From a virus (lineage: Duplodnaviria; Heunggongvirae; Uroviricota; Caudoviricetes): a stretch of DNA of 64,000 bases. Positions within the stretch are counted from its first letter, which is position 1; the number at the start of each line of letters is the position of its first letter. The stretch lies in the IMG/VR virus record IMGVR_UViG_3300044623_001231; one strand, given 5' to 3'. The position numbers were made by a program, and so were the translations under genes. The notes beneath the pieces are model-generated. The model saw only the letters and a program-made list of their open reading frames with translations. It searched no databases and was not told where the DNA came from. This document shows positions 1 through 64,000 of this stretch, piece after piece.

Positions 1-990
1 TTTTGGTGGAGTTCAAGCCCATTTTTGCATGCCGGGGTTCATTTTCGTCTATGGTCAAACGAAATCCAAATCGCTCCCAACGGGATATTAATTTTCAGCA
101 GTATCAGAATAGGTTCTCTCCCACCCACCAGCCCTTAAAGATACGAAGAATTTCTCACATTTCCAAATAAAGTTATCAACAGCCAATTGTGGATAAATAA
201 AGTTATCAACACTCATAAGCCATTGAGGATGAGCCCGTTATGAAATTCTTTGTTCATAACTTTATTTTGCTATGTGAAATATTTTTTGTATCTTTGTACC
301 CTTTTAGCCCCGTTTTTAGCTATCGCCAGGGTTTGTCACCATTGGCTTGGGATTCCGTAATGGGATTGGGATGGGATTGCTCGGAGAAGTGTGGTAAAAC
401 CATAGGGAGAAAAGCTAGGAGCTAAACACATCCCCCCTTAAGCTTCTCAACCCGGTTGATAGGTTGCTTTTCCACATCCTCTTTTCAACAATGTGGTAAG
501 TGGTGGGAATTTGTGGGAGAAAGTGGTAAGGATTCATTGACATTAGGTGTTAATACCTCTTTATATCAAAATCAAGGAGCCCCTTTGGGTGGGGCTTTCG
601 GTGTAGTTAAATTTTCGGGGGTATCACAATAGCGATTTGAGAGTGGTGTAGCTTGAGTGTGTAAGGGTTTCGTTAGCCCTCTATCTCTTCTACTAGTATT
701 TCCTTTATCTTATCTATCTTCTCTCTTACTTCTTCCATTTCTTCTTTTCCTTCTACTATCTCTTCTATTTCCATTAGGGTGAATAGTATCTTTAATAAGA
801 CCTTTTGGTTTTGATTTGTTTTCATCTGAGTGGGGTGTTAGTGAGTTAGTACTTCCCTTATATATAGGGAGTTCTTTTGATTTTTGTTTATTCTCTATAC
901 GTTATGTATCTATACTACTACTATTACTATTCTTAGCTGATTTATTTTTATCATTGGTTTCACAGCTCCAGTTTGGATTGGACATTAAAA

Positions 991-1013
991 AACCCACCTT
1001 TTCGGGGTGGGTT
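991..1013 (-). terminator. rho-independent-type hairpin (AACCCACC / GGTGGGTT) followed by a T-run on the minus strand, downstream of the 1023-1217 ORF
   Basis: perfect 8-bp inverted repeat with a 7-nt loop, seen directly in the sequence. Confidence 0.6.
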
Positions 1014-1022
1014 AGGATTCGT

Positions 1023-1217
1023 TTAAATATCCGTTTCATTCTTATAGTGATTTTCATAATAATCTTCACTCATTAGAATTCCACCTATCATTTGGTTTAT
1101 AACCACAGCTTCATTCCAGCTATTATATTTGTAGACATTTGTATCCTTTACAATTACCCAATTTTTTTGTTGAGTAATATCCCGCCTATCCATCCAATTC
1201 CATTCGTTACTACTCAT
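1023..1217 (-). CDS. hypothetical small protein
   Basis: ORF track; followed by a terminator. Confidence 0.4.
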   Translation of the reverse strand: MSSNEWNWMDRRDITQQKNWVIVKDTNVYKYNSWNEAVVINQMIGGILMSEDYYENHYKNETDI

Positions 1218-1942
1218 TATAATGTTCGATTCATATTTTCAATTAATTCCATAAACCCCCATTGAAATTTCCTTCCAGAGTACATATGAATATAGGAGTT
1301 CATTCTACCTAGTCCAAAATCCTTCCATCCTTCACCATTTGCTAGTAACTTAAGCGATAGCTGCTCCATTATCAATTCCGGCAGTACTAACCGATTCCCA
1401 GTTTCCCTTGATTTTTTGAAATAGAATTCCTTAATAGCATAGAATGTATCCATATACAATTTCATATGCTCAGGGTTCTTAAACGATAGTAACCCTACGT
1501 TATGAGCTCCATCCCATATTGGACTCCAATGTGGAAAAATCTCTTTGATTCCCCATTCATCAAATACTTGAATATTATTTGCATAGTACTTATCCCCAAT
1601 TTCACCATCGTTAAAATCATATAGTACATCGTAACTATCAGGTATGATAAGTGGTTCTGCTAAAAACACATCCCCATCCATATGAATAAAATCACCGGTT
1701 TCTCTTTTCATTGCTTCAAACTTCGGTTCGCACCATAGGTAATTCTCAGTATTCTTTTCCAAAAACTTCACTTCATTTACAAAATTCCCCAATTCGTTAG
1801 CTCCCCTTTCATCCGTATAAAGTGTAATTGGATGAAATCTTCTAGCCATTTTGATTGAACATTGAAACAATTCCAATTGCCCTTTGATATAAGGTTCACC
1901 AAATCCGTTTGGTGTTGTTGTTAAGGTTTGTACTATTCTCAT
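1217..1942 (-). CDS. hypothetical protein (241 aa)
   Basis: long ORF; start overlaps the stop of the upstream small ORF (ATGA). Confidence 0.6.
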   Translation of the reverse strand: MRIVQTLTTTPNGFGEPYIKGQLELFQCSIKMARRFHPITLYTDERGANELGNFVNEVKFLEKNTENYLWCEPKFEAMKRETGDFIHMDGDVFLAEPLIIPDSYDVLYDFNDGEIGDKYYANNIQVFDEWGIKEIFPHWSPIWDGAHNVGLLSFKNPEHMKLYMDTFYAIKEFYFKKSRETGNRLVLPELIMEQLSLKLLANGEGWKDFGLGRMNSYIHMYSGRKFQWGFMELIENMNRTL

Positions 1943-2073
1943 TCTATTGGTTCTTTACATTGTGGACATACAGTTGGTGTTTTTGTATAGAATACGTTAC
2001 CGCATTTCTTACAAACTTTCATTTCATCATCACGCCATTCCAAATCTGGGTATCCTATATCTGAATTATTCAT
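1939..2073 (-). CDS. small zinc-ribbon protein (CxxC ... CxxC), 44 aa (or 27 aa from the internal ATG at 2022)
   Basis: read from the DNA: MNNSDIGYPDLEWRDDEMKVCKKCGNVFYTKTPTVCPQCKEPIE; stop overlaps the next start; below the 60-aa track cutoff. Confidence 0.45.
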   Translation of the reverse strand: MNNSDIGYPDLEWRDDEMKVCKKCGNVFYTKTPTVCPQCKEPIE

Positions 2074-3079
2074 TGTTAATAATATACTTTTTCACAAATT
2101 CAACCCCATTGTTGATTTGTAGTTCAAATTTATCCAATCTTACCTTCATTATATCCTTAGCTTTTGGTATCTCACCTTGCCTCATTTTCAAAGTTGCATC
2201 CTTTACCTTAGATAATCCATCCACATCAATCAGTTTTATATTCGATTGAGTTCCAATCAGCGGGTCCACATTTTGTGGTACTGATAAATCGATTATAACT
2301 TTGGTACCTTCCACATCATTAAAATTTATGATATGATAGTCCGCATTGGTTGCTACTATAATGATATCAGCCAATTTAATATACCTTTGGAGGCTTGAAT
2401 ATCTATCACTTTTTACATCCAATTGTTTTGCTATCTTATCTGATAACGATTCAGTTCGATTCAATAACGTAATTTCGTTGGTATCCAATTCCGTAATGAT
2501 ATTTCTCATTGTGGCTCTACCCATCTTACCAGCACCAATTACCAAAATCGTTTTGTTCTGAATATCGGTTACATTTTCCTTAATATATTCAACAGCTGCG
2601 TTTGATACTGATACTGAACCCTCTGATATTTTAGTTTCTGAACGTATTGTTTTAGCTATCGATTGTGCAAAGTTGGTTATCTTTTCAAAATACCCACCCA
2701 ACTTAGCTGAAATACCTGCCATTCTAAGTGCATCCTTAATCTGACCAGCCACTTCATAATCACCCAATAACTGAGAGTCCATTCCAGATGCAACTTCTAC
2801 TAAATGTTCAAAACATTCCCTATCATTAATGTAATATGCTTCTCTTTTGAATAGTTCCATATCACCATCACCTACCAAAAGTTTCAAAAGTTCATCCTCT
2901 GGTTGGTCAAATGAATAGATTTCAGTTCTATTACAAGTTGAAATGATAAAAAAATGAAATAATCCGCTATTAGAATACCTTTCTAAAATAGCAGATTCAG
3001 TTAGTGCAAATTTACTTCTTACAGATAACTCAGTTTTTTTATAACTAATACCAACACAATTTAGTGGTTTAAATATCAT
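2066..3079 (-). CDS. hemA: glutamyl-tRNA reductase (HemA/GluTR) homolog
   Basis: STCNRTEIY active-site Cys motif; NADPH Rossmann VIGAGKMG; 337 aa. Confidence 0.7.
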   Translation of the reverse strand: MIFKPLNCVGISYKKTELSVRSKFALTESAILERYSNSGLFHFFIISTCNRTEIYSFDQPEDELLKLLVGDGDMELFKREAYYINDRECFEHLVEVASGMDSQLLGDYEVAGQIKDALRMAGISAKLGGYFEKITNFAQSIAKTIRSETKISEGSVSVSNAAVEYIKENVTDIQNKTILVIGAGKMGRATMRNIITELDTNEITLLNRTESLSDKIAKQLDVKSDRYSSLQRYIKLADIIIVATNADYHIINFNDVEGTKVIIDLSVPQNVDPLIGTQSNIKLIDVDGLSKVKDATLKMRQGEIPKAKDIMKVRLDKFELQINNGVEFVKKYIINNE

Positions 3080-3315
3080 TCTTCATTAAGGTATTTGATA
3101 AGATTAATAATTGTAATTGTGAAAAAAACCGGCCATACAATAACCATCAAAGCTCTTTCAAAATTATTAAATTGTAATTCATCATCACCTCCTCTTGATA
3201 GGAGCCAATCATAAAACATAGTAAATCCAAATCCTAAAACTAAATATATTAAAATTTCTTGTCCATATTGTAACATCATAACTAATACTTTTTTGTTAAA
3301 TTTTCCACATCCCAC
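3076..3315 (-). CDS. small membrane protein
   Basis: hydrophobic 79-aa ORF, 4-nt overlap. Confidence 0.45.
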   Translation of the reverse strand: MGCGKFNKKVLVMMLQYGQEILIYLVLGFGFTMFYDWLLSRGGDDELQFNNFERALMVIVWPVFFTITIINLIKYLNEE

Positions 3316-3473
3316 ATTTGTTGTGAGATTTCAATTTTTCTTTCTAATTGTATAATAGCTTCTTTTTGAGCTTGAATATACTCCTGCATTAAATAAATTT
3401 GGTGTTTTAATCTACCATTTTCTTCATCCAATTCCCGTTTATCTTTGAAGTATTTTTTAATTTTTTCTATCAT
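3282..3473 (-). CDS. hypothetical coiled-coil protein
   Basis: ORF track. Confidence 0.35.
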   Translation of the reverse strand: MIEKIKKYFKDKRELDEENGRLKHQIYLMQEYIQAQKEAIIQLERKIEISQQMWDVENLTKKY

Positions 3474-4547
3474 TTATAGTAAGTGAGGTTTGCCTTCAGT
3501 TAATCCGGCGTTAGTTACTTGAACCCATTTTGGGCTGAATTCAGATATTGAATTTGCACCACCATAAGATAGTGCCGATTTTACTCCATCCAATAATCCA
3601 TTTATTACATATTTTACTCCACCTTTATAAGGTATAATAGTTGATTCACCTTCTACGTTTCTAGCTGCCTGTCCATGTGATACCTTAGTTTCTAATGATG
3701 CTGAACCTCTATAACGTTTATACAATCCGTTTCCTTTTTCAATAATTTGACCGGGTGATTCATCAGTTCCAGCAATTAGTGAACCAATCATAACACAATC
3801 TGCTCCAACCGCTAACGCTTTAGCAATATCACCACTTCCTCTAATTCCACCATCAGCCATAATTGGTACATTTGATATCGTAGCGATATCCTCAATACAA
3901 CTTACATTTGGTACACCAAACCCAGTTTTGATTCGAGTAGTACAAAGTGAACCTCCACCAATTCCAACTCTCAATCCATCTGCCCCAGCTGATTCTAATG
4001 CTACAGCTGCCTCAGCAGTTGCGATATTACCCGCAATGATATCCACCTTTTCAAATAGTGGATTTTGTTTACACCATACAATCATATCGATTACATTTTG
4101 GTGATGTCCATGCGCTACATCGATAACCAAAATATTGGCACCAGCTTCTACCAATTTAGTAGCTCTTACCTTATCTTCTCCCTGAACACCAATTGCAGCC
4201 ATAATTGGAATTTGTTTAATTTCAGCATGCCAATCATCATACATAATTCCCCAATCTTCATATGGACCACCAAACCCATCACCATAGATTTTATAGCTTA
4301 ACATTTTAATTTGTTTAGCTTGCTCTTCAATTGACATAAATCGGTGAATACATCCAACACCTCCCATTAGAAACATTTTGAATGCCATATCTAATTCACA
4401 CACCGTATCCATTGGGGATGCTACTAATGGATTCATTAATCCATATCGTCTACTTACCAATGTATTTAGATTAATGTTTTGGCGGGAGTTTACGTTTGAA
4501 TACGCTGGTACCAATTGGATATCATCGTATGTAAGTGATTGTTTCAT
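3474..4547 (-). CDS. guaC: GMP reductase (IMPDH/GMPR family, no CBS insert)
   Basis: GSLCTTRIKTGFGVP catalytic-Cys loop; MADGGIR; 357 aa aligns with GuaC. Confidence 0.8.
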   Translation of the reverse strand: MKQSLTYDDIQLVPAYSNVNSRQNINLNTLVSRRYGLMNPLVASPMDTVCELDMAFKMFLMGGVGCIHRFMSIEEQAKQIKMLSYKIYGDGFGGPYEDWGIMYDDWHAEIKQIPIMAAIGVQGEDKVRATKLVEAGANILVIDVAHGHHQNVIDMIVWCKQNPLFEKVDIIAGNIATAEAAVALESAGADGLRVGIGGGSLCTTRIKTGFGVPNVSCIEDIATISNVPIMADGGIRGSGDIAKALAVGADCVMIGSLIAGTDESPGQIIEKGNGLYKRYRGSASLETKVSHGQAARNVEGESTIIPYKGGVKYVINGLLDGVKSALSYGGANSISEFSPKWVQVTNAGLTEGKPHLL

Positions 4548-4562
4548 GTAACTTTTTGGTTT

Positions 4563-4772
4563 TTATTTTGTTTGATAAACTAAGGTATCCAATTCAGTAA
4601 TAGGAGCGTTCATAAGTTTTCTATAAACTCTACATCCAAATTTCTTACGGGTTGATGCAGATTCACTATCCGCATATCGTTGTGCTATAAATTGAGAATC
4701 ACAAACTGCTACTAAGTAACAACGTCCGTTTAAATCACCACCCTCATATGCTAATATTACAAATGTTTCCAT
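4563..4772 (-). CDS. hypothetical protein
   Basis: ORF with a short-leader promoter (TTCGTATATTTGTATAAATAAAATAAGTT-ATG) directly upstream. Confidence 0.5.
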   Translation of the reverse strand: METFVILAYEGGDLNGRCYLVAVCDSQFIAQRYADSESASTRKKFGCRVYRKLMNAPITELDTLVYQTK

Positions 4773-4814
4773 AACTTATTTTATTTATACAAATATACGA
4801 AAAATTATCGATAT
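4773..4814 (-). promoter_or_regulatory. Bacteroidetes-type -7 element (TATATTTG) with a leader of about 12 nt; short-leader promoter class
   Basis: motif ataacttattttatttatacaaatatacgaa recurs at 29265, 29916 and 32794. Confidence 0.55.
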
Positions 4815-6527
4815 CTACAAGCTTTTCGATAAAATTTCTTCAACAATTTGAATATCTTCGGGATAATCAACTGCATGGGATTGGTTATCTAACATAACCA
4901 TTTTAATTTTATGCCCCATCTCTAAAAATCTAATGATTTCAATATCCTCATCATATTCTAATGGAGTTTTTTTACCAAAACTACTAAATTCTTTAAGGTG
5001 CTCTCTATTAAATGCGTATATACATACCTGCTTTTTGGGATGGTTACCATTACCTGTTTTGGTTCCGGGTATTGGATTCCTAGACATATAGATTAACTCA
5101 TCATTTAAATTGGTAATTACTTTTGGTATTTTCTTATCCTCTACATTTTCATGTTTGTTTAAATAAGACATACAATTTACAATATGGTTTGGATATTTCA
5201 ACTTAGCTTGAATTACCTTATCAATATCAGTTGGGTCCAATAATGGTTCATCACCTTGGATATTTATAATAATATCAGCATCAATTTCCATTGTTGCTTC
5301 AGCAACTCTATCAGTTCCAGTTAAACAAGAATCTGAAGTTAATATTACATTATATCCATAGCTGTTAACTAAATCTACAATTTCTTCATTTTCAGTTGCT
5401 ATATACACATTTTCAATTCCAACTGAATTCTTAGCTATTTCAGCAACCCAAATAATCATTTCTTTATTTTGGATTTTTGCTAATGGTTTTCCTGGGAATC
5501 TTGAAGATTTGTATCTTGCTGGAATAACAACTGCTATTTTTGGTTTTAATGTTTTTTCAATCTTTGAATAATCGTAAGTTTCTGAATTTTCAATATCCAA
5601 TAAAATATTCTCTATTCTATTTGGATTTAAAAATGAAGATTGTAATGTTTGTGGATATAATGGATGAATGTGCTTCATTCCACTTATCATATAATTGTGA
5701 GTAAATCCCCAATTGTGAGTTATATGTAATGGAATCATCCAATCCGTTAAAACTTTATGAAGTGGTGATGAATTATATAATTTGAATTTGTATTGCAAAT
5801 ATGTAACTAATTGTTCGGTCTTTACGTTTCCAACACCCCTACCCATTCCTAATAATGTACCATCCAACCACACTACACCTTCCTCTAAAGCAGATATACA
5901 ATTAGCGAATGCTAATCCAATGTTATCATGTGTATGAATACCAATATCACATCCAAATTCTTTAAAAATTTTAACAATTTCTTTTACTTTACTTGGTTCA
6001 ACATTACCATATGAATCAGCAAAATATAATGCTATTGGATTAACATTTACTAATTTACTAAAATCTCGCATTTCATCATCCGATAACATAGAAATACTCA
6101 TCAAATTTATCATCAAATCATATCCTTTATTTTTTATATGATTTGCAATTCCAATTGAGTGGGTTATTTCAGAATGTTTTATTGCCAATCTACAAATTGA
6201 AAATGGTGAATCGGATTTTTGATGAATAATATTATCAATCAATGCAAAATCAATAGAATCTCCTTTAATAAAATCTTTAGCATCAATCATAAATGCTAAT
6301 TTAGAATTTAGTGGTAATCTATATTCTAATATTTCCCAAATAAATCTATCATTACATTTTCTAAATTGCCCACCTTTTAGTGGTGATTTATAACCAATCT
6401 CAATAACATCCACACCAGACGTATCCAATGAAAATACTAAATCTTTAACCATTTTTGGTTCAAAATTCCAATTGGTATAGTATCCACCATCTCTTAAAGT
6501 ACAATCTAAAATTTTAACCTTTTTCAT
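4815..6527 (-). CDS. bifunctional DRE-TIM (HMGL-like) aldolase / CMP-Kdo-type cytidylyltransferase
   Basis: N-terminal KILDCTLRDGG and GIHTHDN (His-x-His); C-terminal IAVVIPARYKSSRFPGKPL (KdsB/NeuA signature). Confidence 0.7.
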   Translation of the reverse strand: MKKVKILDCTLRDGGYYTNWNFEPKMVKDLVFSLDTSGVDVIEIGYKSPLKGGQFRKCNDRFIWEILEYRLPLNSKLAFMIDAKDFIKGDSIDFALIDNIIHQKSDSPFSICRLAIKHSEITHSIGIANHIKNKGYDLMINLMSISMLSDDEMRDFSKLVNVNPIALYFADSYGNVEPSKVKEIVKIFKEFGCDIGIHTHDNIGLAFANCISALEEGVVWLDGTLLGMGRGVGNVKTEQLVTYLQYKFKLYNSSPLHKVLTDWMIPLHITHNWGFTHNYMISGMKHIHPLYPQTLQSSFLNPNRIENILLDIENSETYDYSKIEKTLKPKIAVVIPARYKSSRFPGKPLAKIQNKEMIIWVAEIAKNSVGIENVYIATENEEIVDLVNSYGYNVILTSDSCLTGTDRVAEATMEIDADIIINIQGDEPLLDPTDIDKVIQAKLKYPNHIVNCMSYLNKHENVEDKKIPKVITNLNDELIYMSRNPIPGTKTGNGNHPKKQVCIYAFNREHLKEFSSFGKKTPLEYDEDIEIIRFLEMGHKIKMVMLDNQSHAVDYPEDIQIVEEILSKSL

Positions 6528-6531
6528 AAAT

Positions 6532-6915
6532 TTATTTTATATACTTTATGTGTTCTAATGTATCTGTCCAATTTTTAAAAGTAAATCCTTTATCATCCAC
6601 ATAAACAAATGCGTTTGGTTTACCCCAAACTACATCCGAAATGTATTGTTTAAAATTATAAGATTCCAACCAATCCCAAATTAACTCAGTTCCTGTTTTA
6701 TCATTAATCAATGGTCTGTTTGGGTTTGATTTGCAACTGAATATTACTATTTTATAATTATCACTTAGATACTTCAACGCAGTTTCAGTTCCTTCCATTG
6801 GTTCACCATATATAGTACCATCAAAAAATCCTTTAGAATCATTATGAATTACTCCATCAAAATCTAATGCAACTACCTTTTTAGATTTTTCCAAAAACTC
6901 AGCAAAATCTCCCAT
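6532..6915 (-). CDS. HAD-superfamily phosphatase (KdsC/GmhB-like)
   Basis: motif I ALDFDGVI; 127 aa. Confidence 0.6.
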   Translation of the reverse strand: MGDFAEFLEKSKKVVALDFDGVIHNDSKGFFDGTIYGEPMEGTETALKYLSDNYKIVIFSCKSNPNRPLINDKTGTELIWDWLESYNFKQYISDVVWGKPNAFVYVDDKGFTFKNWTDTLEHIKYIK

Positions 6916-7509
6916 TTATATTAAAGTTATGTTTGAAATATTTTTAAGTATATTAAACTCATAATTAATATTATGAGCCGGTCCAACTATACCCGCTTTC
7001 TTAGCTTCTGCAACTTCATCATATGTGGGGTCATAATAGTGACCTGTTTTATTTCCATCAAACCCAATCAAATGAACATTTTTATTAAAAAATAAAGATA
7101 AATTTAATGCTAATGAGGTTCCAGATGTTAACCTAGCAGTTGATTCATTCATATATGGATGCGAAACATTTAATAATCGAGTGTTGGGTTGTATATGTAA
7201 AATTTCTCTTTTACTGTTACCACGTATTTCCGATGTAGTAAATAACTGAGTTTTGTTTACATATTTTTCAAAATTAGGTAGCATGTATTTTGTATGTGGT
7301 AATGTAAAATCACTACAATGGAAAGATATTGCTGATACTTTTGTTCCAACATCACCCTCATACCCTTCTATTTGAAAATCATTAAACCTAATTACACATT
7401 CATACGAATCTATAAATTCCCCTTGATTATCCATTTTACCATTACCAACTAATAGTACAGTATCTGGAAAACTTTTAAATAAAGATTGTACCGAATCGTA
7501 TTTTTGCAT
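6916..7509 (-). CDS. putative sialyltransferase-like glycosyltransferase (GT29 L-motif-like)
   Basis: LLVGNGKMDNQGEFIDSYECVIRFND resembles sialyl-motif L CAVVGNSG...DFVLRMN. Confidence 0.45.
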   Translation of the reverse strand: MQKYDSVQSLFKSFPDTVLLVGNGKMDNQGEFIDSYECVIRFNDFQIEGYEGDVGTKVSAISFHCSDFTLPHTKYMLPNFEKYVNKTQLFTTSEIRGNSKREILHIQPNTRLLNVSHPYMNESTARLTSGTSLALNLSLFFNKNVHLIGFDGNKTGHYYDPTYDEVAEAKKAGIVGPAHNINYEFNILKNISNITLI

Positions 7510-7517
7510 ATCCGATA

Positions 7518-7925
7518 TTATTTAAACCATCCGATTTTCTTTCCTTCTTTTTTACGTCTATCGTATTCCTCAACTGAACCCGGATATCTAAATGCCCATA
7601 CCCCAATCAATATGAATGTAAATGCTGCATATCCAACAATTCTAAGTGGAACTGTAAAGTACATTGATATAAGTGAAATACTCATTACAATTACCATCAT
7701 AATTCTACCTTTGTTTGGATACACCCTTTTGGTTTCCCAATTGGTTAGGTATTTTCCAAAGATTTTGTGTTCATGCAACCACTTATCCAATTCAGGAGAT
7801 GATTTTGAGAATGCCCAAGCGGCCAAAAGTGCGAAGAAAGTTGTAGGTACACCCGGAGTAATCACTCCAATGTATGCACAACCTACGAATAAAAGCCCCA
7901 AGGCTCTCCATAACCATTTTTTCAT
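7518..7925 (-). CDS. DUF454/YbaN-family inner-membrane protein
   Basis: MKKWLWRALGLLFVGCAYIGVITPGVPTTFFALLAAWAFSKSSP matches the YbaN N-terminus. Confidence 0.55.
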   Translation of the reverse strand: MKKWLWRALGLLFVGCAYIGVITPGVPTTFFALLAAWAFSKSSPELDKWLHEHKIFGKYLTNWETKRVYPNKGRIMMVIVMSISLISMYFTVPLRIVGYAAFTFILIGVWAFRYPGSVEEYDRRKKEGKKIGWFK

Positions 7926-7930
7926 ATAAA

Positions 7931-8113
7931 TTATCGTTTAAGTATAAGTACTAATGCTAAAATAAATAGAACTATTCCAATTGGTATCCAAAGAGGAGCA
8001 GTTACCCACCACCAAGACCAATCAATATAGTTTGTTAATTTTAAAGTCATAAAGATTAGGAATAATATCATACCCAATCCGATTCCGTTGCTGTTATTAT
8101 TTGAATTTGCCAT
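7931..8113 (-). CDS. small membrane protein (possible holin/spanin-class)
   Basis: 60 aa, two hydrophobic segments, adjacent to the endolysin. Confidence 0.4.
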   Translation of the reverse strand: MANSNNNSNGIGLGMILFLIFMTLKLTNYIDWSWWWVTAPLWIPIGIVLFILALVLILKR

Positions 8114-8114
8114 T

Positions 8115-8681
8115 TTAATTAAAATATTGTTTTAAATTATTAGTTTCGATAGTTTTCTTTAATACTTCAACATATCTTTTATCCGAAGCGTAACTATTAG
8201 AAAGGTATTGGTAGTATTCTGCTTCAGTATTTATTGTTGCCAAATACCTACATTGGTAAAATGCGTAATCATAAACTGATTCTCGCCAACTTTGATAAAA
8301 TGCGTGATTGTTCTGAGTTCCACCAGCAGTAGTTACTCTCTGCTTAGCTTCTTTCATTCCAAATAGGTTATGGTTTTCTTTGAAAATATTACTTTTCCAC
8401 TTACCAGTTTCAATCATAGACTGAGCCATTACAATATGTGGAAACTTAACGTTTAATTCCTTTAAAAGTTCAACCAATTTATCTTCACTAAATTTATTTT
8501 GCTCAGCGGTCATATTCAATACAATCAATTCCTTTTCATAATTTTCCAATGATTGAATTTTAGCATACCTACCAATTGTAAATGAAATAGCTACTAAACT
8601 AATACAAGTTAGTATAACCATTTTAACTGTTTTCAAATCTTTTTTGAATACTAAGTTTGTTCTATCGTACTTATAAATCAT
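8115..8681 (-). CDS. endolysin, glucosaminidase (FlgJ-type) domain with N-terminal signal anchor
   Basis: AQSMIETGKWKS...NLFGMK glucosaminidase motif; N-terminal TM segment. Confidence 0.65.
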   Translation of the reverse strand: MIYKYDRTNLVFKKDLKTVKMVILTCISLVAISFTIGRYAKIQSLENYEKELIVLNMTAEQNKFSEDKLVELLKELNVKFPHIVMAQSMIETGKWKSNIFKENHNLFGMKEAKQRVTTAGGTQNNHAFYQSWRESVYDYAFYQCRYLATINTEAEYYQYLSNSYASDKRYVEVLKKTIETNNLKQYFN

Positions 8682-8684
8682 AAT

Positions 8685-8936
8685 TTATTTTTTTAATTTA
8701 CCATTAATGTACTGAGTTCTTAATGATTTAGCCTCAATGTATTGAGTTCGTAATTCGTTAAGAACTTCAGCTTGAATTTCATCATAATAACCTTTAGTTT
8801 CAATATCGGTTATCATTTCCCTTACCGTTTGAACTGTACTTGTCCAATCTTCCATTTGTTCATCACGCAACCATTCATCCAAATCAAATAAGAATTTAGA
8901 TTGCTTTCTATCTAAAAAAATGGTTTTTTTACTCAT
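8685..8936 (-). CDS. hypothetical protein
   Basis: ORF track. Confidence 0.45.
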   Translation of the reverse strand: MSKKTIFLDRKQSKFLFDLDEWLRDEQMEDWTSTVQTVREMITDIETKGYYDEIQAEVLNELRTQYIEAKSLRTQYINGKLKK

Positions 8937-9034
8937 TAATTTTTAATAATTCACATAACTTATTATAGGTTGCCTGCCCAGATGAACTCAACCTATCATA
9001 ATCCCATCCCAACTCTTCAATTAAATCTTTAATA

Positions 9035-9328
9035 TCAGCTAACATAACATAACTTATTTGCTATTAGTAAAATCGTTTCCTCATCTTCTTTAGTAAGTCT
9101 CCAACTATTACCTAATAGTTTAGATACAGCTTCATCAAATGCATCACCATCGATTGAATTATTTGTTTCCGATAACCCTTTTGGAGTGAACCCCTCACTA
9201 TAAAGTTCATCTACCAACTCCATTGCTTCAGCCAATTTTAATTTCTCAGCTTCTAATTTGTTTTTTTCATTTTCCCAAAACTTTTGTTTTTCTTCTTGGG
9301 ATAGAGTTTTCCATTCTTCTAATTTCAT
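9035..9328 (-). CDS. hypothetical acidic protein
   Basis: ORF track. Confidence 0.45.
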   Translation of the reverse strand: MKLEEWKTLSQEEKQKFWENEKNKLEAEKLKLAEAMELVDELYSEGFTPKGLSETNNSIDGDAFDEAVSKLLGNSWRLTKEDEETILLIANKLCYVS

Positions 9329-9345
9329 AATTTATATTTTAAAGG

Positions 9346-9804
9346 TTACCAACTTGCGTTATATTCAAAATCATCCGCTATCTCATCAGTCAAAATATCT
9401 TCTAAATACACAATAGTATTTAAGATACTCTTAAAGTACCATTCATCATATTCAGTTCCACCAAAGAAAAATCCACTAGATGATGGTAGTAATGTACTAG
9501 CTAAATCATTATCAGCTTCAACTTGTTTACATACATCCAATAACTCTTCTAATTTTTCTCTGCTTACATAAGAAGATTGACACTCATCAATTCCATTCTG
9601 AACATTCTGAACGAACCAATTGTGGATTTGATTTGCCTTTCGCCAATATGCAACCTCTTCAACAATAAACTTAACACGCTCCGGCTTGATTCTTTCATCA
9701 ACTTTACCACCGGTTTTAACTTCCACATCCATACGGTGTTCTGGTTTGTAATAATCACCACTACGAACATAACTCTTTTTGTACAAATAACTGTCTAGTC
9801 CCAT
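9346..9804 (-). CDS. hypothetical protein
   Basis: ORF track. Confidence 0.5.
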   Translation of the reverse strand: MGLDSYLYKKSYVRSGDYYKPEHRMDVEVKTGGKVDERIKPERVKFIVEEVAYWRKANQIHNWFVQNVQNGIDECQSSYVSREKLEELLDVCKQVEADNDLASTLLPSSSGFFFGGTEYDEWYFKSILNTIVYLEDILTDEIADDFEYNASW

Positions 9805-9810
9805 AACTTT

Positions 9811-10008
9811 TTATTTTAATGCGTTTAATAATTTTTTATAATCTATACCAATAACACCCAACAGACCCATAGTTCCGGCCATAACTGCAACTGCCATCTC
9901 ATTTAAAGGTCCTGCAAAGTGGATGTAGTTCTGAATTGTTCCGTTCATTATACCATAGAAGATATAAAATGAACATACTGCGATTAAAATTGCTTGATAA
10001 TTTTTCAT
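9811..10008 (-). CDS. small membrane protein
   Basis: 65 aa hydrophobic; full promoter cassette upstream. Confidence 0.5.
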   Translation of the reverse strand: MKNYQAILIAVCSFYIFYGIMNGTIQNYIHFAGPLNEMAVAVMAGTMGLLGVIGIDYKKLLNALK

Positions 10009-10100
10009 ATTTTAGGGTTTTAATTAATTACTCTCTTAATTACTTGTCTAATATACAACAAATATTCGATATAAACAAGCTTTTTTGTCATTATTTTGTA
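10009..10100 (-). promoter_or_regulatory. full promoter-leader cassette (TTG...TAnnTTTG plus conserved 5'UTR ...TAAGAGATAATTAAACCCTAAAA)
   Basis: one of at least 11 near-identical roughly 90-110-bp cassettes. Confidence 0.6.
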
Positions 10101-10465
10101 ATTAAACTCACTTTAATATCTTCAAGTAAGTCCAATTGGTTACGAAATACATCCTTTTCGAATGCCTCTCTATCAATATCCATAGATTCCTGTACCCTAT
10201 TTATTAGAATAGTACTAAAATTGGATGAAATTGAACGTTCAAATGAGAATTTGTGGTTAGTAATAGCTATGTAAAAATCATTAATAACTATATAGTATTC
10301 CATTCGTCTATTACTAACATAGTACTTACCAACGGTAGGTGCCATCATAAAATCGGTATCTTCTTGCTCACACATTAGGTTTACAATATCCGAAAGTAAT
10401 TGTTCGGTTTCACCTAATTTATAAGGTGGTTTAATAATATTTTTTATTTTGGTTATAATATTCAT
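10091..10465 (-). CDS. hypothetical protein
   Basis: ORF track. Confidence 0.5.
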   Translation of the reverse strand: MNIITKIKNIIKPPYKLGETEQLLSDIVNLMCEQEDTDFMMAPTVGKYYVSNRRMEYYIVINDFYIAITNHKFSFERSISSNFSTILINRVQESMDIDREAFEKDVFRNQLDLLEDIKVSLITK

Positions 10466-10477
10466 AGGGATTTTGGT

Positions 10478-10735
10478 TTAAATGTAACAATTTACATTGG
10501 TTAATGCTAATAATTTAATGACTCTAAGGTTATCCATATCAGCCCTACTAACTGCCTCAACCAATTTGTTATCACAAACTGCTTCAACAAATCCTCCACC
10601 ACTCATAACACCATCTCTATGCATCATAATGGAAACCATTATATCCACATTGTGGTTTGAAACCTCAACTTGCCAGTCTTTAGCGAACTGAATAGCTGCA
10701 TTTTTGTACTTTTCTCTTAATTCTAAATAATCCAT
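10478..10735 (-). CDS. hypothetical protein
   Basis: ORF track; cassette upstream. Confidence 0.5.
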   Translation of the reverse strand: MDYLELREKYKNAAIQFAKDWQVEVSNHNVDIMVSIMMHRDGVMSGGGFVEAVCDNKLVEAVSRADMDNLRVIKLLALTNVNCYI

Positions 10736-10821
10736 TTTTTTACGTTTTAGGGGTTTAATTATTAATTCTCAATCTTTATATTCAAATATACGAAATCTTC
10801 CTGATATAACCAAGCTTTTGG
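10736..10821 (-). promoter_or_regulatory. full promoter-leader cassette
   Basis: ttttaggggtttaatt ... caaatatacgaa ... gatataaccaagctttt. Confidence 0.6.
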
Positions 10822-11613
10822 TTAATTATTTTCATACACACTAAATGGTGAATTCATTGGGATAATGAACTTATTGTTGGAAGTGTCAATTTTGTTTCTA
10901 ACTTTTTTGAATTTCAATCCAACTATAACGTTTTGCTCATCCAAATATCTCATATCATATGCATCACCATCAATTACATCATATCCACTCCATTTAGTTG
11001 GTAATTGTTTACCTTCAAATACCATAGCTACCCTACCTTTACCTTCCCTTAGTAGATTTACACAATCAATCATATTATACCCTGAAAATGAGTAGGTTAA
11101 ATCGTAATTAGAGTACTTTTCTAGCAATCTAAATCGTTTTGATACCTTTGTGTAATCATAGAAAGAAACATCAGGAAACCACTCCAAAATGTTCTTATTA
11201 TCCAATTTAAAGGTAGTTGGGTCTAAATCTGAGGTTCCATTCAATCTAACTGAGAATCGTAATCCACTACGTTCAGCTTTCTCTTTTTCTTTACCAATTT
11301 CATAGATTAACCAACCCATAAAAAATTCCCTGTCCTCAAAGAATAGTTTTGTTTTTTTGATGCGGGCCTGATTAATTTGGTTCTTATGGATATCGATTTT
11401 ATTCCTACCAGACTCATTCAAACAAGCAGCGGTACATTCATCCGTTCTCATTGGACAAACCTCATATCCACTTGACTTAGCGGGTGCTAAGTATATAATG
11501 TAGGTTGATTCATTATACTTTAATCCTTTAGCCATCTTAGAAGATGAATTAACACTACCAAGATAACTTAATCCGGTTAGTTTCTTTGCTTGAGATAAAT
11601 TTTGAAATTTCAT
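10822..11613 (-). CDS. hypothetical protein (263 aa)
   Basis: ORF track. Confidence 0.55.
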   Translation of the reverse strand: MKFQNLSQAKKLTGLSYLGSVNSSSKMAKGLKYNESTYIIYLAPAKSSGYEVCPMRTDECTAACLNESGRNKIDIHKNQINQARIKKTKLFFEDREFFMGWLIYEIGKEKEKAERSGLRFSVRLNGTSDLDPTTFKLDNKNILEWFPDVSFYDYTKVSKRFRLLEKYSNYDLTYSFSGYNMIDCVNLLREGKGRVAMVFEGKQLPTKWSGYDVIDGDAYDMRYLDEQNVIVGLKFKKVRNKIDTSNNKFIIPMNSPFSVYENN

Positions 11614-11641
11614 TTACTATTAATTTTAGGGGTTTAATTGA

Positions 11642-11857
11642 TTATCTATATAATGTTACAATACTACCGAAGTAACTATCAAATACCTCAAGTAGGTTTT
11701 CATAATCACCACTCCTCATTTCAGAACAAATTTCTTCAGAATTCATTCCTAATTGTTTTGCCAGATTTGATGCGGTTCCCAATAAGTAAAAAGCGTTACC
11801 CTGTGGACCGGTTAAATCAATTGTAATTCCTGTTTGTTTTGGTTTTTCTAAAATCAT
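11642..11857 (-). CDS. hypothetical protein
   Basis: ORF track. Confidence 0.4.
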   Translation of the reverse strand: MILEKPKQTGITIDLTGPQGNAFYLLGTASNLAKQLGMNSEEICSEMRSGDYENLLEVFDSYFGSIVTLYR

Positions 11858-11877
11858 AACTTTATTTTTTTTAATTA

Positions 11878-12222
11878 TTAAATACCTTGCTCTCTGCGTA
11901 AATCATACTCTTCCTTTTCAGCTTCCGAATACTCAACAACCTTTAAGTAAGGTTGAAAATCAGTTTCGTAATAACCTCGAAATCCAGCGAAGAATAACAT
12001 CTCATCGATGAACAATTTTCGAACGTAAGTCATATCGGATGAACCAAATCCCTGGTCTTCCGGCCAATCGGAATATTCATTGGCAACTATCTCCAATGAA
12101 TTAAAAACAGCATCAGCATAAGTGAATCCGTTTTTAGAAGGGAATCCTTTTCTGATAACATCGTAACCTTCTACTAATGAAGAGGTTTCGTGAACAAAAG
12201 CTAAATTAAATGGTAAACTCAT
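11878..12222 (-). CDS. hypothetical protein
   Basis: ORF track; cassette upstream. Confidence 0.5.
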   Translation of the reverse strand: MSLPFNLAFVHETSSLVEGYDVIRKGFPSKNGFTYADAVFNSLEIVANEYSDWPEDQGFGSSDMTYVRKLFIDEMLFFAGFRGYYETDFQPYLKVVEYSEAEKEEYDLRREQGI

Positions 12223-12335
12223 ATTTTTAGGGTTTTAAGGTTTTAAGTATCTCTCAATCTTTATACTCAAATATAGGAAATTAATTTGGATTGCACAAGC
12301 CTTTTGCCAATTATTTTCAAAAAAAGTTATTAACA
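12223..12335 (-). promoter_or_regulatory. full promoter-leader cassette
   Basis: includes the upstream element CAAGCCTTTTGCCAATTATTTTCAAAAAAAGTTATTAACA. Confidence 0.6.
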
Positions 12336-12350
12336 TTTTGGCATAAAAAA

Positions 12351-12375
12351 TAACTCATTGAAAATCAATGAGTTA
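12351..12375 (-). terminator. AT-rich hairpin (TAACTCATTG / CAATGAGTTA) plus a T-run on the minus strand
   Basis: perfect 10-bp inverted repeat. Confidence 0.55.
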
Positions 12376-12395
12376 TAAATTACTTATAATTTGTC

Positions 12396-12542
12396 TTACT
12401 TAGATTTTGATTTAGTTTGGTCCTCAATTACCAAAGAATCATACTCTTGTTGGAGTTTCTGAATCTCAGCTTTGTTAGCCTTTTTATCCTTGCTTAACTT
12501 TAATTTTAGTATTTTTTCAGTAATTTCTTGATTGCGTTCCAT
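12396..12542 (-). CDS. small basic protein (48 aa)
   Basis: read from the DNA: MERNQEITEKILKLKLSKDKKANKAEIQKLQQEYDSLVIEDQTKSKSK. Confidence 0.4.
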   Translation of the reverse strand: MERNQEITEKILKLKLSKDKKANKAEIQKLQQEYDSLVIEDQTKSKSK

Positions 12543-12546
12543 AGGT

Positions 12547-13125
12547 TTAAATATAATTTTCTGGATTAAGTTTCATATCTTCAATAACATCAATATGAGA
12601 TTGTTTATGCATTTCTAAAATATCATGCATCTCATCATATAACTTTTGTCTAGCTTCCTCACCAGCCTCTTCATCATCTCCCCAAAAAACATCAGTATCA
12701 TATTCATCGATATCTACAAATTCAGTATCATCATATTCCTCTGATGTGTAATATACTCCAGCAAAGTTATAACCTTCATCTTCAAATGTGTTGTGAACAA
12801 TTACATCTGATTTAATTTTTCTTAGATTATCTGCAAATCTTTCAATCCAACCATTAATCGGGTCCCATGCTGATGTAACTCTAACAACGGGTTCGTCTGG
12901 TGAATCATCTTCAATAGAACCATATAACCATTTAGCACCAGTATTATCACAATACCAATTCCTATCATATTCCAATGGTGTATCATCTCCAAATACTCTT
13001 TTAGTAAGTGCTTCGGTTTGAACATCCCACTCACCATCTTCGGTTTGAAATACTCTTTTAATTTCTGCAAGAACATCTTCGTTTGAGTTCTGAATAACAA
13101 TGTAATTTTCTATATTATTTGCCAT
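12547..13125 (-). CDS. highly acidic protein (DNA-mimic / anti-restriction candidate)
   Basis: 192 aa with long D/E-rich stretches. Confidence 0.5.
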   Translation of the reverse strand: MANNIENYIVIQNSNEDVLAEIKRVFQTEDGEWDVQTEALTKRVFGDDTPLEYDRNWYCDNTGAKWLYGSIEDDSPDEPVVRVTSAWDPINGWIERFADNLRKIKSDVIVHNTFEDEGYNFAGVYYTSEEYDDTEFVDIDEYDTDVFWGDDEEAGEEARQKLYDEMHDILEMHKQSHIDVIEDMKLNPENYI

Positions 13126-13131
13126 AACTTA

Positions 13132-13701
13132 TTATTTATTTAAAAATCCTATTACTTTTTCTTTAATCCCACTTTGTTTGATACCTTCATTACTTCTAGC
13201 AGTTAGTACAAAGTTATCAAGTCCATGTCCTTGATTGTATTCCGGACTCATATTAAGGTCATCTATTGCAACCCATGTTTCAATTTCAGAATTTAATTCC
13301 AAATACTTTTCAATCTCCAATATTCTTTTTTTACTATACCAACCCTTCCAACTGAAAAGTGCATCGGATTCTGAATCCCAATCACCTAAATTTGGTGTGA
13401 ATGCTAACGGTCTTTTACTAATACCTTGCTCAATATAGTAATCACCCAACTCTTCTAATGTAGCATGTAATTTCCAATCCGAACTAACAATTATTTCAGC
13501 ACCAGTTTCCTCAAGTACTTCATTCAATACCTTAATAGCTTTTTCATCGAAATTATCCAACCTTACATTCACCGGGGCTTCTTTTTGAATTAAAGATGAG
13601 TTTGGATTATCCGAACGATACTTACTCCATTTCTTACTTCTACCTCCCCAATTGTTAGAGAGGCAAATTACACCATCATTATCTAAAAATATAACTTTCA
13701 T
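13132..13701 (-). CDS. HAD-superfamily phosphatase (polynucleotide 3'-phosphatase or GmhB-like)
   Basis: motif I MKVIFLDNDGVI; late AIDDL motif. Confidence 0.55.
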   Translation of the reverse strand: MKVIFLDNDGVICLSNNWGGRSKKWSKYRSDNPNSSLIQKEAPVNVRLDNFDEKAIKVLNEVLEETGAEIIVSSDWKLHATLEELGDYYIEQGISKRPLAFTPNLGDWDSESDALFSWKGWYSKKRILEIEKYLELNSEIETWVAIDDLNMSPEYNQGHGLDNFVLTARSNEGIKQSGIKEKVIGFLNK

Positions 13702-14186
13702 TATTTCATTTTTTTAATACTATCCAACAATTCGGGATATTCCAATAGTAATTTTGGATTATTTTTCAAAGTTTGAATTGTAATATCATTCTTTAACTTA
13801 GTAGTACTCCAACCATGTGCTCTTGATGTGAATATAACTTTAGGTGTTAAGTTATCACCGGTAAATCGTTTACCAATATAATCCTCACCCAATATTCTAA
13901 CATCAGGTTTAAAAAACTCAATTAATTGTATAAGCTCTTCTTCAGTTTGATAAGTATAAACCGCATCAACTGATTCTAATTCCATTAAAGTATTATATCT
14001 TTCAGCACGAGGTACAACGGGTGTATATTTATTAGCCCTATCAATAGATGGGTCATTTTGTAGAAACACCATAAAGTAATCACAATGCTTTTTTGCAGTT
14101 TGAAAGGTGTAAACGTAACCTGGATGAATGATATCGAAGTTACCTGCGGTAAATCCTACTATCTTTTGTTCTCCGTTTATAATCAT
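13701..14186 (-). CDS. HIGH-motif nucleotidyltransferase (RfaE domain II / cytidylyltransferase-like)
   Basis: GFTAGNFDIIHPGYV (GxFDxxHxGH). Confidence 0.6.
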   Translation of the reverse strand: MIINGEQKIVGFTAGNFDIIHPGYVYTFQTAKKHCDYFMVFLQNDPSIDRANKYTPVVPRAERYNTLMELESVDAVYTYQTEEELIQLIEFFKPDVRILGEDYIGKRFTGDNLTPKVIFTSRAHGWSTTKLKNDITIQTLKNNPKLLLEYPELLDSIKKMK

Positions 14187-14187
14187 T

Positions 14188-14337
14188 TTATTCTTTGTTT
14201 ATAATCTCCCACTTAAAAGGAGGTCTATTTCTTTGATACTCACGCATTGACCAATCAATATCATCAGTTTTTAATGTTATTAATTCTGGTTGTGGGTTGT
14301 TATAATCCAACCAAGTGATTTTAATAATGTAATTCAT
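14188..14337 (-). CDS. small protein (49 aa)
   Basis: read from the DNA: MNYIIKITWLDYNNPQPELITLKTDDIDWSMREYQRNRPPFKWEIINKE; stop 1 nt before the next ATG. Confidence 0.4.
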   Translation of the reverse strand: MNYIIKITWLDYNNPQPELITLKTDDIDWSMREYQRNRPPFKWEIINKE

Positions 14338-14482
14338 ACTTTAAAATTTACCCCATTGGGATTTATGTCTATTTTCTTCAGCTATCTTAAAACCCAACCA
14401 AATATCCTTAAAGAATGATTTGATATTATTAATTATTTTGTTCATATTACAAATATACTAATTATTTTTTAATTATCCAAAT

Positions 14483-14827
14483 TTATTTCCAAAATATCTG
14501 TATTCCTATTAATATTGCTGCTAAAATCAATGATATACCTGTTTTTGCATTAATACCCTCATTCATAAATATAAATGTGAGAATAGCAAACGTAATCATC
14601 CCACCAGCTTGCCCTATAAATCTTCCCGGCCATAATTGCCCATCAAAGTGTTCAGCAACCAAAGAAGTTCCTTTAATAAAAATGTAAGATATTAAGGTCC
14701 CACCCATTAGAGATATTAAGAATGGATTACGTTTGAACCAAGGCCAAACGAATTGCCCATTGGTTTGTATCCAAATTATACATTGGGCTATTGTAAATAA
14801 TATAACTCCCCAAATTAGGTTTTTCAT
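14483..14827 (-). CDS. membrane protein (4 TM)
   Basis: ORF track, hydrophobic. Confidence 0.5.
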   Translation of the reverse strand: MKNLIWGVILFTIAQCIIWIQTNGQFVWPWFKRNPFLISLMGGTLISYIFIKGTSLVAEHFDGQLWPGRFIGQAGGMITFAILTFIFMNEGINAKTGISLILAAILIGIQIFWK

Positions 14828-14836
14828 ACAATCATT

Positions 14837-15148
14837 TTATTTATGAGATGAAAACCCTTTTATGGTACGGCCATCTTTTTCCAATTTAGTTTCGATATCT
14901 TCTAATCGTTTATCAAAATCATCCAAAGATGTATTGATATTATTTAGTGCGGAATTTATATCTGTAAATCCTTTATTAACATCATCTACTATTGTATAAT
15001 CATTTTCTTCTAATTCTTCCAATTTTCCACCATTGACTGGTATTTTGGGTTTAGATGTTCTAACAATTAAAATGGTTAACATTACTATTGGTGCAAATAT
15101 TAATAATACTATAAATATTGCTACGATTGTATTGAATATTTCTATCAT
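14837..15148 (-). CDS. membrane-anchored coiled-coil protein
   Basis: ORF track. Confidence 0.5.
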   Translation of the reverse strand: MIEIFNTIVAIFIVLLIFAPIVMLTILIVRTSKPKIPVNGGKLEELEENDYTIVDDVNKGFTDINSALNNINTSLDDFDKRLEDIETKLEKDGRTIKGFSSHK

Positions 15149-15152
15149 GCTT

Positions 15153-15764
15153 TTAAGTTATAAATTCAGTATCTTTCTTTAAGTCAACATAGACTCCTTT
15201 ATAAATACCTTCATTAAATTTATTAATAACCTTTTCAACCAACATTGTTGGAGTACCTGTTATTTGGTACAATCCATCCATTAGTTTAATGACATCTCTA
15301 GTTGAATCTATTGGATTAATTGGTGTAATTGTTTCTACTTCCAGTACACCATCTATATATTTTTGAAATTTTAAATAATTTTTAATTATTAACATATTAT
15401 CACTGTTAATTTCAACAACTACACCCTTTGATAAATCTCTGAATGTGTTCCATAAATACCAATTAACACATTTTAAATCAACTAATATTCTATTCTTAAA
15501 TGCCAATCTATATCCATCATCTAAAATTTCTTTCAATTTAGGTAAATCGGGACTATCAGATACCAAACAAACATCAGCATCCCAAGTTTTAGGATTTGAT
15601 GGGTTGTTTAAATACTCAGCAAATCCACCAGCTAAATAAACTTCATATTCAGATAAATCATGCAGCTCTGATAGTTCTTTGTACCACATAGTTAATGTGT
15701 ACAACTCAGGTCTACCCCACACAAGGGTAGTTGTTAAATTATCAAATCTACAAAAAAAATCCAT
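15153..15764 (-). CDS. hypothetical protein, possible minimal Pol-beta-type nucleotidyltransferase
   Basis: YLAGGFAEYL...WDADV resembles the GG...DxD NTase motif (weak). Confidence 0.4.
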   Translation of the reverse strand: MDFFCRFDNLTTTLVWGRPELYTLTMWYKELSELHDLSEYEVYLAGGFAEYLNNPSNPKTWDADVCLVSDSPDLPKLKEILDDGYRLAFKNRILVDLKCVNWYLWNTFRDLSKGVVVEINSDNMLIIKNYLKFQKYIDGVLEVETITPINPIDSTRDVIKLMDGLYQITGTPTMLVEKVINKFNEGIYKGVYVDLKKDTEFIT

Positions 15765-15925
15765 TATCTATTTTTAATACCTTTGTTTTTACCGGCAATT
15801 ATAGATTCTAATTTATCAGTTAGTTTTTCAATAGTATCTGAATTTCCTTGATTACCTTTCAGTTTCTCAGTTTTAATTGTATTGGTAAGTAAATTAATCA
15901 CTTCCTCTTTTTTCTTATCGTTCAT
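15764..15925 (-). CDS. small protein (53 aa)
   Basis: read from the DNA: MNDKKKEEVINLLTNTIKTEKLKGNQ...; TAATG overlap with the downstream gene. Confidence 0.35.
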   Translation of the reverse strand: MNDKKKEEVINLLTNTIKTEKLKGNQGNSDTIEKLTDKLESIIAGKNKGIKNR

Positions 15926-16220
15926 ACAGTTTGTTTAAATATTCAAATACTTTTTCTGAAAATAATGTATTGTACACATCACTTCCTATTTCAGATGCTT
16001 CAACTATGATACCTGATTTTGCATAATTCAATGCATATGCGATATCGTATTGTGAATATATTGGTTTTGCTCTATCAAGCTCTTCATTAATCATATTGAT
16101 AAAATCATCTGATTTTAACCACTCATCATACTCAGCATCTCTTAAATCAGCATTGTAAATATATCCTTCCAATTCTTCCTCTGGAATACTATTAATCATA
16201 AATTCTTTTGTTCTACCCAT
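15915..16220 (-). CDS. hypothetical protein
   Basis: ORF track. Confidence 0.5.
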   Translation of the reverse strand: MGRTKEFMINSIPEEELEGYIYNADLRDAEYDEWLKSDDFINMINEELDRAKPIYSQYDIAYALNYAKSGIIVEASEIGSDVYNTLFSEKVFEYLNKLYER

Positions 16221-16258
16221 TTTTATTAATTGTTATGTTATACTCTAATATACAAATT

Positions 16259-16996
16259 TTATACTTTTTCGTTTGTTGGTTTTAACCACATACCATCTTT
16301 AAATATTAGGTTTAAAAAACCAGGGATGATTTCATCTACATCCATAAGTAATCTAAGACTTTTTGGTGTATCATATTTCATCATCTTCATTAACTCTTCT
16401 CTAATTCTTTCACCACTAACAGTTTGTTCTAATTTCTTTAGGATGTTAGGTTGTTTCATTGCTTCCCAAATATCATCACTCATAACAAAATCCTTTGTGA
16501 TTGTAAATCTTAATGCTCTTAGAATTCTCAAAGGGTCATCCATCATAGTTTGTTTAGCTGGTAATGGAGTTCTTAATAAACCTATTTTTAAATCATCAAT
16601 TCCACCAAATATATCTATAAGGTTTCCATCAATATCCTCAGCCATAGCGTTTAATGTAAAATCTCTTCTAAGTAAATCATCTTCCAATGTTCCCAATTCT
16701 AAGATTGGTCTACGAGTTCCCTCAACATATCCAACTTCCTTTCTTGCCATTACGAAATCAGCAACCATCCCAGAGTATTTATGTTCTTTTGGGAACTTAG
16801 CTCTGATAGTAAAACACTCAGGTGTACTTAGGAATATTTCAAAATCATTTACAGTCATCCAATCTGTCATTATTTGAAATCCACTCTCTACAGTCCAATC
16901 TAAGTTGTCCAAAACAAATGTGAAGTCAATATCTTTTGTATCAACCCCTAACAACCTATCTCTAACACAACCCCCTACTTTGAATATCTTTGGCAT
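16259..16996 (-). CDS. cca: tRNA nucleotidyltransferase (CCA-adding, poly(A)-polymerase head domain), minimal
   Basis: MPKIFKVGGCVRDRLLGVDTKDIDF head-domain signature. Confidence 0.7.
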   Translation of the reverse strand: MPKIFKVGGCVRDRLLGVDTKDIDFTFVLDNLDWTVESGFQIMTDWMTVNDFEIFLSTPECFTIRAKFPKEHKYSGMVADFVMARKEVGYVEGTRRPILELGTLEDDLLRRDFTLNAMAEDIDGNLIDIFGGIDDLKIGLLRTPLPAKQTMMDDPLRILRALRFTITKDFVMSDDIWEAMKQPNILKKLEQTVSGERIREELMKMMKYDTPKSLRLLMDVDEIIPGFLNLIFKDGMWLKPTNEKV

Positions 16997-17096
16997 AACC
17001 TATCTTTTTTATTACATAGTAAATATACAAAATATAATTGATATATCCTAATATTTTAAAAGAAAAAGAGCAACTATTTTAGCTGCTCTTTATCAA

Positions 17097-18242
17097 TTAG
17101 TGAGAATCTCCCACATCATTTTTCTCTCCATAAATAAGGTAGTCAGGGTTTATAACCTTAGCTACTTTATTACGTTCACCTGTATGGTATTTGATTACAA
17201 TTCCTTCATGTGGAACCTTAGTACCTTCAATCATATTTTTAAATACGAATTTATCTTGCACCTCTTGCGACCAATTTCCAAAATGTAATATTTCAACATA
17301 AGGTAATTGTAATATATCTTTAATCATCAATTTAGAATTGATAGGACTTAAATACTCACCATTCTCCTTTACATCGAATCCTACAAACTCCATTTCTGTC
17401 AAACCATAATCATAGTTCTTTTGAATTCCGGCCCCATAGATTTCTCCATAGATTGTGATTCCATCTCCAATTTCTGGTTCCATTGAATTACTTTTAACGT
17501 ATTCCCATAACCTCTTTTTGATTTCATATTTATCCGCAATTTGGTACCAAACATTGGTATCATAGAAACCTTGAGAATCCGAACCCTTTTCTACATTATG
17601 TGAACCAACTACAAATTCATACCCAATCCACTTATCAGCAAACCCAATGAACTTCTTAACCTTATCCCAAAATGATAATTTAAGTTTCTTAACAATACCA
17701 TATCTAGCATTAGTACCATGTATCTTACGAGTAATTTCAACGGTATCTTCTTCAGTAAACATTCCATCCACATTTTTTAGGTTTGGGAATTTATAGTAGA
17801 TGTGGAAGTTTGGATTGTCTTGGTATCTAATCTTTCTACCTCCGGCTAATTGGATTTGTTTAACTGGTGGTTCGTATTTAGTAATTCCTAAGAATTCCAT
17901 ACAATCATCACCTTCGCCTAAATCAAAATCACCCATAGTAACTCTACCACGTAGGTATTTCATTGGGATAATTAAACATTCAGAATAAACACCTCTTAAT
18001 TTTACAGTCCTAACTCTATTACCTTTACGAAGATAGTTAGTTACACCCATCTCTTCAGAAAGTTCTTCAGGTATAACCGCATCAGTTGTAGCAATGATTG
18101 TTTCATCACCAATAGTAAACTCTCCCTTCTTAGTGATTGCATTCCAACCACCAGCAACTACCAATTCGATGTTATCAGCACCCTCAATTGGATTTACTTC
18201 TTTGATTTTTGCTATGTAGCAAACTGAATTTTCGTTTTTCAT
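17097..18242 (-). CDS. RNA ligase, Rnl2 family
   Basis: motif I KIHGTN; GEIYGAGIQKNYDY matches Rnl2 GEFAGPGIQKNVDY. Confidence 0.7.
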   Translation of the reverse strand: MKNENSVCYIAKIKEVNPIEGADNIELVVAGGWNAITKKGEFTIGDETIIATTDAVIPEELSEEMGVTNYLRKGNRVRTVKLRGVYSECLIIPMKYLRGRVTMGDFDLGEGDDCMEFLGITKYEPPVKQIQLAGGRKIRYQDNPNFHIYYKFPNLKNVDGMFTEEDTVEITRKIHGTNARYGIVKKLKLSFWDKVKKFIGFADKWIGYEFVVGSHNVEKGSDSQGFYDTNVWYQIADKYEIKKRLWEYVKSNSMEPEIGDGITIYGEIYGAGIQKNYDYGLTEMEFVGFDVKENGEYLSPINSKLMIKDILQLPYVEILHFGNWSQEVQDKFVFKNMIEGTKVPHEGIVIKYHTGERNKVAKVINPDYLIYGEKNDVGDSH

Positions 18243-18245
18243 TTC

Positions 18246-18659
18246 TTATAATTTTATTTCAAATCTATTTCTCATTCTTTCAACTGCTTCAGTTGGAACA
18301 CCATGTTGGTTTACACCACCATGTCTATTCTCAACTACTAATGAGTAAACCTGATATCCATAGGTTTTTGCTAAGGTAAAATATATATCCATCTCCCATT
18401 TTTGAGTAAAAGTGTTAGATACTACTATTTTTCTATAAAATTGGTCATTAACTAATGAATCCTTCATATAAGTTTCTACTGTATTTCTACAAAACTCATG
18501 TGCATCTTTTAGTTTAGAACCATCGAAGTTATAGTTACCTTCCTTATCATAAAAATACTTATCAGCTTCACATACTAAGAAATCACTTTCTACTATTGAA
18601 TTTGCTAATGTTGATTTACCACTACCTGGCAATCCTCTTAATAAAAATAATTCTTTCAT
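18246..18659 (-). CDS. polynucleotide kinase-like P-loop kinase
   Basis: GLPGSGKSTLA Walker A; 137 aa; adjacent to the RNA ligase. Confidence 0.6.
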   Translation of the reverse strand: MKELFLLRGLPGSGKSTLANSIVESDFLVCEADKYFYDKEGNYNFDGSKLKDAHEFCRNTVETYMKDSLVNDQFYRKIVVSNTFTQKWEMDIYFTLAKTYGYQVYSLVVENRHGGVNQHGVPTEAVERMRNRFEIKL

Positions 18660-18662
18660 AAC

Positions 18663-19325
18663 TTACTTTTTATAGTTTTCTACAATTGTATGATGGTCTT
18701 TATCTAAAAATCCATCAATAGGTTGTTTATCTAATATTCTAACAATATCACTCATACTAATTGGTGATAAGTTGTTACCATCTACACCAACATCCATAAC
18801 TTTACCTCTACCAACTCTTCGGTTAGGTGGTAAGTGAACGTGTCCATGTAAGTGAGGAACTCCCTTACCTAAACCATCCCAACTTGCTATTGGGTAGTGC
18901 ATACACACAAAATGAGTTCCATCATGTTTACCACTACCATCGGGCCATTTGATACTCAAATCTAAATATTGATGAACTGAACTGAATATCTCAGCGATAC
19001 CATCTCTATTGTTAGCTATGTGGTGGTCGTGGTTACCTAATACTAAGTGAATGTTTTGACAAACAATTCGGTTTCTAAATTCAGCGATTGAATCAAATCC
19101 ACCAAAAGACCAGTCACCTAAGTGAATTAAGATATCATCTTGTCCAACTACTGCATTGATATTATTAACTAATACGGCATTCATTTGGTTCAATGTATCG
19201 AAATCTCTGAAATGGTTTGCACCAGCTCTATCCCATTGTGTTGTTCCTTTACAAATGTTAGCATGGTTATAGTGGGTATCACTTGTGAACCATACTTTTT
19301 GTCCTTTATTTAGTAATATCTTCAT
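18663..19325 (-). CDS. calcineurin-like metallophosphoesterase (2',3'-cyclic phosphodiesterase / 3'-phosphatase candidate)
   Basis: GDWSFGG and LGNHDHH motifs. Confidence 0.65.
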   Translation of the reverse strand: MKILLNKGQKVWFTSDTHYNHANICKGTTQWDRAGANHFRDFDTLNQMNAVLVNNINAVVGQDDILIHLGDWSFGGFDSIAEFRNRIVCQNIHLVLGNHDHHIANNRDGIAEIFSSVHQYLDLSIKWPDGSGKHDGTHFVCMHYPIASWDGLGKGVPHLHGHVHLPPNRRVGRGKVMDVGVDGNNLSPISMSDIVRILDKQPIDGFLDKDHHTIVENYKK

Positions 19326-19327
19326 AA

Positions 19328-19474
19328 CTATCTATCTTTTAATCGTTTGAATACTGCTTTTATGTTTGGTTCTTCTAATTTAAGTTTCAAAGATTGCCAT
19401 TTTGATTCTAAGAAATCATTGTACTCTTTCTCAGTTTTGAAACCCATTCTTTTCCAGTCCATTGTAGTTTTCAT
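19328..19474 (-). CDS. small protein (48 aa)
   Basis: read from the DNA: MKTTMDWKRMGFKTEKEYNDFLESKWQSLKLKLEEPNIKAVFKRLKDR. Confidence 0.35.
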   Translation of the reverse strand: MKTTMDWKRMGFKTEKEYNDFLESKWQSLKLKLEEPNIKAVFKRLKDR

Positions 19475-19553
19475 ATCTCTTAATCTTATACTCAAATGTA
19501 GTAAAAATTATTGACATATACAAGCTTTTTGCCGATTATTTTCAAAAAAGTTA
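19475..19553 (-). promoter_or_regulatory. promoter-leader cassette (leader truncated before the AAACCCCTAAAA block)
   Basis: atctcttaatcttatactcaaatgtag...caagctttttgccgattattttcaaaaaagttactaac. Confidence 0.5.
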
Positions 19554-19970
19554 CTAACTTCTATACCTTAAATCATTTTGCCTGTAAACACTTAATACTG
19601 AACCCTGTCCATGTGTTATTGCGAACTGATAACCATAATAATCATAGATAGTTGATGGGAAATTCTCAGTTAAACTATCTATTGGTTCAATTTCAGTTCC
19701 ATAATTTTGAGCCAATTCCCACATCAAATCCATAATATGTAATGGTTTATCTGAATATGTATTATAATGCCTTTCATCGTACTTACTTTGTTTCTCTAAA
19801 ACATCCAGCATTAAGTAATCAAATGTAGAATCATCACAAACACCATATCTTTGTAATAGTTTATTTGCTCTTTCCAATTGGATTCTATCCTTTAAGGCAA
19901 GTTTAGTAAAATAATCTACCATTGCCTTTTCACCTTCTGGACTTTTCATATATACCAATACGTCTTTCAT
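19554..19970 (-). CDS. hypothetical protein
   Basis: ORF track. Confidence 0.5.
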   Translation of the reverse strand: MKDVLVYMKSPEGEKAMVDYFTKLALKDRIQLERANKLLQRYGVCDDSTFDYLMLDVLEKQSKYDERHYNTYSDKPLHIMDLMWELAQNYGTEIEPIDSLTENFPSTIYDYYGYQFAITHGQGSVLSVYRQNDLRYRS

Positions 19971-19973
19971 AAG

Positions 19974-20588
19974 TTATAATGAATTAGGATAGTAAAGTAA
20001 TGTTGGATTTTTCTTTTGAATATCCGGTATCTCCTTACCACGTTCTTTTATTTGTTTATTAAATTCCATAACATCAAATCGTTTGGTAATCAAATGAACT
20101 CCATTTTTTGTTGGAATCTTTGTGATTATCTTACCACCATCATTTGGCTTAACCATCTCAATGATATTTGAAATCATATTTTGTATATGTTGTGATGTAG
20201 TATCAACATCAACAATCCATCTCTTCTCTTGTGTTTTTATTTGTCCAACAACTGAATCGAATAATCCCTTTTGATTATGGTTACCATTCTGAATACGTTG
20301 TGCCAAATCAACCATCATACTAAGTGATACATCAAAGTGATTTTGTTTCTGAACGTGAATGTAAGCTCTTGCCTTAAACATCTCACACATTTGAACAATC
20401 TCATCCCATCTACGGTCCAAATGGTCAATACTCTCAATACAATAAGTTTTGATTGTCCTTACTGATTGATGATTATCTCTTTCTCCTTCAGGTTGGTCCT
20501 TCTTTCGTTTGAAAACATATAACATATAAAAGTCACCCCGCTTTTCAAAGTTCAATAATGGCTTAATTAATTCTAAATTGTTTATCAT
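19974..20588 (-). CDS. hypothetical protein
   Basis: ORF track. Confidence 0.5.
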   Translation of the reverse strand: MINNLELIKPLLNFEKRGDFYMLYVFKRKKDQPEGERDNHQSVRTIKTYCIESIDHLDRRWDEIVQMCEMFKARAYIHVQKQNHFDVSLSMMVDLAQRIQNGNHNQKGLFDSVVGQIKTQEKRWIVDVDTTSQHIQNMISNIIEMVKPNDGGKIITKIPTKNGVHLITKRFDVMEFNKQIKERGKEIPDIQKKNPTLLYYPNSL

Positions 20589-20592
20589 AACT

Positions 20593-20943
20593 CTAAATTA
20601 AATGTAATAATATATAAGAAAGTTTATATCCAGCAAACGCACCTAATGCAGATGGAATTGGGAATACAATAAGTTGTCCGAAATCGGTAACATATTTAGG
20701 TCGATTTACAATCTTACCCATAAAAAAGTAATAAACTAAATATCCAATGAATACTGCTATATCAGTTCTAGTTGCGATAAATACAACTAACATTGCTCCT
20801 AAGAATCCAAAGATAAAGTTATCTCTAACACCTTCCCATATTTCTTGTGTGGTGCAATCTTTCCATTCCTTAATAATCTTTTTATACTTACTCATATCAA
20901 TTAATTTTAAGTCAAATATACAAAAAAAAATCGATATCTCCAA
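20593..20943 (-). CDS. membrane protein
   Basis: ORF track. Confidence 0.45.
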   Translation of the reverse strand: MEISIFFCIFDLKLIDMSKYKKIIKEWKDCTTQEIWEGVRDNFIFGFLGAMLVVFIATRTDIAVFIGYLVYYFFMGKIVNRPKYVTDFGQLIVFPIPSALGAFAGYKLSYILLHLI

Positions 20944-20981
20944 AGAAATACCGATTTATTTTTAATTAATTTTAACCAGTT

Positions 20982-21368
20982 TTATCCGTTGTGATTATGT
21001 ATATCAGATTCTTTAAAAATAAGGAATAAACCCATTGCTAATAGTATAGCTGATAGGATAATTCTATAAGGTGATTGAATCATAGCTCCATTCACACATT
21101 GTAACGAAAACAAACCAGCGGTATATATAGCTGTACTTTGTGGATACAATGCGTTGATGCGTTTAAATGTATTGGTTAACGAAAACCATAGTACACCCAA
21201 TAACAATATAACTCCAACAAATATTAGTGCCGGTAGATTTAACCCAACCCCAACTGCAATAACCATAACAGTTATTAGGGATAGAAATAAAGCTAACAGG
21301 TTTCTTAGAAAAAAAGTGGTACCACTAATTGTACCATTGAACTGAAAATACTTTTTGATTGCGTTCAT
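20982..21368 (-). CDS. membrane protein (4 TM)
   Basis: ORF track. Confidence 0.5.
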   Translation of the reverse strand: MNAIKKYFQFNGTISGTTFFLRNLLALFLSLITVMVIAVGVGLNLPALIFVGVILLLGVLWFSLTNTFKRINALYPQSTAIYTAGLFSLQCVNGAMIQSPYRIILSAILLAMGLFLIFKESDIHNHNG

Positions 21369-21597
21369 TTATTTGGATAGGAATTTATTAATGAGGTGTG
21401 GGTTTGAATCAGTAATCAAAAGATAACCAGGTTTCAAAGAAGGTTGAATTTCGTTGATGGTGGGCGACAGTTGACTCTAAAATGGTTGAATGTTGTGTAT
21501 CTTTCGTTATCGTAATCGTTCATCCGCTATGTGCCTCATAGTTGGCTTGTAAGATTATATTAAGAAAACTTCATCTCCCCCATTCCCTCAATATCTT

Positions 21598-22026
21598 TTA
21601 GATATTCGTATTTGAATTATGAATATCTAATTCGTTTTGAAGTTTCTCAACGTGCTCTTCGTATTGTTTAATGACTGCATCACGTTCGATTACATTCATT
21701 TCCACCTCTTTTACAGATACAACACTACCATATCTTTCAGTTTGTTTACCCTCAGAAACATCCATCTTTTTTAATTCTTTGATGATTCCTTTGATTTCCG
21801 CCATTTGGAAGATTTTATCATACACCGGAGCGTTTGCTCTATGTAATCTTGCTTTCAATTGAACCAACTCATCGGTTAATTCAGCAATATCCTCTAATTT
21901 TTTCTTCACACTATATCTACGAGGATTCCCCTCTTCAATAGAGTTTTGTGTTTGTAGGATTCTATAACACTCTTTAATTTCTGCCACCAACTTATTTTTG
22001 GCTTTAAGGGCTTGCTTTACGTTCAT
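21598..22026 (-). CDS. hypothetical coiled-coil protein
   Basis: ORF track. Confidence 0.5.
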   Translation of the reverse strand: MNVKQALKAKNKLVAEIKECYRILQTQNSIEEGNPRRYSVKKKLEDIAELTDELVQLKARLHRANAPVYDKIFQMAEIKGIIKELKKMDVSEGKQTERYGSVVSVKEVEMNVIERDAVIKQYEEHVEKLQNELDIHNSNTNI

Positions 22027-22042
22027 TTTTTTATGATTTTAT

Positions 22043-22426
22043 TTATTGGTTTCTATACATTTTTACAAAATCCTCCAAATCGGATTGAACTTTGTTAATC
22101 CTATCGAATGCGGCTTTAACCTCCACACCTGATACAATCTTATCTCTGAATTTATTTTCTAATTCATCAATTGTTCTTTTTAATAATTCGATTTGAGATA
22201 TTGTAAACTTTACTTCATCTGTTGATATCTTATTAACTCTATTAATCTCACCATCTATACGTTGATTAACTAACCTATCTCTGGATGATATTTCCCTATC
22301 CAATTCATCAATTAAATCCTCCAATTGGTTGATTTCTTTTTGTAATTTTCTACCTTTATAAAAGCTAAAACCAAATAGACCTATTGAAAATCCAAAACTC
22401 AGTAAAATTAAATTTGTGTAATCCAT
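22043..22426 (-). CDS. membrane-anchored coiled-coil protein
   Basis: ORF track. Confidence 0.5.
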   Translation of the reverse strand: MDYTNLILLSFGFSIGLFGFSFYKGRKLQKEINQLEDLIDELDREISSRDRLVNQRIDGEINRVNKISTDEVKFTISQIELLKRTIDELENKFRDKIVSGVEVKAAFDRINKVQSDLEDFVKMYRNQ

Positions 22427-22455
22427 GCTATCTTAAATTAAATTATTAATATTTT

Positions 22456-22541
22456 GCGGAAAGAGTAGGATTCGAACCCACGATACCTTTCAGTATGCCG
22501 GTTTTCAAGACCGGTGCAATCGACCAACTCTGCCATCTTTC
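22456..22541 (-). tRNA. tRNA-Ser(TGA), class II
   Basis: hand-folded: anticodon stem CCGGT/ACCGG, loop CTTGAAA, long variable arm, T-loop GGTTCGAATCC. Confidence 0.8.
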
Positions 22542-22548
22542 CTCTTTT

Positions 22549-22620
22549 GTAGTCCCACCGGGAATCGAACCCGACTTTTCAGGATGAAAACCTGATGACC
22601 TAACCGATAGTCGATAGGAC
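22549..22620 (-). tRNA. tRNA-Glu(TTC)
   Basis: anticodon stem TCAGG/CCTGA, loop TTTTCAT; acceptor with 2 GU pairs. Confidence 0.75.
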
Positions 22621-22760
22621 CATATAAATGTGAGCCAAACTTATGTACTTAGTGGGTGTACTCCGTTTATACTACTCTCACATTCAAATCAGTAGTGTGA
22701 TGTTAATGGTTGAAAGATATTTACCTTCCTTTCGGCCTACCATCGTGGCCCATGCGTTTG

Positions 22761-22836
22761 TGGAGCGAATAGCAGGAATCGAACCTGCATCTCCAACTTG
22801 GAAGGATGGAGTAATAAGCCATTATACGATATTCGC
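22761..22836 (-). tRNA. tRNA-Gly(TCC), CCA encoded
   Basis: acceptor GCGAATA/TATTCGC, loop CTTCCAA. Confidence 0.75.
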
Positions 22837-23791
22837 TTATATACGATGAGAATACTCGTTTTAATGAACCAGCTTTATAAGGGTTATTGGTTGCCTTAAT
22901 TTCCACTTCCTTTTGAGAAGTACCAATTCAATGTGGGTAAGTAATGTCCTACCACTCATAAAGTTACAAACTACTCTCTTTGTAGTCCACCTCTTCGAAT
23001 CTGCCGACCCGATTAACACCTCGCGATGCTAGAAGTTTTTCGAAAGAATCACATTTCCCTTGAGAGGATTTGTGGCAGGGAACAGCTCCCTACTATGTAC
23101 ACACCTTTCGTCTGCAACTGGTAACCTCTTTCTCTAGTTTGTTTTTTGATTTTGCGTCAATAGGCAAATTGAGTTTTGGTTTGTAGATAAATTCAAGTAG
23201 TGGATTACCACTAGCTCCGCCCCATTTTGAAGAACGGAATACTATACTACTCGATACGTTATCTCTAACGTCATACTTTAAGATTACTTCAGTACCCACT
23301 CTTTGGTGAGAGGTAGGTAAGGATGATAACAACACCACTTGTACTTCATCATACCTTTCGGTTTTAAGTAACCTTTAATATTGAATCACGCAATGATAAG
23401 GAGAGATTAAGTCCTCACTTCTTGCATTAATTCTATGGGTTATTTTTATTGGTGTTCCCACCTCAACTGAAGTATCTACAATACCCCAGTCATCATTCCA
23501 TTTCGCTACGGAGTTACCCTCACTACATTCAGGAACAATGATATCCCACTTGCCTACTCAAGCTCCATCCGAAGATGAAACCGCAAACCCCTCTAAACCA
23601 AAGAGATTCACTTTATCCTACTTTCGTAGTTTATTTAACGACCATAGGCGGCCGTTATACACTATGTAGAACAAGTCTACTATGTGCAATATTTTCAATA
23701 CTTTCAAAGAACTAATTTTCTTTTTCAAAGATACGAATAATTTTTCAATTATCCTAATCTTTTTTTAATTATTTTTCAATAATTTATTTAG

Positions 23792-23864
23792 TTGCGGGAG
23801 AGGGAATCGAACCCCCGACCTCAAGGTTATGAGCCTTGCGAGCTACCGCTGCTACTATCCCGCT
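23792..23864 (-). tRNA. tRNA-Met(CAT), initiator-like
   Basis: loop CTCATAA; 3' end CCCGCAAC with a 1:72 mismatch and A73, as in bacterial tRNA-fMet. Confidence 0.7.
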
Positions 23865-23966
23865 ATATATGTTTAAGAACTTAATTTTCAACTTCTATGT
23901 ATATAAGTATATACAAATATACCAAAACGTAAAAAAAATCGAAAAATAATTTAATTTTTTTATTGT

Positions 23967-24040
23967 GGACCAGAATGGATTCGAACCATTGACCTACGCA
24001 TTATGAGTGCGGTGCTCTAACCAACTGAGCTACAAGTCCA
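23967..24040 (-). tRNA. tRNA-Met(CAT), elongator-like (or Ile2)
   Basis: GTAGCTCAGTTGGTTAGAGCAC ... CTCATAA; resembles elongator Met. Confidence 0.7.
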
Positions 24041-24174
24041 AAACGAGAGAGGGTTCGGGTCTTTCAAGGTTTCTGATTAAGTGCAATGAGTGACGTCTTT
24101 CTACTATAAACCTTTTTTCGAAAATTAATACACTCTACCTCTTAATTACAGCTTCACTCCCTCTCTATTTTTTA

Positions 24175-24360
24175 CTACTTTGCGTCTGCTTCAGTAGTAA
24201 TTTCTGCTACAGTTGAATCAGTTGCGATTACAGCTGATGAATCCGTTGCTACTGCAGTTGAGTCTGTTGTTGACGTTTCTGTGTTTGATTGTTTGTTTCC
24301 ACAAGATGCCATAACTACCGTTACTGCTACTACTGTTAAAATTGCCATTACTTTTTTCAT
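24175..24360 (-). CDS. small lipoprotein (lipobox VMASC) with an S/T/A/D-rich tail
   Basis: MKKVMAILTVVAVTVVMASC signal; internal start of the tracked ORF. Confidence 0.45.
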   Translation of the reverse strand: MKKVMAILTVVAVTVVMASCGNKQSNTETSTTDSTAVATDSSAVIATDSTVAEITTEADAK

Positions 24361-24418
24361 AACTTTTGTTTTAATTGTTTTAAATTGATAAATAAACATA
24401 GGAACCTACCTATATTTG

Positions 24419-24513
24419 TAATCATAATTGGATTCGAACCAATTCCAGCTTTACAATAAAGAACCTTTCGATTCAACCTTTGTGAGGTGCCGCCAACCAA
24501 TGGCCTTATGATT
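24419..24513 (-). ncRNA. atypical tRNA-like element (95 nt)
   Basis: perfect 7-8-bp acceptor (AATCATA(A)) and perfect T-arm ATTGG-TTCGAAT-CCAAT, but no canonical anticodon arm could be folded. Confidence 0.45.
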
Positions 24514-24581
24514 ATTTAAATGAACTATACAAATATACGAAATGTTTTTCACAATTCCAAATATTTTTTCATTTATTTTTG

Positions 24582-24655
24582 TGGAGGATATCGGAGTCGA
24601 ACCGATGACCCCCTGCGTGCAAGGCAGGTGCTCTAGCCAGCTGAGCTAATCCCCC
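24582..24655 (-). tRNA. tRNA-Ala(TGC)
   Basis: G3:U70 identity pair, loop CTTGCAC. Confidence 0.8.
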
Positions 24656-24752
24656 ATTAATCACATCGTACCGGCATTCTGGTTCTCGCTAACAGAAATT
24701 CCATCTCATTTAACCCAGTCTGTGCGATGTGGGTACCGGAGGATGTGATTTG

Positions 24753-24831
24753 TAGTCAGAGCCGGATTCGAACCGGATAAGCAACCACTTTATTGGATTC
24801 GGGAACCGTCCCTCATTACGCCCATCTGACC
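24753..24831 (-). ncRNA. atypical tRNA-like element (79 nt) with an extra GGGACGGTTCCC hairpin
   Basis: acceptor GGTCAGA/TCTGACT and T-loop TTCGAAT present; D/anticodon region non-canonical. Confidence 0.4.
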
Positions 24832-24906
24832 ATTTTAAACATCCAGTCTGACCTTCCAGACAGTACAAGTCGGTATTAATTTCACGTGCCGTTTTGTAGT
24901 GAATGT

Positions 24907-25149
24907 TTAATATCCTATTTGTTCTTTAATCTCCCATTGCTTTTCAATAGAAATTCTTTCAATTCTCTCTACTGGTACAAACCCATCCAATCCCTTATCT
25001 TTAACATCTTCAAAATGTTCGATAGTATCTAAACGAAATCCGAACTTATATCTGATGTATTGGAACTTTTCACCATCCCAATATGCAGTATGGTTATTTC
25101 TGCAAAATCCATTGTACCAACCTTCTTTCATTTCAATTTTTGGTATCAT
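24907..25149 (-). CDS. hypothetical protein embedded in the tRNA array
   Basis: ORF track, 80 aa. Confidence 0.45.
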   Translation of the reverse strand: MIPKIEMKEGWYNGFCRNNHTAYWDGEKFQYIRYKFGFRLDTIEHFEDVKDKGLDGFVPVERIERISIEKQWEIKEQIGY

Positions 25150-25163
25150 ACTTTTTGTTTTAG

Positions 25164-25237
25164 TGAACCCATCAGGAATCGAACCTGAAACCTACACATT
25201 AGAAGTGTGTTGCTCTATCCAATTGAGCTATGGGTCC
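25164..25237 (-). tRNA. tRNA-Arg(TCT)
   Basis: anticodon stem ACACA/TGTGT, loop CTTCTAA. Confidence 0.8.
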
Positions 25238-25451
25238 AAATTCACACTCTATTTTATCCAACTACAAGTGTGGTGGTTGTCCCCATAGCGGGCCCATTGG
25301 GCCTTTGATTGGGTTAGGAATAAACCAATTAAACTCTTTCGGAGCAGATGGTTAATCTGGATAGAGCCTTTCCCTATCAGAAGTCCCATATGGCCATCAC
25401 ACCACTTCTCATCATATTGGACATACTATCCGTTGTATGTTACGGAACGTG

Positions 25452-25523
25452 CGGTCTCACCGGGAATCGAACCCGGCATACCGCCGTGACAGGGCGGCGT
25501 TATAGCCGATTAACTATGGGACC
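25452..25523 (-). tRNA. tRNA-Asp(GTC)
   Basis: anticodon stem CCGCC/GGCGG, loop CTGTCAC, G73. Confidence 0.8.
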
Positions 25524-25609
25524 AAAAGTGATAGGTGACCCTCCTATCGTGAAATGATATATCATTTCTTTTCTTTATAGAATCCGAAGATACTGTAGGA
25601 ACATTTTTG

Positions 25610-25682
25610 AGCCTCCGGTCGGGCTCGAACCAACCACCTGCTGATTACAAATCAGCTGCTCTACCAAATGAGCTACGGAGGC
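25610..25682 (-). tRNA. tRNA-Thr(TGT)
   Basis: perfect acceptor GCCTCCG, loop TTTGTAA. Confidence 0.8.
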
Positions 25683-25843
25683 AAAATTAGGAAAGCTACC
25701 TGATATCTTTACAGCCGAATTAGGTACGGATTTCTACATTTAGAATGTTCCTCAAATTCAAACCCCTTTTATGTCCGTACTATGTGGAGGATAAAAAACC
25801 ACATTAGTTGATAAAAAATGAATTCTTCACCTCTTTCCTATTG

Positions 25844-25929
25844 TACCGATGGGCGGACTCGAACCGCCACGAGCATTACTACCCAAGGGATTTTAAGTCC
25901 CTCGTGTCTACCATTTCACCACATCGGCA
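25844..25929 (-). tRNA. tRNA-Leu(TAA), class II
   Basis: anticodon stem AGGGA/TCCCT, loop CTTAAAA, long variable arm. Confidence 0.8.
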
Positions 25930-26045
25930 TTTTAGATTTTCAACATGTCAAAGAACAAAACTGTCTCTCTTTTACTATGTAAAGATACAACATAATTTTG
26001 AATTATACAAGCTTTTTTAAAAACTTTTATAATTTTTGTGGAGGT

Positions 26046-26070
26046 GGCGAGAGTCGAACTCGCGTCCAAA
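26046..26070 (-). other. orphan tRNA 3' half (T-arm GCGAG-TTCGACT-CTCGC plus acceptor CACCTCC-A) with no matching 5' half within 100 nt
   Basis: shares the CACCUCCA 3' end with tRNA-Phe; pseudo-tRNA, split tRNA or recombination scar. Confidence 0.4.
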
Positions 26071-26488
26071 TACGGATTTAATAAACATCATTCACAAGCT
26101 TAGTACATTTTTCTTAATGTACAAAATAGATAAAGATTTATACATTCATTATCATTAATGTTTCCAACTCGATTTCGGGTTCAGTTGGGTTCCACCTGAG
26201 TTCACATTCTATTTTAAGTCCCACGATGTGTGCGGGAGGGATTATGCTGCTACAGCGTAATCGGCACCAACGAAAGACATAGCATCTTCGAAGGTCATTG
26301 TAGATAATTCTACTGCGTTTATTGTTCGATAGGTATTTACGGATTTCCATCTAACCCGGCTTGCAACTTACCAATTCATCGTACCTGTCAAAACCAGGCA
26401 CCCCCATAAATCAAAGAACTTATCTTTTTTGATACTTCAAATATACAAAATCTTTTTGGTATTTCCAAATTTAATTTCAATTATTTTG

Positions 26489-26562
26489 TGACCCCGAATG
26501 GATTCGAACCATTGACTCCCTCATTAAAAGTGAGGTGCTCTAACCAACTGAGCTACGAGGTC
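26489..26562 (-). tRNA. tRNA-Lys(TTT)
   Basis: anticodon stem CCTCA/TGAGG, loop CTTTTAA. Confidence 0.8.
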
Positions 26563-26568
26563 ATTCTG

Positions 26569-26638
26569 AGGTTAAGGTTGGAATCGAACCAACTCCGTAG
26601 ATTTTGCAGACCTACCGGCCTCCAAGACCATCCTAACC
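26569..26638 (-). tRNA. tRNA-Cys(GCA)
   Basis: loop CTGCAAA, short D-loop, 70 nt. Confidence 0.7.
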
Positions 26639-26642
26639 ATTC

Positions 26643-27095
26643 CTATCTACAAGTGTAATCTGCTGCCCTTGTTGCGATTTGCATATCAGGTTTAAGATTA
26701 ACTTCATATCCTAATGAGTTTGCCCAACCCTTTGTAGATTGTACTAACTTAGAAGAGTAATGCTTTTCATTTAAGTTGTAATCTAAATCAATCTGAATAG
26801 TTACACCTAAGTTACTCCTTAACCATTCAGCCACTTCAATAGAATATTCAGTTTCTTTCCACAATCTTGTCCACTTATCTAAAATCTTATCTACTTTTAG
26901 TTTGTGATTAATATAGTGTACACCTGTATTACCATACCTATACGCAATTACAATTGAATATGATGTACAATCTGATAAGTTTTGAGAATCACACCCAATA
27001 TGAATATCCGCATGTGGACATTCTTTTAATATATCAATCGTATGTTGTACGATATCTACCACTTCCCCATTTACTTTTCTAAAAACTTTTACCAT
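26643..27095 (-). CDS. hypothetical protein (possible RNase H-like fold) inside the tRNA array
   Basis: 150-aa ORF flanked by tRNA-Cys and tRNA-Phe. Confidence 0.5.
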   Translation of the reverse strand: MVKVFRKVNGEVVDIVQHTIDILKECPHADIHIGCDSQNLSDCTSYSIVIAYRYGNTGVHYINHKLKVDKILDKWTRLWKETEYSIEVAEWLRSNLGVTIQIDLDYNLNEKHYSSKLVQSTKGWANSLGYEVNLKPDMQIATRAADYTCR

Positions 27096-27121
27096 TACTA
27101 TTAATATTAATTATTAAATTG

Positions 27122-27194
27122 TGGAGGTGAGTGGAATCGAACCACTTCCTCTGGATTTTCAGTCCAGCGCTTCTACCAAGTTAGCTTCACCTCC
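27122..27194 (-). tRNA. tRNA-Phe(GAA)
   Basis: perfect acceptor GGAGGTG/CACCTCC, loop CTGAAAA. Confidence 0.85.
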
Positions 27195-27199
27195 TTTTG

Positions 27200-27270
27200 C
27201 ACGGGTAGAAAGATTCGAACTTCCATCTAAGCTTTTGGAGAGCCGTATGCTACCATTGCACCATACCCGT
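27200..27270 (-). tRNA. tRNA-Trp(CCA)
   Basis: loop CTCCAAA, G73. Confidence 0.7.
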
Positions 27271-27276
27271 ATTTTG

Positions 27277-27348
27277 TACACTTAGAGAGATTCGAACTCC
27301 CATTATCCGGTTCGTAGCCGGAGGTTCTATCCGTTGAACTATAAGTGC
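27277..27348 (-). tRNA. tRNA-Arg(ACG)
   Basis: anticodon stem TCCGG/CCGGA, loop CTACGAA. Confidence 0.8.
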
Positions 27349-27352
27349 ATTG

Positions 27353-27434
27353 TACCCAAGGAGAGACTCGAACTCTCAAGCCTTTCGGCCACGGTTTCTA
27401 AGACCGCTGTGTCTACCAATTCCACCACTCGGGC
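27353..27434 (-). tRNA. tRNA-Leu(TAG), class II
   Basis: loop CTTAGAA, variable arm GGCCGAAAGGC. Confidence 0.75.
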
Positions 27435-27441
27435 ATTGTTG

Positions 27442-27515
27442 GGTGATTAATGGGATTCGAACCCATCCTATCAGAATCACAATCTGACGTGCTAACCGCT
27501 AACACTATAAACACC
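27442..27515 (-). tRNA. tRNA-His(GTG) with encoded G-1:C73
   Basis: anticodon stem TCAGA/TCTGA, loop TTGTGAT; extra 5' G pairs with C73. Confidence 0.8.
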
Positions 27516-27572
27516 ATGTTGTGTATAATATATTATCCATTTACCCCATATATCTGAGTTTTATATAATATA

Positions 27573-27643
27573 TTGTACATTGTTGTGTGTATGAGGTTCG
27601 AACTCATTTGGTCATCCTTATGAGAGATAACTCTTTTCCACTA
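27573..27643 (-). tRNA. third CAT-anticodon tRNA (Ile2/Met candidate) with a weak D-arm
   Basis: loop CTCATAA in a GU-rich stem; T-arm ATGAG-TTCGAAC-CTCAT. Confidence 0.45.
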
Positions 27644-27840
27644 AGCCACACAATTTAAAAGAAGTATAACCAGAATTTTGTGTAAACCTATCATTTGTCT
27701 TTTTGCCCCAACCTTGTCCGAATTGCTCACCTTCATAGACTATTTTGGGTTGCATCCTCAGTAGTAAAACGAATTTCTTCTCCTACTTTAAGCAATGATG
27801 TTCTGAGTTTCCTCTCCGTAGAGCGATAGGAACTTCTTTG

Positions 27841-27928
27841 CGGAGAGTATAGGATTCGAACCTATGGAACCCTTACGAGTTCAACACCTTAGCAGGGTGC
27901 CGCTTTAAACCAACTCAGCCAACTATCC
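27841..27928 (-). tRNA. tRNA-Ser(GCT), class II
   Basis: loop CTGCTAA, long variable arm. Confidence 0.75.
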
Positions 27929-27933
27929 AATTG

Positions 27934-28007
27934 TTGGTAATATAGGAATCGAACCTATAACCTTTCGCGTATCAGGCGAATGCTCTAACCAATTGAGCTA
28001 ATTACCA
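27934..28007 (-). tRNA. tRNA-Ile(GAT)
   Basis: anticodon stem TTCGC/GCGAA, loop CTGATAC. Confidence 0.8.
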
Positions 28008-28085
28008 ATAAGTTGCAGGATATCGCTTAACCTGCGGTGTTGATATCATTACACACCTTTGATGTTACCACCAGCGATTTTTTTG

Positions 28086-28169
28086 TGGGAGCAGAAGGAT
28101 TCGAACCTACTACCTATGCGGGTTACCAGATTTACAGTCTGGCGCCTAACCAATTCGTGCGTTACTCCC
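28086..28169 (-). tRNA. tRNA-Tyr(GTA), class II
   Basis: anticodon stem CCAGA/TCTGG, loop CTGTAAA. Confidence 0.8.
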
Positions 28170-28275
28170 AATGGCGTTCCATATTACTCACATCTGATAA
28201 CCATATTGGGTTACCCACTTAATCTTACAACAGCTTTAAACTGAGAGATTGTAAGAATGTGTATGGAACATTTTG

Positions 28276-28349
28276 TAGAAGATATAGGATTCGAACCTAT
28301 GACCCTTTGGATGTAAACCAAATGCTCTAACCAACTGAGCTAATCTTCT
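28276..28349 (-). tRNA. tRNA-Val(TAC)
   Basis: anticodon stem TTTGG/CCAAA, loop TTTACAT. Confidence 0.8.
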
Positions 28350-28354
28350 ATTTG

Positions 28355-28430
28355 TCTAGATGGTAGGATTCGAACCTACGTGCTCTCGCGTCCAAGGCGA
28401 GCGAGAAAAACCTGACTCCTCTACATCTAG
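28355..28430 (-). tRNA. tRNA-Pro(TGG)
   Basis: anticodon stem CTCGC/GCGAG, loop CTTGGAC, 11-nt D-loop. Confidence 0.75.
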
Positions 28431-28436
28431 TTATTG

Positions 28437-28507
28437 TTATCCCTCGAGGACTCGAACCTCGACTGCCTGAATCAAAGTCAGGTGTCCTGCCATTAGACCA
28501 AAGGATA
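28437..28507 (-). tRNA. tRNA-Gln(TTG)
   Basis: anticodon stem CCTGA/TCAGG, loop CTTTGAT. Confidence 0.8.
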
Positions 28508-28544
28508 ATTTGTGTTACCAATATTTCAAAGAACTATACTTTTG

Positions 28545-28616
28545 CGGGGAGGGAGAATTTCGAAATCTCGACCTGATGATTAACAGTCATCTGCTCTTCC
28601 TCTGAGCTACCACCCC
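28545..28616 (-). tRNA. tRNA-Asn(GTT)
   Basis: anticodon stem GATGA/TCATC, loop CTGTTAA. Confidence 0.75.
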
Positions 28617-28630
28617 AATAAATTAAAAAA

Positions 28631-28659
28631 CCCCTAACTAAATTTTCATCAGTTAGGGG
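28631..28659 (-). terminator. intrinsic terminator (9-bp stem CCCCTAACT / AGTTAGGGG) plus T6 on the minus strand, separating the protein genes from the tRNA array
   Basis: perfect inverted repeat seen in the sequence. Confidence 0.7.
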
Positions 28660-28695
28660 TTCTTAAATACTTTACTATTTAATCTCTACATTATA

Positions 28696-28821
28696 TCATT
28701 CAAATATAATATCCCCTAACTTTGTATACGGTAATCTATTATCCGATTTGCGAATCGCACAATTACCAACCCAACTAAACGTTGATTGATTAAGGCCCAT
28801 ATGTTGTATTAGAGTTTTCAT
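28696..28821 (-). CDS. small protein (41 aa, start at the internal Met)
   Basis: the promoter -7 element lies inside the longer tracked ORF, so the downstream ATG is used. Confidence 0.35.
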   Translation of the reverse strand: MKTLIQHMGLNQSTFSWVGNCAIRKSDNRLPYTKLGDIIFE

Positions 28822-28928
28822 TTTTATGAATGTTATATGTTTATATATATTGTGTTTTTTATTTAACGTTGTAAATATACGAATAATATTTGAATTAAAC
28901 AAGCTTTTTTTTATTTTTTTTTATTTTT

Positions 28929-29264
28929 CTACAAAACTTCGGTTAAAATTCTCCATTCTTTTAGCGTATTACCATCAAATGTAACCTCTACTGGTTTATT
29001 TTTGAGTTTATCTACACTATCTACTTTAGCTTCTTTTAAGAGTTTAGAAACGTATCTCATTGTTTCATCATATGATTTACTTCTGTCCTCTTCAGTCCAT
29101 TTAGTATGTTCAGTACATTTGATTTGTTCAGAATCCCAATTTCCTTTGAAATCACCAACTCCCCAACCACCATCACCCAATGTGAAACTGATACCTAACA
29201 TACATCCCTGATATCCACCAAGTCCAAATGAAACTGCTTCTATTTTTCCTAGTCTCTTTTCCAT
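28929..29264 (-). CDS. hypothetical protein
   Basis: ORF track; short-leader promoter upstream. Confidence 0.5.
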   Translation of the reverse strand: MEKRLGKIEAVSFGLGGYQGCMLGISFTLGDGGWGVGDFKGNWDSEQIKCTEHTKWTEEDRSKSYDETMRYVSKLLKEAKVDSVDKLKNKPVEVTFDGNTLKEWRILTEVL

Positions 29265-29315
29265 AACTTATTTTATTTATACAAATATACGAATAATATT
29301 TGAATTAAACAAGCT

Positions 29316-29915
29316 TTATTTAATATTAATATTCCAACTGATTGAAATACGTGGTACTTCGGTTGAAGTGTACTCTAAAGTCCCATGCATTAACCACGAT
29401 GGGAAAGATATAAGTAAACCTTCTTTTGGTTGGATATGTAATTGAGGTGCCAACTCCTGATTTGTATTATTTGGTAATAACTTAACCAATGTGTTTATCG
29501 GTGAATCTATAACAAACTCACCACCTTTATCATTTTCCAAATCAACATACAATACGGCTGAGAACCCATTCGATGGTTGCCCAGCTCCCAAATGGTCATG
29601 CATCTCTTGATAACATCCCTTAGTTCCAATCGTCATCCAACAATCATCTACTGAAAATTTGGTTGTAGTAAATTCACCATCTACTAAATACTGAGATGTG
29701 TGATGTAATATCAAATCCTGCAAATAATCAGGGTAGAACTTCCGTTCAACTTCACAAAATATGTTTGTTCTCGTATTACACTTCCATTGGTTTGTATTAA
29801 ACAAATCATCATTTTCCTTTATGTACTTATACACATCTGCTTTCAATCGATGATGTAATTCCGCATCAATTCTGTCAAAGTATATTGGTGTTGGGAATAG
29901 GTTTTGTATTGGCAT
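29316..29915 (-). CDS. putative 2OG-Fe(II)-oxygenase-superfamily / cupin hydroxylase
   Basis: HDHLG ... WLMHGT His-x-Asp ... His arrangement (weak). Confidence 0.4.
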   Translation of the reverse strand: MPIQNLFPTPIYFDRIDAELHHRLKADVYKYIKENDDLFNTNQWKCNTRTNIFCEVERKFYPDYLQDLILHHTSQYLVDGEFTTTKFSVDDCWMTIGTKGCYQEMHDHLGAGQPSNGFSAVLYVDLENDKGGEFVIDSPINTLVKLLPNNTNQELAPQLHIQPKEGLLISFPSWLMHGTLEYTSTEVPRISISWNINIK

Positions 29916-29971
29916 AACTTATTTTATTTATACAAATATACAAAAATTAATTCACATATCCAAATAAAAAA

Positions 29972-29994
29972 CCCAACTTTTTTTAGGAGTTGGG
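29972..29994 (-). terminator. intrinsic terminator (CCCAACT / AGTTGGG) flanked by A/T runs
   Basis: inverted repeat with T-run. Confidence 0.65.
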
Positions 29995-30016
29995 TTTTTA
30001 AAAATGATTTGATAAT

Positions 30017-30301
30017 TTATTTTGTTTTTAATTCATTTATTGCATCTTCAACATACTTATCTCTTTGTTGTTGTAGATATTCAATTCGGTCTAATAGAAT
30101 TTGTTTATCTTCTTTATCAGTTTGTTGGATATATGTTTTTTGCTCTTCGTATAGTTTTTGCCAATATGCAACCCTCTCTTCCATCATTCTACCTTGATAC
30201 CATATAATTCCTATCATAAGTACAATAGTAAATGATTGCTCTTTTAACTTAGAAAAGAATGTATCTGTAAATCCAGATATTGGACTGGTTGATTCTTTCA
30301 T
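30017..30301 (-). CDS. membrane-anchored coiled-coil protein
   Basis: ORF track. Confidence 0.5.
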   Translation of the reverse strand: MKESTSPISGFTDTFFSKLKEQSFTIVLMIGIIWYQGRMMEERVAYWQKLYEEQKTYIQQTDKEDKQILLDRIEYLQQQRDKYVEDAINELKTK

Positions 30302-30312
30302 ATTATATAGTT

Positions 30313-30876
30313 TTATTTATACACAATGTAAGTGTTTGTGTCTTTACCATTAAATGGTTGATTTATTGGATAATATATAAAACCACCTTCATTAACAAAT
30401 GGTAGGTACATTGAGTTTAATGTATTAATTATATCATCATTTATTTTTCGCCACCAAATATCCATTACTACAATATCATACATTTTTGTAGGTTGGAATG
30501 TATATATATCACCCTCTATAATATTAACATTTGAACCCAATGCATCCAATTCTCTATTAATATCAATAATATCAGTATTAATTTCAATTACATCAATAGT
30601 GGTGCAAAAATCCTGCACCACGAATGGTATTACACCAAGTCCTAATCCACCAATTAAGATTGAAGTAAATTCCTTATCTAATAATTCAGGTGAATATTCC
30701 GTAATATAATTTGGTACATCATCTAATAATAGTTTACCATCTGGATTTATTAATTCTAAATAATTAAAATCATTATTCATTTGTATTTTGTATCCATTTT
30801 TTTCTATAACTGATGTTAATGATTTACCAAGTACACCCTCAATTTGATTATCTAATAATAATTGTTTATTTATCAT
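30313..30876 (-). CDS. class I SAM-methyltransferase / spermidine-synthase-like fold protein
   Basis: ILIGGLGLGV ... IDVIEIN ... VNIIEGDI ... YDIVVMDIW. Confidence 0.5.
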   Translation of the reverse strand: MINKQLLLDNQIEGVLGKSLTSVIEKNGYKIQMNNDFNYLELINPDGKLLLDDVPNYITEYSPELLDKEFTSILIGGLGLGVIPFVVQDFCTTIDVIEINTDIIDINRELDALGSNVNIIEGDIYTFQPTKMYDIVVMDIWWRKINDDIINTLNSMYLPFVNEGGFIYYPINQPFNGKDTNTYIVYK

Positions 30877-30888
30877 TTTTTACTTAGT

Positions 30889-31422
30889 TTAAATGAATGG
30901 GTCTTGTCTTGTCTGTATCAAATAATCACCATCTGGTACTTGTACAGTGAAAGTAAGCGACATGTCGGAATCATACTGGAAATCGACATAATTAAAATTG
31001 TCAGAAGTTACAACAATTTCACAATAATCGGGGGTTTTTAAGGCTTCAAAAACCTGTACCAGAATAACATCAGATGGATTAGCGGTGAAATTTCCAATTT
31101 TTACCTGTGGTAGAGCAGCTGGATTATTAACTACAATTGAACCATTTTTGTATATTCGCATGCCCCCTCCAGTTGGCCCCCCTCTAAAGTGTTCCCAATA
31201 TATATTTTGTGATGTAACAAGTGGTAAAGCTGAATGGTTATATTTACGCCACTCTGACATTGCTGCTGGGTTGGCTCCATTTGGTCTAAAAGTGCTGTTT
31301 ACATTAATAGTAGCATATGTTCCATTCTCTGCTGCATCCAATGATATTTGAGCAGTGGCTGAACGTCCTAATTCTGTATTAATTGCAGACATTGCTATTT
31401 GTCCTGATGCTGGTATTGTCAT
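30889..31422 (-). CDS. hypothetical protein (possible virion/structural)
   Basis: ORF track. Confidence 0.5.
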   Translation of the reverse strand: MTIPASGQIAMSAINTELGRSATAQISLDAAENGTYATINVNSTFRPNGANPAAMSEWRKYNHSALPLVTSQNIYWEHFRGGPTGGGMRIYKNGSIVVNNPAALPQVKIGNFTANPSDVILVQVFEALKTPDYCEIVVTSDNFNYVDFQYDSDMSLTFTVQVPDGDYLIQTRQDPFI

Positions 31423-31517
31423 ATTTACTTATAAATTGATTATACTAAAAACAAAAAATCCCATATTATATGTTTAGTATAAATATGAGATTTCTTTGTT
31501 TTATGAATATAACGATG

Positions 31518-32450
31518 TTAGTTCATTCCTTTGTACAATTGAGGTGCTGTTCCATAAACAGGTAACTTACCATCCCATTTGTTAATCCACTCTAATTGTA
31601 ATAACAATGGTGTTAATGTAACTTGCTTCATTCTATTTGCTTCAGCTTCAGCTTTTGCTGCGGTTAACATTGCCTGAGCGTTACCATTTGCGGTTGCTAC
31701 TTTGATTTTTGCCTGTGCTTCTGCGGTTTTAACTTCATTCTCTGCTCTCAGTGCTGATTGAACTGCGTTGTTCTTAGCTTCAATTGAACGTTTGAATGTT
31801 TCAGGATATATTAAGTTAGATGTGAATTGATTGATAACAAATCCCTCTTTTAATAACTGAGCATCTAACAATCTACGAACTTCAATTTCGAATATTGCTC
31901 TATTACTAATCAACTCATCAGCCGTATATTTATTGGTTGCCAAACGGAATGCATCATACACTGCCGTTTTTAAGAAACCTTCTTCAATATCTTCCAATGG
32001 TCTACGATACTTAGCGAAGATTGCCGGAACTTTATCCCTTTGTACTGAATAGTTCATAATTGGTGATACTGAAAATTCAGAACCATCTTTTGAGTTTACA
32101 ATAAATGAATTGTCAACATCTTCAGTTTTCTTATACTCTTTGTGCTGAATGAATGTTGGAAACTCATACACCTTAGTTGTGATTGGATTGTAAAATACCA
32201 TACCAGTAACTGCCGTTACATCATCAACTCCTTTGTTATCACCATACTGATTAACTTTTACACCAACGTGCCCAGCATCAATTCTTTCACACGATTGTGA
32301 TAATACTGCTAATCCAATAAATACTCCTACTCCGATTAAAATTCTCTTTACCATTTGTTTAATTTTTAATTGTTTATTTAATTTTTCTTGTTCTATTAAT
32401 TGTTCTTGTTCTGGTGATAATCTATTACCCCATCTGTCATAACTTGCCAT
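31518..32450 (-). CDS. SPFH/band-7 (prohibitin/HflKC-like) membrane protein
   Basis: N-terminal TM, SPFH core, C-terminal Ala-rich coiled coil AEAQAKIKVATANGNAQAMLTAAKAEAEAN. Confidence 0.7.
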   Translation of the reverse strand: MASYDRWGNRLSPEQEQLIEQEKLNKQLKIKQMVKRILIGVGVFIGLAVLSQSCERIDAGHVGVKVNQYGDNKGVDDVTAVTGMVFYNPITTKVYEFPTFIQHKEYKKTEDVDNSFIVNSKDGSEFSVSPIMNYSVQRDKVPAIFAKYRRPLEDIEEGFLKTAVYDAFRLATNKYTADELISNRAIFEIEVRRLLDAQLLKEGFVINQFTSNLIYPETFKRSIEAKNNAVQSALRAENEVKTAEAQAKIKVATANGNAQAMLTAAKAEAEANRMKQVTLTPLLLQLEWINKWDGKLPVYGTAPQLYKGMN

Positions 32451-32451
32451 A

Positions 32452-32793
32452 TTATTTTGTTGGTTTTGGTTTAGATGTTTTCACAGTTGTACTGTGTGGT
32501 GGTAACGGATGTTCCGATTTAGTTACCTTTGGTTTACGTTTTGTTTTAGGTTTAGCGGCCATCTTAGCAGCTTCCTTTAATTCCTCTTTATCAACCAGTC
32601 CACCTTCATTTGATGTTATTAACTCTTTTAATTCCAATAAACCCCAGAATGATAATAATACTAAACCCACAAATCCTACGATGTTTAAAAGGGTATTAGC
32701 TGCTGTTAGTGCTGGAAAGATTCCATATGTTACCAATAAAAATATTGTAATAAAGGTAACGATTTGTTTTTGGTATTGCTTTAACTTATTCAT
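32452..32793 (-). CDS. membrane protein with a Lys/Pro-rich tail
   Basis: ORF track. Confidence 0.5.
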   Translation of the reverse strand: MNKLKQYQKQIVTFITIFLLVTYGIFPALTAANTLLNIVGFVGLVLLSFWGLLELKELITSNEGGLVDKEELKEAAKMAAKPKTKRKPKVTKSEHPLPPHSTTVKTSKPKPTK

Positions 32794-32844
32794 AATTTTA
32801 TTTTTATTTATACAAATATACGAAATTAATTCGATATATCCTAA

Positions 32845-33234
32845 TTATTTATATTTTAATTTAACTCTATCTGAAATAGGAATGGGTTCGTTGCTTTCAT
32901 CAATCCTTACAAATTTAATGTTAGTTGATAGGATTATGGTTTGCTGACCCGAATATACATTATGTGCTCTAGCTTCTAACATTAGAGTTAAAGAAGTATT
33001 CCCTATCTCCTTTACTCTTCCATATATTTTTAGAAGTTGCCCTTCTTTAGCGGGTCTTTTAAATAAACACTCATCAATTTTTACAGTCACTATTCTGGGT
33101 GTATCACATACTTCCATTGCCATAGCGGCACCAGCAGCATCAATCCATGCTAAAAGTTTGCCACCAAATAGATTTGCATGAAACCCCAAATCAGCTTTCT
33201 TAATTGGATGGGTTGATATTAGTTGCATTTCCAT
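32845..33234 (-). CDS. hotdog-fold acyl-CoA thioesterase (YciA/4HBT-like)
   Basis: HANLFGGKLLAWIDAAG motif. Confidence 0.65.
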   Translation of the reverse strand: MEMQLISTHPIKKADLGFHANLFGGKLLAWIDAAGAAMAMEVCDTPRIVTVKIDECLFKRPAKEGQLLKIYGRVKEIGNTSLTLMLEARAHNVYSGQQTIILSTNIKFVRIDESNEPIPISDRVKLKYK

Positions 33235-33461
33235 TAATCGAAACTTATATTTTCATCGTTCATAAATTCGTTGAGTTTACTTCTAGCCGTTTCATATGCT
33301 TTGTAAGCATCCTCACTATATTCAGCATCTGACATATATTTGTATTGTGCTCGTAACCATTGGTCCATTTCCCAAAGTACTGAGTGCATTGATGCCCCCT
33401 GAATTGCCATTTGGAATTCATGTTCATCATCGGGTAAATTGAATTGTAATTTTGCTTTCAT
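33234..33461 (-). CDS. hypothetical protein
   Basis: ORF track. Confidence 0.45.
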   Translation of the reverse strand: MKAKLQFNLPDDEHEFQMAIQGASMHSVLWEMDQWLRAQYKYMSDAEYSEDAYKAYETARSKLNEFMNDENISFD

Positions 33462-33471
33462 TTAAATTTTA

Positions 33472-33660
33472 TTATAAGGAGTGTCCTAATTTCTGATGTA
33501 TTGATTTCATATGTTTACATGGTGTGTATCTATTGAATGAACGAGCTGAACATTCACAATTGGTAATTTTCCAATCGGTTACTGTAACATTATAGTAGGA
33601 TAACTTTCCAGTCTTTTTATTCCTACTTCCCATTTCTCTATATTGCCAAGTCATACTCAT
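33472..33660 (-). CDS. SWIM-type zinc-finger mini-protein
   Basis: CECSARSFNRYTPCKHMKSIH (CxC...CxH). Confidence 0.5.
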   Translation of the reverse strand: MSMTWQYREMGSRNKKTGKLSYYNVTVTDWKITNCECSARSFNRYTPCKHMKSIHQKLGHSL

Positions 33661-33661
33661 A

Positions 33662-34006
33662 TTAATCGAACCACTGTCTGCGGTTGGTTTTTAAGTTTTT
33701 AATACCTTCATCCCTATACTTAGGGTCATCTCCTAATTTCTCAGCTGCTTCAGCTATCCTACGAGCTATCTCATCATCACCTTCTTTTCCAATTTCTTTA
33801 GCTCTCTTCAATTCCTTATCAGTTAATTCACCACCTTTGGATAAAGAGGCAAAGTTCTTTGTGTGATATTGACCTAATGGTTTAGTGAATTGTTTTAAAT
33901 AGGCTGCCTTCTCATCCAAATATTGTAAAAAGGAATCGAAGTTTTCCTTAGCCAACTCATCAAGTTGGGTTTGGGTTAGTTCGTTTTCGGGATTAAAAAG
34001 CTGCAT
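33662..34006 (-). CDS. hypothetical protein
   Basis: ORF track. Confidence 0.5.
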   Translation of the reverse strand: MQLFNPENELTQTQLDELAKENFDSFLQYLDEKAAYLKQFTKPLGQYHTKNFASLSKGGELTDKELKRAKEIGKEGDDEIARRIAEAAEKLGDDPKYRDEGIKNLKTNRRQWFD

Positions 34007-34289
34007 CTTGCGCCATTATGAATCCAATACTATCTAACTCCTCTTTAACTTTCTTAACTCCACCACCAATCATCAACTCAGCTCCGATAGCATCAATGGT
34101 TAATTGAGCCTTCATAGCGTTAATGAACTTTTTACCTTTAACACCTAATCGAACTGGTGCTTTTTCAATTTCAACTAATGATGGAAACTTCTCATTTCCA
34201 GCAGGAACTATTACACAATTCTTATAACGAACAGTTGATTCTAATGGTTCCGTACTTAATGTGATTACTTTACTTTTCATATTTTTCAA
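33993..34289 (-). CDS. hypothetical protein
   Basis: ORF track; full cassette upstream. Confidence 0.5.
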   Translation of the reverse strand: MKNMKSKVITLSTEPLESTVRYKNCVIVPAGNEKFPSLVEIEKAPVRLGVKGKKFINAMKAQLTIDAIGAELMIGGGVKKVKEELDSIGFIMAQDAAF

Positions 34290-34391
34290 TTTTAGGGGTT
34301 TAATTATCTCTTAATCTTATAACCAAATATAAGTAAAATAATTGAGACCTACAAGCCTTTTTTCAATTATTTTCAAAAAAGTTATCAACAT
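34290..34391 (-). promoter_or_regulatory. full promoter-leader cassette
   Basis: CTTG-N20-TATATTTG, leader GTTATAAGATTAAGAGATAATTAAACCCCTAAAA. Confidence 0.6.
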
Positions 34392-34601
34392 TTATTTGTT
34401 AATAACTTGGGCATCATCTACTTTATCACATAAATAAAACAGCCCATCCTTACCTTTTAGTATTTTTTCACAATGGTAAGCTTCACATATTTCTTTTGAT
34501 GTGAATTTCTGCATTACCTTCTCAAACTTTTCTCCTTTAAATGTTCGTTTTACAACAAACATCTCATTACCCATATGGATAAATTGTCTATTGTAAAACA
34601 T
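34392..34601 (-). CDS. hypothetical protein
   Basis: ORF track. Confidence 0.45.
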   Translation of the reverse strand: MFYNRQFIHMGNEMFVVKRTFKGEKFEKVMQKFTSKEICEAYHCEKILKGKDGLFYLCDKVDDAQVINK

Positions 34602-34795
34602 TAATCGTATCTTTTAAATCCATAAACCTCTTTACGAGTGGCCATGTCAATTAATGATTTAATTTCAGTTTCTCTAGCTGAAATCATACCTCCGGTCATT
34701 TGCAATAATTCCAAATCCCATTCTTTATCCACCCAACGCATGAATAACTTTGTTAGAATCTTTGATTCAATCTTTTGTATTAATTTTTGTATCAT
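34601..34795 (-). CDS. hypothetical protein (internal-Met start, coupled TAAtATG)
   Basis: the tracked ORF overlaps the upstream gene by 70 nt; a downstream ATG gives stop-start coupling. Confidence 0.4.
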   Translation of the reverse strand: MIQKLIQKIESKILTKLFMRWVDKEWDLELLQMTGGMISARETEIKSLIDMATRKEVYGFKRYD

Positions 34796-34796
34796 A

Positions 34797-35210
34797 TTAC
34801 ATAAACATTTTATAGTTATTTTCCTCAGCGTATGCTGCAACTTCATATGGGTGGTTTGAATATTCATAACCCATATTATAATACCTACTCATCCAACAGG
34901 GTGATTGTAAATAATGTTGATATTCGTGAATGATTGTCCTTACCAAATCTCTCCTATTTTTTACATTATCAATTACAATAGTAAGTGTATTATCCATACT
35001 CTCATACCAACCTTTCAATTCTTTATCCTCTTCAGATTTTGACTTTGTAGTTGAACCATAAAATTCCAAATCATCATCGGCCCAAATTTCATCCGATTTT
35101 ATAATTTCCAAATAAGGTAAAGTTGATTGAAAATTACTATATCCATAGTGTTTAGCAACCTTTTTTAACTTACTATTAATAAACTTTTCCAACTCCTTAG
35201 TTAATATCAT
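34797..35210 (-). CDS. HExxH zinc-metallopeptidase-like protein (SprT/WLM-like)
   Basis: TIIHEYQHY motif. Confidence 0.45.
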   Translation of the reverse strand: MILTKELEKFINSKLKKVAKHYGYSNFQSTLPYLEIIKSDEIWADDDLEFYGSTTKSKSEEDKELKGWYESMDNTLTIVIDNVKNRRDLVRTIIHEYQHYLQSPCWMSRYYNMGYEYSNHPYEVAAYAEENNYKMFM

Positions 35211-35262
35211 ATCTCTTAATTATATGTCTAATATACGAATAATATTTGGTATTTCCAAATTT

Positions 35263-35763
35263 TTAACAACAAATTAAGTGATTTTTAACCCTTTTTTTCT
35301 GAATTTTACCCATAAGAATCTGATATTCTTTGGTTTCCATCACATAGTTTAAATCTATCGTTGTAGCGTAATAGGAATCGCTTCCTGATGATTTCCAATC
35401 GGATTCCATTAGATAGGTGTGTATAAAGAACCACTTAAGGTCAGCCCCAGAATCATCGTAGGATACCAATAGGTAGTCCGATTCCCTCTTAGAAAACTCA
35501 CCACCCCTCCAAATATGGGTAGTTTTAGCGGTTTTAATCTCCAATGCGGTACCTTTCACATAAAGGTCAGGTTCACCATCGGAAAATGGGGATATTACCT
35601 CAGGAACCACCTTAGAAAATGATGCTTCTAACATATTGGATATCAGTTCCGATTTCAACTTAGTAGATAGGGAACCATAATCCACAACAGATTTGAAAAT
35701 TTTGAATCTGTTATTAGCTTCCTCAACAACCTGTGGTAAATAACTTAAAATATACTCTCTCAT
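35263..35763 (-). CDS. hypothetical protein
   Basis: ORF track. Confidence 0.5.
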   Translation of the reverse strand: MREYILSYLPQVVEEANNRFKIFKSVVDYGSLSTKLKSELISNMLEASFSKVVPEVISPFSDGEPDLYVKGTALEIKTAKTTHIWRGGEFSKRESDYLLVSYDDSGADLKWFFIHTYLMESDWKSSGSDSYYATTIDLNYVMETKEYQILMGKIQKKRVKNHLICC

Positions 35764-35767
35764 AGAT

Positions 35768-36160
35768 TTAAACGTAATAGGTTAACAATGCAATTTCCCT
35801 TTCCTTACCCCATTCTTCTTTGTTAATGAAAATACCCAATTCATTAGCCAGATTTAACCCCCTATCCCATGCATCAACTTCATTCATAAACTGATACATA
35901 TTGAATTTGGTAGGTTGTTCACAATCATCAACATTTTTATAGTGGTTAGCACTATACTTACCATGTGGTTGTAAAAAGTGACCAGCTTCATGTAAAAGTG
36001 CATACAATCCGTTTTTATTTAGATTATATCTCCTATGAATGTAAATTTTAGCATTATCAGAATTACCAATGTAACAGGTACTATTTGATAGTTCAACTGA
36101 TATTGATTGGTTTTTAAGAAAATTAACAACTTTTTGAAAATTGTTAGGGAATTGGTTCAT
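35768..36160 (-). CDS. ImmA/IrrE-family (DUF955) metallopeptidase-like protein
   Basis: YALLHEAGHFLQPHG (HExxH...H); the start may instead be at 36208. Confidence 0.5.
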   Translation of the reverse strand: MNQFPNNFQKVVNFLKNQSISVELSNSTCYIGNSDNAKIYIHRRYNLNKNGLYALLHEAGHFLQPHGKYSANHYKNVDDCEQPTKFNMYQFMNEVDAWDRGLNLANELGIFINKEEWGKEREIALLTYYV

Positions 36161-36161
36161 A

Positions 36162-36470
36162 TTATAGGTATTTAGGTCCGTACATACCATATTTAGCAGT
36201 TCCATCAAAGATATTACCTCTACTATGTTTAGCAGCGGCTCTCCAACTAGCAGGTTTCATTAAATCACCTTTTTTGATTGGAGCTCCTAAGTGTTCACCA
36301 TCAACCATTGATACGAACCCCCAAACAGTGGTTCCATGCATCATTTTAATAAATTTACTACCTTTATTGGGTAATATTGGAGTCCAAGCTTTGTGAGTAA
36401 AGGTATTGTTCCACTCAGTTTCTAACTCAGTATTAACATTTTCTAACCAGATTTCGAATTTTGTTTTCAT
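36162..36470 (-). CDS. hypothetical protein
   Basis: ORF track; cassette upstream. Confidence 0.5.
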   Translation of the reverse strand: MKTKFEIWLENVNTELETEWNNTFTHKAWTPILPNKGSKFIKMMHGTTVWGFVSMVDGEHLGAPIKKGDLMKPASWRAAAKHSRGNIFDGTAKYGMYGPKYL

Positions 36471-36553
36471 TTTATTAGTTTTAGGGGTTTAATTATCTCT
36501 TATTACTCTGTAAACATACGAATAATTCCTGATATAAACAAGACATTTCGTAA
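36471..36553 (-). promoter_or_regulatory. full promoter-leader cassette
   Basis: variant -7 TATGTTTA. Confidence 0.55.
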
Positions 36554-36925
36554 TTATTTTTTAACAAATGAACGTTCACAACTACCTGTTTTACAAATAA
36601 ACCAATTCCAATTTTCATTAGATACGAACCTATCCCAATTTGAACCTTTAACAAAATGACCTACACTTTTATCATAGGTACATACATCAATCTCTTTTAA
36701 ACATCTACGGATTGATGAATAATATCCGCTACTCTTATATCCTAACATATCCTCAATAACATCCACCCACTTTGGTTTTGGATTATTATTAATTACTTTG
36801 ATAAGGGATGGATATACCCTAATTAAGAACTTTTTGTTCTCTGAATCATAGCCAACTTTTTTCTCAAATACTTCGTTAAATTTCTCTTTGTTCATAATTT
36901 TTAATTTTAGGGGTTTAATTATCAT
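36554..36925 (-). CDS. Cys-rich hypothetical protein
   Basis: ORF track. Confidence 0.5.
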   Translation of the reverse strand: MIIKPLKLKIMNKEKFNEVFEKKVGYDSENKKFLIRVYPSLIKVINNNPKPKWVDVIEDMLGYKSSGYYSSIRRCLKEIDVCTYDKSVGHFVKGSNWDRFVSNENWNWFICKTGSCERSFVKK

Positions 36926-37015
36926 CTCTTATTACTATGTAAACCTACGAATAATTCCTGATATAAACAAGCCTTTTGCCAATTATTTTTCAACTTTTTT
37001 ATAACGTGTTGATAA
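36926..37015 (-). promoter_or_regulatory. full promoter-leader cassette
   Basis: near-duplicate of the 36471-36553 cassette. Confidence 0.55.
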
Positions 37016-37032
37016 TCAATGGCACAAAAAAT

Positions 37033-37053
37033 CCCCAACCTTACGGGGTTGGG
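37033..37053 (-). terminator. intrinsic terminator (CCCCAACC / GGTTGGGG plus T6) after groEL
   Basis: 8-bp perfect stem. Confidence 0.7.
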
Positions 37054-37105
37054 GTTCTTGTTAGGTCCAGTCACTTTAAATTACGACAGGATTCCTATAT
37101 AAGTA

Positions 37106-38713
<1,608 letters not shown>

Positions 38714-39010
38714 TTATAATTTCATTAATAAATCCGAATCTCTAACAAGGTTATAACTAACCCCACCTAACTTAATTTTCTCACCAGGAGTTCCATTTGA
38801 TATTAATACTTTATCACCTTCATTTACTGATAATTTAATCCACTCACCACCTTGTGATGGGTATCCATCACTAACTGCAATTACAACTGCTTCCACAACT
38901 GTTTGAGTTGATTGATTTAAGATGATACCACCAGATGATTTTTTATCTGAAGTATCTTCTAATTTTAAGAGAACTCTATCTCCTAATGGTTTTCCTACAT
39001 TTTCTGCCAT
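38714..39010 (-). CDS. groS: co-chaperonin GroES (Cpn10)
   Basis: PLGDRVLLKLED...SGGIIL mobile-loop region; operonic with groEL. Confidence 0.85.
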   Translation of the reverse strand: MAENVGKPLGDRVLLKLEDTSDKKSSGGIILNQSTQTVVEAVVIAVSDGYPSQGGEWIKLSVNEGDKVLISNGTPGEKIKLGGVSYNLVRDSDLLMKL

Positions 39011-39015
39011 AATCT

Positions 39016-39276
39016 TTATTTGTTTTTATAATCATTTATTAAATCTCTGAAGATAGCACATAATTCGTACTCTTCAACTTGTTCATTATATTTCATAAGA
39101 AGTTCCACCCAATCAATACCAAACCCCTTAACCAATTCGAATGGGTCTGTACCATTCCTATGGTAAGCTTTGATGAATGTTTGAGTTATTCGATGTAAAT
39201 CATTATCTTTAGGCATATTTCCAAATGCTTCAAAAAATTCATTTACCGAAAATCTTCCTCCCTCCAATGCTCTCAT
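39016..39276 (-). CDS. hypothetical protein
   Basis: ORF track. Confidence 0.45.
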   Translation of the reverse strand: MRALEGGRFSVNEFFEAFGNMPKDNDLHRITQTFIKAYHRNGTDPFELVKGFGIDWVELLMKYNEQVEEYELCAIFRDLINDYKNK

Positions 39277-39317
39277 ATGCGTTAATTTTATATTTCTACA
39301 AATATACGAAAAATATT

Positions 39318-39632
39318 TTAATCTACCAAACTATTTTTAAGTTTTAGTAATTCTGCACATCTTTCGTAATATTCATCACCCTCATATGCCTTTAACAATT
39401 TTTCAACTGTATCATACAACTCTTCTTTTGTAATCAATAGATTAGTTACAATATCCATACCATTTGAATCTTTGTCATCAAATGAGTAGATTCGCATGAT
39501 TGAAAATGACATTTTGTCAGATTTTGCGAAATCAAATACATTCTCATACAATAATTGGTTGATTGTATCCCTATTTAATTCTACCCATTTTAATATGGAA
39601 TCGTTGTTAAGATATAGTTTTTTGGTTTTCAA
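39318..39632 (-). CDS. hypothetical protein
   Basis: ORF track. Confidence 0.5.
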   Translation of the reverse strand: MKTKKLYLNNDSILKWVELNRDTINQLLYENVFDFAKSDKMSFSIMRIYSFDDKDSNGMDIVTNLLITKEELYDTVEKLLKAYEGDEYYERCAELLKLKNSLVD

Positions 39633-39637
39633 TATTT

Positions 39638-40279
39638 TTATATTTCTGGAAATAGTACTTTTTGCATAAAGTAGGTAGCCCTCTCTTCTCCAATTTCCGT
39701 TTTCAATGCACCAAATGTACGAGGATTATCAGCTTGGTGTCTACAATATATGTTTTGGTTTTCTATAATAATTCTCAACTCATTTGAATCGGATGTAATA
39801 TCTACTTCACTTCTTAATTGTTCAATATATCGTTGAAATACCCCCCAAGCAGTTTCAAATATTTTCTCATATTCATCTTCAGTAGGTCTTACTGCTATGA
39901 ATTGTTCCGAAAATACCGATGCCCAATAAGGTAACTTTCTATCGGTGTTCCATTCAGTATTATGCCAATCTTCATCATAAAGGACTGGGGAACAATCTAT
40001 AAATGCTCCACTTATCTTTCCACTATTAGTACCACCAACTACATCAAATCCAAAGATTGGTGCTTTTGAGTTCTTATGTGGGAAACAAGTGATGTGACAA
40101 ACTGCAAGTGAACCTACAAAGTATCTCTCTACGTGAGCTAATCTGAAAATTGGTGATTCGTATCGGTAGTTCTCCCAACCATAATCATCAGTATGGAGTT
40201 CTTTAACCCCATCGATTGATTCGATGAGGTTTTTAAACTTCTCACTATGATATGTTATACGTTCTACTAAATCGTACAT
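39638..40279 (-). CDS. ferredoxin-dependent bilin reductase (FDBR/HY2 family)-like protein
   Basis: 13-nt overlap with the heme oxygenase gene; CHITCFPHK ... IFGFDVVGG ... IDCSP resembles the FDBR His / DxSP motifs. Confidence 0.45.
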   Translation of the reverse strand: MYDLVERITYHSEKFKNLIESIDGVKELHTDDYGWENYRYESPIFRLAHVERYFVGSLAVCHITCFPHKNSKAPIFGFDVVGGTNSGKISGAFIDCSPVLYDEDWHNTEWNTDRKLPYWASVFSEQFIAVRPTEDEYEKIFETAWGVFQRYIEQLRSEVDITSDSNELRIIIENQNIYCRHQADNPRTFGALKTEIGEERATYFMQKVLFPEI

Positions 40280-40779
40280 TTTTCTAATTCTTTAAAGATT
40301 TCAATCATAAAATCAAATCCTGCATTTACCTCATCTGCCCATTCATCTTTTTGAATAGCTCTGATTGAACCAGCACATTCCATCATATTTTCAAAATCAT
40401 ACATTTTACCTTGACCGGGTGTTTTCTCTTTCATCATCTGTCCACCAAACATAATTGCTAAGTAGTTAAGATAGATATGAGCATTTGCCTCATCTTGTGT
40501 TAATCCTTTTAGATATTGAATATATGATTCGGTTGCTGAATCAGGTGAAACATCTGATACACCTAAGTATCCCAAATCCTCACTTACAGCTGATACTCTC
40601 TTTAATCCCTCATTTGGAAATTCAAAGTTGTTTTCCAATGTTGAAAAGATTGCTAATTGTGATTTAAGATACTCACCATATTGAGATGCGGTTAATCTAC
40701 CACTAAACATCAATCCGTTGAATGGCATTCTTTCAGCCAATTTGTGCTTTTCAGCAGTTGCTTCTTTTAAAGGTAACAT
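40267..40779 (-). CDS. heme oxygenase (HO-1 family, short)
   Basis: LKEATAEKHKLAE and AHIYLNYLAIMFGGQMMKEK align with HO-1 LKEATKEVHTQAE / [20 protein letters not shown]. Confidence 0.6.
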   Translation of the reverse strand: MLPLKEATAEKHKLAERMPFNGLMFSGRLTASQYGEYLKSQLAIFSTLENNFEFPNEGLKRVSAVSEDLGYLGVSDVSPDSATESYIQYLKGLTQDEANAHIYLNYLAIMFGGQMMKEKTPGQGKMYDFENMMECAGSIRAIQKDEWADEVNAGFDFMIEIFKELEKCTI

Positions 40780-40780
40780 A

Positions 40781-40951
40781 TTATTTATCTTCAGTTAAAA
40801 ATGTTAAAACTATATATGGTATTACTGCTGCCGGTCCTAAGACAACTAATAACGCTCTCCATAAAATTGGGTCTACTTTAGTGTGGTAACCCAAACCACC
40901 ACAAATACCACTTAGGAATTTGTTCTTACTACTTCTATAAAATTTTCTCAT
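40781..40951 (-). CDS. PspC-domain mini-protein (56 aa)
   Basis: read from the DNA: MRKFYRSSKNKFLSGICGGLGYHTKVDPILWRALLVVLG...; LSGVCGG PspC signature. Confidence 0.5.
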   Translation of the reverse strand: MRKFYRSSKNKFLSGICGGLGYHTKVDPILWRALLVVLGPAAVIPYIVLTFLTEDK

Positions 40952-40961
40952 AATTTTGTTT

Positions 40962-41177
40962 TTATTTGTTATTTAATTTACCATCATCAAGTTGGGAATC
41001 TAAATTCCCAGCGTCTTGGTATGCATCGTATAATAATTCCAATGCTTTTTCAATTTTTGTTTGTATATCCGGATTAACTTCCGTAAGTGGATGATTTAAT
41101 ATATGTTCATCAATTGTACAACATACTACATGAAGTCTATCCATTAATTCCAAATAGTGTCCATCGTTTATTTCCAT
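40962..41177 (-). CDS. hypothetical protein
   Basis: ORF track. Confidence 0.45.
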   Translation of the reverse strand: MEINDGHYLELMDRLHVVCCTIDEHILNHPLTEVNPDIQTKIEKALELLYDAYQDAGNLDSQLDDGKLNNK

Positions 41178-41410
41178 AAGTTTGTAATTTCAATTATTAT
41201 TTCTGTTTTGTTTTTATGTAATACATAACCACTCCATCTGTTATCCATTCTACATACCCTATTAAAGTTAAATACTTCAATTTCGTTACCATCATACCAA
41301 CCAGTAATTGAGTTTGGCTGATAATCTATTCCTAAGCTTTGTATTTTATCTTCTAAATATAATTTACGAACTTTGGATTCTAAATCATATACCGATATAT
41401 GAATTGTCAT
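41168..41410 (-). CDS. hypothetical protein
   Basis: ORF track. Confidence 0.45.
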   Translation of the reverse strand: MTIHISVYDLESKVRKLYLEDKIQSLGIDYQPNSITGWYDGNEIEVFNFNRVCRMDNRWSGYVLHKNKTEIIIEITNLWK

Positions 41411-41416
41411 TTTAAT

Positions 41417-41563
41417 TTATTTTTTAAAAATATCGGATAGTTTTTTACCTTCTTTTATAATTCTACCCGTTTGTTCATCCATCTCAGGTGCTTTCCACAT
41501 ATGGTAAGCGATAAATAAAAAATTAACTATCGTACAAATTCCAATAATTTTAAATATAATCAT
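41417..41563 (-). CDS. small membrane protein (48 aa)
   Basis: read from the DNA: MIIFKIIGICTIVNFLFIAYHMWKAPEMDEQTGR... Confidence 0.35.
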   Translation of the reverse strand: MIIFKIIGICTIVNFLFIAYHMWKAPEMDEQTGRIIKEGKKLSDIFKK

Positions 41564-41590
41564 TATTTATGCTTTAATTGTTGGTTTTAA

Positions 41591-42151
41591 TTATACTGCA
41601 GCGTATCTTAGTAAACATCCTATAAATCCATTTGGTCTATATTCTTCAGGATTATCTAATACTTTTTCTAAACGCTCTATTAAACTTTGTTTCAGCATCT
41701 CCTCATTGTTGTTAGTTGGAAAATCTTGTGCAAATTCAGGTGACCAAGTTAACGTGATACTTTGTGTAGGTTCGAATGTTTCTGGATTATATACAATAGG
41801 ACCAAAAACACAACCATCTTTTACTGGTTTATATATTTCCATCGGGTCATACATTTTTGGAGTAAACATTATAGTGTAAACATACCCTACTTTACCCATA
41901 TAAGGTGGTTCTTCAACATCTGACATTTTGTGAGTTTTCATAACAACTGCCTTTTCTCCATCTTCAGTCAAACCAGCTGGTAGGTCCATCCATACTATCT
42001 TATCAAATCCTAAAGACTTGATTAATTCTGATTCTACTTGAATACGTTGTTCTTCAGTTAATTTAATAATAAATTCACTATCGAAGTATCCATAAGTTTT
42101 ATCTGCATCTCCGCAGATTGATAATAATTTTTCTGTTAAATTTGATTTCAT
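41591..42151 (-). CDS. hypothetical protein
   Basis: ORF track. Confidence 0.5.
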   Translation of the reverse strand: MKSNLTEKLLSICGDADKTYGYFDSEFIIKLTEEQRIQVESELIKSLGFDKIVWMDLPAGLTEDGEKAVVMKTHKMSDVEEPPYMGKVGYVYTIMFTPKMYDPMEIYKPVKDGCVFGPIVYNPETFEPTQSITLTWSPEFAQDFPTNNNEEMLKQSLIERLEKVLDNPEEYRPNGFIGCLLRYAAV

Positions 42152-42156
42152 AATTT

Positions 42157-43260
42157 TTAATTTGATAATGGTGCTTTGATTGCTGGATGTGATTGATAAT
42201 TTTCAATTTCAAATTGCGCAATACTTTGGTATTCTATATCTATTCCTGTTATAGGACAAGGATTGAATTTTAGCGTAGGTAACTCAAATGGTTTTCTACT
42301 AATTTGTTCTTTTGCTTGTTCAATGTGATTTAAATACAAATGTGTATCACCTAAATTTCCAATCAATTCATCAGGTATCATATTTACTTCTTTAGCAATG
42401 ATTTCTAATAACAATCCATAAGATGCTATGTTGAATGGTAAACCTAAGAATGTATCTACTGAGCGTTGATTCCACATTAATGAGATTGCTCGAGTTGGAA
42501 TACCCCAATCGTTCATTAATATCTCATTTGTATCAACATGAGCTGCAAACTTAGATTCTGGTCTTTGACCTAAACATACACCTATTCTCTCTTCATGGCT
42601 CAACTCTCTCGTATAAACTTGAAATCCATAATGACAAGGTGGAAGAACCATTTGGTCTAATTCACCTACATTCCAAGCATTAACCATTAATCGTCTTGAG
42701 TCTGGATTTGTTTTAAGGTCATTGATTAGGTTTTGTATTTGGTCTACACCACCTTTGTTAATCTCACCCGCTTCATGTGCCCACTTCCTCCATTGCTTAC
42801 CATAAATTGGTCCTAATTCACCGTATCTACTAGCAAACTCATCATCTAATTTAATTGTATATATAAATTCTTCTTGAGTCAAAAGTCTTATTTCATCCCC
42901 TACAACAAGTAGTAGTCTGTCATAAATCATATCATCTAAATCCCCAATGTCAGATTTTAACCACATCTTATCAACAGTATCAACGTAGTTTTTATAGGCA
43001 TCACCATTCCAAATGTTACAACCATTATCAACCAAATACTTAATATTAGTATCACCCTTCAAAAACCATAGTAATTCAGTTACAATAGTTTTAAATGGCA
43101 TCTTCTTAGTTGTTAGAAGTGGAAATCCATCTTTCATATTGTGTCTGATAGTATAACCAAATATTGACTTTGTGCCAGTACCAGTTCTATCTTTCTTATC
43201 AATACCATAATCTAAAATGGTTTGAAGTAAATCCTGATATTGTTTATCTATTTTATTCAT
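42157..43260 (-). CDS. thymidylate-synthase-family enzyme with an insertion of about 60 aa (ThyA or dNMP hydroxymethylase)
   Basis: DRTGTGT ... FPLLTTKK, catalytic LPPCH, PFNIASY; 367 aa is longer than typical ThyA. Confidence 0.7.
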   Translation of the reverse strand: MNKIDKQYQDLLQTILDYGIDKKDRTGTGTKSIFGYTIRHNMKDGFPLLTTKKMPFKTIVTELLWFLKGDTNIKYLVDNGCNIWNGDAYKNYVDTVDKMWLKSDIGDLDDMIYDRLLLVVGDEIRLLTQEEFIYTIKLDDEFASRYGELGPIYGKQWRKWAHEAGEINKGGVDQIQNLINDLKTNPDSRRLMVNAWNVGELDQMVLPPCHYGFQVYTRELSHEERIGVCLGQRPESKFAAHVDTNEILMNDWGIPTRAISLMWNQRSVDTFLGLPFNIASYGLLLEIIAKEVNMIPDELIGNLGDTHLYLNHIEQAKEQISRKPFELPTLKFNPCPITGIDIEYQSIAQFEIENYQSHPAIKAPLSN

Positions 43261-43266
43261 ATCTTT

Positions 43267-43527
43267 CTATTCTTTTGTTGGTATTGTCCAAATATGAATT
43301 GGAGTAAAATCACCTAAGTATGCTGATAGTACGTTAAACTCAACCCACTCAACAGCTTCCTCAAATGTCATATTTTCTTTATTCTCATCATAAACTAAGC
43401 ATTCCATTTTATAGATATCATATATAACTCTACCACTATCGGAAATTCCAACAATAGCTTCATCCATATCATCCCATATATATGCGTCTGGGTTTACCTC
43501 ATTAATTTTTTCTCTATTATAACTCAT
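43267..43527 (-). CDS. hypothetical protein
   Basis: ORF track. Confidence 0.45.
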   Translation of the reverse strand: MSYNREKINEVNPDAYIWDDMDEAIVGISDSGRVIYDIYKMECLVYDENKENMTFEEAVEWVEFNVLSAYLGDFTPIHIWTIPTKE

Positions 43528-43530
43528 AGT

Positions 43531-43812
43531 TTATTTTTTATTTGGTGTTTGTTTAGCTTTTTCTCTTTTACGTTTTTCATCCAACTTAGCGAACGCATCA
43601 TGTAACTCACCCAACTTACCTTTTTTCTCTAATGCTGCCTGCTTTTGTGCATCTTTATATGCTTTATCCCAACCAGCTGGATATTTAATCTCAACAGAAA
43701 CAGGTCCATTTGTAGTTCTATCTAAATCATACTTCCAAATAGATATACAACCATCATCATCTTTATAGATACGTTCAAATTTACGAGGTTGGTTTGTTGC
43801 ACTTATTGCCAT
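43531..43812 (-). CDS. hypothetical protein
   Basis: ORF track. Confidence 0.45.
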   Translation of the reverse strand: MAISATNQPRKFERIYKDDDGCISIWKYDLDRTTNGPVSVEIKYPAGWDKAYKDAQKQAALEKKGKLGELHDAFAKLDEKRKREKAKQTPNKK

Positions 43813-43822
43813 ATTCTAATTT

Positions 43823-44482
43823 TTAATCCCACCAGCCCCTCATATCCGAACCATCAAACCATTCGTTCCATGTATCAGTTTTTAACATTTCTTCAGCTGA
43901 TTTTGTAGTTTTGAATTTTTTATATCCATTTATATCCTGTCCTTCGAAGATTTTCCAAAGTTCTTTCCACTCTTGCGCTTCTAACTTTCTAGCTCTATCA
44001 AAAACTTTACGATTGTGTTTCTTTTCTGATGGAGTTTCATTATCTACTAATACATAAAGTTTTTCATTATTTTCTCCAAATGGATTATCAGTAGTTTCAC
44101 CAGTTTCTTCAAATTGCCAATCTCTCATATAAAGAACCCCCAATTCCCCTTCAGCCATATCGATGTATTTATCATCGTTAATGTTTTTAAGAATTTGGAT
44201 TGCTCTTTGCATTTTGGCAATCTTCTTATCACGTGATTCTCTAACCTCTATACCATCATGCATCTTTGCTTCCATTATTTCTAATGAAGTTTGTAATGCC
44301 TCTAATGTGAATCGGTAATCATACCATCTATGGTTCCATAACATTTTACGGAATCTATAAATGTTTTTAAAAAATACCGGTATCTTATAACGAACTACTT
44401 CGTAAGTTTTATACCACCAACTTTCATGTCTAATCAGAGTTTTTAAGCTATCTCCAAAACTATCTGCAAATCCTACTTTCAT
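43823..44482 (-). CDS. hypothetical protein
   Basis: ORF track. Confidence 0.5.
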   Translation of the reverse strand: MKVGFADSFGDSLKTLIRHESWWYKTYEVVRYKIPVFFKNIYRFRKMLWNHRWYDYRFTLEALQTSLEIMEAKMHDGIEVRESRDKKIAKMQRAIQILKNINDDKYIDMAEGELGVLYMRDWQFEETGETTDNPFGENNEKLYVLVDNETPSEKKHNRKVFDRARKLEAQEWKELWKIFEGQDINGYKKFKTTKSAEEMLKTDTWNEWFDGSDMRGWWD

Positions 44483-44485
44483 AAT

Positions 44486-44740
44486 TTATTTTATTAATTC
44501 AAATACGTGCCATACAAAGTATCCATCAATGTATGTTTCAATATATTTCATACCTTCATCAATATCCCAACCAGTACCCACAATGCAAATGTGTCTTTCT
44601 TCTACTTTCTCTTTAGGATTTACTACGGCCCAAAGACATGGAAATTCACCATGCAATTTAACTGTTAGGATTTCAGCACCTTTAGGTAATTTTAAAGTGC
44701 AGTCTTGTGAAGTTACCGGATATTTATAAATTGTTTTCAT
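44486..44740 (-). CDS. hypothetical protein
   Basis: ORF track. Confidence 0.45.
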   Translation of the reverse strand: MKTIYKYPVTSQDCTLKLPKGAEILTVKLHGEFPCLWAVVNPKEKVEERHICIVGTGWDIDEGMKYIETYIDGYFVWHVFELIK

Positions 44741-44743
44741 ATT

Positions 44744-45154
44744 TTATACTGTATGTTCTATTTGTACTCTTACACAATTTTGTGGTAATCTACTAACGTG
44801 TCTATAATTGTTAATGTATCCCATCATATTTGCTGAACCAATTGCGTTTGCTGAATGTATTACAACATCAACAACAGCATGTCCGTCCAACCATTGATTA
44901 ACCAACCATTTAGTGCAATCCATTCCAGTCTTTTCCTTAATATTATCATAGTTTAATTCATAATTGTGATATACATTCTTATGCCACTCTGCCATTGCAG
45001 TATCTCCTAAATCGTGGTCCAATGAAATCAAGTCAATATTTTCCAATCCAATGTAAGTAACTGTATCAATAAATTGTTCATAGTTTCTAACAACTACCCA
45101 AGATTCTTTATCTACTGGAGTTCTTACATCATCTAAGTAAATTCTTTTTTTCAT
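44744..45154 (-). CDS. hypothetical protein (LDDVR ... SLDHDLGD motif, receiver-like?)
   Basis: ORF track; motif seen but family not recognised. Confidence 0.45.
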   Translation of the reverse strand: MKKRIYLDDVRTPVDKESWVVVRNYEQFIDTVTYIGLENIDLISLDHDLGDTAMAEWHKNVYHNYELNYDNIKEKTGMDCTKWLVNQWLDGHAVVDVVIHSANAIGSANMMGYINNYRHVSRLPQNCVRVQIEHTV

Positions 45155-45165
45155 AATTTAATTTT

Positions 45166-45372
45166 TTATCTTACGATATTAAATGAGTTAATCTTATTAC
45201 AATTTGTACATACGATGGTATCAATTCTACCCCTTACACAACTATCATGCTCCCAAAGTTCAACTAATGTGGGTGTAGAACATCCACATTTATCATCTTG
45301 AACTGAACTTTTACCATTCCAATGTTTAAGTTGTGGGTCAACAGACCACTCTTCTTTTAATTTACTTACCAT
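45166..45372 (-). CDS. Cys-rich zinc-ribbon-like protein (internal-Met start)
   Basis: CGC ... CxxC ... CTNC; coupled to the upstream stop. Confidence 0.4.
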   Translation of the reverse strand: MVSKLKEEWSVDPQLKHWNGKSSVQDDKCGCSTPTLVELWEHDSCVRGRIDTIVCTNCNKINSFNIVR

Positions 45373-45373
45373 A

Positions 45374-45718
45374 TTAATAACCAATAAAAAATACATCCAA
45401 CTTAGGTGCAAATCCATCTGAAACAATATCATCATAGATATCATTCAACCAATAGTTTTGAGCCATATCCAAATCATTCATAGTTTCATTATAGATATCC
45501 TCAAATGAATACCCATCACCGAATCCATGTGCACATACCGATTTTGATATTTCACGAAGTGATTTTTCATCACCATCTTTAAAGATTTCAAATAGTGCTT
45601 TTTCAATGTTTTGTTTAACAATTTCAGCTACCTTATCATTATGGTCATACATTTCTTTTGACCAAGGTTTGGTGATTTCGATACCATACTTAAACTGATT
45701 TTGTTTCCTTGCTGCCAT
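45374..45718 (-). CDS. hypothetical protein
   Basis: ORF track. Confidence 0.5.
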   Translation of the reverse strand: MAARKQNQFKYGIEITKPWSKEMYDHNDKVAEIVKQNIEKALFEIFKDGDEKSLREISKSVCAHGFGDGYSFEDIYNETMNDLDMAQNYWLNDIYDDIVSDGFAPKLDVFFIGY

Positions 45719-45760
45719 ATATTTTAGAGTTTTAAGTTATTAATAATCAAATATACGAAA

Positions 45761-46309
45761 TTAATTTGGAATATCCAAATATTTTAGTATGTTTTTTAAA
45801 GTATCATCGTTAACATCTACATAAATAAATGGAATATGGTGTTTAATTAGGGTATTTTCTATCTCCAAATCCAGCATTTTGGATTCATTCAATGATTGGT
45901 ACCTTTCCTTTTCATTATACCCACCCTCAGAACGTTTTAGAACGATATTAAGCGTATCATATTGATTATGAATGTCTAACACCATTTTATCAAATGAATC
46001 ACCATACAGCGTTGCTGGGTACTCAGTACCTTTATATACTGATTTATATACCAATGATAATACAATTGGTGAATCCAATATAATATAGTCAACCTTCCCA
46101 TAACTCTTAACAATTCCCCTATGTTGGTTTGCAAGTACATACAATTGGTCTTTGATAGCAGAATGATTCTCATCCCATGCCAATACTTTTGGAAACTCAT
46201 ATGGATTATCACAACTTATGTGTTTCTTTTTTAACTTATATGTAAGACCATTGGCAATGGATGATTTCCCAATACCAGGTCCTCCAAATAGATTTACTAT
46301 TTTACTCAT
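45761..46309 (-). CDS. P-loop (d)NMP-kinase-like protein
   Basis: Walker A FGGPGIGKSS. Confidence 0.55.
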   Translation of the reverse strand: MSKIVNLFGGPGIGKSSIANGLTYKLKKKHISCDNPYEFPKVLAWDENHSAIKDQLYVLANQHRGIVKSYGKVDYIILDSPIVLSLVYKSVYKGTEYPATLYGDSFDKMVLDIHNQYDTLNIVLKRSEGGYNEKERYQSLNESKMLDLEIENTLIKHHIPFIYVDVNDDTLKNILKYLDIPN

Positions 46310-47157
46310 AGGGATTGTATGTATGAATGTAATTTATCAGATGGACTCCAACCTAATCGATTTAAAGTATCATAGTTTTCTCTTAAAGTTGAACGATAAT
46401 TTCCAGCTTGGTCTGGGATATGTACTTTTTGGATTTCACCAAATCTTTCTACCATCATATCATAAATTTCATTTATAGAATAGTTAACACCAGTTCCCAA
46501 TTCCCAAGCATCATCATGCTTTTCTGAACCCATACCAACTCTATACAATCCATCAACAATATCTTCAACGTGAGTGAAATCTCTGCGTTGGTCACCATCA
46601 CCAACTATTGTAAATGGTAATCCATTTTGAAGTTGATATCTCCAAATTCCAATTACAGCTGCCCATTTACCATCTACTAATTCATTTGGACCATAGACAT
46701 TATAGAATCTACAAATTTCAAAATCACAACCATAAGCAGTTTTGTACATCTTTAAGATATCCTCACCAATCTTCTTATCAGTTGCGTATGGTGAAGTTTG
46801 AGGGTTACACCAACGAGATGATGAACCTGCGTAAACTACCTTTACATTATTTTCTTTAGCCCATTCAGCTACCATTTGTGTACCACCCGCATTTACCCTA
46901 AATGTTTCCATTGGGTCATCAAATGATGGTTGGATTCTACTTAGTGCAGCAAGATGGTAACATAAATCAAAGTTATCACCTTTCCAATACATCAAATGTT
47001 CTATATCACCATACACATAATTACATCCTTCAATTTCATACTCCTTCAATCCAGTTGAAAGGTCATCCAATGAAACTACATGATGTCCTTCGGATAGTAA
47101 TCGTTTAATTAAGTTTGAACCGATGAAGCCGTTCCCGCCTGTTACTAATACTTTCAT
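46306..47157 (-). CDS. NAD-dependent epimerase/dehydratase (extended SDR)
   Basis: MKVLVTGGNGFIGSNL Rossmann; YxxxK region. Confidence 0.7.
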   Translation of the reverse strand: MKVLVTGGNGFIGSNLIKRLLSEGHHVVSLDDLSTGLKEYEIEGCNYVYGDIEHLMYWKGDNFDLCYHLAALSRIQPSFDDPMETFRVNAGGTQMVAEWAKENNVKVVYAGSSSRWCNPQTSPYATDKKIGEDILKMYKTAYGCDFEICRFYNVYGPNELVDGKWAAVIGIWRYQLQNGLPFTIVGDGDQRRDFTHVEDIVDGLYRVGMGSEKHDDAWELGTGVNYSINEIYDMMVERFGEIQKVHIPDQAGNYRSTLRENYDTLNRLGWSPSDKLHSYIQSL

Positions 47158-47161
47158 AATT

Positions 47162-48517
47162 TTAATTGTCTAAATAAATCCAATCGGAATGTTTATCCGA
47201 TTTTAGTTTCTGTCTTACTCTTTCAGATGAGATACCAAAATGGTTACCAGCATCTTCCATTGAATAGAATTCAATTCCATCACAACTTATAACTGGTATT
47301 TCTAATCTAATATTATTATCCCACATATCCATCATTTCACCATAGGTAATATCATTACTATCCACCCGTTTCCAATGTCTATATTTGGGATTGTTTGATT
47401 CAATATAATTTCTAGCAATTTGTTCGGTGAAATCTCCACCAATTAAATCTGCTATTTGTTTTGGGTTCTCAAACGGAACTCCATCTACTTCGTATTTTAT
47501 ATGTGGGTTGGTTTCTTCACCAATGATTTGCCACTCTTTGTAAGATGATTTAGTACTTCTACATCTTCTCTCTACTTCAGATGCAACTAACTTATCTGCA
47601 TCCACATCAATTGCCGCATGTCTAAATGATAGGTATTCCTTCCCATCTACTTTACACATAGGTTCACCACCTTCAATCTCAATAGTTGCGATATCAGGGT
47701 TTCCTTTTACAAAAATTAGAATGTTTTGATGAACTGATGGTATTTTACGATTTCTATCAAAGTAAGTTTTACCAACTCGTGAAGCTTGGTGTTGAGAATT
47801 GAATAGAATCATATCATTATAGAATTCCATTCCAGCTGATTCCAACATATCTATGGTTTTACGAACCAAACCTCTATATCTACCTTTAGAATACTTACCA
47901 GTTACGGATGGTTCTCTAACTTCAGATACTACAATCCCAAAGAATCGGTTATCTTTTAGTTTTTGAACTGATTTTAGGAGTATTGATTCATATACTTTAT
48001 CAAATGAATCCACATCCATATTGGAAATATCATTCACATCATCAGTATAAATCTCCAAATCGTAGTAAGGTGGGCATGTAAATACAAAATCAAATGATTC
48101 ATCGGCTACCTTGTCCAATTCCTCATTCGAATCACCATTAATCCATAAGGGTTTTTTTGATTGCTCTTTGTTGGCTTTTACTTGTGATTTGGATAAATCA
48201 ATTCCAACGTATCTTCGGTTCATCTCTTCACATACGATACCTCTCACACTACCACCAGCGAATGGGTCTAATACCATTCCACCTTTGGGTGAGAACCAAT
48301 CGTACATCAATTCACAAAGTACTGGGTCAAATACGGAAACTGAATTGGGTGTATCCCAAAAGATAGTTTTGGATTGAGTATCCTCTCTACCTAATTCAGA
48401 TTGGATACCATAATTAGTAATCCAATATTCCTTTCTTTGCTTCCATTCCTTTGTTCTAGTATCTAATACTGAAAAGGGTGTAAACATATAACATATTTTA
48501 TAAACACAAAGATACAA
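47162..48517 (-). CDS. DNA methyltransferase (N6_N4_Mtase family) with a C-terminal extension
   Basis: DPFAGGSVRG (motif I) and FTCPPYYD (motif IV, (D/N/S)PPY-like). Confidence 0.65.
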   Translation of the reverse strand: MYLCVYKICYMFTPFSVLDTRTKEWKQRKEYWITNYGIQSELGREDTQSKTIFWDTPNSVSVFDPVLCELMYDWFSPKGGMVLDPFAGGSVRGIVCEEMNRRYVGIDLSKSQVKANKEQSKKPLWINGDSNEELDKVADESFDFVFTCPPYYDLEIYTDDVNDISNMDVDSFDKVYESILLKSVQKLKDNRFFGIVVSEVREPSVTGKYSKGRYRGLVRKTIDMLESAGMEFYNDMILFNSQHQASRVGKTYFDRNRKIPSVHQNILIFVKGNPDIATIEIEGGEPMCKVDGKEYLSFRHAAIDVDADKLVASEVERRCRSTKSSYKEWQIIGEETNPHIKYEVDGVPFENPKQIADLIGGDFTEQIARNYIESNNPKYRHWKRVDSNDITYGEMMDMWDNNIRLEIPVISCDGIEFYSMEDAGNHFGISSERVRQKLKSDKHSDWIYLDN

Positions 48518-48569
48518 AAAAAGCTTGGTATATCCAAGCTTTTCTTTAATTATTTTTTATTAGGTGATA

Positions 48570-49019
48570 TTATTCACCATCAACCACAACTTCAGTTGTA
48601 GTTTCAGTTGTTGGAGCTGCTGTTGGTGCAGGTTCCATCGGACCAGCCGGAGTCACACTTCCAGATGTAGGTGACCAAGGTAAATCAGTTTCACCAACTT
48701 CTTTAATAGCGTATTCTTTTTGGTTGATTTGCTTTAAGATTTGTTCATTGATGTGAGCCATATAATTAGTTGGTGCACTACCAGATACTATATTTTGAAT
48801 CCAACCTAATACAACTTCTTCAGTAAGTTGCTCATAAGGAATAAATCCCGCCTCATCAGCATCAGGAATATCCAATGGAGTTGCTCCACTAAATGTACCT
48901 TCAGTACCATTTTCATTAGTACCAATTAATTTCCATTGGGTTCCAATTACTAAATCAGTTAAATCAGCAGTATCTTGCTTTTTTAAACCCGTTAATTTCC
49001 ATTCGTATGTTAATGCCAT
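48570..49019 (-). CDS. hypothetical protein
   Basis: ORF track. Confidence 0.5.
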   Translation of the reverse strand: MALTYEWKLTGLKKQDTADLTDLVIGTQWKLIGTNENGTEGTFSGATPLDIPDADEAGFIPYEQLTEEVVLGWIQNIVSGSAPTNYMAHINEQILKQINQKEYAIKEVGETDLPWSPTSGSVTPAGPMEPAPTAAPTTETTTEVVVDGE

Positions 49020-49079
49020 AATAAATCTTTTTTTGTTTTCTTATTATAAATATATATCTTTTTTGTTTTCGCTATTTTT

Positions 49080-49679
49080 TTAGTGAATATGTTTAACTTC
49101 ATGCCCTTCCCAACCTTTAGTTGGTTTTGAATTAGGAAAATCAAAACATTTCCACTTCTTTTGTTTTGAAAAATAGATATGTTTAACCATTGATGTTGGA
49201 ACATGTCCTCCGGTTGGTAGGACTTTATGTCCTTTTCCAAATACCAACTCAACTTTAACTTTTAGTTTTTCGGTATCATCCCATTTTCTTTCCTGCTCTT
49301 CTAACATTCTCCACTCACCTCTATTCATATATTGGTCTTGTAGTGCACAATTCAAATATGAAAACGTTTGTTTTAAATTTTCTATATTATCAGAAAATGT
49401 AGCTGCTGGTGCTAAGTGACCCTTATCATATACATTTGTACGATAATCATTAGCATCTGATGTATGTACATCCTTTTCAGTATAAAAATCCATAGAACCT
49501 CTATTCACATTTGTAGCTCTATTAGTTGATTCATATGTTAACCAAAGTGGTTGTTCGAATACCTCTGAATATAGTACTTCAAATATTGGGGTTTTTACCT
49601 TAACTTCATGTCGGTGAGAATCACCTGTAAATGAAAATAATATTAAAATAAATGGGATAAATAAACTTAATCTTTTCAT
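49080..49679 (-). CDS. secreted DNA/RNA non-specific endonuclease (NucA family)
   Basis: signal peptide MKRLSLFIPFILILFSF; active-site YDKGHLAP (DRGH-type). Confidence 0.65.
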   Translation of the reverse strand: MKRLSLFIPFILILFSFTGDSHRHEVKVKTPIFEVLYSEVFEQPLWLTYESTNRATNVNRGSMDFYTEKDVHTSDANDYRTNVYDKGHLAPAATFSDNIENLKQTFSYLNCALQDQYMNRGEWRMLEEQERKWDDTEKLKVKVELVFGKGHKVLPTGGHVPTSMVKHIYFSKQKKWKCFDFPNSKPTKGWEGHEVKHIH

Positions 49680-49682
49680 TTC

Positions 49683-50540
49683 TTATTTTGCTAGTTTCTT
49701 TTCATTATATGAATCTACGAATTTCTCCATCAACTCAGCCGGTATTGGTTCGTTAGCCAATTTCTCAGCAATCATCTGAGCGAATTTCTCCATATATACA
49801 TCTTCATTCTCTTCTTCATCTCCAGCAAATATTGCCGCTTTACCTACTCCTTTTAAAATCGTTTCACCTACTACGTGAGGAATAAACTCCATAGCAACGT
49901 GTTGACCGAATGCAGCAGCTCCGTGTGCTAATCCACCGGTTGCAGCTCCAAATAGAGCAGTTGTTACAACTTTAATAGCTACTGCTTTTAAAGCCTTCTT
50001 TTGGTGGTCATTCATCTCTTCACCTTTAAATAGTGATTTAACTGCACCACCTGCAGTTTTGAATTCTTCTACTTCACCTTTAGCGCCCTTTTTAACAGCT
50101 TCCCAAGCTCCTTTAGCTTTATCTGAAATTGCGTGTCCCCAACTTCTTCTTTCCTTAGAACCTCCTTTATGTGAATCAGATTTAAAGAATTCTTTTTCTT
50201 CTTTGGCCCATCCTTTGATTTTATCACTAATTCTACCAACTGCTTCCTTAGCCTTAGCAGCCAATCCCTTTTCGTAATCGGTTTTCTCAGCCGGTTCCTT
50301 TGTAGGTTCTTCGGCCGCTTTTGGAGTTTCTCCTCCAGCTTTCTTATCAGCTGGTTTATCAAATATATTTACTTTAGGTTTAGGAGGTGCACCAGCATCT
50401 CCCTTTTCAGGTTCTTCATAATCGCCGGATTTAATTGCAGCATCTCTGGTTTCTCTTGAACCAAAGTTTACTACCTTACCCGTTTTTGTTGATTTTGCTA
50501 CGAAGCTTTCTTCGTTCAACAAGTCCATTAATTTTATCAT
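49683..50540 (-). CDS. Lys/Ala/Glu-rich low-complexity protein
   Basis: ORF track; compositional bias. Confidence 0.5.
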   Translation of the reverse strand: MIKLMDLLNEESFVAKSTKTGKVVNFGSRETRDAAIKSGDYEEPEKGDAGAPPKPKVNIFDKPADKKAGGETPKAAEEPTKEPAEKTDYEKGLAAKAKEAVGRISDKIKGWAKEEKEFFKSDSHKGGSKERRSWGHAISDKAKGAWEAVKKGAKGEVEEFKTAGGAVKSLFKGEEMNDHQKKALKAVAIKVVTTALFGAATGGLAHGAAAFGQHVAMEFIPHVVGETILKGVGKAAIFAGDEEENEDVYMEKFAQMIAEKLANEPIPAELMEKFVDSYNEKKLAK

Positions 50541-51289
50541 TTCTTAATCAGATTAGATTTTTTTAATATTCTAGCAGTTGCTACCCATTTTTTTCCAATT
50601 GGATTATAAAGTGGTTTTCTTAAGAACGCATCTACTGCTTGTTGTACTGGTCTATTTACCGGTTTGTAAACGGTATTATCTACAATTACAAAGTTACCAC
50701 TAAACATACCTTGGAATGCTCCTAAGTTATTTTGACAATCTTTCCAAATTTTGGTTACCAACTCATCCGATAGAACTCTATCTCGGTTTTTATTTCTTTC
50801 CAATGCTACTTCCAATGATGTATTTACAAACACCATTGAACAATCATATCCTAATGATTCAGCATGTTCCATTTTCTTTTTAATCTTAGATACCTCATCT
50901 CCGGTTCCATCGATAATCATACCCAATCTACCAGCTTCATAAAAAGCTCTTTGTTTATCGGTAATCGCTTTTGCTTTTCCTCTAATTGAATTATCTCCCT
51001 TAGTGATTAAATCCCAAAGTTCCGGGTCATTCTTTTCAATGTTACCCAACTCCTTCATATCAATACCATTATCTTTAAGACCCTTCTCAAATGCAGTATC
51101 AGAATTTACTAATTTCAATCCACCAGCAGATACCGATGAAAATGCAGATTTACCCACTCCAAATATCTCTTTAGCAGTAAATGATTTCCCACTTCCAGGT
51201 CCTCCTGCCATAAATACACATTTTAAGATTCCCGGGTCATCAACACCCTCACTTAGAATCCCTTTAATTATTTCCTTTAAACTTATCAT
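50537..51289 (-). CDS. P-loop kinase-like protein
   Basis: FMAGGPGSGKSF Walker A; N-terminal MISLKEII shared with the next gene. Confidence 0.55.
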   Translation of the reverse strand: MISLKEIIKGILSEGVDDPGILKCVFMAGGPGSGKSFTAKEIFGVGKSAFSSVSAGGLKLVNSDTAFEKGLKDNGIDMKELGNIEKNDPELWDLITKGDNSIRGKAKAITDKQRAFYEAGRLGMIIDGTGDEVSKIKKKMEHAESLGYDCSMVFVNTSLEVALERNKNRDRVLSDELVTKIWKDCQNNLGAFQGMFSGNFVIVDNTVYKPVNRPVQQAVDAFLRKPLYNPIGKKWVATARILKKSNLIKK

Positions 51290-51702
51290 TATCTTATTTT
51301 ATTTAAATTCTTTACTATTGAGGTTACTTCACTATTATCAAAATTATGTTCCGATGATATTTGTGACCGGTTTATGGTTTTCCATATCGGAGTTCCATTT
51401 ATAGTGATATCGGATAGTATATCGTTTTTACTTCTACATCCGTTATAATCACAATACTTCCCACCATACAAAACACAAACGTGAACCATCGCTTTCGTTT
51501 CCGGTTCTATTATAGCTACATACTTACCTCTATTTCCTAAATACTTATTCAGACCATCAGCAAATGTATAACATCCTCCACTCATATACCAATCTGTCCA
51601 ATTGGTATCTTTTCTATATTGTTCTAATGTATCATCTAAATCCGATACACTTATCACAACCTCATTTAGTACTTCATAGATAATTTCTTTTAAACTTATC
51701 AT
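51289..51702 (-). CDS. hypothetical protein (paralogous N-terminus MISLKEII)
   Basis: ORF track. Confidence 0.5.
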   Translation of the reverse strand: MISLKEIIYEVLNEVVISVSDLDDTLEQYRKDTNWTDWYMSGGCYTFADGLNKYLGNRGKYVAIIEPETKAMVHVCVLYGGKYCDYNGCRSKNDILSDITINGTPIWKTINRSQISSEHNFDNSEVTSIVKNLNKIR

Positions 51703-51703
51703 A

Positions 51704-52474
51704 TTAATACTTTTTAATTTGCTTATAATCTAATATAGATATTGGTTTTACAATTATTTCGTTCCAAAGTGAGGTTTTGTTCTCAGTACAATTCACTAAA
51801 TCCGTACATAGATTATTCTCATTATCCGGGTATGAAAAACGGAATAAGTTAGCTGCCCGATTTCCTCTATCAGTTGCAAATGATTTTACATCTGATTTAA
51901 ATGCGGCTACTAACTCTCCTCTTATCTTTACCAATATATTACTCTCCGGTCTAAAGAACTCCTTTGCTTGGGTAGTAAACGTTGATATAGAAAAACTATA
52001 CCCACTTCGGATACTATCTGCAAGGTTTCTGAATCCCTCCTCAGATGTCCAATGGTACGTTACCACCTCAGAACCTACGTTACCATAAGTATCCTTAGTA
52101 AACGATTTATCCAATAGAATATAAGGTTCAATTGCTCCTCTACTATTAAAGAACGCAATCCTATCATTGTTTATGTTCTTTATATAATCCCCAAACTCAT
52201 CTCTGATTCCCCATATCCTATGGTTTACAAAATCTTCAATAAAGTCTAAAACGTTTTTCTTGGTCAAATCCCCATACAAATCGGTTTCAACCCATAGTTG
52301 ATATCCAAAATAAGTATCTATAAGTTCCATCATCTTCGGGTCCGTAGGTAAAACCCCACCCCTAGTATCGGAACCACCCTTTTGTAGGTCTAAAAAACGC
52401 TTAGAGATACGTTCCCACTCTCCAATAGTGTGGAACGAATCCTCCGGTTTTTGATATCCTCTTACTTTGTACAT
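51704..52474 (-). CDS. hypothetical protein
   Basis: ORF track. Confidence 0.55.
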   Translation of the reverse strand: MYKVRGYQKPEDSFHTIGEWERISKRFLDLQKGGSDTRGGVLPTDPKMMELIDTYFGYQLWVETDLYGDLTKKNVLDFIEDFVNHRIWGIRDEFGDYIKNINNDRIAFFNSRGAIEPYILLDKSFTKDTYGNVGSEVVTYHWTSEEGFRNLADSIRSGYSFSISTFTTQAKEFFRPESNILVKIRGELVAAFKSDVKSFATDRGNRAANLFRFSYPDNENNLCTDLVNCTENKTSLWNEIIVKPISILDYKQIKKY

Positions 52475-52602
52475 AGACTCGAAATTGGGTTGTTACTTAA
52501 CTCCCCTATAAATATGGATAATTTCCATTTTTGGTTGCTTCCCATATCCCTTCCCCAGCTTCTAATGTAAGAGATACTAACCTCTTCCAAAACCTTTTTA
52601 GT

Positions 52603-52812
52603 TTATCCCTCATATGGTATCTCCATCTGCCTATCTACTAAAGTTCGTTCGGTTTCACCACTTTGACGGGAGTATATCGTTTTTCCCTTATCCGGGGATT
52701 CAAAGATTTTCTCCCCAGTTGTGGATTCTCTCCAATACGCTCTACGGATAACATTTCCCAACTCAGCATCGTTTGGGTATTTGTTGATTAACTCTATAAT
52801 TTTATTGTCCAT
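52603..52812 (-). CDS. hypothetical protein
   Basis: ORF track. Confidence 0.4.
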   Translation of the reverse strand: MDNKIIELINKYPNDAELGNVIRRAYWRESTTGEKIFESPDKGKTIYSRQSGETERTLVDRQMEIPYEG

Positions 52813-53012
52813 CCTTTTAAAAAATTTATTCTTAAGTAATACAATGTACTACATATCCCCTTATCCTTAAACTCCTTATACGTCTTTAACTTCTCATCGG
52901 TTTGAAGTAAATCCCTTTCCCATTTTGGTTGTATTCCCAAGCGGCTTTGTATTTCGTATATAAATCTTTCTAATCTACTACGTTGTGGATTCGGATGTGC
53001 GGAGTTATTCAT
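52794..53012 (-). CDS. hypothetical protein (internal-Met start)
   Basis: ORF track, trimmed. Confidence 0.35.
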   Translation of the reverse strand: MNNSAHPNPQRSRLERFIYEIQSRLGIQPKWERDLLQTDEKLKTYKEFKDKGICSTLYYLRINFLKGWTIKL

Positions 53013-53261
53013 ATAGTAATAAGTGTAAGGATAGCTAAATGTAATATTCAAATATAAGTATAAATATAACAAAACTATCAAAAAAATTAAGGTTGCGACT
53101 CACCCCCCACCGAATCGATGAAAAGGAGGTATCCCCTTAATCCCAATAACTAAATTTCATCTACACCATCTACATGCGTATCTCCATACTCATCATCGGT
53201 GTGGGGTTCGTTATTCCACTCTTCATTAAAATACTTAAAAGTTGGATATTTGATTTCCATC

Positions 53262-53456
53262 TTAAAATATATTAATTACAATTTTTGCTATTTGATTTTG
53301 TGATACCCGAATGGGTACTATTGTATCCCCTGTTATAGGGTTGATTAGAAGTCTACCATCGTTCAACATTTTGTTTTGGGCCGCTGTAAGTGATTCCAAT
53401 ATCTTTTTAGTGATAAGTGGGTCTTGTACTTCTGCCTCTGATAGTAAACCAAACAT
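53262..53456 (-). CDS. hypothetical protein
   Basis: ORF track. Confidence 0.45.
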   Translation of the reverse strand: MFGLLSEAEVQDPLITKKILESLTAAQNKMLNDGRLLINPITGDTIVPIRVSQNQIAKIVINIF

Positions 53457-53467
53457 AATCTATTCTC

Positions 53468-53743
53468 CTAATAAGATAATTTAACCCCTACAATGCATTC
53501 TACCAATCCTTCGTACTTTGAATCAATTGGTGTGATTGATGTTATAATCCATTTTGATTTTTGAAAATTAAGTACTCCTCCTACCGATAATACCGGTCCA
53601 CCTTCAAAGTCAAACATTACCGTTTCACCGGAATCATTTGTTGATGTTCTTTGAAATTGAGATTCCCCAGTAATCCTAAGTCTATTGGTATCTAATTTTT
53701 CGATAACTCTCTCTAATCCGTATCTGCTTTTAATCATTTCCAT
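53468..53743 (-). CDS. hypothetical protein
   Basis: ORF track. Confidence 0.45.
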   Translation of the reverse strand: MEMIKSRYGLERVIEKLDTNRLRITGESQFQRTSTNDSGETVMFDFEGGPVLSVGGVLNFQKSKWIITSITPIDSKYEGLVECIVGVKLSY

Positions 53744-53754
53744 ATCAATAAGTA

Positions 53755-53931
53755 TTATAGTTGATATTCTTTTAGTTTTTCATTATAAATAGTATCCAAA
53801 GATTCAATTAAATCCTTGTCATCATACATATTACTAAAATTATTTATTAATTTTTTCACACTTCCATTTGCCATTGCAGCGTATTGTGCAGTTTTAATTG
53901 TATTTAGTACTTTAAAGTATGCTTCTTTCAT
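53755..53931 (-). CDS. small protein (58 aa)
   Basis: read from the DNA: MKEAYFKVLNTIKTAQYAAMANGSVKKLINNFSNMYDDK...; ATGA overlap with the upstream gene. Confidence 0.4.
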   Translation of the reverse strand: MKEAYFKVLNTIKTAQYAAMANGSVKKLINNFSNMYDDKDLIESLDTIYNEKLKEYQL

Positions 53932-54389
53932 ATGATTCCTCTAATTTGTAATTCTGATTTAGTGTAACCAAGCTTACATTGTTTTTTATACCACCAATAT
54001 AAATCTTCAGTAGTACCCTTACCCCGCTTTCTTTCCATAGCCTTCTCCCATAAATCCTTTTCGAATTCTTCGGCTAATGCTCTTTGTAATTCTCGCAATC
54101 GTTTATTCTCATCAGTATTACCTACTTCATCTAACTTAAGAGCTTTTACTCTTTTAATTCTACCAGCATACAATGCCTCCATCTCTAATTGAGCTGGGTC
54201 TGAAATAAGTGCATTCTTTTTAGTCAATTCATAAGCTTCAATCGCAAGTTCTCTATTATACTTTGCCTCATCAAAATAAGGTGAAACTTCAAAATCACCA
54301 TTTTGAATCCTTCGGAGTAATGGAGCTGATTTTGGTAGTGGCTTCTTTCTAAGTTTAGATGTGTACCAACGGAATTTATTATATGCCAT
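53928..54389 (-). CDS. hypothetical protein
   Basis: ORF track. Confidence 0.5.
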   Translation of the reverse strand: MAYNKFRWYTSKLRKKPLPKSAPLLRRIQNGDFEVSPYFDEAKYNRELAIEAYELTKKNALISDPAQLEMEALYAGRIKRVKALKLDEVGNTDENKRLRELQRALAEEFEKDLWEKAMERKRGKGTTEDLYWWYKKQCKLGYTKSELQIRGII

Positions 54390-54390
54390 A

Positions 54391-54696
54391 TTACAATTTT
54401 TGGATTTGTTCTAATATATCAGTAACTTCTGTTTCTGATAAATACCCAATAACATCATCTGTAATTGGAGTATCATATGTCAAATCACCATCAGTACCTA
54501 ATACTGCTAATTCATATTTTCCCCTATCACCACCATAGGTATATGGGGTCTTAACTACACTAGCACCATATCCATTTTCAAATATGATACGACTCATCAC
54601 ACCTCCCATTCCGGCAGTATGTGGTTTAAATTCTAAATCTTTGAATGTTTTCATCTTTATCTTTTTTACGAATGCTTGTATATTATAGTAATTCAT
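54391..54696 (-). CDS. hypothetical protein
   Basis: ORF track. Confidence 0.5.
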   Translation of the reverse strand: MNYYNIQAFVKKIKMKTFKDLEFKPHTAGMGGVMSRIIFENGYGASVVKTPYTYGGDRGKYELAVLGTDGDLTYDTPITDDVIGYLSETEVTDILEQIQKL

Positions 54697-54728
54697 ATTT
54701 CAAATATACAAAAAATAATTCAAATAAC

Positions 54729-54869
54729 CTAATTTCTTTCCAAAATCTTTTTTAATTGTGATTCTTTCAATAGTTTCTTTGGTTCTTGTTTTTTGGATTT
54801 GTCCTCTTCCAATGGAATTCGATAGTTCTTTACTAACTTTTCCATCCAATCTTTGGTGTCTTTACTCAT
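54729..54869 (-). CDS. small basic protein (about 46 aa)
   Basis: read from the DNA: M(SM)SKDTKDWMEKLVKNYRIPLEEDKSKKQEPKK... Confidence 0.3.
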   Translation of the reverse strand: MSKDTKDWMEKLVKNYRIPLEEDKSKKQEPKKLLKESQLKKILERN

Positions 54870-55956
54870 ACTCATTTCTATTTATTTTTATAACATAAGG
54901 AAATCGGGGAATTCCATCCGGTGTTAGGTTAAAGTACTTAACAGTTGCTTCTTTACCTATCAAGGAATCTTTGTTTTCTAAAATCTCAGCTGTTTCAGCA
55001 AATGTCCCCTTTACATTTGATTTGAATCGCTTTCCATCTTTGGTATTAAATACCATATATCCACAAGTGCCGGTTCGGTTACCCTCACCTTCACATATAT
55101 CTAAAATCGTATATTCCTCATCTACAAAGGATTTATGCTTCAAAAGGTACTTACTTCGTTTATTCTCATAAAGTCCACCAGTACGAAGCATTTGCCCCTC
55201 ATAACCCTGCTCAACATATTTACCATACAAATCCATAACACCAGCCTCATCCCTAACAGGGTGGGTTGTTACAAACTCACAAGTAGATGGTAACTTAACA
55301 CCATACAATGCTTTGAATCTTTCAACAAATTCACCACCATGTGATGGGAAATCATAGATATGGTATTTGATTACTTTTTTACATTCCTCTAAATCAGATG
55401 GAGTTGGCTTTGTTTTTTTCACCAACGATACAATCTTATTGAAATCATTAGCGAACTTATCAGCGTACAATTCTCCATCAAATATTAGATTTGGATTCTC
55501 ATCAAACAAATATTTCATTGATTCAAAAATGTGAGGTGCTGATACAATTGGTTTACCATTCCTACTAAACATACCATCTTTGGTAAGGATACATCGGATA
55601 CCATCTAATTTTGGTTGAGAGAATATTGGGTATTCAATTTTATCTTTGTAATCTTCCCACTTGGCCGCCAACATAGGTTCAAAGTATTGTTTAGTATCAA
55701 TGTTATTAATACTTTCAAAATAACCACTCTCTAACTTTTTAGTTCTCTTAGCTATTGCTTCTTTAAGAGCTTGTTCGTTATCAGTAGTACCATTTGCTTT
55801 ACCTTCATTTTTACCATACACAACTGTCCATGTGTTTGTGGTAATTACTCCACCACATTGTCCACTATGAGTTCTGTATTTATTATCGGATACTTCAATT
55901 GTCCACTCTTGAGTTGCACCTGTCTTAGTTTTTTTGTAAATCGTTTCTAATTTCAT
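54862..55956 (-). CDS. ATP-dependent DNA ligase
   Basis: motif I KLDGIRC (KxDG), adenylation/OB arrangement, 364 aa. Confidence 0.75.
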   Translation of the reverse strand: MKLETIYKKTKTGATQEWTIEVSDNKYRTHSGQCGGVITTNTWTVVYGKNEGKANGTTDNEQALKEAIAKRTKKLESGYFESINNIDTKQYFEPMLAAKWEDYKDKIEYPIFSQPKLDGIRCILTKDGMFSRNGKPIVSAPHIFESMKYLFDENPNLIFDGELYADKFANDFNKIVSLVKKTKPTPSDLEECKKVIKYHIYDFPSHGGEFVERFKALYGVKLPSTCEFVTTHPVRDEAGVMDLYGKYVEQGYEGQMLRTGGLYENKRSKYLLKHKSFVDEEYTILDICEGEGNRTGTCGYMVFNTKDGKRFKSNVKGTFAETAEILENKDSLIGKEATVKYFNLTPDGIPRFPYVIKINRNEYE

Positions 55957-56288
55957 CGTAATATGAATTTTAATACATTGTATTTTATTTTGTGGAATTT
56001 ATTGAATGTTCGAGGTGACCATACTTTGTGGTCTTGCAACTCATCCAATTGCTTTGCTAAAGTATTCCTTAAAAAGAACAAATCACCCTCCCATCTAAAT
56101 CTAAATCGGTTTGTGTAATTTGGTAAGAAACATAAAAATTTAAATAAATAATAAGAATGCAATCCCTTTGTTATTTTCAGAATTTCAACACCCCATTGTT
56201 CATAAGGTCCGTTGATGTATATATTAAGTAATTTTATATTTAAATTGAACTTTCGCATTTTCCAATCTATTGTTTGGAGTATTTTCAT
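55953..56288 (-). CDS. hypothetical protein
   Basis: ORF track. Confidence 0.45.
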   Translation of the reverse strand: MKILQTIDWKMRKFNLNIKLLNIYINGPYEQWGVEILKITKGLHSYYLFKFLCFLPNYTNRFRFRWEGDLFFLRNTLAKQLDELQDHKVWSPRTFNKFHKIKYNVLKFILR

Positions 56289-56320
56289 AGTTAATCTTTT
56301 TTTTTGAATTTAGAGATTCA

Positions 56321-56337
56321 GGGGGGTATTACCCCCC
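56321..56337 (-). other. GC hairpin GGGGGGT-ATT-ACCCCCC (possible terminator or structural element) downstream of the AAA ATPase gene
   Basis: 7-bp perfect stem in an AT-rich context. Confidence 0.45.
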
Positions 56338-56360
56338 ATCTCATTTATAATTGATTAACC

Positions 56361-57569
56361 TTAGAACATTGGGATTTCATCTACTAACTCTTCTTTTTGT
56401 TCGGTAAAAAGAGCTTCTGCTGATGTATCTTTAACATATTTTTGAACCAGTTGTTTCACATAAGTTCTTTCAGAATCTACACCACCATCATTAGAGAAGA
56501 ATGGGAAGATTGAAATTTCAGCTGATTCGAATAAATCGAATCCATCATAAATTAATCCAGCCATTTCAACACTAGCTCTCGTCGATACCATAGCGGTAAC
56601 TTTACCAGAATCACTCATCGATTGAGTTCGAGTGTGGTGAGCGATTTCAGCGATTGCTTTCAAATCATAATCATTAACCTCAGGGAACATAAACTTTAAC
56701 AATCCAAATTCCTGCTCATCATTTAGAACATCCATTTCGATAGTTACGAAACGGTCTAAGATAGCCCTATCGATTACCCTAGTCGAAGTATATTCAGAAC
56801 CTATGTTAGCGGTAGCGATAAAGGTAACACCTTCAGCCACTTTAACAATTGGTGAACCTTCAGCCTCATCCAAACGTAAGTAACGTTGTCCACCATCTAA
56901 AACGGTCATCAAAATGTTCCAAGCATCAGGGTGAGCTCTACTCAACTCATCTAATAGAATCACAGCGTTTGGAGTTTTAATTGCTTTAACGAATGCCGAT
57001 TCAGCGAAGAAAGTTCCTTTGTTTTTATCAAAGTGAGTATTACCAATCAAAGTAGCACGAGGGTCTTGCGTTGCTCCTAAGTTGAAGTAGAAATCAGGTC
57101 GGTCAAGTGCTTTAACCAATGCTTTAGCTGCCATTGTTTTACCACAACCAGCAGGTCCAGTCATCATAATGTTTTTAGCTCTAACAGCTGAACGAACTAA
57201 GTATTTCCACTTTAGAGGTGTCATCACCAATTCAATTGGTTTCAAATCAATTGAACTATTGTGAATGAAATCTTTGATTGCGTTATGGTCACCTTTATCT
57301 TCAAATTGAACACCACCATTATCGGTATTCATTGGGGAAACTAAGTTATTATAAACTTCCATTCCCACTTTTCGGAAAACCTTCTTACCATTCTTTTGAA
57401 CGAATGCCTGAAGAGCCAATCCCTGCTCAAATGCATCTTTACGAGTACCGGTTCCGATACCCATTGTACCAACTTTTTGACCTTTAGTGTCAATTAACTT
57501 AAATGAGTTACCAAAAGCTTCTACTTTGTAAACCTCATTTCCTACGAATCCAATTTTTAAATCTTTCAT
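56361..57569 (-). CDS. MoxR/CobS-like AAA+ ATPase
   Basis: Walker A MTGPAGCGKT; Walker B VILLDE; pairs with the downstream VWA protein. Confidence 0.7.
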   Translation of the reverse strand: MKDLKIGFVGNEVYKVEAFGNSFKLIDTKGQKVGTMGIGTGTRKDAFEQGLALQAFVQKNGKKVFRKVGMEVYNNLVSPMNTDNGGVQFEDKGDHNAIKDFIHNSSIDLKPIELVMTPLKWKYLVRSAVRAKNIMMTGPAGCGKTMAAKALVKALDRPDFYFNLGATQDPRATLIGNTHFDKNKGTFFAESAFVKAIKTPNAVILLDELSRAHPDAWNILMTVLDGGQRYLRLDEAEGSPIVKVAEGVTFIATANIGSEYTSTRVIDRAILDRFVTIEMDVLNDEQEFGLLKFMFPEVNDYDLKAIAEIAHHTRTQSMSDSGKVTAMVSTRASVEMAGLIYDGFDLFESAEISIFPFFSNDGGVDSERTYVKQLVQKYVKDTSAEALFTEQKEELVDEIPMF

Positions 57570-57674
57570 TTTTATTTATTTTAGGGTTTTAATTAATTAC
57601 TCTCTCAATTACCTGTCTAATATACGAACAATTTCTGATATAAACAAGCTTTTTGCCAATTATTTTTGCTTTTT
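57570..57674 (-). promoter_or_regulatory. full promoter-leader cassette
   Basis: ttttagggttttaatt ... ctaatatacgaa ... gatataaacaagctttttgccaattattttt. Confidence 0.6.
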
Positions 57675-57899
57675 TTAATAATAAAATCGACTATAATAAC
57701 CTAATGTACCAGTATCCGAATCTGCGTTGTCTATAAACCCAAATCCTTTGTAATTATTGGTATTGAATAGGATTCTTTCAATGGTGGTGGCAATGCCAGC
57801 CTTAAATGCCACTGTAGCGAACTCATCGGTTCGTTTTAGTTGTTCATTAGCCCAATCCAACATAGTACTAACTTCAATCGTTTTTTTACTTTTAGCCAT
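57675..57899 (-). CDS. hypothetical protein
   Basis: ORF track between two cassettes. Confidence 0.5.
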   Translation of the reverse strand: MAKSKKTIEVSTMLDWANEQLKRTDEFATVAFKAGIATTIERILFNTNNYKGFGFIDNADSDTGTLGYYSRFYY

Positions 57900-58021
57900 A
57901 ATTTAGGGGTTTTTTAAGTGATTTAATCTATCTATCAATCTTATACTCAAATATACAAAAAAGACTTGAGATAAACAAGCCTTTTTCTAATTATTTTCAA
58001 TAAAGTTATTAACAATTTGAA
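57900..58021 (-). promoter_or_regulatory. full promoter-leader cassette
   Basis: includes the upstream element ...aattattttcaataaagttattaaca. Confidence 0.6.
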
Positions 58022-60139
58022 TTATTTTGTTAAGAACAACTCATTTATTGTTTTAGTTATTTGAGCCACATTTGTTACATCGATTTTCTTAGCTCCCTTA
58101 CCATACATCTTCTTAAATCCTCGAGATGGTTCGGTTGTATTTGACCACTCATCTACAAAGTAAGAAAGAGTTTTAATTCCCATTCCTTCGATTTGTTTAA
58201 CCATTTTACGAGTGTGTTCGAATGCCGGTTCACCACTATATCGGAAAGAACCACCTTCAAAGTAAGGTTCACCATCTGAGATGTTTAGGAAGTAAGAATC
58301 CATATCGTTATTAGAACCTAAGAAATTCTTCATAATTGCCTCAAAACATAATCCCTCAGGAGTAGTACCACCAGCTCTAAGTGCCGGAAACATTTGTTTT
58401 ACCTTTGAGAACTTATCAATACGAGAATCGTAAGCCATAACCACATATGGTGAATTACCATGTGTAGTTCTGAATGAAACCTGAATTGATAGGTTTTGAA
58501 TCATATCAACTGCTTTACAAAGTGCAACCACATTGGTTAAGGTATTAACCCATTTAGAACCACCCATTGAACCACTAGCATCAATTGAGATATGTAGGTT
58601 AGCTTTTTTGTAAGAATCGGTTTCCATATATTGGAACACATTTTCATTACCAAATCCTAATGATGAAATCATTCGTTTATCAATACTACCATTCTTTTGG
58701 CGATTGAACACCGTAGAACGGTCCTCACCTCTAACCTGAAGTTTCTTTCCTAATATAGTTCCAATTCGAATTCCATTTTGAACTTCAGTCTCATAATGCA
58801 TTTTAATCAATCCAGTCTCTTCAGGTTTGTACCAATTGTTATCAGTCATTGGGAACATTTGATTTTCAAATAATGATTTGGTAAGTTTCTTAACTACTAT
58901 ACAAGTTGTACCCTTTCGAGAGTTACCCCAACCATCATTAACACCAGCACCAACTGAAGTAATTTCTGAACCACTTTCCTCAATTGCGTTAACATTATTT
59001 GCTTCAGTTCGAGTGATAGATTTTTTACGAATTTCACCTCTCATAAACTCTTTCTGCTTTTGAATTTTCTTTTTAAGGAGGTTTTTTTGGTTATCACTAA
59101 GAGTTAATTTATTTGATTCCTTACCACCTTCAGTTGATTCAGTTGCTTCACCACGCTCAACACCTTCAGGCATTTCAATTTCCATAGAAGAACCACCAGT
59201 TGGTTTACTATCCATATCACCCGTCATTGGAGATGAACCATCCAATGAATCCATTAAATCATCAAATTCAGAATCACTCATTTCACGTGATTCATTTGAA
59301 CTACCATTACCATTTCCATTTTGATTTTGATTTTCTTCAGAATCACCCTGTCCACCAGTACCCTCACCTTCACCATCAGATAATGATGGTAAGTTATTTA
59401 GAATAATTTGAAAAACTTCCATAGCCACATTAAATGTATCTAAGGTAGATTTCAATCGGTTAATAGTACCTAAACCAATTGTTTTATAGATTTCGGTGAA
59501 ACCCGGTAAAGCGTTAAGGTTTGTATTTTTGTTGTGAATGTTAATGATTCGGAACATATAAGAATCAATTGTTGATTCAGTATATTCATCTGAAGTTAAT
59601 CCCTTATCAATTAATGGGTCATTAAAGTATTTATCGTACATTGAACGATAGTAATCTCTATAACCCGGAGCGGAGGTAAAAACGTAGTAATCAATTCTAC
59701 GGTCCTCAACCACATTCCAAATATCTTTGATAGTTGAAATTGGATTAGTAATACCTTTTTTGATTGCCCCATCTTTAATATGAGATGGAACCAAATTGTA
59801 AATATCACCTAATGTTTTAAAATCTGAAAGTTTAATGTGAGAACCTTCGTGCAATGCTAATCCAACAGCCACATCAAAATCCTTAGGGTCTACGATTTGT
59901 GAACCAATTACCACAGTCTTACCATCGGTATAGGAATCACCACGTGTACTAAATTTAACAGGAATTGAATCGTTGGTAACGATATTAACGAAGTTGGAGA
60001 TAGCTCGTTTAGAAGCGGCTAATTTGTAAAGGTCATGTGATTTACGTTCCACATCATTCATTTGATTAACAATGATGTCATCATCTTCCCAGTCCTTTAA
60101 CCAATAAGAAGAATTTCCGTACTTTTTAAATTTACTCAT
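58022..60139 (-). CDS. CobT-like von Willebrand factor A (VWA) domain protein with an acidic low-complexity linker
   Basis: C-terminal VWA (DASGSMGG MIDAS-like), 705 aa; partner of the AAA ATPase. Confidence 0.65.
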   Translation of the reverse strand: MSKFKKYGNSSYWLKDWEDDDIIVNQMNDVERKSHDLYKLAASKRAISNFVNIVTNDSIPVKFSTRGDSYTDGKTVVIGSQIVDPKDFDVAVGLALHEGSHIKLSDFKTLGDIYNLVPSHIKDGAIKKGITNPISTIKDIWNVVEDRRIDYYVFTSAPGYRDYYRSMYDKYFNDPLIDKGLTSDEYTESTIDSYMFRIINIHNKNTNLNALPGFTEIYKTIGLGTINRLKSTLDTFNVAMEVFQIILNNLPSLSDGEGEGTGGQGDSEENQNQNGNGNGSSNESREMSDSEFDDLMDSLDGSSPMTGDMDSKPTGGSSMEIEMPEGVERGEATESTEGGKESNKLTLSDNQKNLLKKKIQKQKEFMRGEIRKKSITRTEANNVNAIEESGSEITSVGAGVNDGWGNSRKGTTCIVVKKLTKSLFENQMFPMTDNNWYKPEETGLIKMHYETEVQNGIRIGTILGKKLQVRGEDRSTVFNRQKNGSIDKRMISSLGFGNENVFQYMETDSYKKANLHISIDASGSMGGSKWVNTLTNVVALCKAVDMIQNLSIQVSFRTTHGNSPYVVMAYDSRIDKFSKVKQMFPALRAGGTTPEGLCFEAIMKNFLGSNNDMDSYFLNISDGEPYFEGGSFRYSGEPAFEHTRKMVKQIEGMGIKTLSYFVDEWSNTTEPSRGFKKMYGKGAKKIDVTNVAQITKTINELFLTK

Positions 60140-60223
60140 ATTTTTAGGGTTTTAATTAATTTATCTCTTAATCTTATACTCAAATATACGACAAATACCT
60201 GAGATATCCAAATAAAATTGAAG
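60140..60223 (-). promoter_or_regulatory. promoter-leader cassette
   Basis: ttttagggttttaattaatttatctcttaatcttatactcaaatatacgac. Confidence 0.55.
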
Positions 60224-60364
60224 TTATTTTTGATAAAATTTATCAATCTCTAATTTGGCTTGTTTTAGTGTCTTTTTAGCTTTGGTTTTTTTACCACTAA
60301 AAAGTAGTTCCATCGACTCGATTAACAATCGTCTGTGGGTTGGAAGGGTGTTTTTTGGTTTCAT
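60224..60364 (-). CDS. small basic protein (46 aa)
   Basis: read from the DNA: MKPKNTLPTHRRLLIESMELLFSGKKTKAKKTLKQAKLEIDKFYQK; flanked by cassettes. Confidence 0.4.
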   Translation of the reverse strand: MKPKNTLPTHRRLLIESMELLFSGKKTKAKKTLKQAKLEIDKFYQK

Positions 60365-60445
60365 ATATTAGGGGTTTGATTAATTACTCTCTCAATTACC
60401 TGTCTAATATACGAATAATATTTGATATAAACAAGGGTTTTCTTA
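60365..60445 (-). promoter_or_regulatory. full promoter-leader cassette
   Basis: near-identical to the 57570-57674 cassette. Confidence 0.6.
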
Positions 60446-60462
60446 AAAATCTTACGATTTTC

Positions 60463-60621
60463 TTAAAAATCTTCCTCAAATGTAGATGGAAAATCTGAAT
60501 CTAAGTCTGCTAATAGAAATAATAACTCTTTTCTAGCATCCTCTACCTGTTTCCACTCTTCATATGATATTGCCTCCTCTAAACCATCAATAATATCTTG
60601 AATTCTTTCACTTATATCCAT
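60463..60621 (-). CDS. small acidic protein (52 aa)
   Basis: read from the DNA: MDISERIQDIIDGLEEAISYEEWKQVEDARKELLFLLADLDSDFPSTFEEDF. Confidence 0.4.
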   Translation of the reverse strand: MDISERIQDIIDGLEEAISYEEWKQVEDARKELLFLLADLDSDFPSTFEEDF

Positions 60622-60668
60622 AATAATGTTTTTATTTATATGGGTTTAAATATAAGATATTTGAAAAA

Positions 60669-61355
60669 TTAGTGATTTGCAACTTTTGAGTAGATATATG
60701 GACCTGTTTTTGGCCCCCATATTTGAGTTCCAGAATCATCCCAACCCCTCTCCCAACTAATAACTTCGTGTTGGTATATTACAAACTCAGTTGTAGTGTA
60801 GGTTGCTCCCTTAAATGAGCCTTTACAATCCGATTCATTGGTACTACCTCTAAATGCCCCTAAGTTATCTTTGTATATCTTTATATCACACCCCACTTTA
60901 TATGGTAGGTCATAGATGGCAAGTGCCTTTAGTTTGTTGGTATCAACTTTAAATGTTATATCATCTAAATTAAACTTACCAGACGCAACTTTGGTATCAG
61001 TTAGTACATTCCAAAAATCAACTTCATTTGGTATTGAGAATATGTTTAAACCAATGTAATAATCATCAATTTGGTATATTGCGTATATACGTTGTCTATA
61101 TGGATAGTACTTACCCTCAATTAGTTCACCTTGCTGAGTATAGATTAGAGTCGCTTCATCATGTGTATCATACTCTACAGTCCTTACTAATACATCACCT
61201 CTGGTGGTATCAATGGTTGAATGGTATTTAGTTGAAAACCTACCTGTAATTGAATGTATGTACTTATCAAAATCAAGTGAGTCCAATTTGGTTTGAGAAT
61301 ATCCAAATATTGGTAGTAATACTACGGAAATGGTTATAAAAATAAACTTTTTCAT
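60669..61355 (-). CDS. secreted hypothetical protein (signal peptide)
   Basis: MKKFIFITISVVLLPIFGYSQ signal. Confidence 0.55.
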   Translation of the reverse strand: MKKFIFITISVVLLPIFGYSQTKLDSLDFDKYIHSITGRFSTKYHSTIDTTRGDVLVRTVEYDTHDEATLIYTQQGELIEGKYYPYRQRIYAIYQIDDYYIGLNIFSIPNEVDFWNVLTDTKVASGKFNLDDITFKVDTNKLKALAIYDLPYKVGCDIKIYKDNLGAFRGSTNESDCKGSFKGATYTTTEFVIYQHEVISWERGWDDSGTQIWGPKTGPYIYSKVANH

Positions 61356-62845
61356 ATTTTGAATTTTTCTTTAATATTTGCTTTGTAGAATAAATCTTTT
61401 TGTGGTTCCAGTTCCATAAAATCCGATTGTAAAATCTCTTCATTTATATCAACACCATTACAATATACTTCATCCTCAGTTCCTCTGGATGTTCTTGTGA
61501 TTGTTATGTTATTAACCATAAATCTAATTGGAACGTTTATTTTGTTCATATGAATATGCAACATATGCTCATGTGGAACCAAATAATACCCTTCAGTTAA
61601 ATAATTCATTATGAAAAAATAGCACGTTGAATAATAATCCATCATCTTTGGTGAACCATATGCAAATAGGTCCGATATACCCTCCGATTTATCGTGATTA
61701 TTTAACCTAACCCTACCATGTGGTAAATTTAACATATCATTAATGGATATATCTAAATTATCATCAAAATAAGTATCAGTTCTAGCTCTTATTACAATAT
61801 CATAATCAATACCCAAATCCTTTGTTAATAAATTTGCTCTCCAAATTTTGTACCACATACTCATTGTACCAAAGTTCACACAGGAATCTCTTAAAAAATA
61901 CAATAATGAAGTTGGTGGTTCAATACCAATTCTTAGAATAGATAAGGTAGATTCATTAAATGAATTATAATTTTCAACCTCCACCTTCTTAACATTGTAT
62001 ATCCTATGAAAGTTTTCAATAGTATCACCACATTCAGTATTATAAGTGTCCCAGAATGAACCATATACATCAATGTCATACTTCTTAATCAATTCACCCC
62101 AATACTCCTTAGTTCTATCTAAATCTCTTATTTCACCAGAGAAACACAATGCTATCTTTGGCTTATGTAAACTGTTAGTTTGTTTTTTTGTGTTCATTTC
62201 TGATTTATTAAATGAATATCCGAAATAATCCAAGTCAGATTTCCATAATTTTGTTAATCTCTCAATTTGGTCATCTCTATATGTTATAACGTTATCAACC
62301 TTTGGTTGTGTGAATTCAAGCGATATTGGTAAATTTATTGTTTCTGAGAATTTAGCTAAATCCTCATTAATATATTCACTCCTTATTATAATACTATTAT
62401 CATCAAATAACCAATTACCATTGATATCCTTTAATTGTGAAAACATTGAGTTACGAAATGCGGGTGCATGAAATACAATAGATTTATTTAGATAGATATC
62501 CACAAATTTTTGGAAATCATCAACTGAATTTATATCAGCTAGATTATAATGAGTCTTTAGATTAGCCCAGTTTTCTTTATAATAATCTACCAAAATATTA
62601 AATGGATTTCTAATAGTTGTAATAAATACATCATTTGGACTTAACTTAAATGTAGCTACATCTCTAAATATATTAGGTGTTTGTTGTGGGTAATCCCAAT
62701 CTTGCCAACCTTTTATTTTAGTAGGATAGTTCCAACTATGTCCTGCTGAATGTATTTTGTATTCATTGGCTCTTTTGCCATGAAATAAATTTTCAAATAA
62801 CCCAAAATCGGATGCTGGTATTTTTATGTAAACGTAATTTATCAT
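61352..62845 (-). CDS. large hypothetical two-domain protein (sulfotransferase/glycosyltransferase-like?)
   Basis: 497 aa; N-terminal YIKIP...HG...K resembles sulfotransferase motifs (weak). Confidence 0.5.
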   Translation of the reverse strand: MINYVYIKIPASDFGLFENLFHGKRANEYKIHSAGHSWNYPTKIKGWQDWDYPQQTPNIFRDVATFKLSPNDVFITTIRNPFNILVDYYKENWANLKTHYNLADINSVDDFQKFVDIYLNKSIVFHAPAFRNSMFSQLKDINGNWLFDDNSIIIRSEYINEDLAKFSETINLPISLEFTQPKVDNVITYRDDQIERLTKLWKSDLDYFGYSFNKSEMNTKKQTNSLHKPKIALCFSGEIRDLDRTKEYWGELIKKYDIDVYGSFWDTYNTECGDTIENFHRIYNVKKVEVENYNSFNESTLSILRIGIEPPTSLLYFLRDSCVNFGTMSMWYKIWRANLLTKDLGIDYDIVIRARTDTYFDDNLDISINDMLNLPHGRVRLNNHDKSEGISDLFAYGSPKMMDYYSTCYFFIMNYLTEGYYLVPHEHMLHIHMNKINVPIRFMVNNITITRTSRGTEDEVYCNGVDINEEILQSDFMELEPQKDLFYKANIKEKFKI

Positions 62846-63162
62846 AGTAAATATTTATCACCCTCTACACAAGGGAATTTAATAACTGTTGTTGTTGTAT
62901 TATCTAAAACTTTAAAATCAGTAGATTCACCGGGTTCGATTGTAATTACATCACCCTTTGTATAAACAGTACCATTCATACGAACCAATCCTTGTGTTAT
63001 AATTGTTATTTCAGTTGCAACTTTGTGATAATGGGCTACTTCATAATCCCCTGTTTTATATTCCTTAACAGCTACCTCAAAATCGTTCGTTTTGAAAAGA
63101 GATGGGTTGAAGTTTCCAACTACCCATCCTTTAAAAAAATCATTTAATTTATCTACTTTCAT
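62842..63162 (-). CDS. cupin-domain protein (sugar isomerase-like)
   Basis: HYHKVATEITIITQG ... GDVITIEPGE cupin motifs. Confidence 0.55.
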   Translation of the reverse strand: MKVDKLNDFFKGWVVGNFNPSLFKTNDFEVAVKEYKTGDYEVAHYHKVATEITIITQGLVRMNGTVYTKGDVITIEPGESTDFKVLDNTTTTVIKFPCVEGDKYLL

Positions 63163-63548
63163 TATAAATAATCTTGCATTAATAAGTTAGCAACTATATA
63201 GTTTGTAGATGCCATTGGAATTGAATCCAAATTAGAAATATCAAACCAAGTTACATCAATATGTTCTTTTGCTTTTGCTCCACTACCATCATTATCATCT
63301 TTGGTAAGTTCTACATTATAGAACCAAACATCATATGGATGTTCTTGTACGCTGGTATAAAATTCACCAACTTTAACAATTGCATCTAATTCCTCTATCC
63401 ACTCCCTTTCAAGAGCTTGTTTATCAATTTCACCAACTTCCACCTTTCCACCAGGAAATTCCCAATGCCCATCAGGTTTCAATCCTAATAACACATATGG
63501 TGTGTTATCAATATACTTAATACAAATCCCCGCTACTACTTTTTTCAT
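63162..63548 (-). CDS. Nudix hydrolase
   Basis: Nudix box GGKVEVGEIDKQALEREWIEELDA. Confidence 0.7.
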   Translation of the reverse strand: MKKVVAGICIKYIDNTPYVLLGLKPDGHWEFPGGKVEVGEIDKQALEREWIEELDAIVKVGEFYTSVQEHPYDVWFYNVELTKDDNDGSGAKAKEHIDVTWFDISNLDSIPMASTNYIVANLLMQDYL

Positions 63549-63987
63549 CTTTGTAATTTTTTATATAATCCGAACAAACTCCTTTACATTCTGAAATATC
63601 ATCATTATGAATTTCAGGCATTACTGCAATACTATTTTTAACAGGTTGTTTTCCTGGATACACCCACATATAACCATGTGATGTTAATGTCATTGTATCT
63701 TCTTCATGCCAAAAGTAATTGAATCCACCAATCATATTAAACCACTCTATTGCTTCTACATTTTTACAATGTATCCACAACTTAGAATGTCTTTCGTTTA
63801 ACCAGTGTTGTGAGATTCCATATTGTGGTTCATCATGTCCTAATAAAAGAACACCTTCTATCATCCACACATCAATTTCAACATCATATCCAGCATTAAG
63901 TGCTTCATCTATATAATCAGGTCTATTTTCAACATCCGTTAATTTACCTTCTAAATTTCCCCTATGTGATATTAGTATCATTTCCAT
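63517..63987 (-). CDS. glycerophosphodiester-phosphodiesterase-like (GDPD fold) protein
   Basis: ISHRG ... DVEIDVW ... GHDEP pattern. Confidence 0.45.
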   Translation of the reverse strand: MEMILISHRGNLEGKLTDVENRPDYIDEALNAGYDVEIDVWMIEGVLLLGHDEPQYGISQHWLNERHSKLWIHCKNVEAIEWFNMIGGFNYFWHEEDTMTLTSHGYMWVYPGKQPVKNSIAVMPEIHNDDISECKGVCSDYIKNYKDEKSSSGDLY

Positions 63988-64000
63988 TTGTTATAAGGCA

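Follow-up and report, generated by a model that had tools for sequence, protein, structure and literature searches.

Class I cassettes in the window

The window, by which we mean the whole 64,000-nucleotide stretch of tailed-phage DNA analysed here (IMG/VR record IMGVR_UViG_3300044623_001231), carries every gene on the minus strand, and the motifs are read on this coding strand, as first described. In this uncultured large phage at least 12 gene blocks are preceded by the same host-type promoter and a standard untranslated leader. A preliminary description had named 11 such class I copies (10009, 10736, 12223, 19475, 34290, 36471, 36926, 57570, 57900, 60140 and 60365), and all 11 are present there on the minus strand. 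A twelfth copy, overlooked at that time, lies at 35211-35278, and at 11614-11640 the leader's 3' half stands alone, with no promoter ahead of it. The class I copies and isolated leader blocks are as follows.

60365..60454, minus strand: class I, type Ib; TATATTAG-ACAG-GTAATTGAGAGAG...CAAACCCCTAATAT-ATG, predicted +1 at ~60399; target a 46-aa ORF (60224..60364)
60140..60231, minus strand: class I, type Ia; TATATTTG-AGTA-TAAGATTAAGAGATAA...TTAAAACCCTAAAAAT-ATG, predicted +1 at ~60176; target a 705-aa VWA/CobT-like gene, with an orthologous cassette in relatives
57900..58014, minus strand: class I, type Ia; upstream TGTTAATAAC box at 58005-58014, hairpin and T-run within the promoter (57987-57957); target a 74-aa ORFan (57675..57899) found in no relative
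57570..57667, minus strand: class I, type Ib; predicted +1 at ~57612; target a MoxR/CobS-like AAA gene (56361..57569)
36896..36990, minus strand: class I, type Ic; TAGGTTTA-CATA-GTAATAAGAGATGATAATTAAACCCCTAAAATTAAAAATT-ATG; terminator-like hairpin immediately upstream
36471..36561, minus strand: class I, type Ic; 88% identical to the 36896 copy across 74 nt; target a 102-aa gene (phrog_5014) and two more genes
35211..35278, minus strand: class I-short; TATATTAG-ACAT-ATAATTAAGAGAT-ATG
34281..34390, minus strand: class I, type Ia; TGTTGATAAC box at 34381-34390; start at ATG 34280 or TTG 34289
19475..19559, minus strand: class I-short, type Ia; GTTAGTAAC box, leader TAAGATTAAGAGAT-ATG; head of an operon whose last gene is an RNA ligase
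12223..12335, minus strand: class I, type Ia; TGTTAATAAC box at 12326-12335, terminator-like hairpin ahead of the cassette (12376-12350), leader with three tandem TAAAAC(C) units
10736..10833, minus strand: class I, type Ia; predicted leader 43 nt
10009..10098, minus strand: class I, type Ib; predicted leader 35 nt
11614..11640, minus strand: leader 3' block without promoter, GATAATCAATTAAACCCCTAAAATTAATAGTAA-ATG; directly attached to the stop codon that ends the upstream 71-aa gene, with the 263-aa gene 10822..11613 downstream
53473..53493, plus strand: inverted single copy of the leader 3' block (18/21 bases), located in the 3'-terminal part of gene 53468..53743; orthologs do not keep it

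A cassette profile trained on 10 class I sites, with 19475 kept out, re-finds its training sites at E 1e-20 to 1e-14, as its construction in part implies, and detects the held-out copy at E 1e-10. Allowing at most one mismatch, TCGTATATTTG gives 25 matches (24 on the minus strand) compared to 2.3 expected. The upstream-block 23-mer occurs seven times (0.02 expected), the leader 21-mer six times (0 expected) and the class II 23-mer four times (0.01 expected).

The cassette had been called highly conserved; in numbers, this is an ungapped identity of 60-88% over 74-105 nt. Since the copies are only this similar, they do not result from repeat collapse; the suspected assembly artefact was checked and is not the case, as the copies have diverged and each adjoins unique genes. 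The architecture also recurs across dozens of independent metagenome assemblies. The described layout, in which the leader is followed within a few nucleotides by ATG, needs correction at 36926, where ATG 36925 falls within the leader, and at 19475 and 35211, where the C-rich part is missing and ATG stands directly after AAGAGAT (at 35211, directly after the initial transcribed block). The gene behind the 36896 cassette likely starts at 36895 rather than at ATG 36925.

A promoter shared by all classes

The promoter part consists of A/T tracts, CTTG, exactly 20 nt and TAnnTTTG, and is found in about 29 promoters of the window. Its earlier assignment to the Bacteroidota -33/-7 type is confirmed by the distance of exactly 20 nt from TTG to TAnnTTTG, which is kept in all real intergenic sites (24 gene-strand versus 3 opposite-strand sites after ORF filtering). 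Within the -7 element T1, A2, T5 and T6 are invariant, T7 and G8 are usual, and positions 3-4 are free. Matches of the sigma-70 type showed no enrichment. In F. johnsoniae the start site lies 4-5 nt from the -7 element (PMC6847099), and the window promoters match this -7 element and, with their predicted start sites, this distance. The A/T block further upstream behaves like an UP element, one of the roles originally suggested for it. The consensus from -55 to -5 is common to 29 curated promoters, including those of class II and of tRNA/tmRNA genes; the leader alone defines class I. The cassette is modular, with a shared promoter part, a class-defining leader and an optional upstream box. The other promoters comprise the following.

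4773..4840, minus strand: class II; TATATTTG-TATA-AATAAAATAAGTT-ATG, predicted leader 13 nt; hairpin around the -33 element
29265..29332, minus strand: class II; predicted leader 13 nt
29916..29983, minus strand: class II; -33 element overlapped by an intrinsic terminator-like hairpin
32794..32863, minus strand: class II variant; predicted leader 15 nt, TAG replaces TTG at -33
45719..45798, minus strand: promoter whose leader is short and class I-like, TTAAAACTCTAAAATAT-ATG
54697..54751, minus strand: promoter with leaderless spacing, exactly 4 nt from TATATTTG to ATG
14446..14500, minus strand: second promoter with leaderless spacing, 4 nt from TATATTTG to ATG
48488..48557, minus strand: terminator-inside-promoter composite upstream of a methyltransferase gene; stem AAAAGCTTGG/CCAAGCTTTT includes the -33 TTG, T-run adjoins the -7 element
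25929..26030, minus strand: tRNA-Leu promoter with the same core; class I-like initial transcribed block GTAAAAGAGAGA, followed in the leader by boxA-like TTGTTCTTTGACA

Class II had been regarded as near-leaderless, but a leader of 13 nt is predicted from the F. johnsoniae distance. Likewise, the supposed degenerate class II copies at 39277, 45719 and 54697 turned out to be other promoter types by leader and spacing, the first with a leader of its own type. Terminator-like hairpins lie ahead of, or within, several cassettes, and the stem of the 48488 composite is preserved by compensatory changes at orthologous sites in the relatives L001 and L004.

An optional and phased upstream box

The upstream box TTGATAAC, formerly included in every cassette, is instead a separate, optional and helically phased site. 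TGTTRATAAC occurs in four of the 12 class I copies, and two more copies form a cluster upstream of the promoter at 143, between divergent promoters.

172..211, minus strand: box cluster; two TGTTGATAAC boxes (172-181 and 202-211) around a perfect TTATCCACA (188-196)

The 36 promoter-associated boxes lie 15, 25-26, 36-37 or 47 nt from TTG, with one outlier at 45, and their arrangement is orientation-specific. The window version TGTT(A/G)ATAA is one mismatch away from the DnaA-box TTATNCACA (8/9 consensus matches), while in distant relatives the box is exactly TGTGGATAA or TGTGAATAA, the perfect DnaA-box consensus. The 22-kb loci of the closest relatives yielded no such box in the vicinity of promoters.

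Two modules in the class I leader

The class I leader of 35-44 nt is composed of an initial transcribed block and a block adjacent to the start codon. The initial block, GUAAUUGAGAGAG or UAAGAUUAAGAGAU, begins at the predicted +1 and is purine-rich and nearly free of C; its conserved GTAA begins exactly 4 nt past the -7 element, in the window as well as in relatives. From +1 to +20 purines make up 69%, and only 2 C occur among the 240 nt, a number this low being reached in 0 of 20000 random sets. Purine-rich initial transcribed sequences (ITSs) favour promoter escape (PMC12464699). Since the tRNA-Leu promoter 25987 bears the same initial block, this block is not a translation signal.

The start-codon block contains 2-4 tandem UAAA(A)C(C) units and ends in a Flavobacterium-type TAAAA site. 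A TAAAA site 2-12 nt away from the start codon has been reported to be the ribosome-binding site of Flavobacterium (Chen 2007, as cited in PMC2483708), and in the window TAAAA is present within -30 to -1 at 51% of the other genes compared to 13% of background 30-mers. As stated before, Shine-Dalgarno motifs are not used (SD-like 4-mer at 3 of 96 genes). The start-codon block stays close to ATG even where relatives insert a 5' hairpin, and it is present once in front of a gene without any promoter. The leaders are unstructured: MFE values range from 0 down to -4.2 kcal/mol, and z-scores are positive for the most part. With these two blocks the leader has the look of an RNA-level expression element, as had been suspected.

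Relatives, gene gain and loss

A search of relatives, recommended in the preliminary description, retrieved the same architecture in front of orthologous genes on contigs of 230-290 kb, with 53 matches to the cassette profile. Modules, order and +1 register are the same in phages whose proteins are only 37-50% identical, and at this distance the leader motif is still present, e.g. as AAACCCCCTAAAAAT, AACCCCTATAT or TTCCTCCTAT. Promoter and leader class are kept gene by gene across the clade; a class I-type leader was found at all 12 examined orthologs of the MoxR/CobS-like AAA gene. At the junction between the VWA and AAA genes the ORF differs among three lineages (74, 74 and 46 aa); the three ORFs are unrelated, and each comes with a separate cassette. 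Other lineages have one cassette only. Cassette identity is 0.61 within and 0.54 between genomes, so that homogenisation is weak. In Mel-JY01, the one complete related genome, 50 kb of the structural module hold 0 strict promoter matches and 37 kb of non-structural DNA hold 14; across 49 bS21 loci one match to this promoter type was found in 184 kb. This distribution would indirectly favour a temporal split of the genes, and the promoter class kept gene by gene would do so for functional classes.

A proposed five-module expression cassette

We consider it reasonably probable, judging from sequence, that every class I copy forms a self-contained expression unit for genes of the early or middle phase, built of five modules and served by the unmodified Bacteroidota-type host RNA polymerase. 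In module 1, phased A/T tracts from ~-55 to -36 (AAAATAATT...AAAAAGC) would act like an UP element. Module 2 is the near-consensus core of CTTG, exactly 20 nt and TAnnTTTG that is common to all phage promoters of the window. The initial transcribed block as module 3 probably aids the escape of a tightly bound polymerase, comparable to the ITS of T5 N25. Module 4 is the start-codon block, whose UAAAA lies 1-6 nt before AUG; we read it as a non-SD ribosome-binding site of the Flavobacterium type, present in several repeats and used by the first cistron. Module 5, found in 4 of 12 copies, is the oriented TGTTRATAAC centred at ~-67 on a fixed helix face; it is most likely a site for an activator protein, with DnaA-box character. 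The repeated cassettes may also serve as recombination junctions for the gain and loss of ORFans, like the PeSLs of T4-type phages.

Alternatively, the leader, and above all its C-containing UAAAC block in the place of an SD, could be the cis-target of a phage post-transcriptional system, either a translational repressor or endonuclease for the shut-off of early mRNAs like RegA or RegB of T4, or selection by ribosomes altered by a phage protein such as bS21, and thereby define a translational or temporal regulon, which we regard as unlikely but worth weighing. CCC within -25 to -1 is present at 10/10 class I starts compared to 7/96 other genes, the C-run is opposite to the C-depleted context at the 96 other start codons, and class II first cistrons lack it. 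Since the C-run is atypical for start contexts and absent from class II, it may mark a particular regulon instead of serving ribosomes in general. The distance between the C-run and ATG is bimodal (6-7 or 13-15 nt), whereas a fixed ribosome contact would call for tighter spacing. The leader motif tracks the start codon and not the promoter, and its conservation in distant relatives and the leader class kept per gene are in agreement with such a target. Related freshwater jumbo phages encode bS21, which was proposed to favour phage mRNAs (PMC9723584), and so does Mel-JY01, the closest cultured relative. However, bS21 could not be detected on the contigs of this clade, the literature hypothesis concerns late genes while the cassettes precede non-structural genes, and no regulator was found in the window. 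Moreover, even a single genome has degenerate forms of the motif (CCC, CCCC, CCTT, CTCT, TCAC), with variable spacing to ATG. In some relatives the C-run is down to single Cs, as (ATAAACA)x4, and therefore a reiterated TAAAA-type site fits better than a specific operator.

The five-module cassette presupposes the host polymerase. If the promoters were instead read by a phage sigma factor or RNA polymerase, or if the host were a cyanobacterium, both the host assignment and the label "early" would fail; we consider this improbable. The Bacteroidota host proposed at the outset agrees with the promoter type and the absence of SD usage, but calls for caution in view of the nearest cultured relative, which has the same TTG-N20-TAnnTTTG promoters and was deposited as a Microcystis phage, and of the cyanophage-like bilin genes. 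The window carries a heme oxygenase, a ferredoxin-dependent bilin reductase and a CpeT-family protein, all typical of cyanophages, and TTGnnn-N17-TATATT may loosely be read as a sigma-70 layout. Against a cyanobacterial host or a phage-encoded sigma factor or polymerase stand the -7 pattern, which is that of Bacteroidota and not TATAAT, and the A-rich TAAAA start contexts without SD usage; Microcystis cultures, besides, are usually non-axenic. GC content, size and tRNA load match freshwater bS21 jumbo phages that were assigned to Bacteroidetes by CRISPR spacers, Mel-JY01 has the same layout with bS21 in the structural module, and no sigma factor or polymerase gene was found within the 64 kb of the window.

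It appears still less probable that the transcribed region of the cassette acts at the level of DNA or transcription, as an operator for a phage repressor that would block elongation shortly past initiation, or for the loading of a processive antiterminator (nut/boxA/ops-like) by which early transcripts would pass the many terminators. Conservation of the leader block from +1, its sharing with a tRNA promoter and the terminator-like hairpins before or in several cassettes would fit, as would a hairpin beside the motif in some relatives, loosely resembling boxA plus boxB. Yet this hairpin is missing from every window copy, the boxA-like GTTCTTTGA of the tRNA/tmRNA leaders is absent in class I leaders, no operator-typical dyad symmetry was seen in the leader, and the C-rich block keeps its place beside ATG and not beside the promoter, being present once where there is no promoter.

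That only the core promoter functions, all other conservation stemming from recent duplication and gene conversion of a mobile promoter cassette moving together with ORFans, is the least probable reading: cassettes do flank lineage-specific ORFans, some copies lying far from one another in the window are 76-88% identical over 74-105 nt and identity is slightly higher within than between genomes without a signal of positional orthology, but the modules and register shared at 37-50% protein identity, the phased and orientation-specific box, the extreme avoidance of C from +1 to +20 and the leader class kept per gene indicate selection and not drift after copying.

Comparison with known systems

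Read as expression cassettes, the class I copies resemble the PeSLs of T4-type phages (Arbiol et al. 2010, PMC2839356; Comeau et al. 2014, PMC4122927), which are likewise repeated by the dozen between genes and in which an AT-rich upstream region is combined with a strong promoter of the host type and with a ribosome site and start codon. Both occupy plastic regions before ORFans and mark insertion, deletion and replacement junctions between related genomes, and the terminator hairpin between or over the promoter boxes of some copies has counterparts at 48488-48557, 20928-20957 and 57957-57987. Unlike PeSLs, the cassettes follow the Bacteroidota -33/-7 grammar and not that of sigma-70, end in a non-SD UAAA(A)C/TAAAA block instead of a Shine-Dalgarno sequence, mostly do without the defining stem-loop, and have two additions, the conserved initial transcribed block and the phased box, which is optional.

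The N25/P25-type promoters of T5 are repeated, very strong early promoters for the host polymerase as well, and they are conserved into the transcribed region. The N25 ITS ATAAATTTGAGAGAGGAGTT was confirmed in the T5 genome, whose annotation reads 'putative early promoter T5P33' and 'repeat c', and is similar to GTAATTGAGAGAGTAATT in sequence and purine richness. T5 differs in having E. coli sigma-70 boxes and SD sequences. The likeness of its ITS to the class I block is most likely convergent.

TAnnTTTG at -12 to -5, TTG near -33, AT-rich spacer motifs and leaders of ~33 nt are shared with Bacteroidota sigma-A (sigma-ABfr) promoters, and a start context rich in A and free of SD, in which TAAAA stands 2-12 nt away from the start codon, is shared with the Flavobacterium ribosome site (Baez 2019, PMC6847099; Chen 2007, as cited in PMC2483708; GeneMarkS-2, PMC6028130). 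While the -33 element of host promoters is weak, the phage version is much nearer to the consensus, and it adds phased A-tracts to -55 and reiterates TAAAA with C-runs. A phage promoter with its own RBS has been described as P_BfP1E6 of a Bacteroides fragilis phage, for which the citing paper reports very strong constitutive expression in a Bacteroidota host; according to the same account its source is, in contrast, a gut Bacteroides phage (Whitaker et al. 2017, as cited in PMC11554821).

The upstream box is asymmetric and orientation-specific like DnaA boxes (TTATCCACA/TTATNCACA) and lies at ~10.5-bp steps upstream of the promoter like class I activator sites, but with 8/9 matches to the consensus the window box is a putative DnaA-type site. 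Taken together, the cassette corresponds, in Bacteroidota style, to the early-promoter cassettes that are repeated in the coliphages T4 and T5, and is therefore a real and well organised element, yet not one of a new kind.

Promoter-leader cassettes in the window and its relatives

The cassettes form a real, modular set of phage promoter-leader units that is conserved across the clade. All 11 class I sites of the preliminary description, each a promoter with a conserved leader, are present as described there on the minus strand, and the component motifs of the cassette occur in the window far above chance expectation. A profile from 10 class I sites regained these 10 at E-values of 1e-20 to 1e-14, partly by construction, and site 19475, which was outside the training copies, was still found at E 1e-10. 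A twelfth class I copy lies at 35211, and a leader fragment without promoter at 11614-11640. Since the class I copies are only 60-88% identical over 74-105 nt, have different flanking genes and recur in the same design in many independent assemblies, repeat collapse, previously named as a possible artefact, is excluded. An exact 19-mer of the leader had no match in IMG/VR, and a 25-kb megablast against cultured phages found no close relative and returned tRNA matches only, so that no near-identical genome was available for comparison. Homologs of the VWA gene (705 aa, VWA/CobT-like) were found at 76 IMG/VR loci, many of them on contigs of 230-290 kb, with a best protein identity of 72%.

A generic Bacteroidota-type promoter

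Near-matches to TCGTATATTTG number 25 in the window (2.3 expected), and 24 of them are on the gene strand. The -7 element is of the Bacteroidota TAnnTTTG type, as proposed earlier: T1, A2, T5 and T6 are invariant, T7 and G8 are usual, and variation is confined to the free positions 3-4 and to positions 7-8. The proposed -33 TTG likewise holds its distance: in about 25 intergenic sites the spacer is exactly 20 nt long, with no such excess on the other strand. For TTG and TAnnTT(T/A)(G/A) with a 20-nt spacer and the ORF filter on, 24 sites have the orientation of the genes and 3 the opposite one. Sites resembling the sigma-70 pattern TTGACA-N16-18-TATAAT were not enriched upstream of genes (99 versus 111 expected; 55 versus 76 expected), and the -35/-10 reading was rejected.

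A curated alignment of 29 promoters (12 class I, 4 class II, 7 other mRNA and 6 RNA-gene promoters) yields a single common consensus from -55 to -5, aAAAAtAatT..aAAAAa.cTTGgatAT.TCAAatATTtTTcGTATATTTG. The promoter half of the cassette is thus generic and not specific to class I. In all promoter classes two A/T-rich blocks (aAAAAtAatT..aAAAAa) lie directly upstream of the -33 element. The UP-element consensus of E. coli consists of two A/T-rich subsites at about -38 to -59. An UP element was among the earlier suggestions, and the blocks have its layout, two A/T-rich subsites in this interval; they would be putative binding sites for the C-terminal domain of the alpha subunit.

The invariant positions of the phage -7 element match T-12, A-11, T-8, T-7, T-6 and G-5 of Flavobacterium johnsoniae, and the AT-rich spacer motifs match as well (PMC6847099). 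Transcription in F. johnsoniae starts 4-5 nt from the -7 element (PMC6847099), and we used this distance to place +1. A conserved GTAA block starts exactly at the predicted +1, and in the relatives GTAA likewise begins exactly 4 nt past the -7 element; this onset is only suggestive of a start 4-5 nt downstream.

A phased upstream box

The upstream element TGTTRATAAC is an optional module in its own right. Four class I copies, all of subtype Ia, carry it (12275, 19500, 34331 and 57955, first base of the -7 element), and it also occurs twice upstream of promoter 143. Scanning the window and the 76 loci with TGT[GT][GA]ATAA gave 125 unique forward sites, 36 of them upstream of a promoter. The distances from these 36 boxes to the TTG are 15, 25-26, 36-37 and 47 nt, with one site at 45, which is a phasing of 10.5 bp; reverse-oriented boxes near promoters are rare and unphased. 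Such phasing, taken with the preferred orientation, points to a protein that binds the box, most likely an activator.

The window boxes read TTATCAACA or TTATTAACA and match the DnaA consensus at 8 of 9 positions. A perfect TTATCCACA lies at 188-196, and 31 of the 36 promoter-associated boxes of the clade are perfect. Distant relatives have TGTGGATAA or TGTGAATAA, which we take to be the complement of the DnaA-box consensus 9-mer TTATNCACA. DnaA is a candidate binder, a lead suggested by the sequence and not a finding.

At the left end of the window a divergent promoter pair is formed by an inverted repeat whose arms (137-188 and 244-295) are 79% complementary. The repeat flanks several clustered DnaA-box-like sites, among them the one at 188-196. 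Neither a convincing ORF nor an Rfam match was found in the neighbouring stretch of about 400 nt with higher GC (300-700) or for the transcript that leaves the window from promoter 143. The region 137-700 could be a regulatory hub, an origin or a source of ncRNAs.

The class I leader consists of two modules

Class I is defined by its leader, which has a predicted length of 35-44 nt and is composed of two modules. Module 1 extends from +1 to about +20. Purines make up 69% of it, and C occurs twice in 240 nt, a scarcity reached in 0 of 20000 random sets. The predicted +1 is the G of GTAATTGAGAGAG in subtypes Ib and Ic and the TA of TAAGATTAAGAGAT in Ia. Since the block recurs, as GTAAAAGAGAGA, at the tRNA-Leu promoter 25987, module 1 is a feature of transcription or of the RNA 5' end and not a translation signal. 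It is similar to the initial transcribed sequence of the T5 early promoter N25, ATAAATTTGAGAGAGGAGTT, and both have a purine-rich non-template strand over +1 to +20; we confirmed ATAAATTTGAGAGAGGAGTT in the T5 sequence, where the annotation gives a repeated early promoter. Purine-rich initial transcribed sequences aid the escape of E. coli polymerase from tight promoters (PMC12464699). By analogy with N25, module 1 would aid promoter escape, extrapolated here to a Bacteroidota polymerase.

Module 2 comprises 2-4 tandem UAAA(A)C(C) units and ends in UAAAA, 1-6 nt before the AUG. Its position near the ATG is kept also in relatives that have a stable hairpin (-7 to -12.5 kcal/mol) inserted between the modules, and once, at 11614-11640, it directly follows a stop codon without a promoter. 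More distant relatives have (ATAAACA)x4, AAACCCCTTTAT, AACCCCTATAT or TTCCTCCTAT instead, and in some relatives the module reads CCUCC or CCCCU. The reported Flavobacterium ribosome site is TAAAA 2-12 nt from the start codon. Nine of 10 class I leaders have TAAAA at this distance in an unstructured A-rich context, the class I leaders of the window being essentially unstructured. Upstream of the window's 96 other genes TAAAA is enriched as well (51% versus 13% background). The lack of Shine-Dalgarno (SD) usage noted earlier is borne out, with SD-like 4-mers before 3 of these 96 genes and in no class I leader. We prefer to read module 2 as a ribosome-binding region of the non-SD kind, made of repeated units, that serves the first cistron.

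Since the other 96 start contexts, A-rich and SD-free, are also C-depleted, the C-runs are peculiar to class I (10/10 versus 7/96 other genes), and module 2 could instead be a recognition signal specific to the regulon. A more far-reaching alternative is that the UAAAC block, which occupies the SD position, is a phage-specific code for recruiting the ribosomes of an SD-blind host, perhaps through the bS21/bS18/bS6 platform and possibly with a phage bS21 swapped in, and that the phased DnaA-box-like site links the promoters to host DnaA. This would entail selective translation of the class I regulon, but we consider it improbable. The C-run as a general ribosome-binding site is rejected by the C depletion of the other start contexts.

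BoxA-like motifs of the GCTCTTTAACAA or GTTCTTTGA type are absent from the class I leaders, no Rfam match overlaps any cassette, and no known RNA family was matched in the leader or at the left end of the window. One inverted copy of the leader 3' block was detected:

53473-53493, plus strand: leader 3' block in inverted orientation, matching at 18 of 21 bases (0 expected), in the last codons of gene 53468..53743

As this copy lies in a coding 3' end and is not kept in 14 orthologs, an anti-leader RNA was rejected and the copy is treated as a relic or chance.

In close relatives, the leaders of the AAA gene (MoxR/CobS-like; L001 12450, L003 12135, L004 12347, L016/L008 12114) carry a stable GC hairpin (GGGG/CCCC or GGGAG/CTCCC; -9 to -9.6 kcal/mol) between the start block and the UAAAC block, and the window phage has none. 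This hairpin may be an mRNA-stabilising 5' stem-loop.

Class II and other promoter types

Class II shares the core promoter:

4773, 29265, 29916 and 32794, minus strand: core promoter followed by TATA-AATAAAATAAGTT-ATG

The preliminary description had regarded this class as near-leaderless. Its predicted leader is 13-15 nt instead and represents the generic A-rich start context of the phage, so that the term does not apply. Leaderless spacing was found at only two sites, for which truly leaderless mRNAs are predicted from the layout:

54697-54751 and 14446-14500, minus strand: 4 nt from TATATTTG to ATG

The T4 late promoter motif TATAAATA belongs in class II to the class-specific sequence. Upstream of genes it occurs 17 times (16.5 expected), and since it is not enriched there is no sign of T4-type late promoters, and the late-promoter reading of class II was rejected.

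Among 235 non-identical promoter-leader units of the clade, a GTAA-type start is associated with C-runs (32/97) and with a -7 element whose end is non-canonical (TTAG, TTTA), and a TATA-type start with canonical TTTG and no C-runs (0/23). The promoter class is kept per gene: AAA-gene orthologs have class I in 12 of 12 cases.

Gene content and RNA genes

The window has about 31-34% GC and all its genes are on the minus strand. Besides many small ORFans it encodes proteins of auxiliary function and of nucleotide metabolism: the VWA/CobT-like and MoxR/CobS-like AAA proteins, DNA ligase, RNA ligase, thymidylate synthase, GroEL, IMPDH/GMP reductase, a methyltransferase, NUDIX, heme oxygenase, bilin reductase and a CpeT-family protein. 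The DNA methyltransferase (47162-48487, minus strand) has a C-terminal I-TevI-type DNA-binding domain, an unusual fusion. A 6-kb block contains 25 tRNAs, a tmRNA and a GOLLD RNA:

22456-28616, minus strand: tRNA cluster, 25 genes
22843-23254, minus strand: full-length GOLLD RNA inside the tRNA cluster (Rfam RF02032, 257 bits, gathering score 150)
26036-26405, minus strand: tmRNA (Rfam, 115 bits; ARAGORN tag peptide ending in ADYAVAA) with its own -33/-7 promoter at 26445
25987, 26445 and 23733, minus strand: leaders of tRNA/tmRNA promoters with a boxA-like motif

Several transcription units of the cluster have a promoter of their own, of the consensus type, at 23733, 23921, 24537, 25987 and 26445. 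The boxA-like GTTCTTTGA in the RNA-gene leaders suggests that these genes may be under rrn-type antitermination.

Timing of expression and host

The nearest cultured relative, Mel-JY01 (PP395634.1), has a complete genome and was deposited with Microcystis as its host. It shares the -33/-7 promoters and has a transcribed start rich in GAGAG and leaders with C/A repeats. Its structural module (50 kb) contains no strict promoter and its 37-kb non-structural region 14 strict TTG-N20-TAnnTTTG sites. In 184 kb of bS21 loci there was one match to the relaxed pattern, and in described phages bS21 sits in the structural module (PMC9723584). Since the promoter type is absent from the structural module and nearly absent from bS21 loci, the family is plausibly of the early or middle class served by the host polymerase. 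The bS21 genes themselves (L083-L131) are preceded by SD-like AAGGAA/AAAGGAAA, which echoes the SD-containing rpsU leaders of Flavobacteriales.

A Bacteroidota host is most likely for the window phage, as judged from the promoter grammar, the lack of SD motifs and the resemblance to bS21 phages. In GC content, size and tRNA load the phage agrees with the bS21 jumbo phages from freshwater that have been assigned to Bacteroidetes. IMG/VR contains S21 loci, though on contigs other than those of the relatives, and a search of GTDB genomes for the host found no relatives. Mel-JY01 encodes bS21 next to the prohead protease in its structural module, as do the Bacteroidetes-assigned bS21 jumbo phages; on the basis of promoter grammar, its host annotation may be wrong and the real host a member of the Bacteroidota. 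The window also carries overlapping genes for heme oxygenase and a ferredoxin-dependent bilin reductase (39638-40779, minus strand) and a CpeT/CpcT-family gene (60669-61355, minus strand), a set typical of cyanophages in a phage with Bacteroidota-type expression signals.

Cassettes at gene junctions and relation to known systems

In every relative the VWA gene and the AAA gene are neighbours. At their junction the window has a 74-aa ORFan with its own cassette, L001 an unrelated 74-aa ORF and L004 an unrelated 46-aa ORF, each again with its own cassette; in L003, L007, L013 and L016 the junction has just one cassette. In L008 and L016 a 71-aa gene adjoins the VWA gene; in the window this gene lies 48 kb away and is fused to a leader fragment. 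Within-genome identity of the cassettes exceeds that between genomes only weakly (0.61 versus 0.54), so strong concerted evolution was rejected.

Several promoters embed a terminator hairpin with the -33 TTG in the stem, which is kept by compensatory changes between genomes. Terminator-like hairpins lie in or just before cassettes at 48546-48516, 20957-20928, 57987-57957 and 12376-12350 and at 29940 and 36926; most class I copies are without one, and some relatives carry a hairpin in the 5' leader instead.

The promoter-early stem-loop (PeSL) cassettes of T4-type phages share with those described here a repeated strong early promoter of host type, an AT-rich upstream region and a position between a stop and the next start. 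Both mark junctions at which ORFans are inserted, deleted or replaced between related genomes, and the junction behaviour of our cassettes is that described for PeSLs. However, PeSLs have an SD sequence at the 3' end, which no class I leader has, and an integral stem-loop that acts as a terminator or attenuator, which some copies here have in or just before them and most class I copies lack. Their carriers are T4-like phages; the sequence analysed here covers an auxiliary region.

The 'promoter cassette as recombination joint' principle reaches past T4-like phages of Proteobacteria. The cassettes provide a clade-wide view of the early expression signals of large uncultured freshwater phages with SD-blind Bacteroidota-type hosts: a -33/-7 core close to consensus, A-tracts in phase, a transcribed start that would favour escape and a putative ribosome site of repeated non-SD units. 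Through the phased DnaA-box-like site, early phage promoters may be connected with the initiator of host replication. The cassettes are also ready strong parts for engineering in Flavobacterium and Bacteroides, and natural test sequences on start-site choice by Bacteroidota ribosomes. Functionally the nearest known elements are the T4-type PeSLs and the T5 early promoters, written here in Bacteroidota grammar. The kind of element is already known; new details are the block at the transcribed start, the proposed ribosome region built of UAAAC repeats and the DnaA-box-like site with its phasing.

Follow-up and report, generated by a model that had tools for sequence, protein, structure and literature searches.

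A tRNA island with candidate RNA end-repair genes in an uncultivated jumbo phage

Introduction

What do a complete set of tRNA genes and a group of enzymes for nucleic acid ends do together in one phage? The island that raises this question (16259-28616) lies in a 64,000-nucleotide stretch of DNA (IMG/VR record IMGVR_UViG_3300044623_001231; hereafter the window) from the ~271 kb genome of an uncultivated jumbo phage, and it combines a full minimal tRNA set, a tmRNA and a giant GOLLD RNA with the gene for a small CCA-adding enzyme and an operon encoding a phosphoesterase, a kinase and a ligase. Judging by the phage promoters, which are of the Bacteroidota -33/-7 type in a motif scan, the host would be a member of the Bacteroidota. 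The co-occurrence of a tRNA island and end-repair genes, pointed out in an earlier note made from the sequence alone, is confirmed, and that note understated the content of the island; its interpretation as a self-contained supply-and-repair system is partly supported. The concept is not new, since tRNA provisioning together with RNA repair has been described for jumbo phages (PMC7824862), and GOLLD within tRNA arrays is already known. The island is thus a good example of a type of kit for translation and RNA repair that is well documented in phages, with no new principle. Our comparison set comprised 80 related ligase loci, and linkage to tRNA arrays was counted in the 37 with at least 6 kb on each side.

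The tRNA array and a probable CCA-adding enzyme

The 25 tRNA genes called by ARAGORN (22456-28616) lie without exception on the minus strand and together cover all 20 amino acids; Rfam RF00005 upheld 24 of them at the gathering score (33-75 bits). The 24 genes claimed earlier thus held up in their amino acid coverage and strand, and the count becomes 25. Unless stated otherwise, each tRNA below was found by both programs and has no encoded CCA.

28626-28664, minus: strong terminator-like hairpin directly upstream of the first tRNA
28544-28616, minus: tRNA-Asn (GTT), first gene of the array (56.7 bits)
28436-28507, minus: tRNA-Gln (TTG)
28354-28430, minus: tRNA-Pro (TGG)
28275-28349, minus: tRNA-Val (TAC)
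28085-28169, minus: tRNA-Tyr (GTA; 39 bits)
27933-28007, minus: tRNA-Ile (GAT)
27840-27928, minus: tRNA-Ser (GCT)
27582-27654, minus: non-canonical CAT tRNA, candidate tRNA-Ile2 or second Met tRNA (ARAGORN)
27441-27514, minus: tRNA-His (GTG)
27352-27434, minus: tRNA-Leu (TAG)
27276-27348, minus: tRNA-Arg (ACG)
27199-27270, minus: tRNA-Trp (CCA)
27121-27194, minus: tRNA-Phe (GAA)
26568-26638, minus: tRNA-Cys (GCA; 33.1 bits)
26488-26562, minus: tRNA-Lys (TTT)
25843-25928, minus: tRNA-Leu (TAA)
25609-25682, minus: tRNA-Thr (TGT)
25451-25523, minus: tRNA-Asp (GTC)
25163-25237, minus: tRNA-Arg (TCT)
24581-24655, minus: tRNA-Ala (TGC)
23965-24039, minus: CAT tRNA of elongator type, Met or Ile2 (68.8 bits)
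23791-23864, minus: CAT tRNA, initiator-like (50.2 bits)
22761-22836, minus: tRNA-Gly (TCC), 6 nt past GOLLD, with encoded CCA
22549-22621, minus: tRNA-Glu (TTC)
22456-22542, minus: tRNA-Ser (TGA), last gene of the array

The set is a minimal complete decoding set, with one U34 tRNA for each four-codon box, one G34 or U34 tRNA for each two-codon box and ACG for the CGN codons (CGG makes up 0.5 per 1000 phage codons). It is Watson-Crick cognate to 47% of the phage codons, whose third positions are strongly A/U. Three tRNAs have CAT anticodons. The one at 23791-23864 has, by inspection, a 1:72 mismatch, A11:U24 and two G:C pairs closing the anticodon stem, and would be the initiator; a second CAU tRNA is probably tRNA-Ile2, because AUA is a common codon (23.6 per 1000; the UAU anticodon is absent from the set), and it would be read after lysidine modification by the host. 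The CAT tRNA at 27582-27654 scored 24.7 bits in Rfam, below the threshold of 29; five related loci (L003, L009, L037, L040 and L019) preserve its cloverleaf by means of compensatory changes, and the gene lies directly upstream of tRNA-His, as in relatives, in agreement with the third CAT tRNA proposed earlier. Near independence from host tRNAs, also proposed, would still require aminoacyl-tRNA synthetases, RNase P and the modification enzymes TilS and TadA from the host.

Only tRNA-Gly (TCC) has an encoded CCA, which is absent from the other 24 tRNAs. In the related loci a C-A-A trailer follows 529 of 826 tRNAs, and no CCA class was found among the 12 commonest trailers of these 826.

16259-16996, minus: class II tRNA nucleotidyltransferase, 245 aa, head and neck only, putative CCA-adding enzyme
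17065-17091, minus: hairpin resembling an intrinsic terminator, between the end of the ligase operon and the CCA gene downstream

The nucleotidyltransferase matched Pfam PolyA_pol (1.3e-18) and the PHROG tRNA nucleotidyltransferase (2e-58), its best matches are CCA-adding enzymes, and the motifs GGxVRD..DxD, RRD and DDPLR were recognized by inspection. Most simply, it would be primarily a maturation enzyme, with repair only secondary, because 24 of 25 tRNAs and the tmRNA have no encoded CCA: phage tRNA transcripts would be cleaved by RNase P and trimmed at the 3' end, after which this enzyme would add CCA. The earlier note had joined the CCA gene and the ligase in one maintenance block; the phosphoesterase-kinase-ligase part is indeed a conserved operon, and the CCA gene falls outside it: the terminator stands between them, and a CCA gene neighbours the ligase in only one of the 80 loci compared.

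Other RNAs in the array

The earlier note had missed the tmRNA, the GOLLD RNA and the RNase H-like open reading frame (26643-27095), all inside the island.

26643-27095, minus: RNase H-like protein, 150 aa (PF04308, YkuK/DUF458 family; Pfam 2e-17), inside the array
26438-26469, minus: phage promoter (TTTGGAAAT...TTGTATATTTG) preceding the tmRNA (motif scan)
26036-26405, minus: tmRNA (ARAGORN; Rfam RF00023, 115 bits, gathering score 47)
24752-24840, minus: tRNA-like RNA "tl2", 89 nt, aberrant anticodon arm (ARAGORN at relaxed threshold only)
24412-24512, minus: tRNA-like RNA "tl1", folding as a cloverleaf in which the variable arm is long and the "anticodon" loop has 5 nt
22843 to ~23715, minus: GOLLD RNA, ~870 nt (Rfam RF02032, 257 bits, gathering score 150, E=5e-72)

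The tmRNA, which ends in ...CCACAA, has the predicted tag AVELSTMTFEDAMSFVGADYAVAA, with a similar tag in L019, and homologues of the RNA are present in L019, L048 and L053. GOLLD has a conserved 3' domain (22843-23254) and a 5' domain (23255 to ~23715), with a -7 box at 23726-23733; conservation with L011 and L019 extends to the 5' domain and the promoter. Near the ligase, about 10 of the 80 loci have a GOLLD homologue and 3 a tmRNA, and RNase H-like homologues lie there in L011, L019, L048 and L053. The island further encodes at least two conserved tRNA-like RNAs. The acceptor and T arms of tl2 covary in L011, L013 and L050. For tl1, which has its own promoter (24530-24561, motif scan), 8 of 28 pairs are compensatory in four sequences, and a covariance model gave 121-131 bits on its own four training copies (window, L044, L066, L069) and ~25-34 bits on ordinary tRNAs.

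These features could be those of a translation-capacity module only, in which tRNAs fitted to A/U-rich codon use replace host tRNAs lost to phage-induced degradation of host RNA, the CCA enzyme matures them, tmRNA rescues stalled ribosomes, and the repair-type enzymes serve in the processing or maturation of RNAs from the island itself and do not counter host defence. The minimal decoding set, the absent CCA ends and the codon match agree with such a module, as do the RNase H-like nuclease within the array and the conserved non-tRNA RNAs (GOLLD and tRNA-like), which need processing. However, we know of no need of tRNA maturation for a kinase, phosphoesterase or ligase, and none of the 25 tRNAs was called with an intron in the default ARAGORN scan of the window. 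We regard this explanation as quite improbable, and it overlaps the one that we prefer rather than excluding it.

The phosphoesterase-kinase-ligase operon

The enzyme block shares its strand with the array, as noted earlier, and lies 3.1 kb from it (19325 to 22456), slightly nearer than the 3.5 kb given then.

17097-18242, minus: ATP-dependent RNA ligase of Rnl5 (DraRnl/NgrRnl) architecture (Pfam PHA02142 OB domain and PF09414)
18246-18659, minus: P-loop kinase, 137 aa, Pnk-like, putative 5'-OH polynucleotide kinase (AAA_33 1.7e-12)
18663-19325, minus: calcineurin-type metallophosphoesterase, putative 3'-end healing enzyme (Pfam Metallophos 4.6e-8; PHROG 547 7e-44)
19493-19523, minus: promoter-like site upstream of the operon (motif scan)
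19974-20588, minus: primase-polymerase (AEP) fold protein o204, 204 aa, with invariant DxD and TxxGxH motifs

The Pfam and PHROGs matches bear out the enzyme classes first assigned to the CCA-adding enzyme, kinase and phosphoesterase. The ligase is an RNA ligase as claimed, but of Rnl5 rather than Rnl2 architecture: it has an N-terminal OB domain and an adenylyltransferase domain without the Rnl2 C-terminal domain, and it scored better against NgrRnl (E=2.5e-17) than T4 Rnl2 (E=0.31) in PDB, and against TIGR02306 DRB0094 (3.5e-29) than the Rnl2 model (8e-5). The kinase profile best matched the T4 Pnk kinase domain (3e-5), then Trl1-type kinase, PSTK, Pnkp1 and CthPnkp, which supports an assignment to RNA/polynucleotide 5'-kinases. 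The phosphoesterase profile matched only the uncharacterised Aquifex aq_1665 (2e-9), its nearest solved relative, and its metal-binding motifs are invariant across 23 homologues. As to whether these enzymes match DNA-repair rather than RNA-repair families, the outcome is mixed, with an Rnl5 ligase on one side and the kinase on the other.

Rnl5 enzymes are nick sealers that require a duplex in which the nicked strand is RNA with a 3'-OH; a break in an anticodon loop is not of this kind. The sole genetic evidence on the family, from Deinococcus DraRnl, points to DNA "ribo-patch" repair (PMC5397189). The operon and o204 could accordingly form a module for the repair of DNA ends and nicks. In such a module the polymerase would supply gaps or ends with ribonucleotides, the termini would be cleaned by the phosphoesterase together with the kinase, and the 3'-ribonucleotide nick would be closed by Rnl5; proximity to the tRNA array would then be a coincidence, owing to the location of the two in an accessory-gene region. 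Besides substrate preference and genetics, this reading is favored by o204, which lies just upstream of the operon in an arrangement resembling the POL-PE-LIG logic of LigD and is near the cassette in 13 of 80 loci, by a phosphoesterase homologue (41% identical) beside Prim-Pol and DNA methylases in Cellulophaga phage phi4:1, and by Pakpunavirus, where the ligase is near DNA replication genes. No RNA ligase or kinase annotation was found within the 24.7-kb stretch shown of the phi4:1 locus, and the tRNA array or kinase was absent from three inspected neighbourhoods of cultured phages with this ligase type. However, o204 belongs to a separate transcription unit in the window and is missing near the cassette in most relatives, the kinase's top matches behind T4 Pnk are to RNA or tRNA kinases, and the phage owns a separate ATP-dependent DNA ligase (54862-55956 of the window), so that the RNA ligase would be unneeded for DNA joining. 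Weighed with the linkage described below, DNA repair appears to us an unlikely role.

Conservation and proposed function

In 68 of the 80 loci the fetched ligase flank contains the kinase, usually immediately upstream of the ligase; the phosphoesterase is near the ligase in 41. Among the 37 well-flanked loci, 28 have an array of at least eight tRNA genes near the cassette, always on the same strand and 18 nt to 5.5 kb away, co-oriented despite rearrangements, which argues against incidental proximity; over all 80 loci, 28 arrays are upstream and 12 downstream of the cassette, and in five loci the cassette begins 18-94 nt past the last tRNA. This conservation of the operon together with same-strand arrays favors an RNA or tRNA role, although within one large phage clade the linkage could reflect descent of a syntenic accessory island from a common ancestor instead of selection. 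On balance, therefore, we lean towards a translation and RNA island, in which tRNA supply and maturation are combined with healing and sealing of broken RNA. The separately transcribed operon would most likely heal broken RNA ends, by taking off a 3'-phosphate (or 2',3'-cyclic phosphate) and adding a phosphate to the 5'-OH, and then seal them; the likeliest substrates would be phage or host tRNAs cleaved by host ribonucleases. If so, supply and repair would keep translation going after tRNA-directed host defence or host shut-off.

13132-13701, minus: stand-alone HAD phosphatase (Pfam HAD_SAK_2 1.1e-19)

This phosphatase, already placed at 13132 by the earlier note, belongs to the "Swiss Army Knife" RNA-repair family. 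Comparative genomics has associated HAD_SAK_2 and Pnk-like kinases with RNA damage repair (PMC7824862), which speaks against a purely translational island. A HAD phosphatase lies at most 10 kb from the ligase in 11 of 80 loci.

A minimal decoding set without CCA ends

ARAGORN identified 25 minus-strand tRNA genes and one tmRNA between 22456 and 28616 of the window, and all 20 amino acids were represented in the array. Independently of ARAGORN, 24 of the 25 tRNAs exceeded the gathering score of the Rfam tRNA model RF00005 (29 bits) with 33-75 bits. The 25th, a CAT tRNA at 27582-27654, stayed below it with 24.7 bits; its cloverleaf and its place just before tRNA-His are kept in related phages with many compensatory changes. 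The earlier note had counted 24 tRNAs, one fewer than ARAGORN, and had the 20 amino acids right; its span took in the array and passed over the tmRNA and the GOLLD RNA that lie inside it. Plastid-ycf2 and similar weak Rfam matches were rejected as antisense tRNA artefacts.

With 23 distinct anticodons, the array amounts to a minimal decoding set: every four-codon box has one U34 tRNA and every two-codon box a G34 or a U34 tRNA, and to these come an ACG anticodon for the CGN codons, a CCA anticodon for Trp, and three CAT genes. A complete and minimal set of this kind bears out the claim, made in the same note, that the phage supplies its own tRNAs. All boxes are read provided that U34 decodes four codons, I34 decodes CGU/C/A, and one CAU tRNA carries the lysidine modification for AUA. 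Among 14,853 phage codons, CGG was nearly missing (0.5 per 1000) and AUA reached 23.6 per 1000, with no UAU anticodon in the array; we therefore infer that, for the set to be self-sufficient, one CAT tRNA must be a lysidine-dependent tRNA-Ile2. On inspection, a 1:72 mismatch and A11:U24 make the CAT tRNA at 23791-23864 initiator-like; for the other two CAT tRNAs, inspection and folding did not separate Met from Ile2. The window showed no gene for TilS or TadA.

No CCA is encoded in 24 of the 25 tRNAs or in the tmRNA, and C-A-A follows the discriminator base instead. The sole tRNA with an encoded CCA is the tRNA-Gly at 22761-22836, directly after GOLLD, and here too C-A-A is present after the CCA. 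The same trailer stands behind 529 of the 826 tRNAs in the related loci (L001-L080, loci of related phages around homologues of the window's RNA ligase), and it looks like a conserved 3'-processing signal rather than a product of chance. Since these RNAs have no encoded CCA, it must be added to them post-transcriptionally, and the window contains a gene of the corresponding family:

16259-16996 (-): class II nucleotidyltransferase, 245 aa (PolyA_pol, PHROG, PDB and NCBIfam matches)

Pfam recognised the PolyA_pol head (1.3e-18) and the PolyA_pol_RNAbd neck (7e-5) in this protein, PHROG assigned it to 'tRNA nucleotidyltransferase' (2e-58), and its best PDB and NCBIfam matches were CCA-adding enzymes. 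The class II CCA-adding motifs (GGxVRD..DxD, RRD and E/DDxxR, with a neck domain) are present in the translation as GGCVRD...DID, RRD and DDPLR. The protein consists of head and neck only: it aligns with the first half of full-length enzymes (about 400 aa), the tRNA-binding body and tail domains of class II CCA-adding enzymes were not found in its 245 aa, and its scores lie far below the full-length equivalog cut-offs of NCBIfam. CCA models outscored PcnB (6.9e-31 versus 1.7e-21, NCBIfam), and the protein is predicted to be a CCA-adding rather than a poly(A) enzyme. Its simplest role is CCA addition to these RNAs, and we hold with good confidence that it matures the CCA-less tRNAs; the mending of damaged CCA ends is possible and is not required to account for the gene. 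The enzyme had been taken for part of a tRNA maintenance and repair block, and here the identification stands while the CCA-less tRNAs favour maturation over repair.

Three further genes were observed in or just upstream of the array:

31518-32450 (-): SPFH/Band-7 protein, just upstream of the array
29316-29915 (-): 2OG-Fe(II) oxygenase, just upstream of the array
26643-27095 (-): RNase H-like gene (PF04308, YkuK family) between tRNA genes

SPFH modules have been proposed as RNA-repair scaffolds; SPFH genes lie close to the ligase in 6 of the related loci, and in Synechococcus phage S-CREM1 the distance to the ligase is about 7 kb. The RNase H-like gene recurs in the arrays of some relatives, and its product may be an RNA-processing nuclease.

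GOLLD, tmRNA and tRNA-like RNAs in the array

Besides the tRNAs, the array holds the following RNAs:

22843-23715 (-): GOLLD RNA, about 870 nt, with its own promoter (Rfam RF02032)
24412-24512 (-): tRNA-like RNA tl1, promoter 24530-24561 (conserved fold)
24752-24840 (-): tRNA-like RNA tl2 (ARAGORN at a relaxed threshold only)
26036-26405 (-): tmRNA with its own promoter (RF00023, 115 bits, gathering score 47)

GOLLD, measured from its promoter to its 3' end, lies between the initiator-like Met tRNA and the Gly tRNA. It has the known form of this RNA (about 800 nt in total, a variable 5' domain, a place within a phage tRNA array): the 3' domain (22843-23254) covers the full model, positions 1-416, with 257 bits (E=5e-72; gathering score 150), and L011 and L019 share the 5' domain as a conserved part. 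Both domains are kept in L011, L019, L048, L053, L066 and L069-74. Compared with L011, the Gly tRNA after GOLLD in L019 (about 4090-4190) carries about 25 inserted nt in the D-loop region, and it is not called by ARAGORN.

tmRNAs are already known in phages. The tag of the present one is long and predicted by ARAGORN to end in DYAVAA, with a similar tag in L019, and the ORFs scanned included no SmpB gene. Taken as a whole, the region is almost certainly a functional island of tRNAs, tmRNA and GOLLD.

The tRNA-like RNA tl1 folds into a 7-bp acceptor stem, D and T arms and a long variable arm; its 'anticodon' loop measures 5 nt and contains a triplet that is not conserved, and its trailer, N-CAA, is of the tRNA type. 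It is clearly present in L044-46, L066 and L069-74; tl1 is not in Rfam, and its covariance model returned, beyond the four seeds, one weak match and no further strong copies. It could be a decoy, scaffold or cofactor RNA. In tl2 the anticodon arm is aberrant, and the acceptor and T arms covary in L011, L013 and L050. The sequence of two spacer elements of the array is strongly conserved between phages that share only about 65-80% ligase protein identity with the window, and neither element had an Rfam match:

28170-28274 (-): two-hairpin element between the Tyr and Val tRNAs
24040-24135 (-): element of about 90 nt upstream of the elongator CAT tRNA

Genome, promoters and transcription units

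All family-matching ORFs of at least 130 aa lie on the minus strand of the window, whose GC content is about 32%. One window protein was 100% identical on 91 contigs, and two near-identical contigs measure 270,754 and 271,043 bp, which indicates a jumbo phage with a genome of about 271 kb. Against GenBank phages, a megablast of the whole region gave short tRNA matches only, and thus the phage has no cultured close relative at the DNA level.

A motif scan found 17 minus-strand sites of an extended promoter, TTTGGATAT-N-TTTCGTATATTTG (e.g., 60181-60212, 45748-45779, 29933-29964 and 14450-14481), which we take to be of the -33 TTTG / -7 TAnnTTTG type characteristic of Bacteroidota. Flavobacteriia had been suggested as hosts, and the promoters agree with the phylum and do not indicate the class. 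The extended promoter is useful both for inferring the host phylum and for mapping transcription units; promoters and terminator-like hairpins split the region around the repair genes into separate units:

Unit 1 (-), promoter 20913-20944: membrane protein, ORF 19974-20588, ORF 19554-19970
Unit 2 (-), promoter 19493-19523 to terminator 17065-17091: phosphoesterase, kinase, ligase
Unit 3 (-), downstream of terminator 17065-17091: CCA gene

An operon of phosphoesterase, kinase and Rnl5-type ligase

The second unit, hereafter the cassette, and a HAD gene further downstream encode the following proteins:

18663-19325 (-): calcineurin-like metallophosphoesterase (Pfam Metallophos, 4.6e-8)
18246-18659 (-): P-loop kinase, AAA_33, 137 aa (Pfam, profile)
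17097-18242 (-): RNA ligase of Rnl5 architecture (Pfam, PDB, NCBIfam)
13132-13701 (-): stand-alone HAD protein of the 'Swiss Army Knife' RNA-repair family HAD_SAK_2 (PF18143; Pfam, 1e-19)

The ligase has an N-terminal PHA02142 OB domain (residues 10-94) followed by RNA_ligase PF09414 (residues 167-364, 2e-14), and it stops 17 residues past the adenylyltransferase domain, so that the Rnl2-specific C-terminal domain is absent. Its best solved relative is Naegleria NgrRnl (E=2.5e-17, versus E=0.31 for T4 Rnl2). Among NCBIfam models, DRB0094 (DraRnl, TIGR02306) matched with 101.8 bits (3.5e-29), short of the equivalog cut-off of 151, and Rnl2 (TIGR02307) with 22 bits (8e-5, cut-off 197). Because of the OB domain and the NgrRnl and DraRnl matches, we assigned the enzyme to the Rnl5 architecture and not to strict Rnl2.

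As a single sequence, the kinase matched T4 Pnk with E=0.13 only. A profile of 27 homologues matched the whole T4 Pnk kinase domain (1ly1 and 1ltq, E=3e-5 and 6e-5), followed by the Trl1-type kinase, PSTK, Pnkp1 and the CthPnkp kinase domain. The 137-aa protein is the kinase domain alone, with no fused DxDxT 3'-phosphatase. The metallophosphoesterase motifs (DxH, GD, GNH[DE], H, GH) are present in the phosphoesterase, where D16/H18, G70-D71, G97-N98-H99-D100, H143, G161-H162 and H164 vary little or not at all among 23 homologues; against PDB, the single sequence and the profile matched only the uncharacterised Aquifex aq_1665. The HAD protein scored 71.6 bits against HAD_SAK_2 (cut-off 27.5) and has the N-terminus FLDNDGV, with the DxD nucleophile motif. 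The earlier note had thus correctly named a polynucleotide kinase, a calcineurin-type phosphoesterase and a HAD phosphatase at 13132, and its 'Rnl2 ligase' has to be replaced by an Rnl5-type enzyme.

Other genes possibly related to nucleic acid ends lie elsewhere on the minus strand: a cREC_REC 'cyclic-phosphate processing receiver' domain protein at 44744-45154 (1.4e-21), and at 45761-46309, 50537-51289 and 13701-14186 a NadR-like AAA_28 kinase, a second AAA_33/zeta-type kinase and a cytidylyltransferase-like protein. These could represent more RNA-end or NAD-related counter-defence. ORF 15153-15764, which by eye resembled a Pol-beta-type nucleotidyltransferase (GG...DxD), had only a weak DUF6932 match (E=0.019) and nothing in PDB, and it was given no assignment.

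Linkage of the cassette to tRNA arrays

Eighty ligase relatives with 64-81% identity were retrievable, on IMG/VR contigs of up to 292 kb. Neighbours were counted within the fetched flanks, and the counts are lower bounds, as many contigs are short.

Genes near the ligase in the 80 related loci (lower bounds)
Kinase: 68/80
Phosphoesterase: 41/80
Homologue of ORF 19974-20588: 13/80
HAD_SAK_2: 11/80
RNase H-like: 4/80
CCA enzyme: 1/80

Arrays of at least 8 tRNA genes were present in 28 of the 37 loci that have at least 6 kb on both sides. They lie invariably on the ligase strand, upstream in 28 and downstream in 12 of all 80 loci, and in 5 loci the last tRNA ends 18-94 nt ahead of the cassette. 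GOLLD with both domains occurs in about 10 loci and tmRNA in 3. The retained linkage to tRNA arrays and GOLLD indicates that rearrangements have not parted the cassette from the RNA island, which hints at a functional link; the loci are related by descent, and so the linkage falls short of proof. In the cultured phages Salmonella SE_PL, Pseudomonas EM and Synechococcus S-CREM1, neither a tRNA array nor a kinase was found near the same-type ligase, and the linkage therefore cannot be generalised beyond this clade.

RNA or DNA as the substrate of the cassette

The gene in unit 1 just upstream of the cassette operon bears on what the cassette repairs:

19974-20588 (-): protein with an AEP (primase-polymerase) fold, 204 aa, PHROG 14949 of function unknown (predicted structure)

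Its homologues number more than 6,000 in metagenomes, and no Pfam, NCBIfam or PDB sequence match was obtained, so that the fold search alone was informative. A first AlphaFold model from an alignment of 83-95% identical sequences reached pLDDT 50 and was discarded; alignment diversity came from a second homologue search seeded with a 33%-identical relative. From the resulting structure, the AEP/Prim-Pol fold is predicted with high confidence, and the AEP core carries DxD and sGxH-type motifs.

A serious alternative is that the cassette and the Prim-Pol-fold protein make up a DNA-repair module, following ribo-patch or LigD-like logic. Bacterial LigD (structures 2iru and 2fao), which acts in non-homologous end joining, is built as POL-PE-LIG. 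The window shares with LigD a Prim-Pol-fold protein, a phosphoesterase and a ligase favouring 3'-ribonucleotides, and it differs in that the phosphoesterase and the ligase belong to other families, a kinase is added, and the genes are separate; no Ku gene was seen in the window. The gene for the Prim-Pol-fold protein is, however, missing near most cassettes, and in the window it belongs to a separate transcription unit. Rnl5 enzymes seal duplex nicks with RNA as the 3'-OH strand, and the one genetic study of the family placed DraRnl in DNA 'ribo-patch' repair and left RNA repair open (PMC5397189). Moreover, a phosphoesterase homologue with 41% identity in Cellulophaga phage phi4:1 adjoins a Prim-Pol and DNA methylases, and no RNA ligase is annotated in the 24.7-kb stretch around it. 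Against a role in DNA repair, the phage carries a dedicated DNA ligase and the cassette is linked to tRNA arrays.

The earlier note had allowed that its repair reading would fail if the enzymes resembled DNA-repair families; the ligase does so in part, through Rnl5 and DraRnl, whereas the relatives of the kinase are mostly RNA kinases. Repair of tRNA thus stays plausible, given the array linkage and these kinase relatives, and faces a credible rival; we put the chances that the cassette mends RNA rather than DNA at about even.

Comparison with known systems

Phage T4, which also has tRNA genes, undoes PrrC anticodon-nuclease damage with Pnkp and Rnl1, and the idea of tRNA provisioning plus repair traces back to this system. 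The logic of a 5' kinase, a 3' phosphoesterase and an ATP-dependent ligase is shared, and the window kinase is homologous to the T4 Pnk domain. The kinase is, in contrast to T4, unfused to a DxDxT phosphatase, the adjoining phosphoesterase is a binuclear metallophosphoesterase, and the ligase belongs to the duplex-nick-sealing Rnl5 family whereas T4 Rnl1 is specialised for tRNA. A trio of kinase, metallophosphoesterase and ligase is also found in the bacterial Pnkp/Hen1 and Pnkp1-Rnl-Hen1 systems, represented among the kinase profile matches by 4xrp and 4gp7. The same three activities are predicted here, but from three separate ORFs and not one polypeptide, and no Hen1 methyltransferase was found among the window ORFs scanned.

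Iyer, Anantharaman, Krishnan, Burroughs & Aravind (2021, PMC7824862) described tRNA provisioning and RNA repair in jumbo phages as a response to host attack on translation, listing many tRNAs, ATP-dependent RNA ligases, polynucleotide kinases, stand-alone HAD 'Swiss Army Knife' phosphatases and CCA-adding enzymes, with calcineurin-like phosphoesterases being rare. The window has the same combination of tRNAs and repair enzymes; it differs in that separate phosphoesterase, kinase and Rnl5-type ligase genes form one operon, and in that this operon is physically linked to the array across an uncultivated clade whose promoters are of the Bacteroidota type. RlaP, RtcB and Rnl1 were not found in the window. 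With Deinococcus DraRnl and Naegleria NgrRnl, the ligase shares the N-terminal OB and C-terminal adenylyltransferase domains; DraRnl is implicated in DNA repair, whereas the window ligase lies in an end-healing operon beside a tRNA array, and the physiological substrates of Rnl5 are uncharted (PMC4408790, PMC5397189).

GOLLD, an RNA of still unknown function, has been reported from tRNA arrays of phages and mycobacteria, where it follows a Met tRNA and has tRNAs linked to it (PMC12286853, PMC6582537; Morgado 2020 cited therein). The window RNA agrees in lying inside the array, downstream of a Met tRNA and with a tRNA directly after it, in its length and in its conserved 3' domain. New are the host-lineage setting with Bacteroidota-type promoters and, in this clade, the position within 10 kb of an Rnl5 cassette and tmRNA.

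Proposed course and significance

From the RNA genes and their lack of CCA ends, the families of the enzymes, the layout of the operon and its conserved linkage, we propose the following course. The tRNAs would be transcribed from phage promoters and cut by host RNase P and 3'-processing enzymes, the phage nucleotidyltransferase would add CCA to the trimmed tRNAs, host TilS would turn one CAU tRNA into the AUA reader, and the tmRNA would free stalled ribosomes. If the cassette acts on RNA, the phosphoesterase, perhaps with HAD_SAK_2, would strip the 3'-phosphate or cyclic phosphate, the kinase would phosphorylate 5'-OH ends and Rnl5 would seal them, the substrates most likely being broken tRNAs whose stems hold the halves together.

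A further reading joins all parts into one integrated system, in which the GOLLD nanocage RNA, tl1 and tl2 would help to protect or repair tRNA as decoys, scaffolds or a compartment against host nucleases, and the Rnl5 cassette would reseal cuts. It is compatible with the data, since several sublineages have GOLLD, tmRNA and tRNA arrays within 10 kb of the Rnl5 cassette, and since tl1 is preceded by a promoter of its own and ends in a tRNA-type 3' trailer; we nevertheless consider it very unlikely. If true, it would give a physiological role to GOLLD, whose function has been unknown since 2009, and to the Rnl5 family.

Both tRNA provisioning with RNA repair and GOLLD in arrays were previously described, and the current picture of phage counters to tRNA-aimed defences is unchanged. 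Distinctive here are the complete minimal tRNA set, the combination of almost universally missing CCA ends and a miniature CCA enzyme, the linkage of an Rnl5-type cassette to the array, and several conserved spacer RNAs not in Rfam. The locus is a clean natural example of a full, minimal, CCA-less decoder set with its own miniature CCA enzyme. The Rnl5 operon beside tRNA arrays in dozens of related genomes makes tRNA a concrete and testable candidate substrate, with DNA ribo-patch repair with an AEP-fold partner as an equally testable alternative; a GOLLD whose promoter and neighbouring tRNAs are defined, from a phage with promoters of the Bacteroidota type, will aid studies of GOLLD function.

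Other genes in the window

The window also codes for GroEL, thymidylate synthase, an ATP-dependent DNA ligase, and MoxR and vWA proteins, and it contains many auxiliary metabolic genes. The following genes were also noted:

2066-3079 (-): glutamyl-tRNA reductase (HemA-like)
39638-40279 (-): ferredoxin-dependent bilin reductase
40267-40779 (-): heme oxygenase
4815-6527 (-): HMGL-like domain fused to CMP-sugar cytidylyltransferase
6916-7509 (-): GT29 sialyltransferase-like protein
46306-47157 (-): NAD-dependent epimerase

The first three form a tetrapyrrole and bilin gene set that is unusual outside cyanophages, here in a phage with Bacteroidota-type promoters, and the last three are sugar-nucleotide and sialic-acid-type genes. 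In addition, a DNA methyltransferase with a C-terminal I-TevI-type DNA-binding domain is encoded at 47162-48517 (-).

Follow-up and report, generated by a model that had tools for sequence, protein, structure and literature searches.

The window, a 64,000-nucleotide stretch of viral DNA (IMGVR_UViG_3300044623_001231), contains 25 tRNA genes and a tmRNA gene between positions 22456 and 28616, all of them on the minus strand, on which all credible (ATG-start) open reading frames of the window are also found. Among the products encoded are GroEL, thymidylate synthase, DNA ligase, an RNA ligase (17097-18242), GMP reductase/IMPDH, a cytidylyltransferase fusion, a MoxR-type ATPase with a VWA protein, and a DNA methylase fused to an I-TevI-type DNA-binding domain. 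The gene for GroEL (37106-38707) has one for GroES directly upstream of it, and a ferredoxin-dependent bilin reductase (PF05996) is encoded a few genes farther upstream. Contigs of 270,754 and 271,043 bp carry the gene for this GroEL protein, which occurs in 191 blocks of the assembly collection; the source is therefore taken to be a widely seen jumbo phage of about 271 kb. A megablast search of window positions 1-20000 against GenBank phages gave no match, and thus no deposited phage genome is close to the source phage.

Within the tRNA array, the tmRNA gene (26036-26405, minus strand; 115 bits with the Rfam model) encodes an unusually long predicted tag, AVELSTMTFEDAMSFVGADYAVAA, and is accompanied by a Bacteroidota-type promoter pattern of its own at 26469-26438. 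Three tRNAs with a CAU anticodon are encoded on the minus strand (23791-23864, 23965-24039 and 27582-27654), the third of which, at only 24.7 bits, falls short of the 29-bit gathering score of the Rfam tRNA model; presumably these are the initiator, the elongator and a lysidine-type tRNA-Ile. Two of the minus-strand spacers of the array, 28170-28274 (Val to Tyr) and 27515-27581 (Met to His), fold more stably than shuffled sequences (z = -3.8 and -3.0, respectively). The former is closed by GUUCCAUA…UAUGGAAC, and the Thr to Asp, Asp to Arg and Ser to Met spacers likewise open with …GTTCC…. Neither the Val to Tyr nor the Met to His spacer matched an Rfam family, and a permissive Rfam scan of 24040-28700 (E up to 1) returned nothing beyond the tRNAs, the tmRNA and sub-threshold matches taken as chance; such spacers may represent either small RNAs with structure that have escaped annotation or elements used in processing.

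The gap bounded by the minus-strand genes for tRNA-Gly (22761-22836) and tRNA-Met (23791-23864) is the subject of the original prediction, according to which 22840-23790 holds no credible open reading frame and exceeds its surroundings in GC content. Both statements are borne out. The longest frame in the gap is a GTG-start frame of 81 amino acids at 23093-23338, which has a low-complexity product and overlaps a variable linker in the RNA described below, and every other frame is of 52 amino acids or fewer. Among 33 homologous RNAs the longest stop-free stretch ranges from 53 to 125 codons and varies in strand, frame and position, so that neither a reading frame nor a gene is conserved in the block; an intact protein gene in relatives would have refuted the original prediction. 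The GC content is 0.36-0.41 over 22850-23750, compared with 0.27-0.34 in the flanking coding DNA.

The GOLLD match and the extent of the RNA

GOLLD is among the largest non-coding RNAs of bacteria and phages, and very few natural RNAs are known to build closed cages free of protein. A cmscan search against Rfam, proposed as a check alongside the original prediction, returned this family: the RF02032 (GOLLD) model matches 23254-22843 on the minus strand with 257.2 bits (gathering score 150) and an E value of 4.6e-72, over model positions 1-416 of 416, untruncated and with the pseudoknot included. In a scan of the whole window at gathering thresholds, GOLLD is the sole match besides the tRNAs and the tmRNA. 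By covariance-model score, the RNA is a member of the known GOLLD family. RF02032 models the conserved 3' domain only, leaving some 400 nt upstream unexplained by Rfam; these are accounted for by the alignments presented in the following section.

The conserved core of the RNA occupies 813 nt of the minus strand, from 23655 to 22843, and is preceded by a predicted leader of about 40-65 nt. The upstream 135 nt or so (23656-23790), which comprise an AT-rich spacer, a promoter-like sequence and the leader, lie outside the conserved fold. The minimum free energy of the core is -236.4 kcal/mol, as against -202.3 +/- 6.6 kcal/mol for shuffled sequences (z = -5.1). The domains and internal elements are as follows.

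23255-23655, minus strand: GOLLD 5' domain, from the alignment with env-38 (the solved GOLLD RNA, see below) beginning at the first residues of its construct, and from 32 viral homologues
22843-23254, minus strand: GOLLD 3' domain, from Rfam RF02032
23119-23110 with 22971-22962, minus strand: long-range pairing marked as a pseudoknot in Rfam
about 23130-23190, minus strand: A-rich variable linker, an unpaired A-rich stretch in the Rfam alignment, corresponding to residues 497-538 of env-38
about 23150-23128, minus strand: linker hairpin UUUGC-CUAUUGAC-GCAAA, read by eye
within 22843-23254, minus strand: terminal hairpin with the loop UAUUCU

The pseudoknot pairing is intact in the window, each of its positions showing 2-6 pair types in the 33 homologues, and the remaining helices of the 3' domain are intact also, two of them lacking one pair each. 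In the linker, where ARAGORN found no tRNA (about 23130-23190), the top pairs of the hairpin appear by eye to compensate among homologues (GC/GC, AC/GU, GAA/UUC, CA/UG, GUUAA/UUAAC). Automatic alignment and RNAalifold applied to the linker by itself gave no consensus structure, and the hairpin is accordingly a reading of the sequences only.

We put the probability that the block belongs to the GOLLD family (RF02032) at roughly 0.95-0.98. The original prediction, which placed a structured RNA without coding capacity on the transcribed strand, here the minus strand, agrees with the folding energy, the Rfam match and the covariation described below. Where it spoke of one or more structured RNAs, the structure stands and the number is settled at one, a single RNA of about 815-850 nt from a family already described; none of the candidates it listed (an intron remnant, a ribozyme, a long leader or a degenerated tRNA) is supported, the Rfam family being GOLLD. 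Both stems that it singled out are present on the minus strand, ACC-GAAA-GGU as a hairpin at 23362-23353 and the other at 23578-23565, where the strand given as CCATC is in fact UCAUC (UCAUC-UUCG-GAUGG) and the first pair is a U-G wobble. The block copy adds no new principle and is a new example of an already known RNA. Of the papers listed when the literature was searched for GOLLD in combination with huge or jumbo phages or with Bacteroidetes, none contains the phrase 'GOLLD RNA'.

Homologues, covariation and the solved cage

In a sensitive blastn search of GenBank phages, only the huge uncultured phages LR756502 and LR745206 match past the flanking tRNAs. Both match in the 5' half of the block, and both carry Rfam GOLLD matches (275 and 287 bits) directly downstream of the blastn-matched part. 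In the three-way alignment with these two phages, identity begins near 23655 and continues to 22843. An invariant 16-mer from the 5' half, GAGGGTAACTCCGTAG, led to 52 IMG/VR viral contigs, 41 of which contain GOLLD homologues by profile search; 36 of the 41 cover essentially the entire 5'+3' profile of about 838 positions, while five end at the edge of the locus. The nearest GOLLD relatives (L019, L027, L017 and L026) lie on viral contigs of up to 288 kb, and close relatives from several other contigs share the architecture of the window RNA.

Covariation was analysed in an alignment of 33 full-length sequences, comprising the window and 32 viral-contig homologues. RNAalifold predicts 191 pairs with a covariation term of -53 kcal/mol, and 144 of these show compensatory changes, a compensatory pair being one for which at least one sequence has both sides changed with the pairing kept. 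An independent RNAalifold run on the same alignment gave 37 helices, all of which are paired in the window, with four lacking one pair each; essentially every consensus helix is therefore intact in the window RNA.

The best comparison is provided by GOLLD env-38, an 833-nt RNA from the marine metagenome scaffold JCVI_SCAF_1096627009515, for which a cryo-EM structure has been determined (Kretsch et al., 2025; PMC12286853). It forms a closed, hollow RNA cage of 14 subunits with D7 symmetry, in which residues 1-420 make up the caps and residues 421-833 the rings, and a linker (residues 497-538) is disordered and directed toward the cage interior (PMC12286853). The env-38 sequence was taken from a machine-read copy of Supplementary Table 4 of the same paper, which contains 816 nt rather than 833; as this copy is short by about 17 nt, residue numbers were matched by local context. 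End to end, and with the variable 5' domain included, the window RNA and env-38 are approximately 71% identical (a value based on the 816-nt copy). The ends of the env-38 construct correspond to window positions 23655 and 22843, and both RNAs start with …GGCCGC… and end with …GUAUUCUCA…. The 5' domain (23655-23255) is homologous to env-38 residues 1-420 and covaries in the 33 sequences, and, as judged from these alignments, the 5' half of the window RNA is of the same type as that of env-38.

The contacts between subunits of the env-38 cage (B1-B10; PMC12286853) were used as a second point of comparison, which covers B1-B8, the bridges that the env-38 copy, some 17 nt short, allowed to be placed with confidence. 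The corresponding elements of the window, all on the minus strand, are as follows.

23625-23622, minus strand: GAAA loop of bridge B1, from the env-38 mapping
23093-23075, minus strand: hairpin with the B1 receptor (U-G/A-U pairs), present
23522-23507, minus strand: invariant GAGGGUAACUCCGUAG, bridge B2 (GGGUAAC)
23458-23455, minus strand: GGAA loop of bridge B3, conserved
about 23408-23402 and 23266-23261, minus strand: kissing-loop partners of bridge B4, AAUCUCU and AGAGAU
23338-23333 and 23307-23304, minus strand: GUGGUG loop and ACCA loop of bridge B5, conserved
23229-23225, minus strand: CAAAA loop of bridge B6, conserved
junction just 5' of the pseudoknot strand (GAGA) and about 23065-23062 (UCUC), minus strand: J13/15-L20 contact of bridge B7
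23005-23002, minus strand: GGCA loop of bridge B8, conserved

The loops of B1, B2, B3, B5, B6 and B8 are the same in both RNAs, and the partners of B4 and B7 are complementary in the window RNA as they are in env-38. At B4, AUCCC/GGGAU of env-38 is replaced by AUCUC/GAGAU in the window, a compensating double change by which the central pair is U-A instead of C-G; this pair (286:507) is C-G in 22 sequences and U-A in five, the window included. B4 pairs in only 75% of alignment cells, the outer pairs failing in more distant clades. At the B7 contact the covariation is clean: pair 649:723 is GC in 29 sequences and UA in four, and pair 650:722 is AU in 19, CG in 13 and GC in one, with zero unpaired sequences at either, and the covariation score of the contact (0.38, versus 0.09 in shuffles) is far above that of every slid control. 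The mappable inter-subunit contact nucleotides are thus conserved or changed in a compensating way, and it is probable, with a fair margin for doubt, that the window copy would form a 14-mer of the env-38 type.

The two RNAs also differ in some respects. The short GAAA hairpin of the window (23362-23353) stands where env-38 has a longer GGGGAAACCCC arm, and the window RNA has an extra, clade-specific 5' hairpin (23686-23660). The window RNA belongs to a phage genome of about 271 kb, whereas env-38 comes from a short metagenomic scaffold. The env-38 RNA was described as 'downstream of Met-tRNA' (PMC12286853), and the window RNA is placed likewise, with tRNA-Met(CAU) (23791-23864, minus strand) 135 nt upstream of the GOLLD core; tRNA-Met is also the nearest same-strand upstream tRNA, at distances of 88-797 nt, in L002, L033, L019, L018, L017, L026, L047 and L023. 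In many related loci a tmRNA is found near GOLLD on the same strand.

Alternative readings of the block

Recognisable sequence might persist in a decayed, non-functional GOLLD relic that has lost the capacity to fold or assemble. This is very unlikely for the present copy, in which all 37 consensus helices are paired, apart from one missing pair in each of four, and the Rfam score lies far over the threshold across the complete model. The mappable contact loops are conserved, with the double change at B4 compensating rather than disruptive, and the architecture is kept in close relatives on several other contigs; the phage itself is widely seen, its GroEL occurring in those 191 blocks of the assembly collection.

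A self-splicing intron, an intron remnant or another ribozyme in the tRNA array would be in keeping with the many GNRA- and UUCG-capped stems of the block, with the occasional occurrence of group I introns in phage tRNA regions and with the gene elsewhere in the window for a DNA methylase with an I-TevI-type DNA-binding domain. Against it, when 22500-24200 was scanned permissively with the Rfam models (E up to 10), no group I or II intron, ribozyme, RNase P, 6S or tRNA appeared in the block, and between 22840 and 23790 there was likewise no match to tmRNA, ROOL or OLE, whether at the gathering score or at E up to 10. Both flanking tRNAs are complete, so nothing is interrupted, and homology to GOLLD accounts for the whole length; we consider this origin exceedingly improbable. 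An intron remnant was rejected on the ground that the block interrupts no gene, and a long leader on the ground that a tRNA rather than an mRNA comes after it. Hardly any probability attaches, either, to an origin from several degenerated tRNA genes or to a small protein-coding gene, as suggested by the position in a tRNA array, by the single open frame of 81 codons (23093-23338) and by the motif GGTGGACTAC, which the original prediction had likened to the 3' part of a tRNA-Glu. That motif (22991-22982, minus strand) lies in a junction that the GOLLD 3' domain conserves in both the Rfam alignment and the homologue alignment, and is hence no tRNA remnant; ARAGORN detected no tRNA in the block, where the Rfam tRNA model (RF00005) also gave nothing even at E up to 10. 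The 81-codon frame is of low complexity and lies over the variable linker, and the 32 homologues do not retain its frame, strand and position. A GOLLD RNA with intact helices remains the preferred reading of the block.

Flanking signals and a proposed role

The region upstream of the GOLLD core contains three elements, which are listed here together with further sites of the same kinds.

23726-23757, minus strand: promoter-like site of Bacteroidota type, TTAG (23757-23754), 20 nt, TATCTTTG (23733-23726)
23687-23712, minus strand: upstream motif GTTCTTTGAA-AGTATTGAAAATATTG, consensus GTTCTTTRAA..TATTG after an A-rich run
23660-23686, minus strand: clade-specific 5' hairpin P0 (27 nt), CACAUAGUAGA-CUUGU-UCUACAUAGUG, folded, just upstream of the core
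14481-14450, 20944-20913, 24561-24530, 29964-29933, 39330-39299, 45779-45748 and 60212-60181, minus strand: example sites of the promoter pattern
23712-23703, 26419-26410, 25956-25947 and 28534-28525, minus strand: window sites of the GTTCTTT[GA]A motif, with many more in L002-L054

The site at 23757-23726 is one mismatch from the pattern TTTG-N19-21-TAnnTTTG, exact copies of which occur 15 times in the window as compared with 4.8 expected, a number that none of 100 shuffles reached. Most of the exact copies are near-identical, of the form TTTGGA...TTTCGTATATTTG, and lie on the minus (gene) strand, and a TAnnTTTG box is found upstream of many GOLLD homologues. The strongly conserved promoter-like element TTTGGA-N-TTT(C/T)GTATATTTG agrees with the Bacteroidota -33/-7 consensus. 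The enrichment of the pattern in the window points to a host among the Bacteroidota, and we infer from the match to the pattern that the site at 23757-23726 would act as a promoter. A generic sigma-70 and terminator scan of 22300-24700 gave seven promoter-like sites where 7.5 are expected; two 'terminator-like' matches in the same interval were discounted, since both fall within GOLLD helices.

The GTTCTTTRAA..TATTG motif is shared with other stable-RNA genes, being found upstream of the tmRNA, tRNA-Leu and tRNA-Gln genes of the window as well. The GTTCTTTRAA motif occurs in 100 copies in 543 kb (the window plus related loci), 67 of which lie no more than 60 nt upstream of a same-strand GOLLD (36), tRNA (26) or tmRNA (5). 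A fixed -33-like element upstream of the motif was looked for and none was found, for which reason the motif is not called a host-type promoter; its distance from the host-type -7 box ranges between 11 and 38 nt. The motif may act as a compact promoter specific to the phage or as a signal for processing. Between the motif and the core, the outer and the inner stem of P0 both compensate (by eye) in the closest relatives, L033, L019, L018, L017 and L006, which suggests that the 5' end of the RNA lies upstream of 23686; other clades have one or two UUCG hairpins at the P0 position.

At the other end, the gene for tRNA-Gly(UCC) (22761-22836, minus strand) begins 6 nt past the last GOLLD base, and a tRNA or tRNA-like element also follows GOLLD within 10 nt in L001, L019, L030 and L047. 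With these four other loci alike, cleavage by RNase P is the simplest route to the 3' end, and, judging from the arrangement of the genes, tRNA-Gly is likely to define the GOLLD 3' end through an RNase P cut at the tRNA 5' end. Four related loci (L018, L006, L033 and L019) have no standard tRNA after GOLLD and contain short tRNA-like pieces instead, for example …GGTTCGATTCC… T-arm mini-helices ending …CTTCGTAGTG, which may be processing handles.

Taken in order, GOLLD would be transcribed from its own host-type (Bacteroidota-like) promoter within the tRNA/tmRNA array of the phage, and its 3' end would be released by the RNase P cut at tRNA-Gly, 6 nt downstream. The RNA would then fold as two domains and assemble into a protein-free, closed cage of 14 subunits with D7 symmetry, in which the 5' domains would form the caps and the 3' domains the rings, the A-rich linker being directed inward. 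As to what such a cage is for, published hints on GOLLD include its rise in phage-induced lysis, a ribosome pull-down and the presence, sometimes, of tRNAs within the linker (PMC12286853). On the basis of these lysis and ribosome notes, and of the fixed place of the RNA among 25 tRNAs, a tmRNA and an RNA ligase gene, it may be speculated that the cage serves the takeover of translation by the phage in lytic growth, enclosing or holding tRNAs, ribosomes or related factors. A role in phage control of translation is the most likely direction for GOLLD function, yet as a specific proposal it is tentative and less probable than not.

A narrower and more doubtful idea is that one dedicated signal (the A-rich run, GTTCTTTRAA and TATTG), placed 0-60 nt before the mature RNA, is common to GOLLD, the tRNAs and the tmRNA in this phage group and would define a phage 'stable-RNA regulon'. 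The signal would be either a compact promoter, recognised by a polymerase or sigma factor that the phage specifies, or a processing site common to these RNAs. Production of the GOLLD cage would keep pace with that of the tRNAs and the tmRNA, and the cage would act on these, for instance by enclosing or holding them via the inward linker with its small covarying hairpin. The motif common to stable-RNA genes is in any case a small, separate and testable lead. More broadly, the window copy is of the same subtype as the structurally solved env-38 and lies in a complete genomic context, that of a phage of about 271 kb with 25 tRNAs, a tmRNA, an RNA ligase gene and host-type promoters pointing to Bacteroidota. 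It is accompanied by dozens of full-length relatives, in which covariation backs the 5' domain and two inter-subunit contacts (B4 and B7). This context could aid the choice of an experimental system and tests linking the cage to phage translation control.

Among other known systems, the closest deposited relatives of the window RNA are the GOLLD RNAs of LR745206 (635 kb) and LR756502 (642 kb); no other record of the GenBank phage collection matches the block in both its halves. These have the domain order of the window and adjoin tRNAs, and LR745206 also has the upstream GTTCTTTGAA motif. Identity to the window is only 64-76% in the matched parts; moreover, both phages have a large insertion in one arm of the 5' domain (alignment columns 430-480), which is absent from the window, and UUCG hairpins where the window has P0. 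The GOLLD RNAs known from prophages of Lactobacillales and from tRNA arrays of Mycobacterium (Weinberg et al., 2009, in which the family was first described; Morgado et al., 2020; both as cited in PMC12286853) share with the window, as far as they are described there, the RF02032 3' domain and the association with phages or prophages and tRNA clusters, and within the family as a whole conservation is lower in the 5' region (PMC12286853). The ROOL RNA is likewise large, ornate and encoded by phages and prophages near tRNA islands, and builds an RNA-only cage (PMC12286853). In sequence and fold ROOL is unrelated to GOLLD, its model gave no match in the window, and its cage is an 8-mer as opposed to the 14-mer of GOLLD; by analogy, the two RNAs may plausibly work alike.
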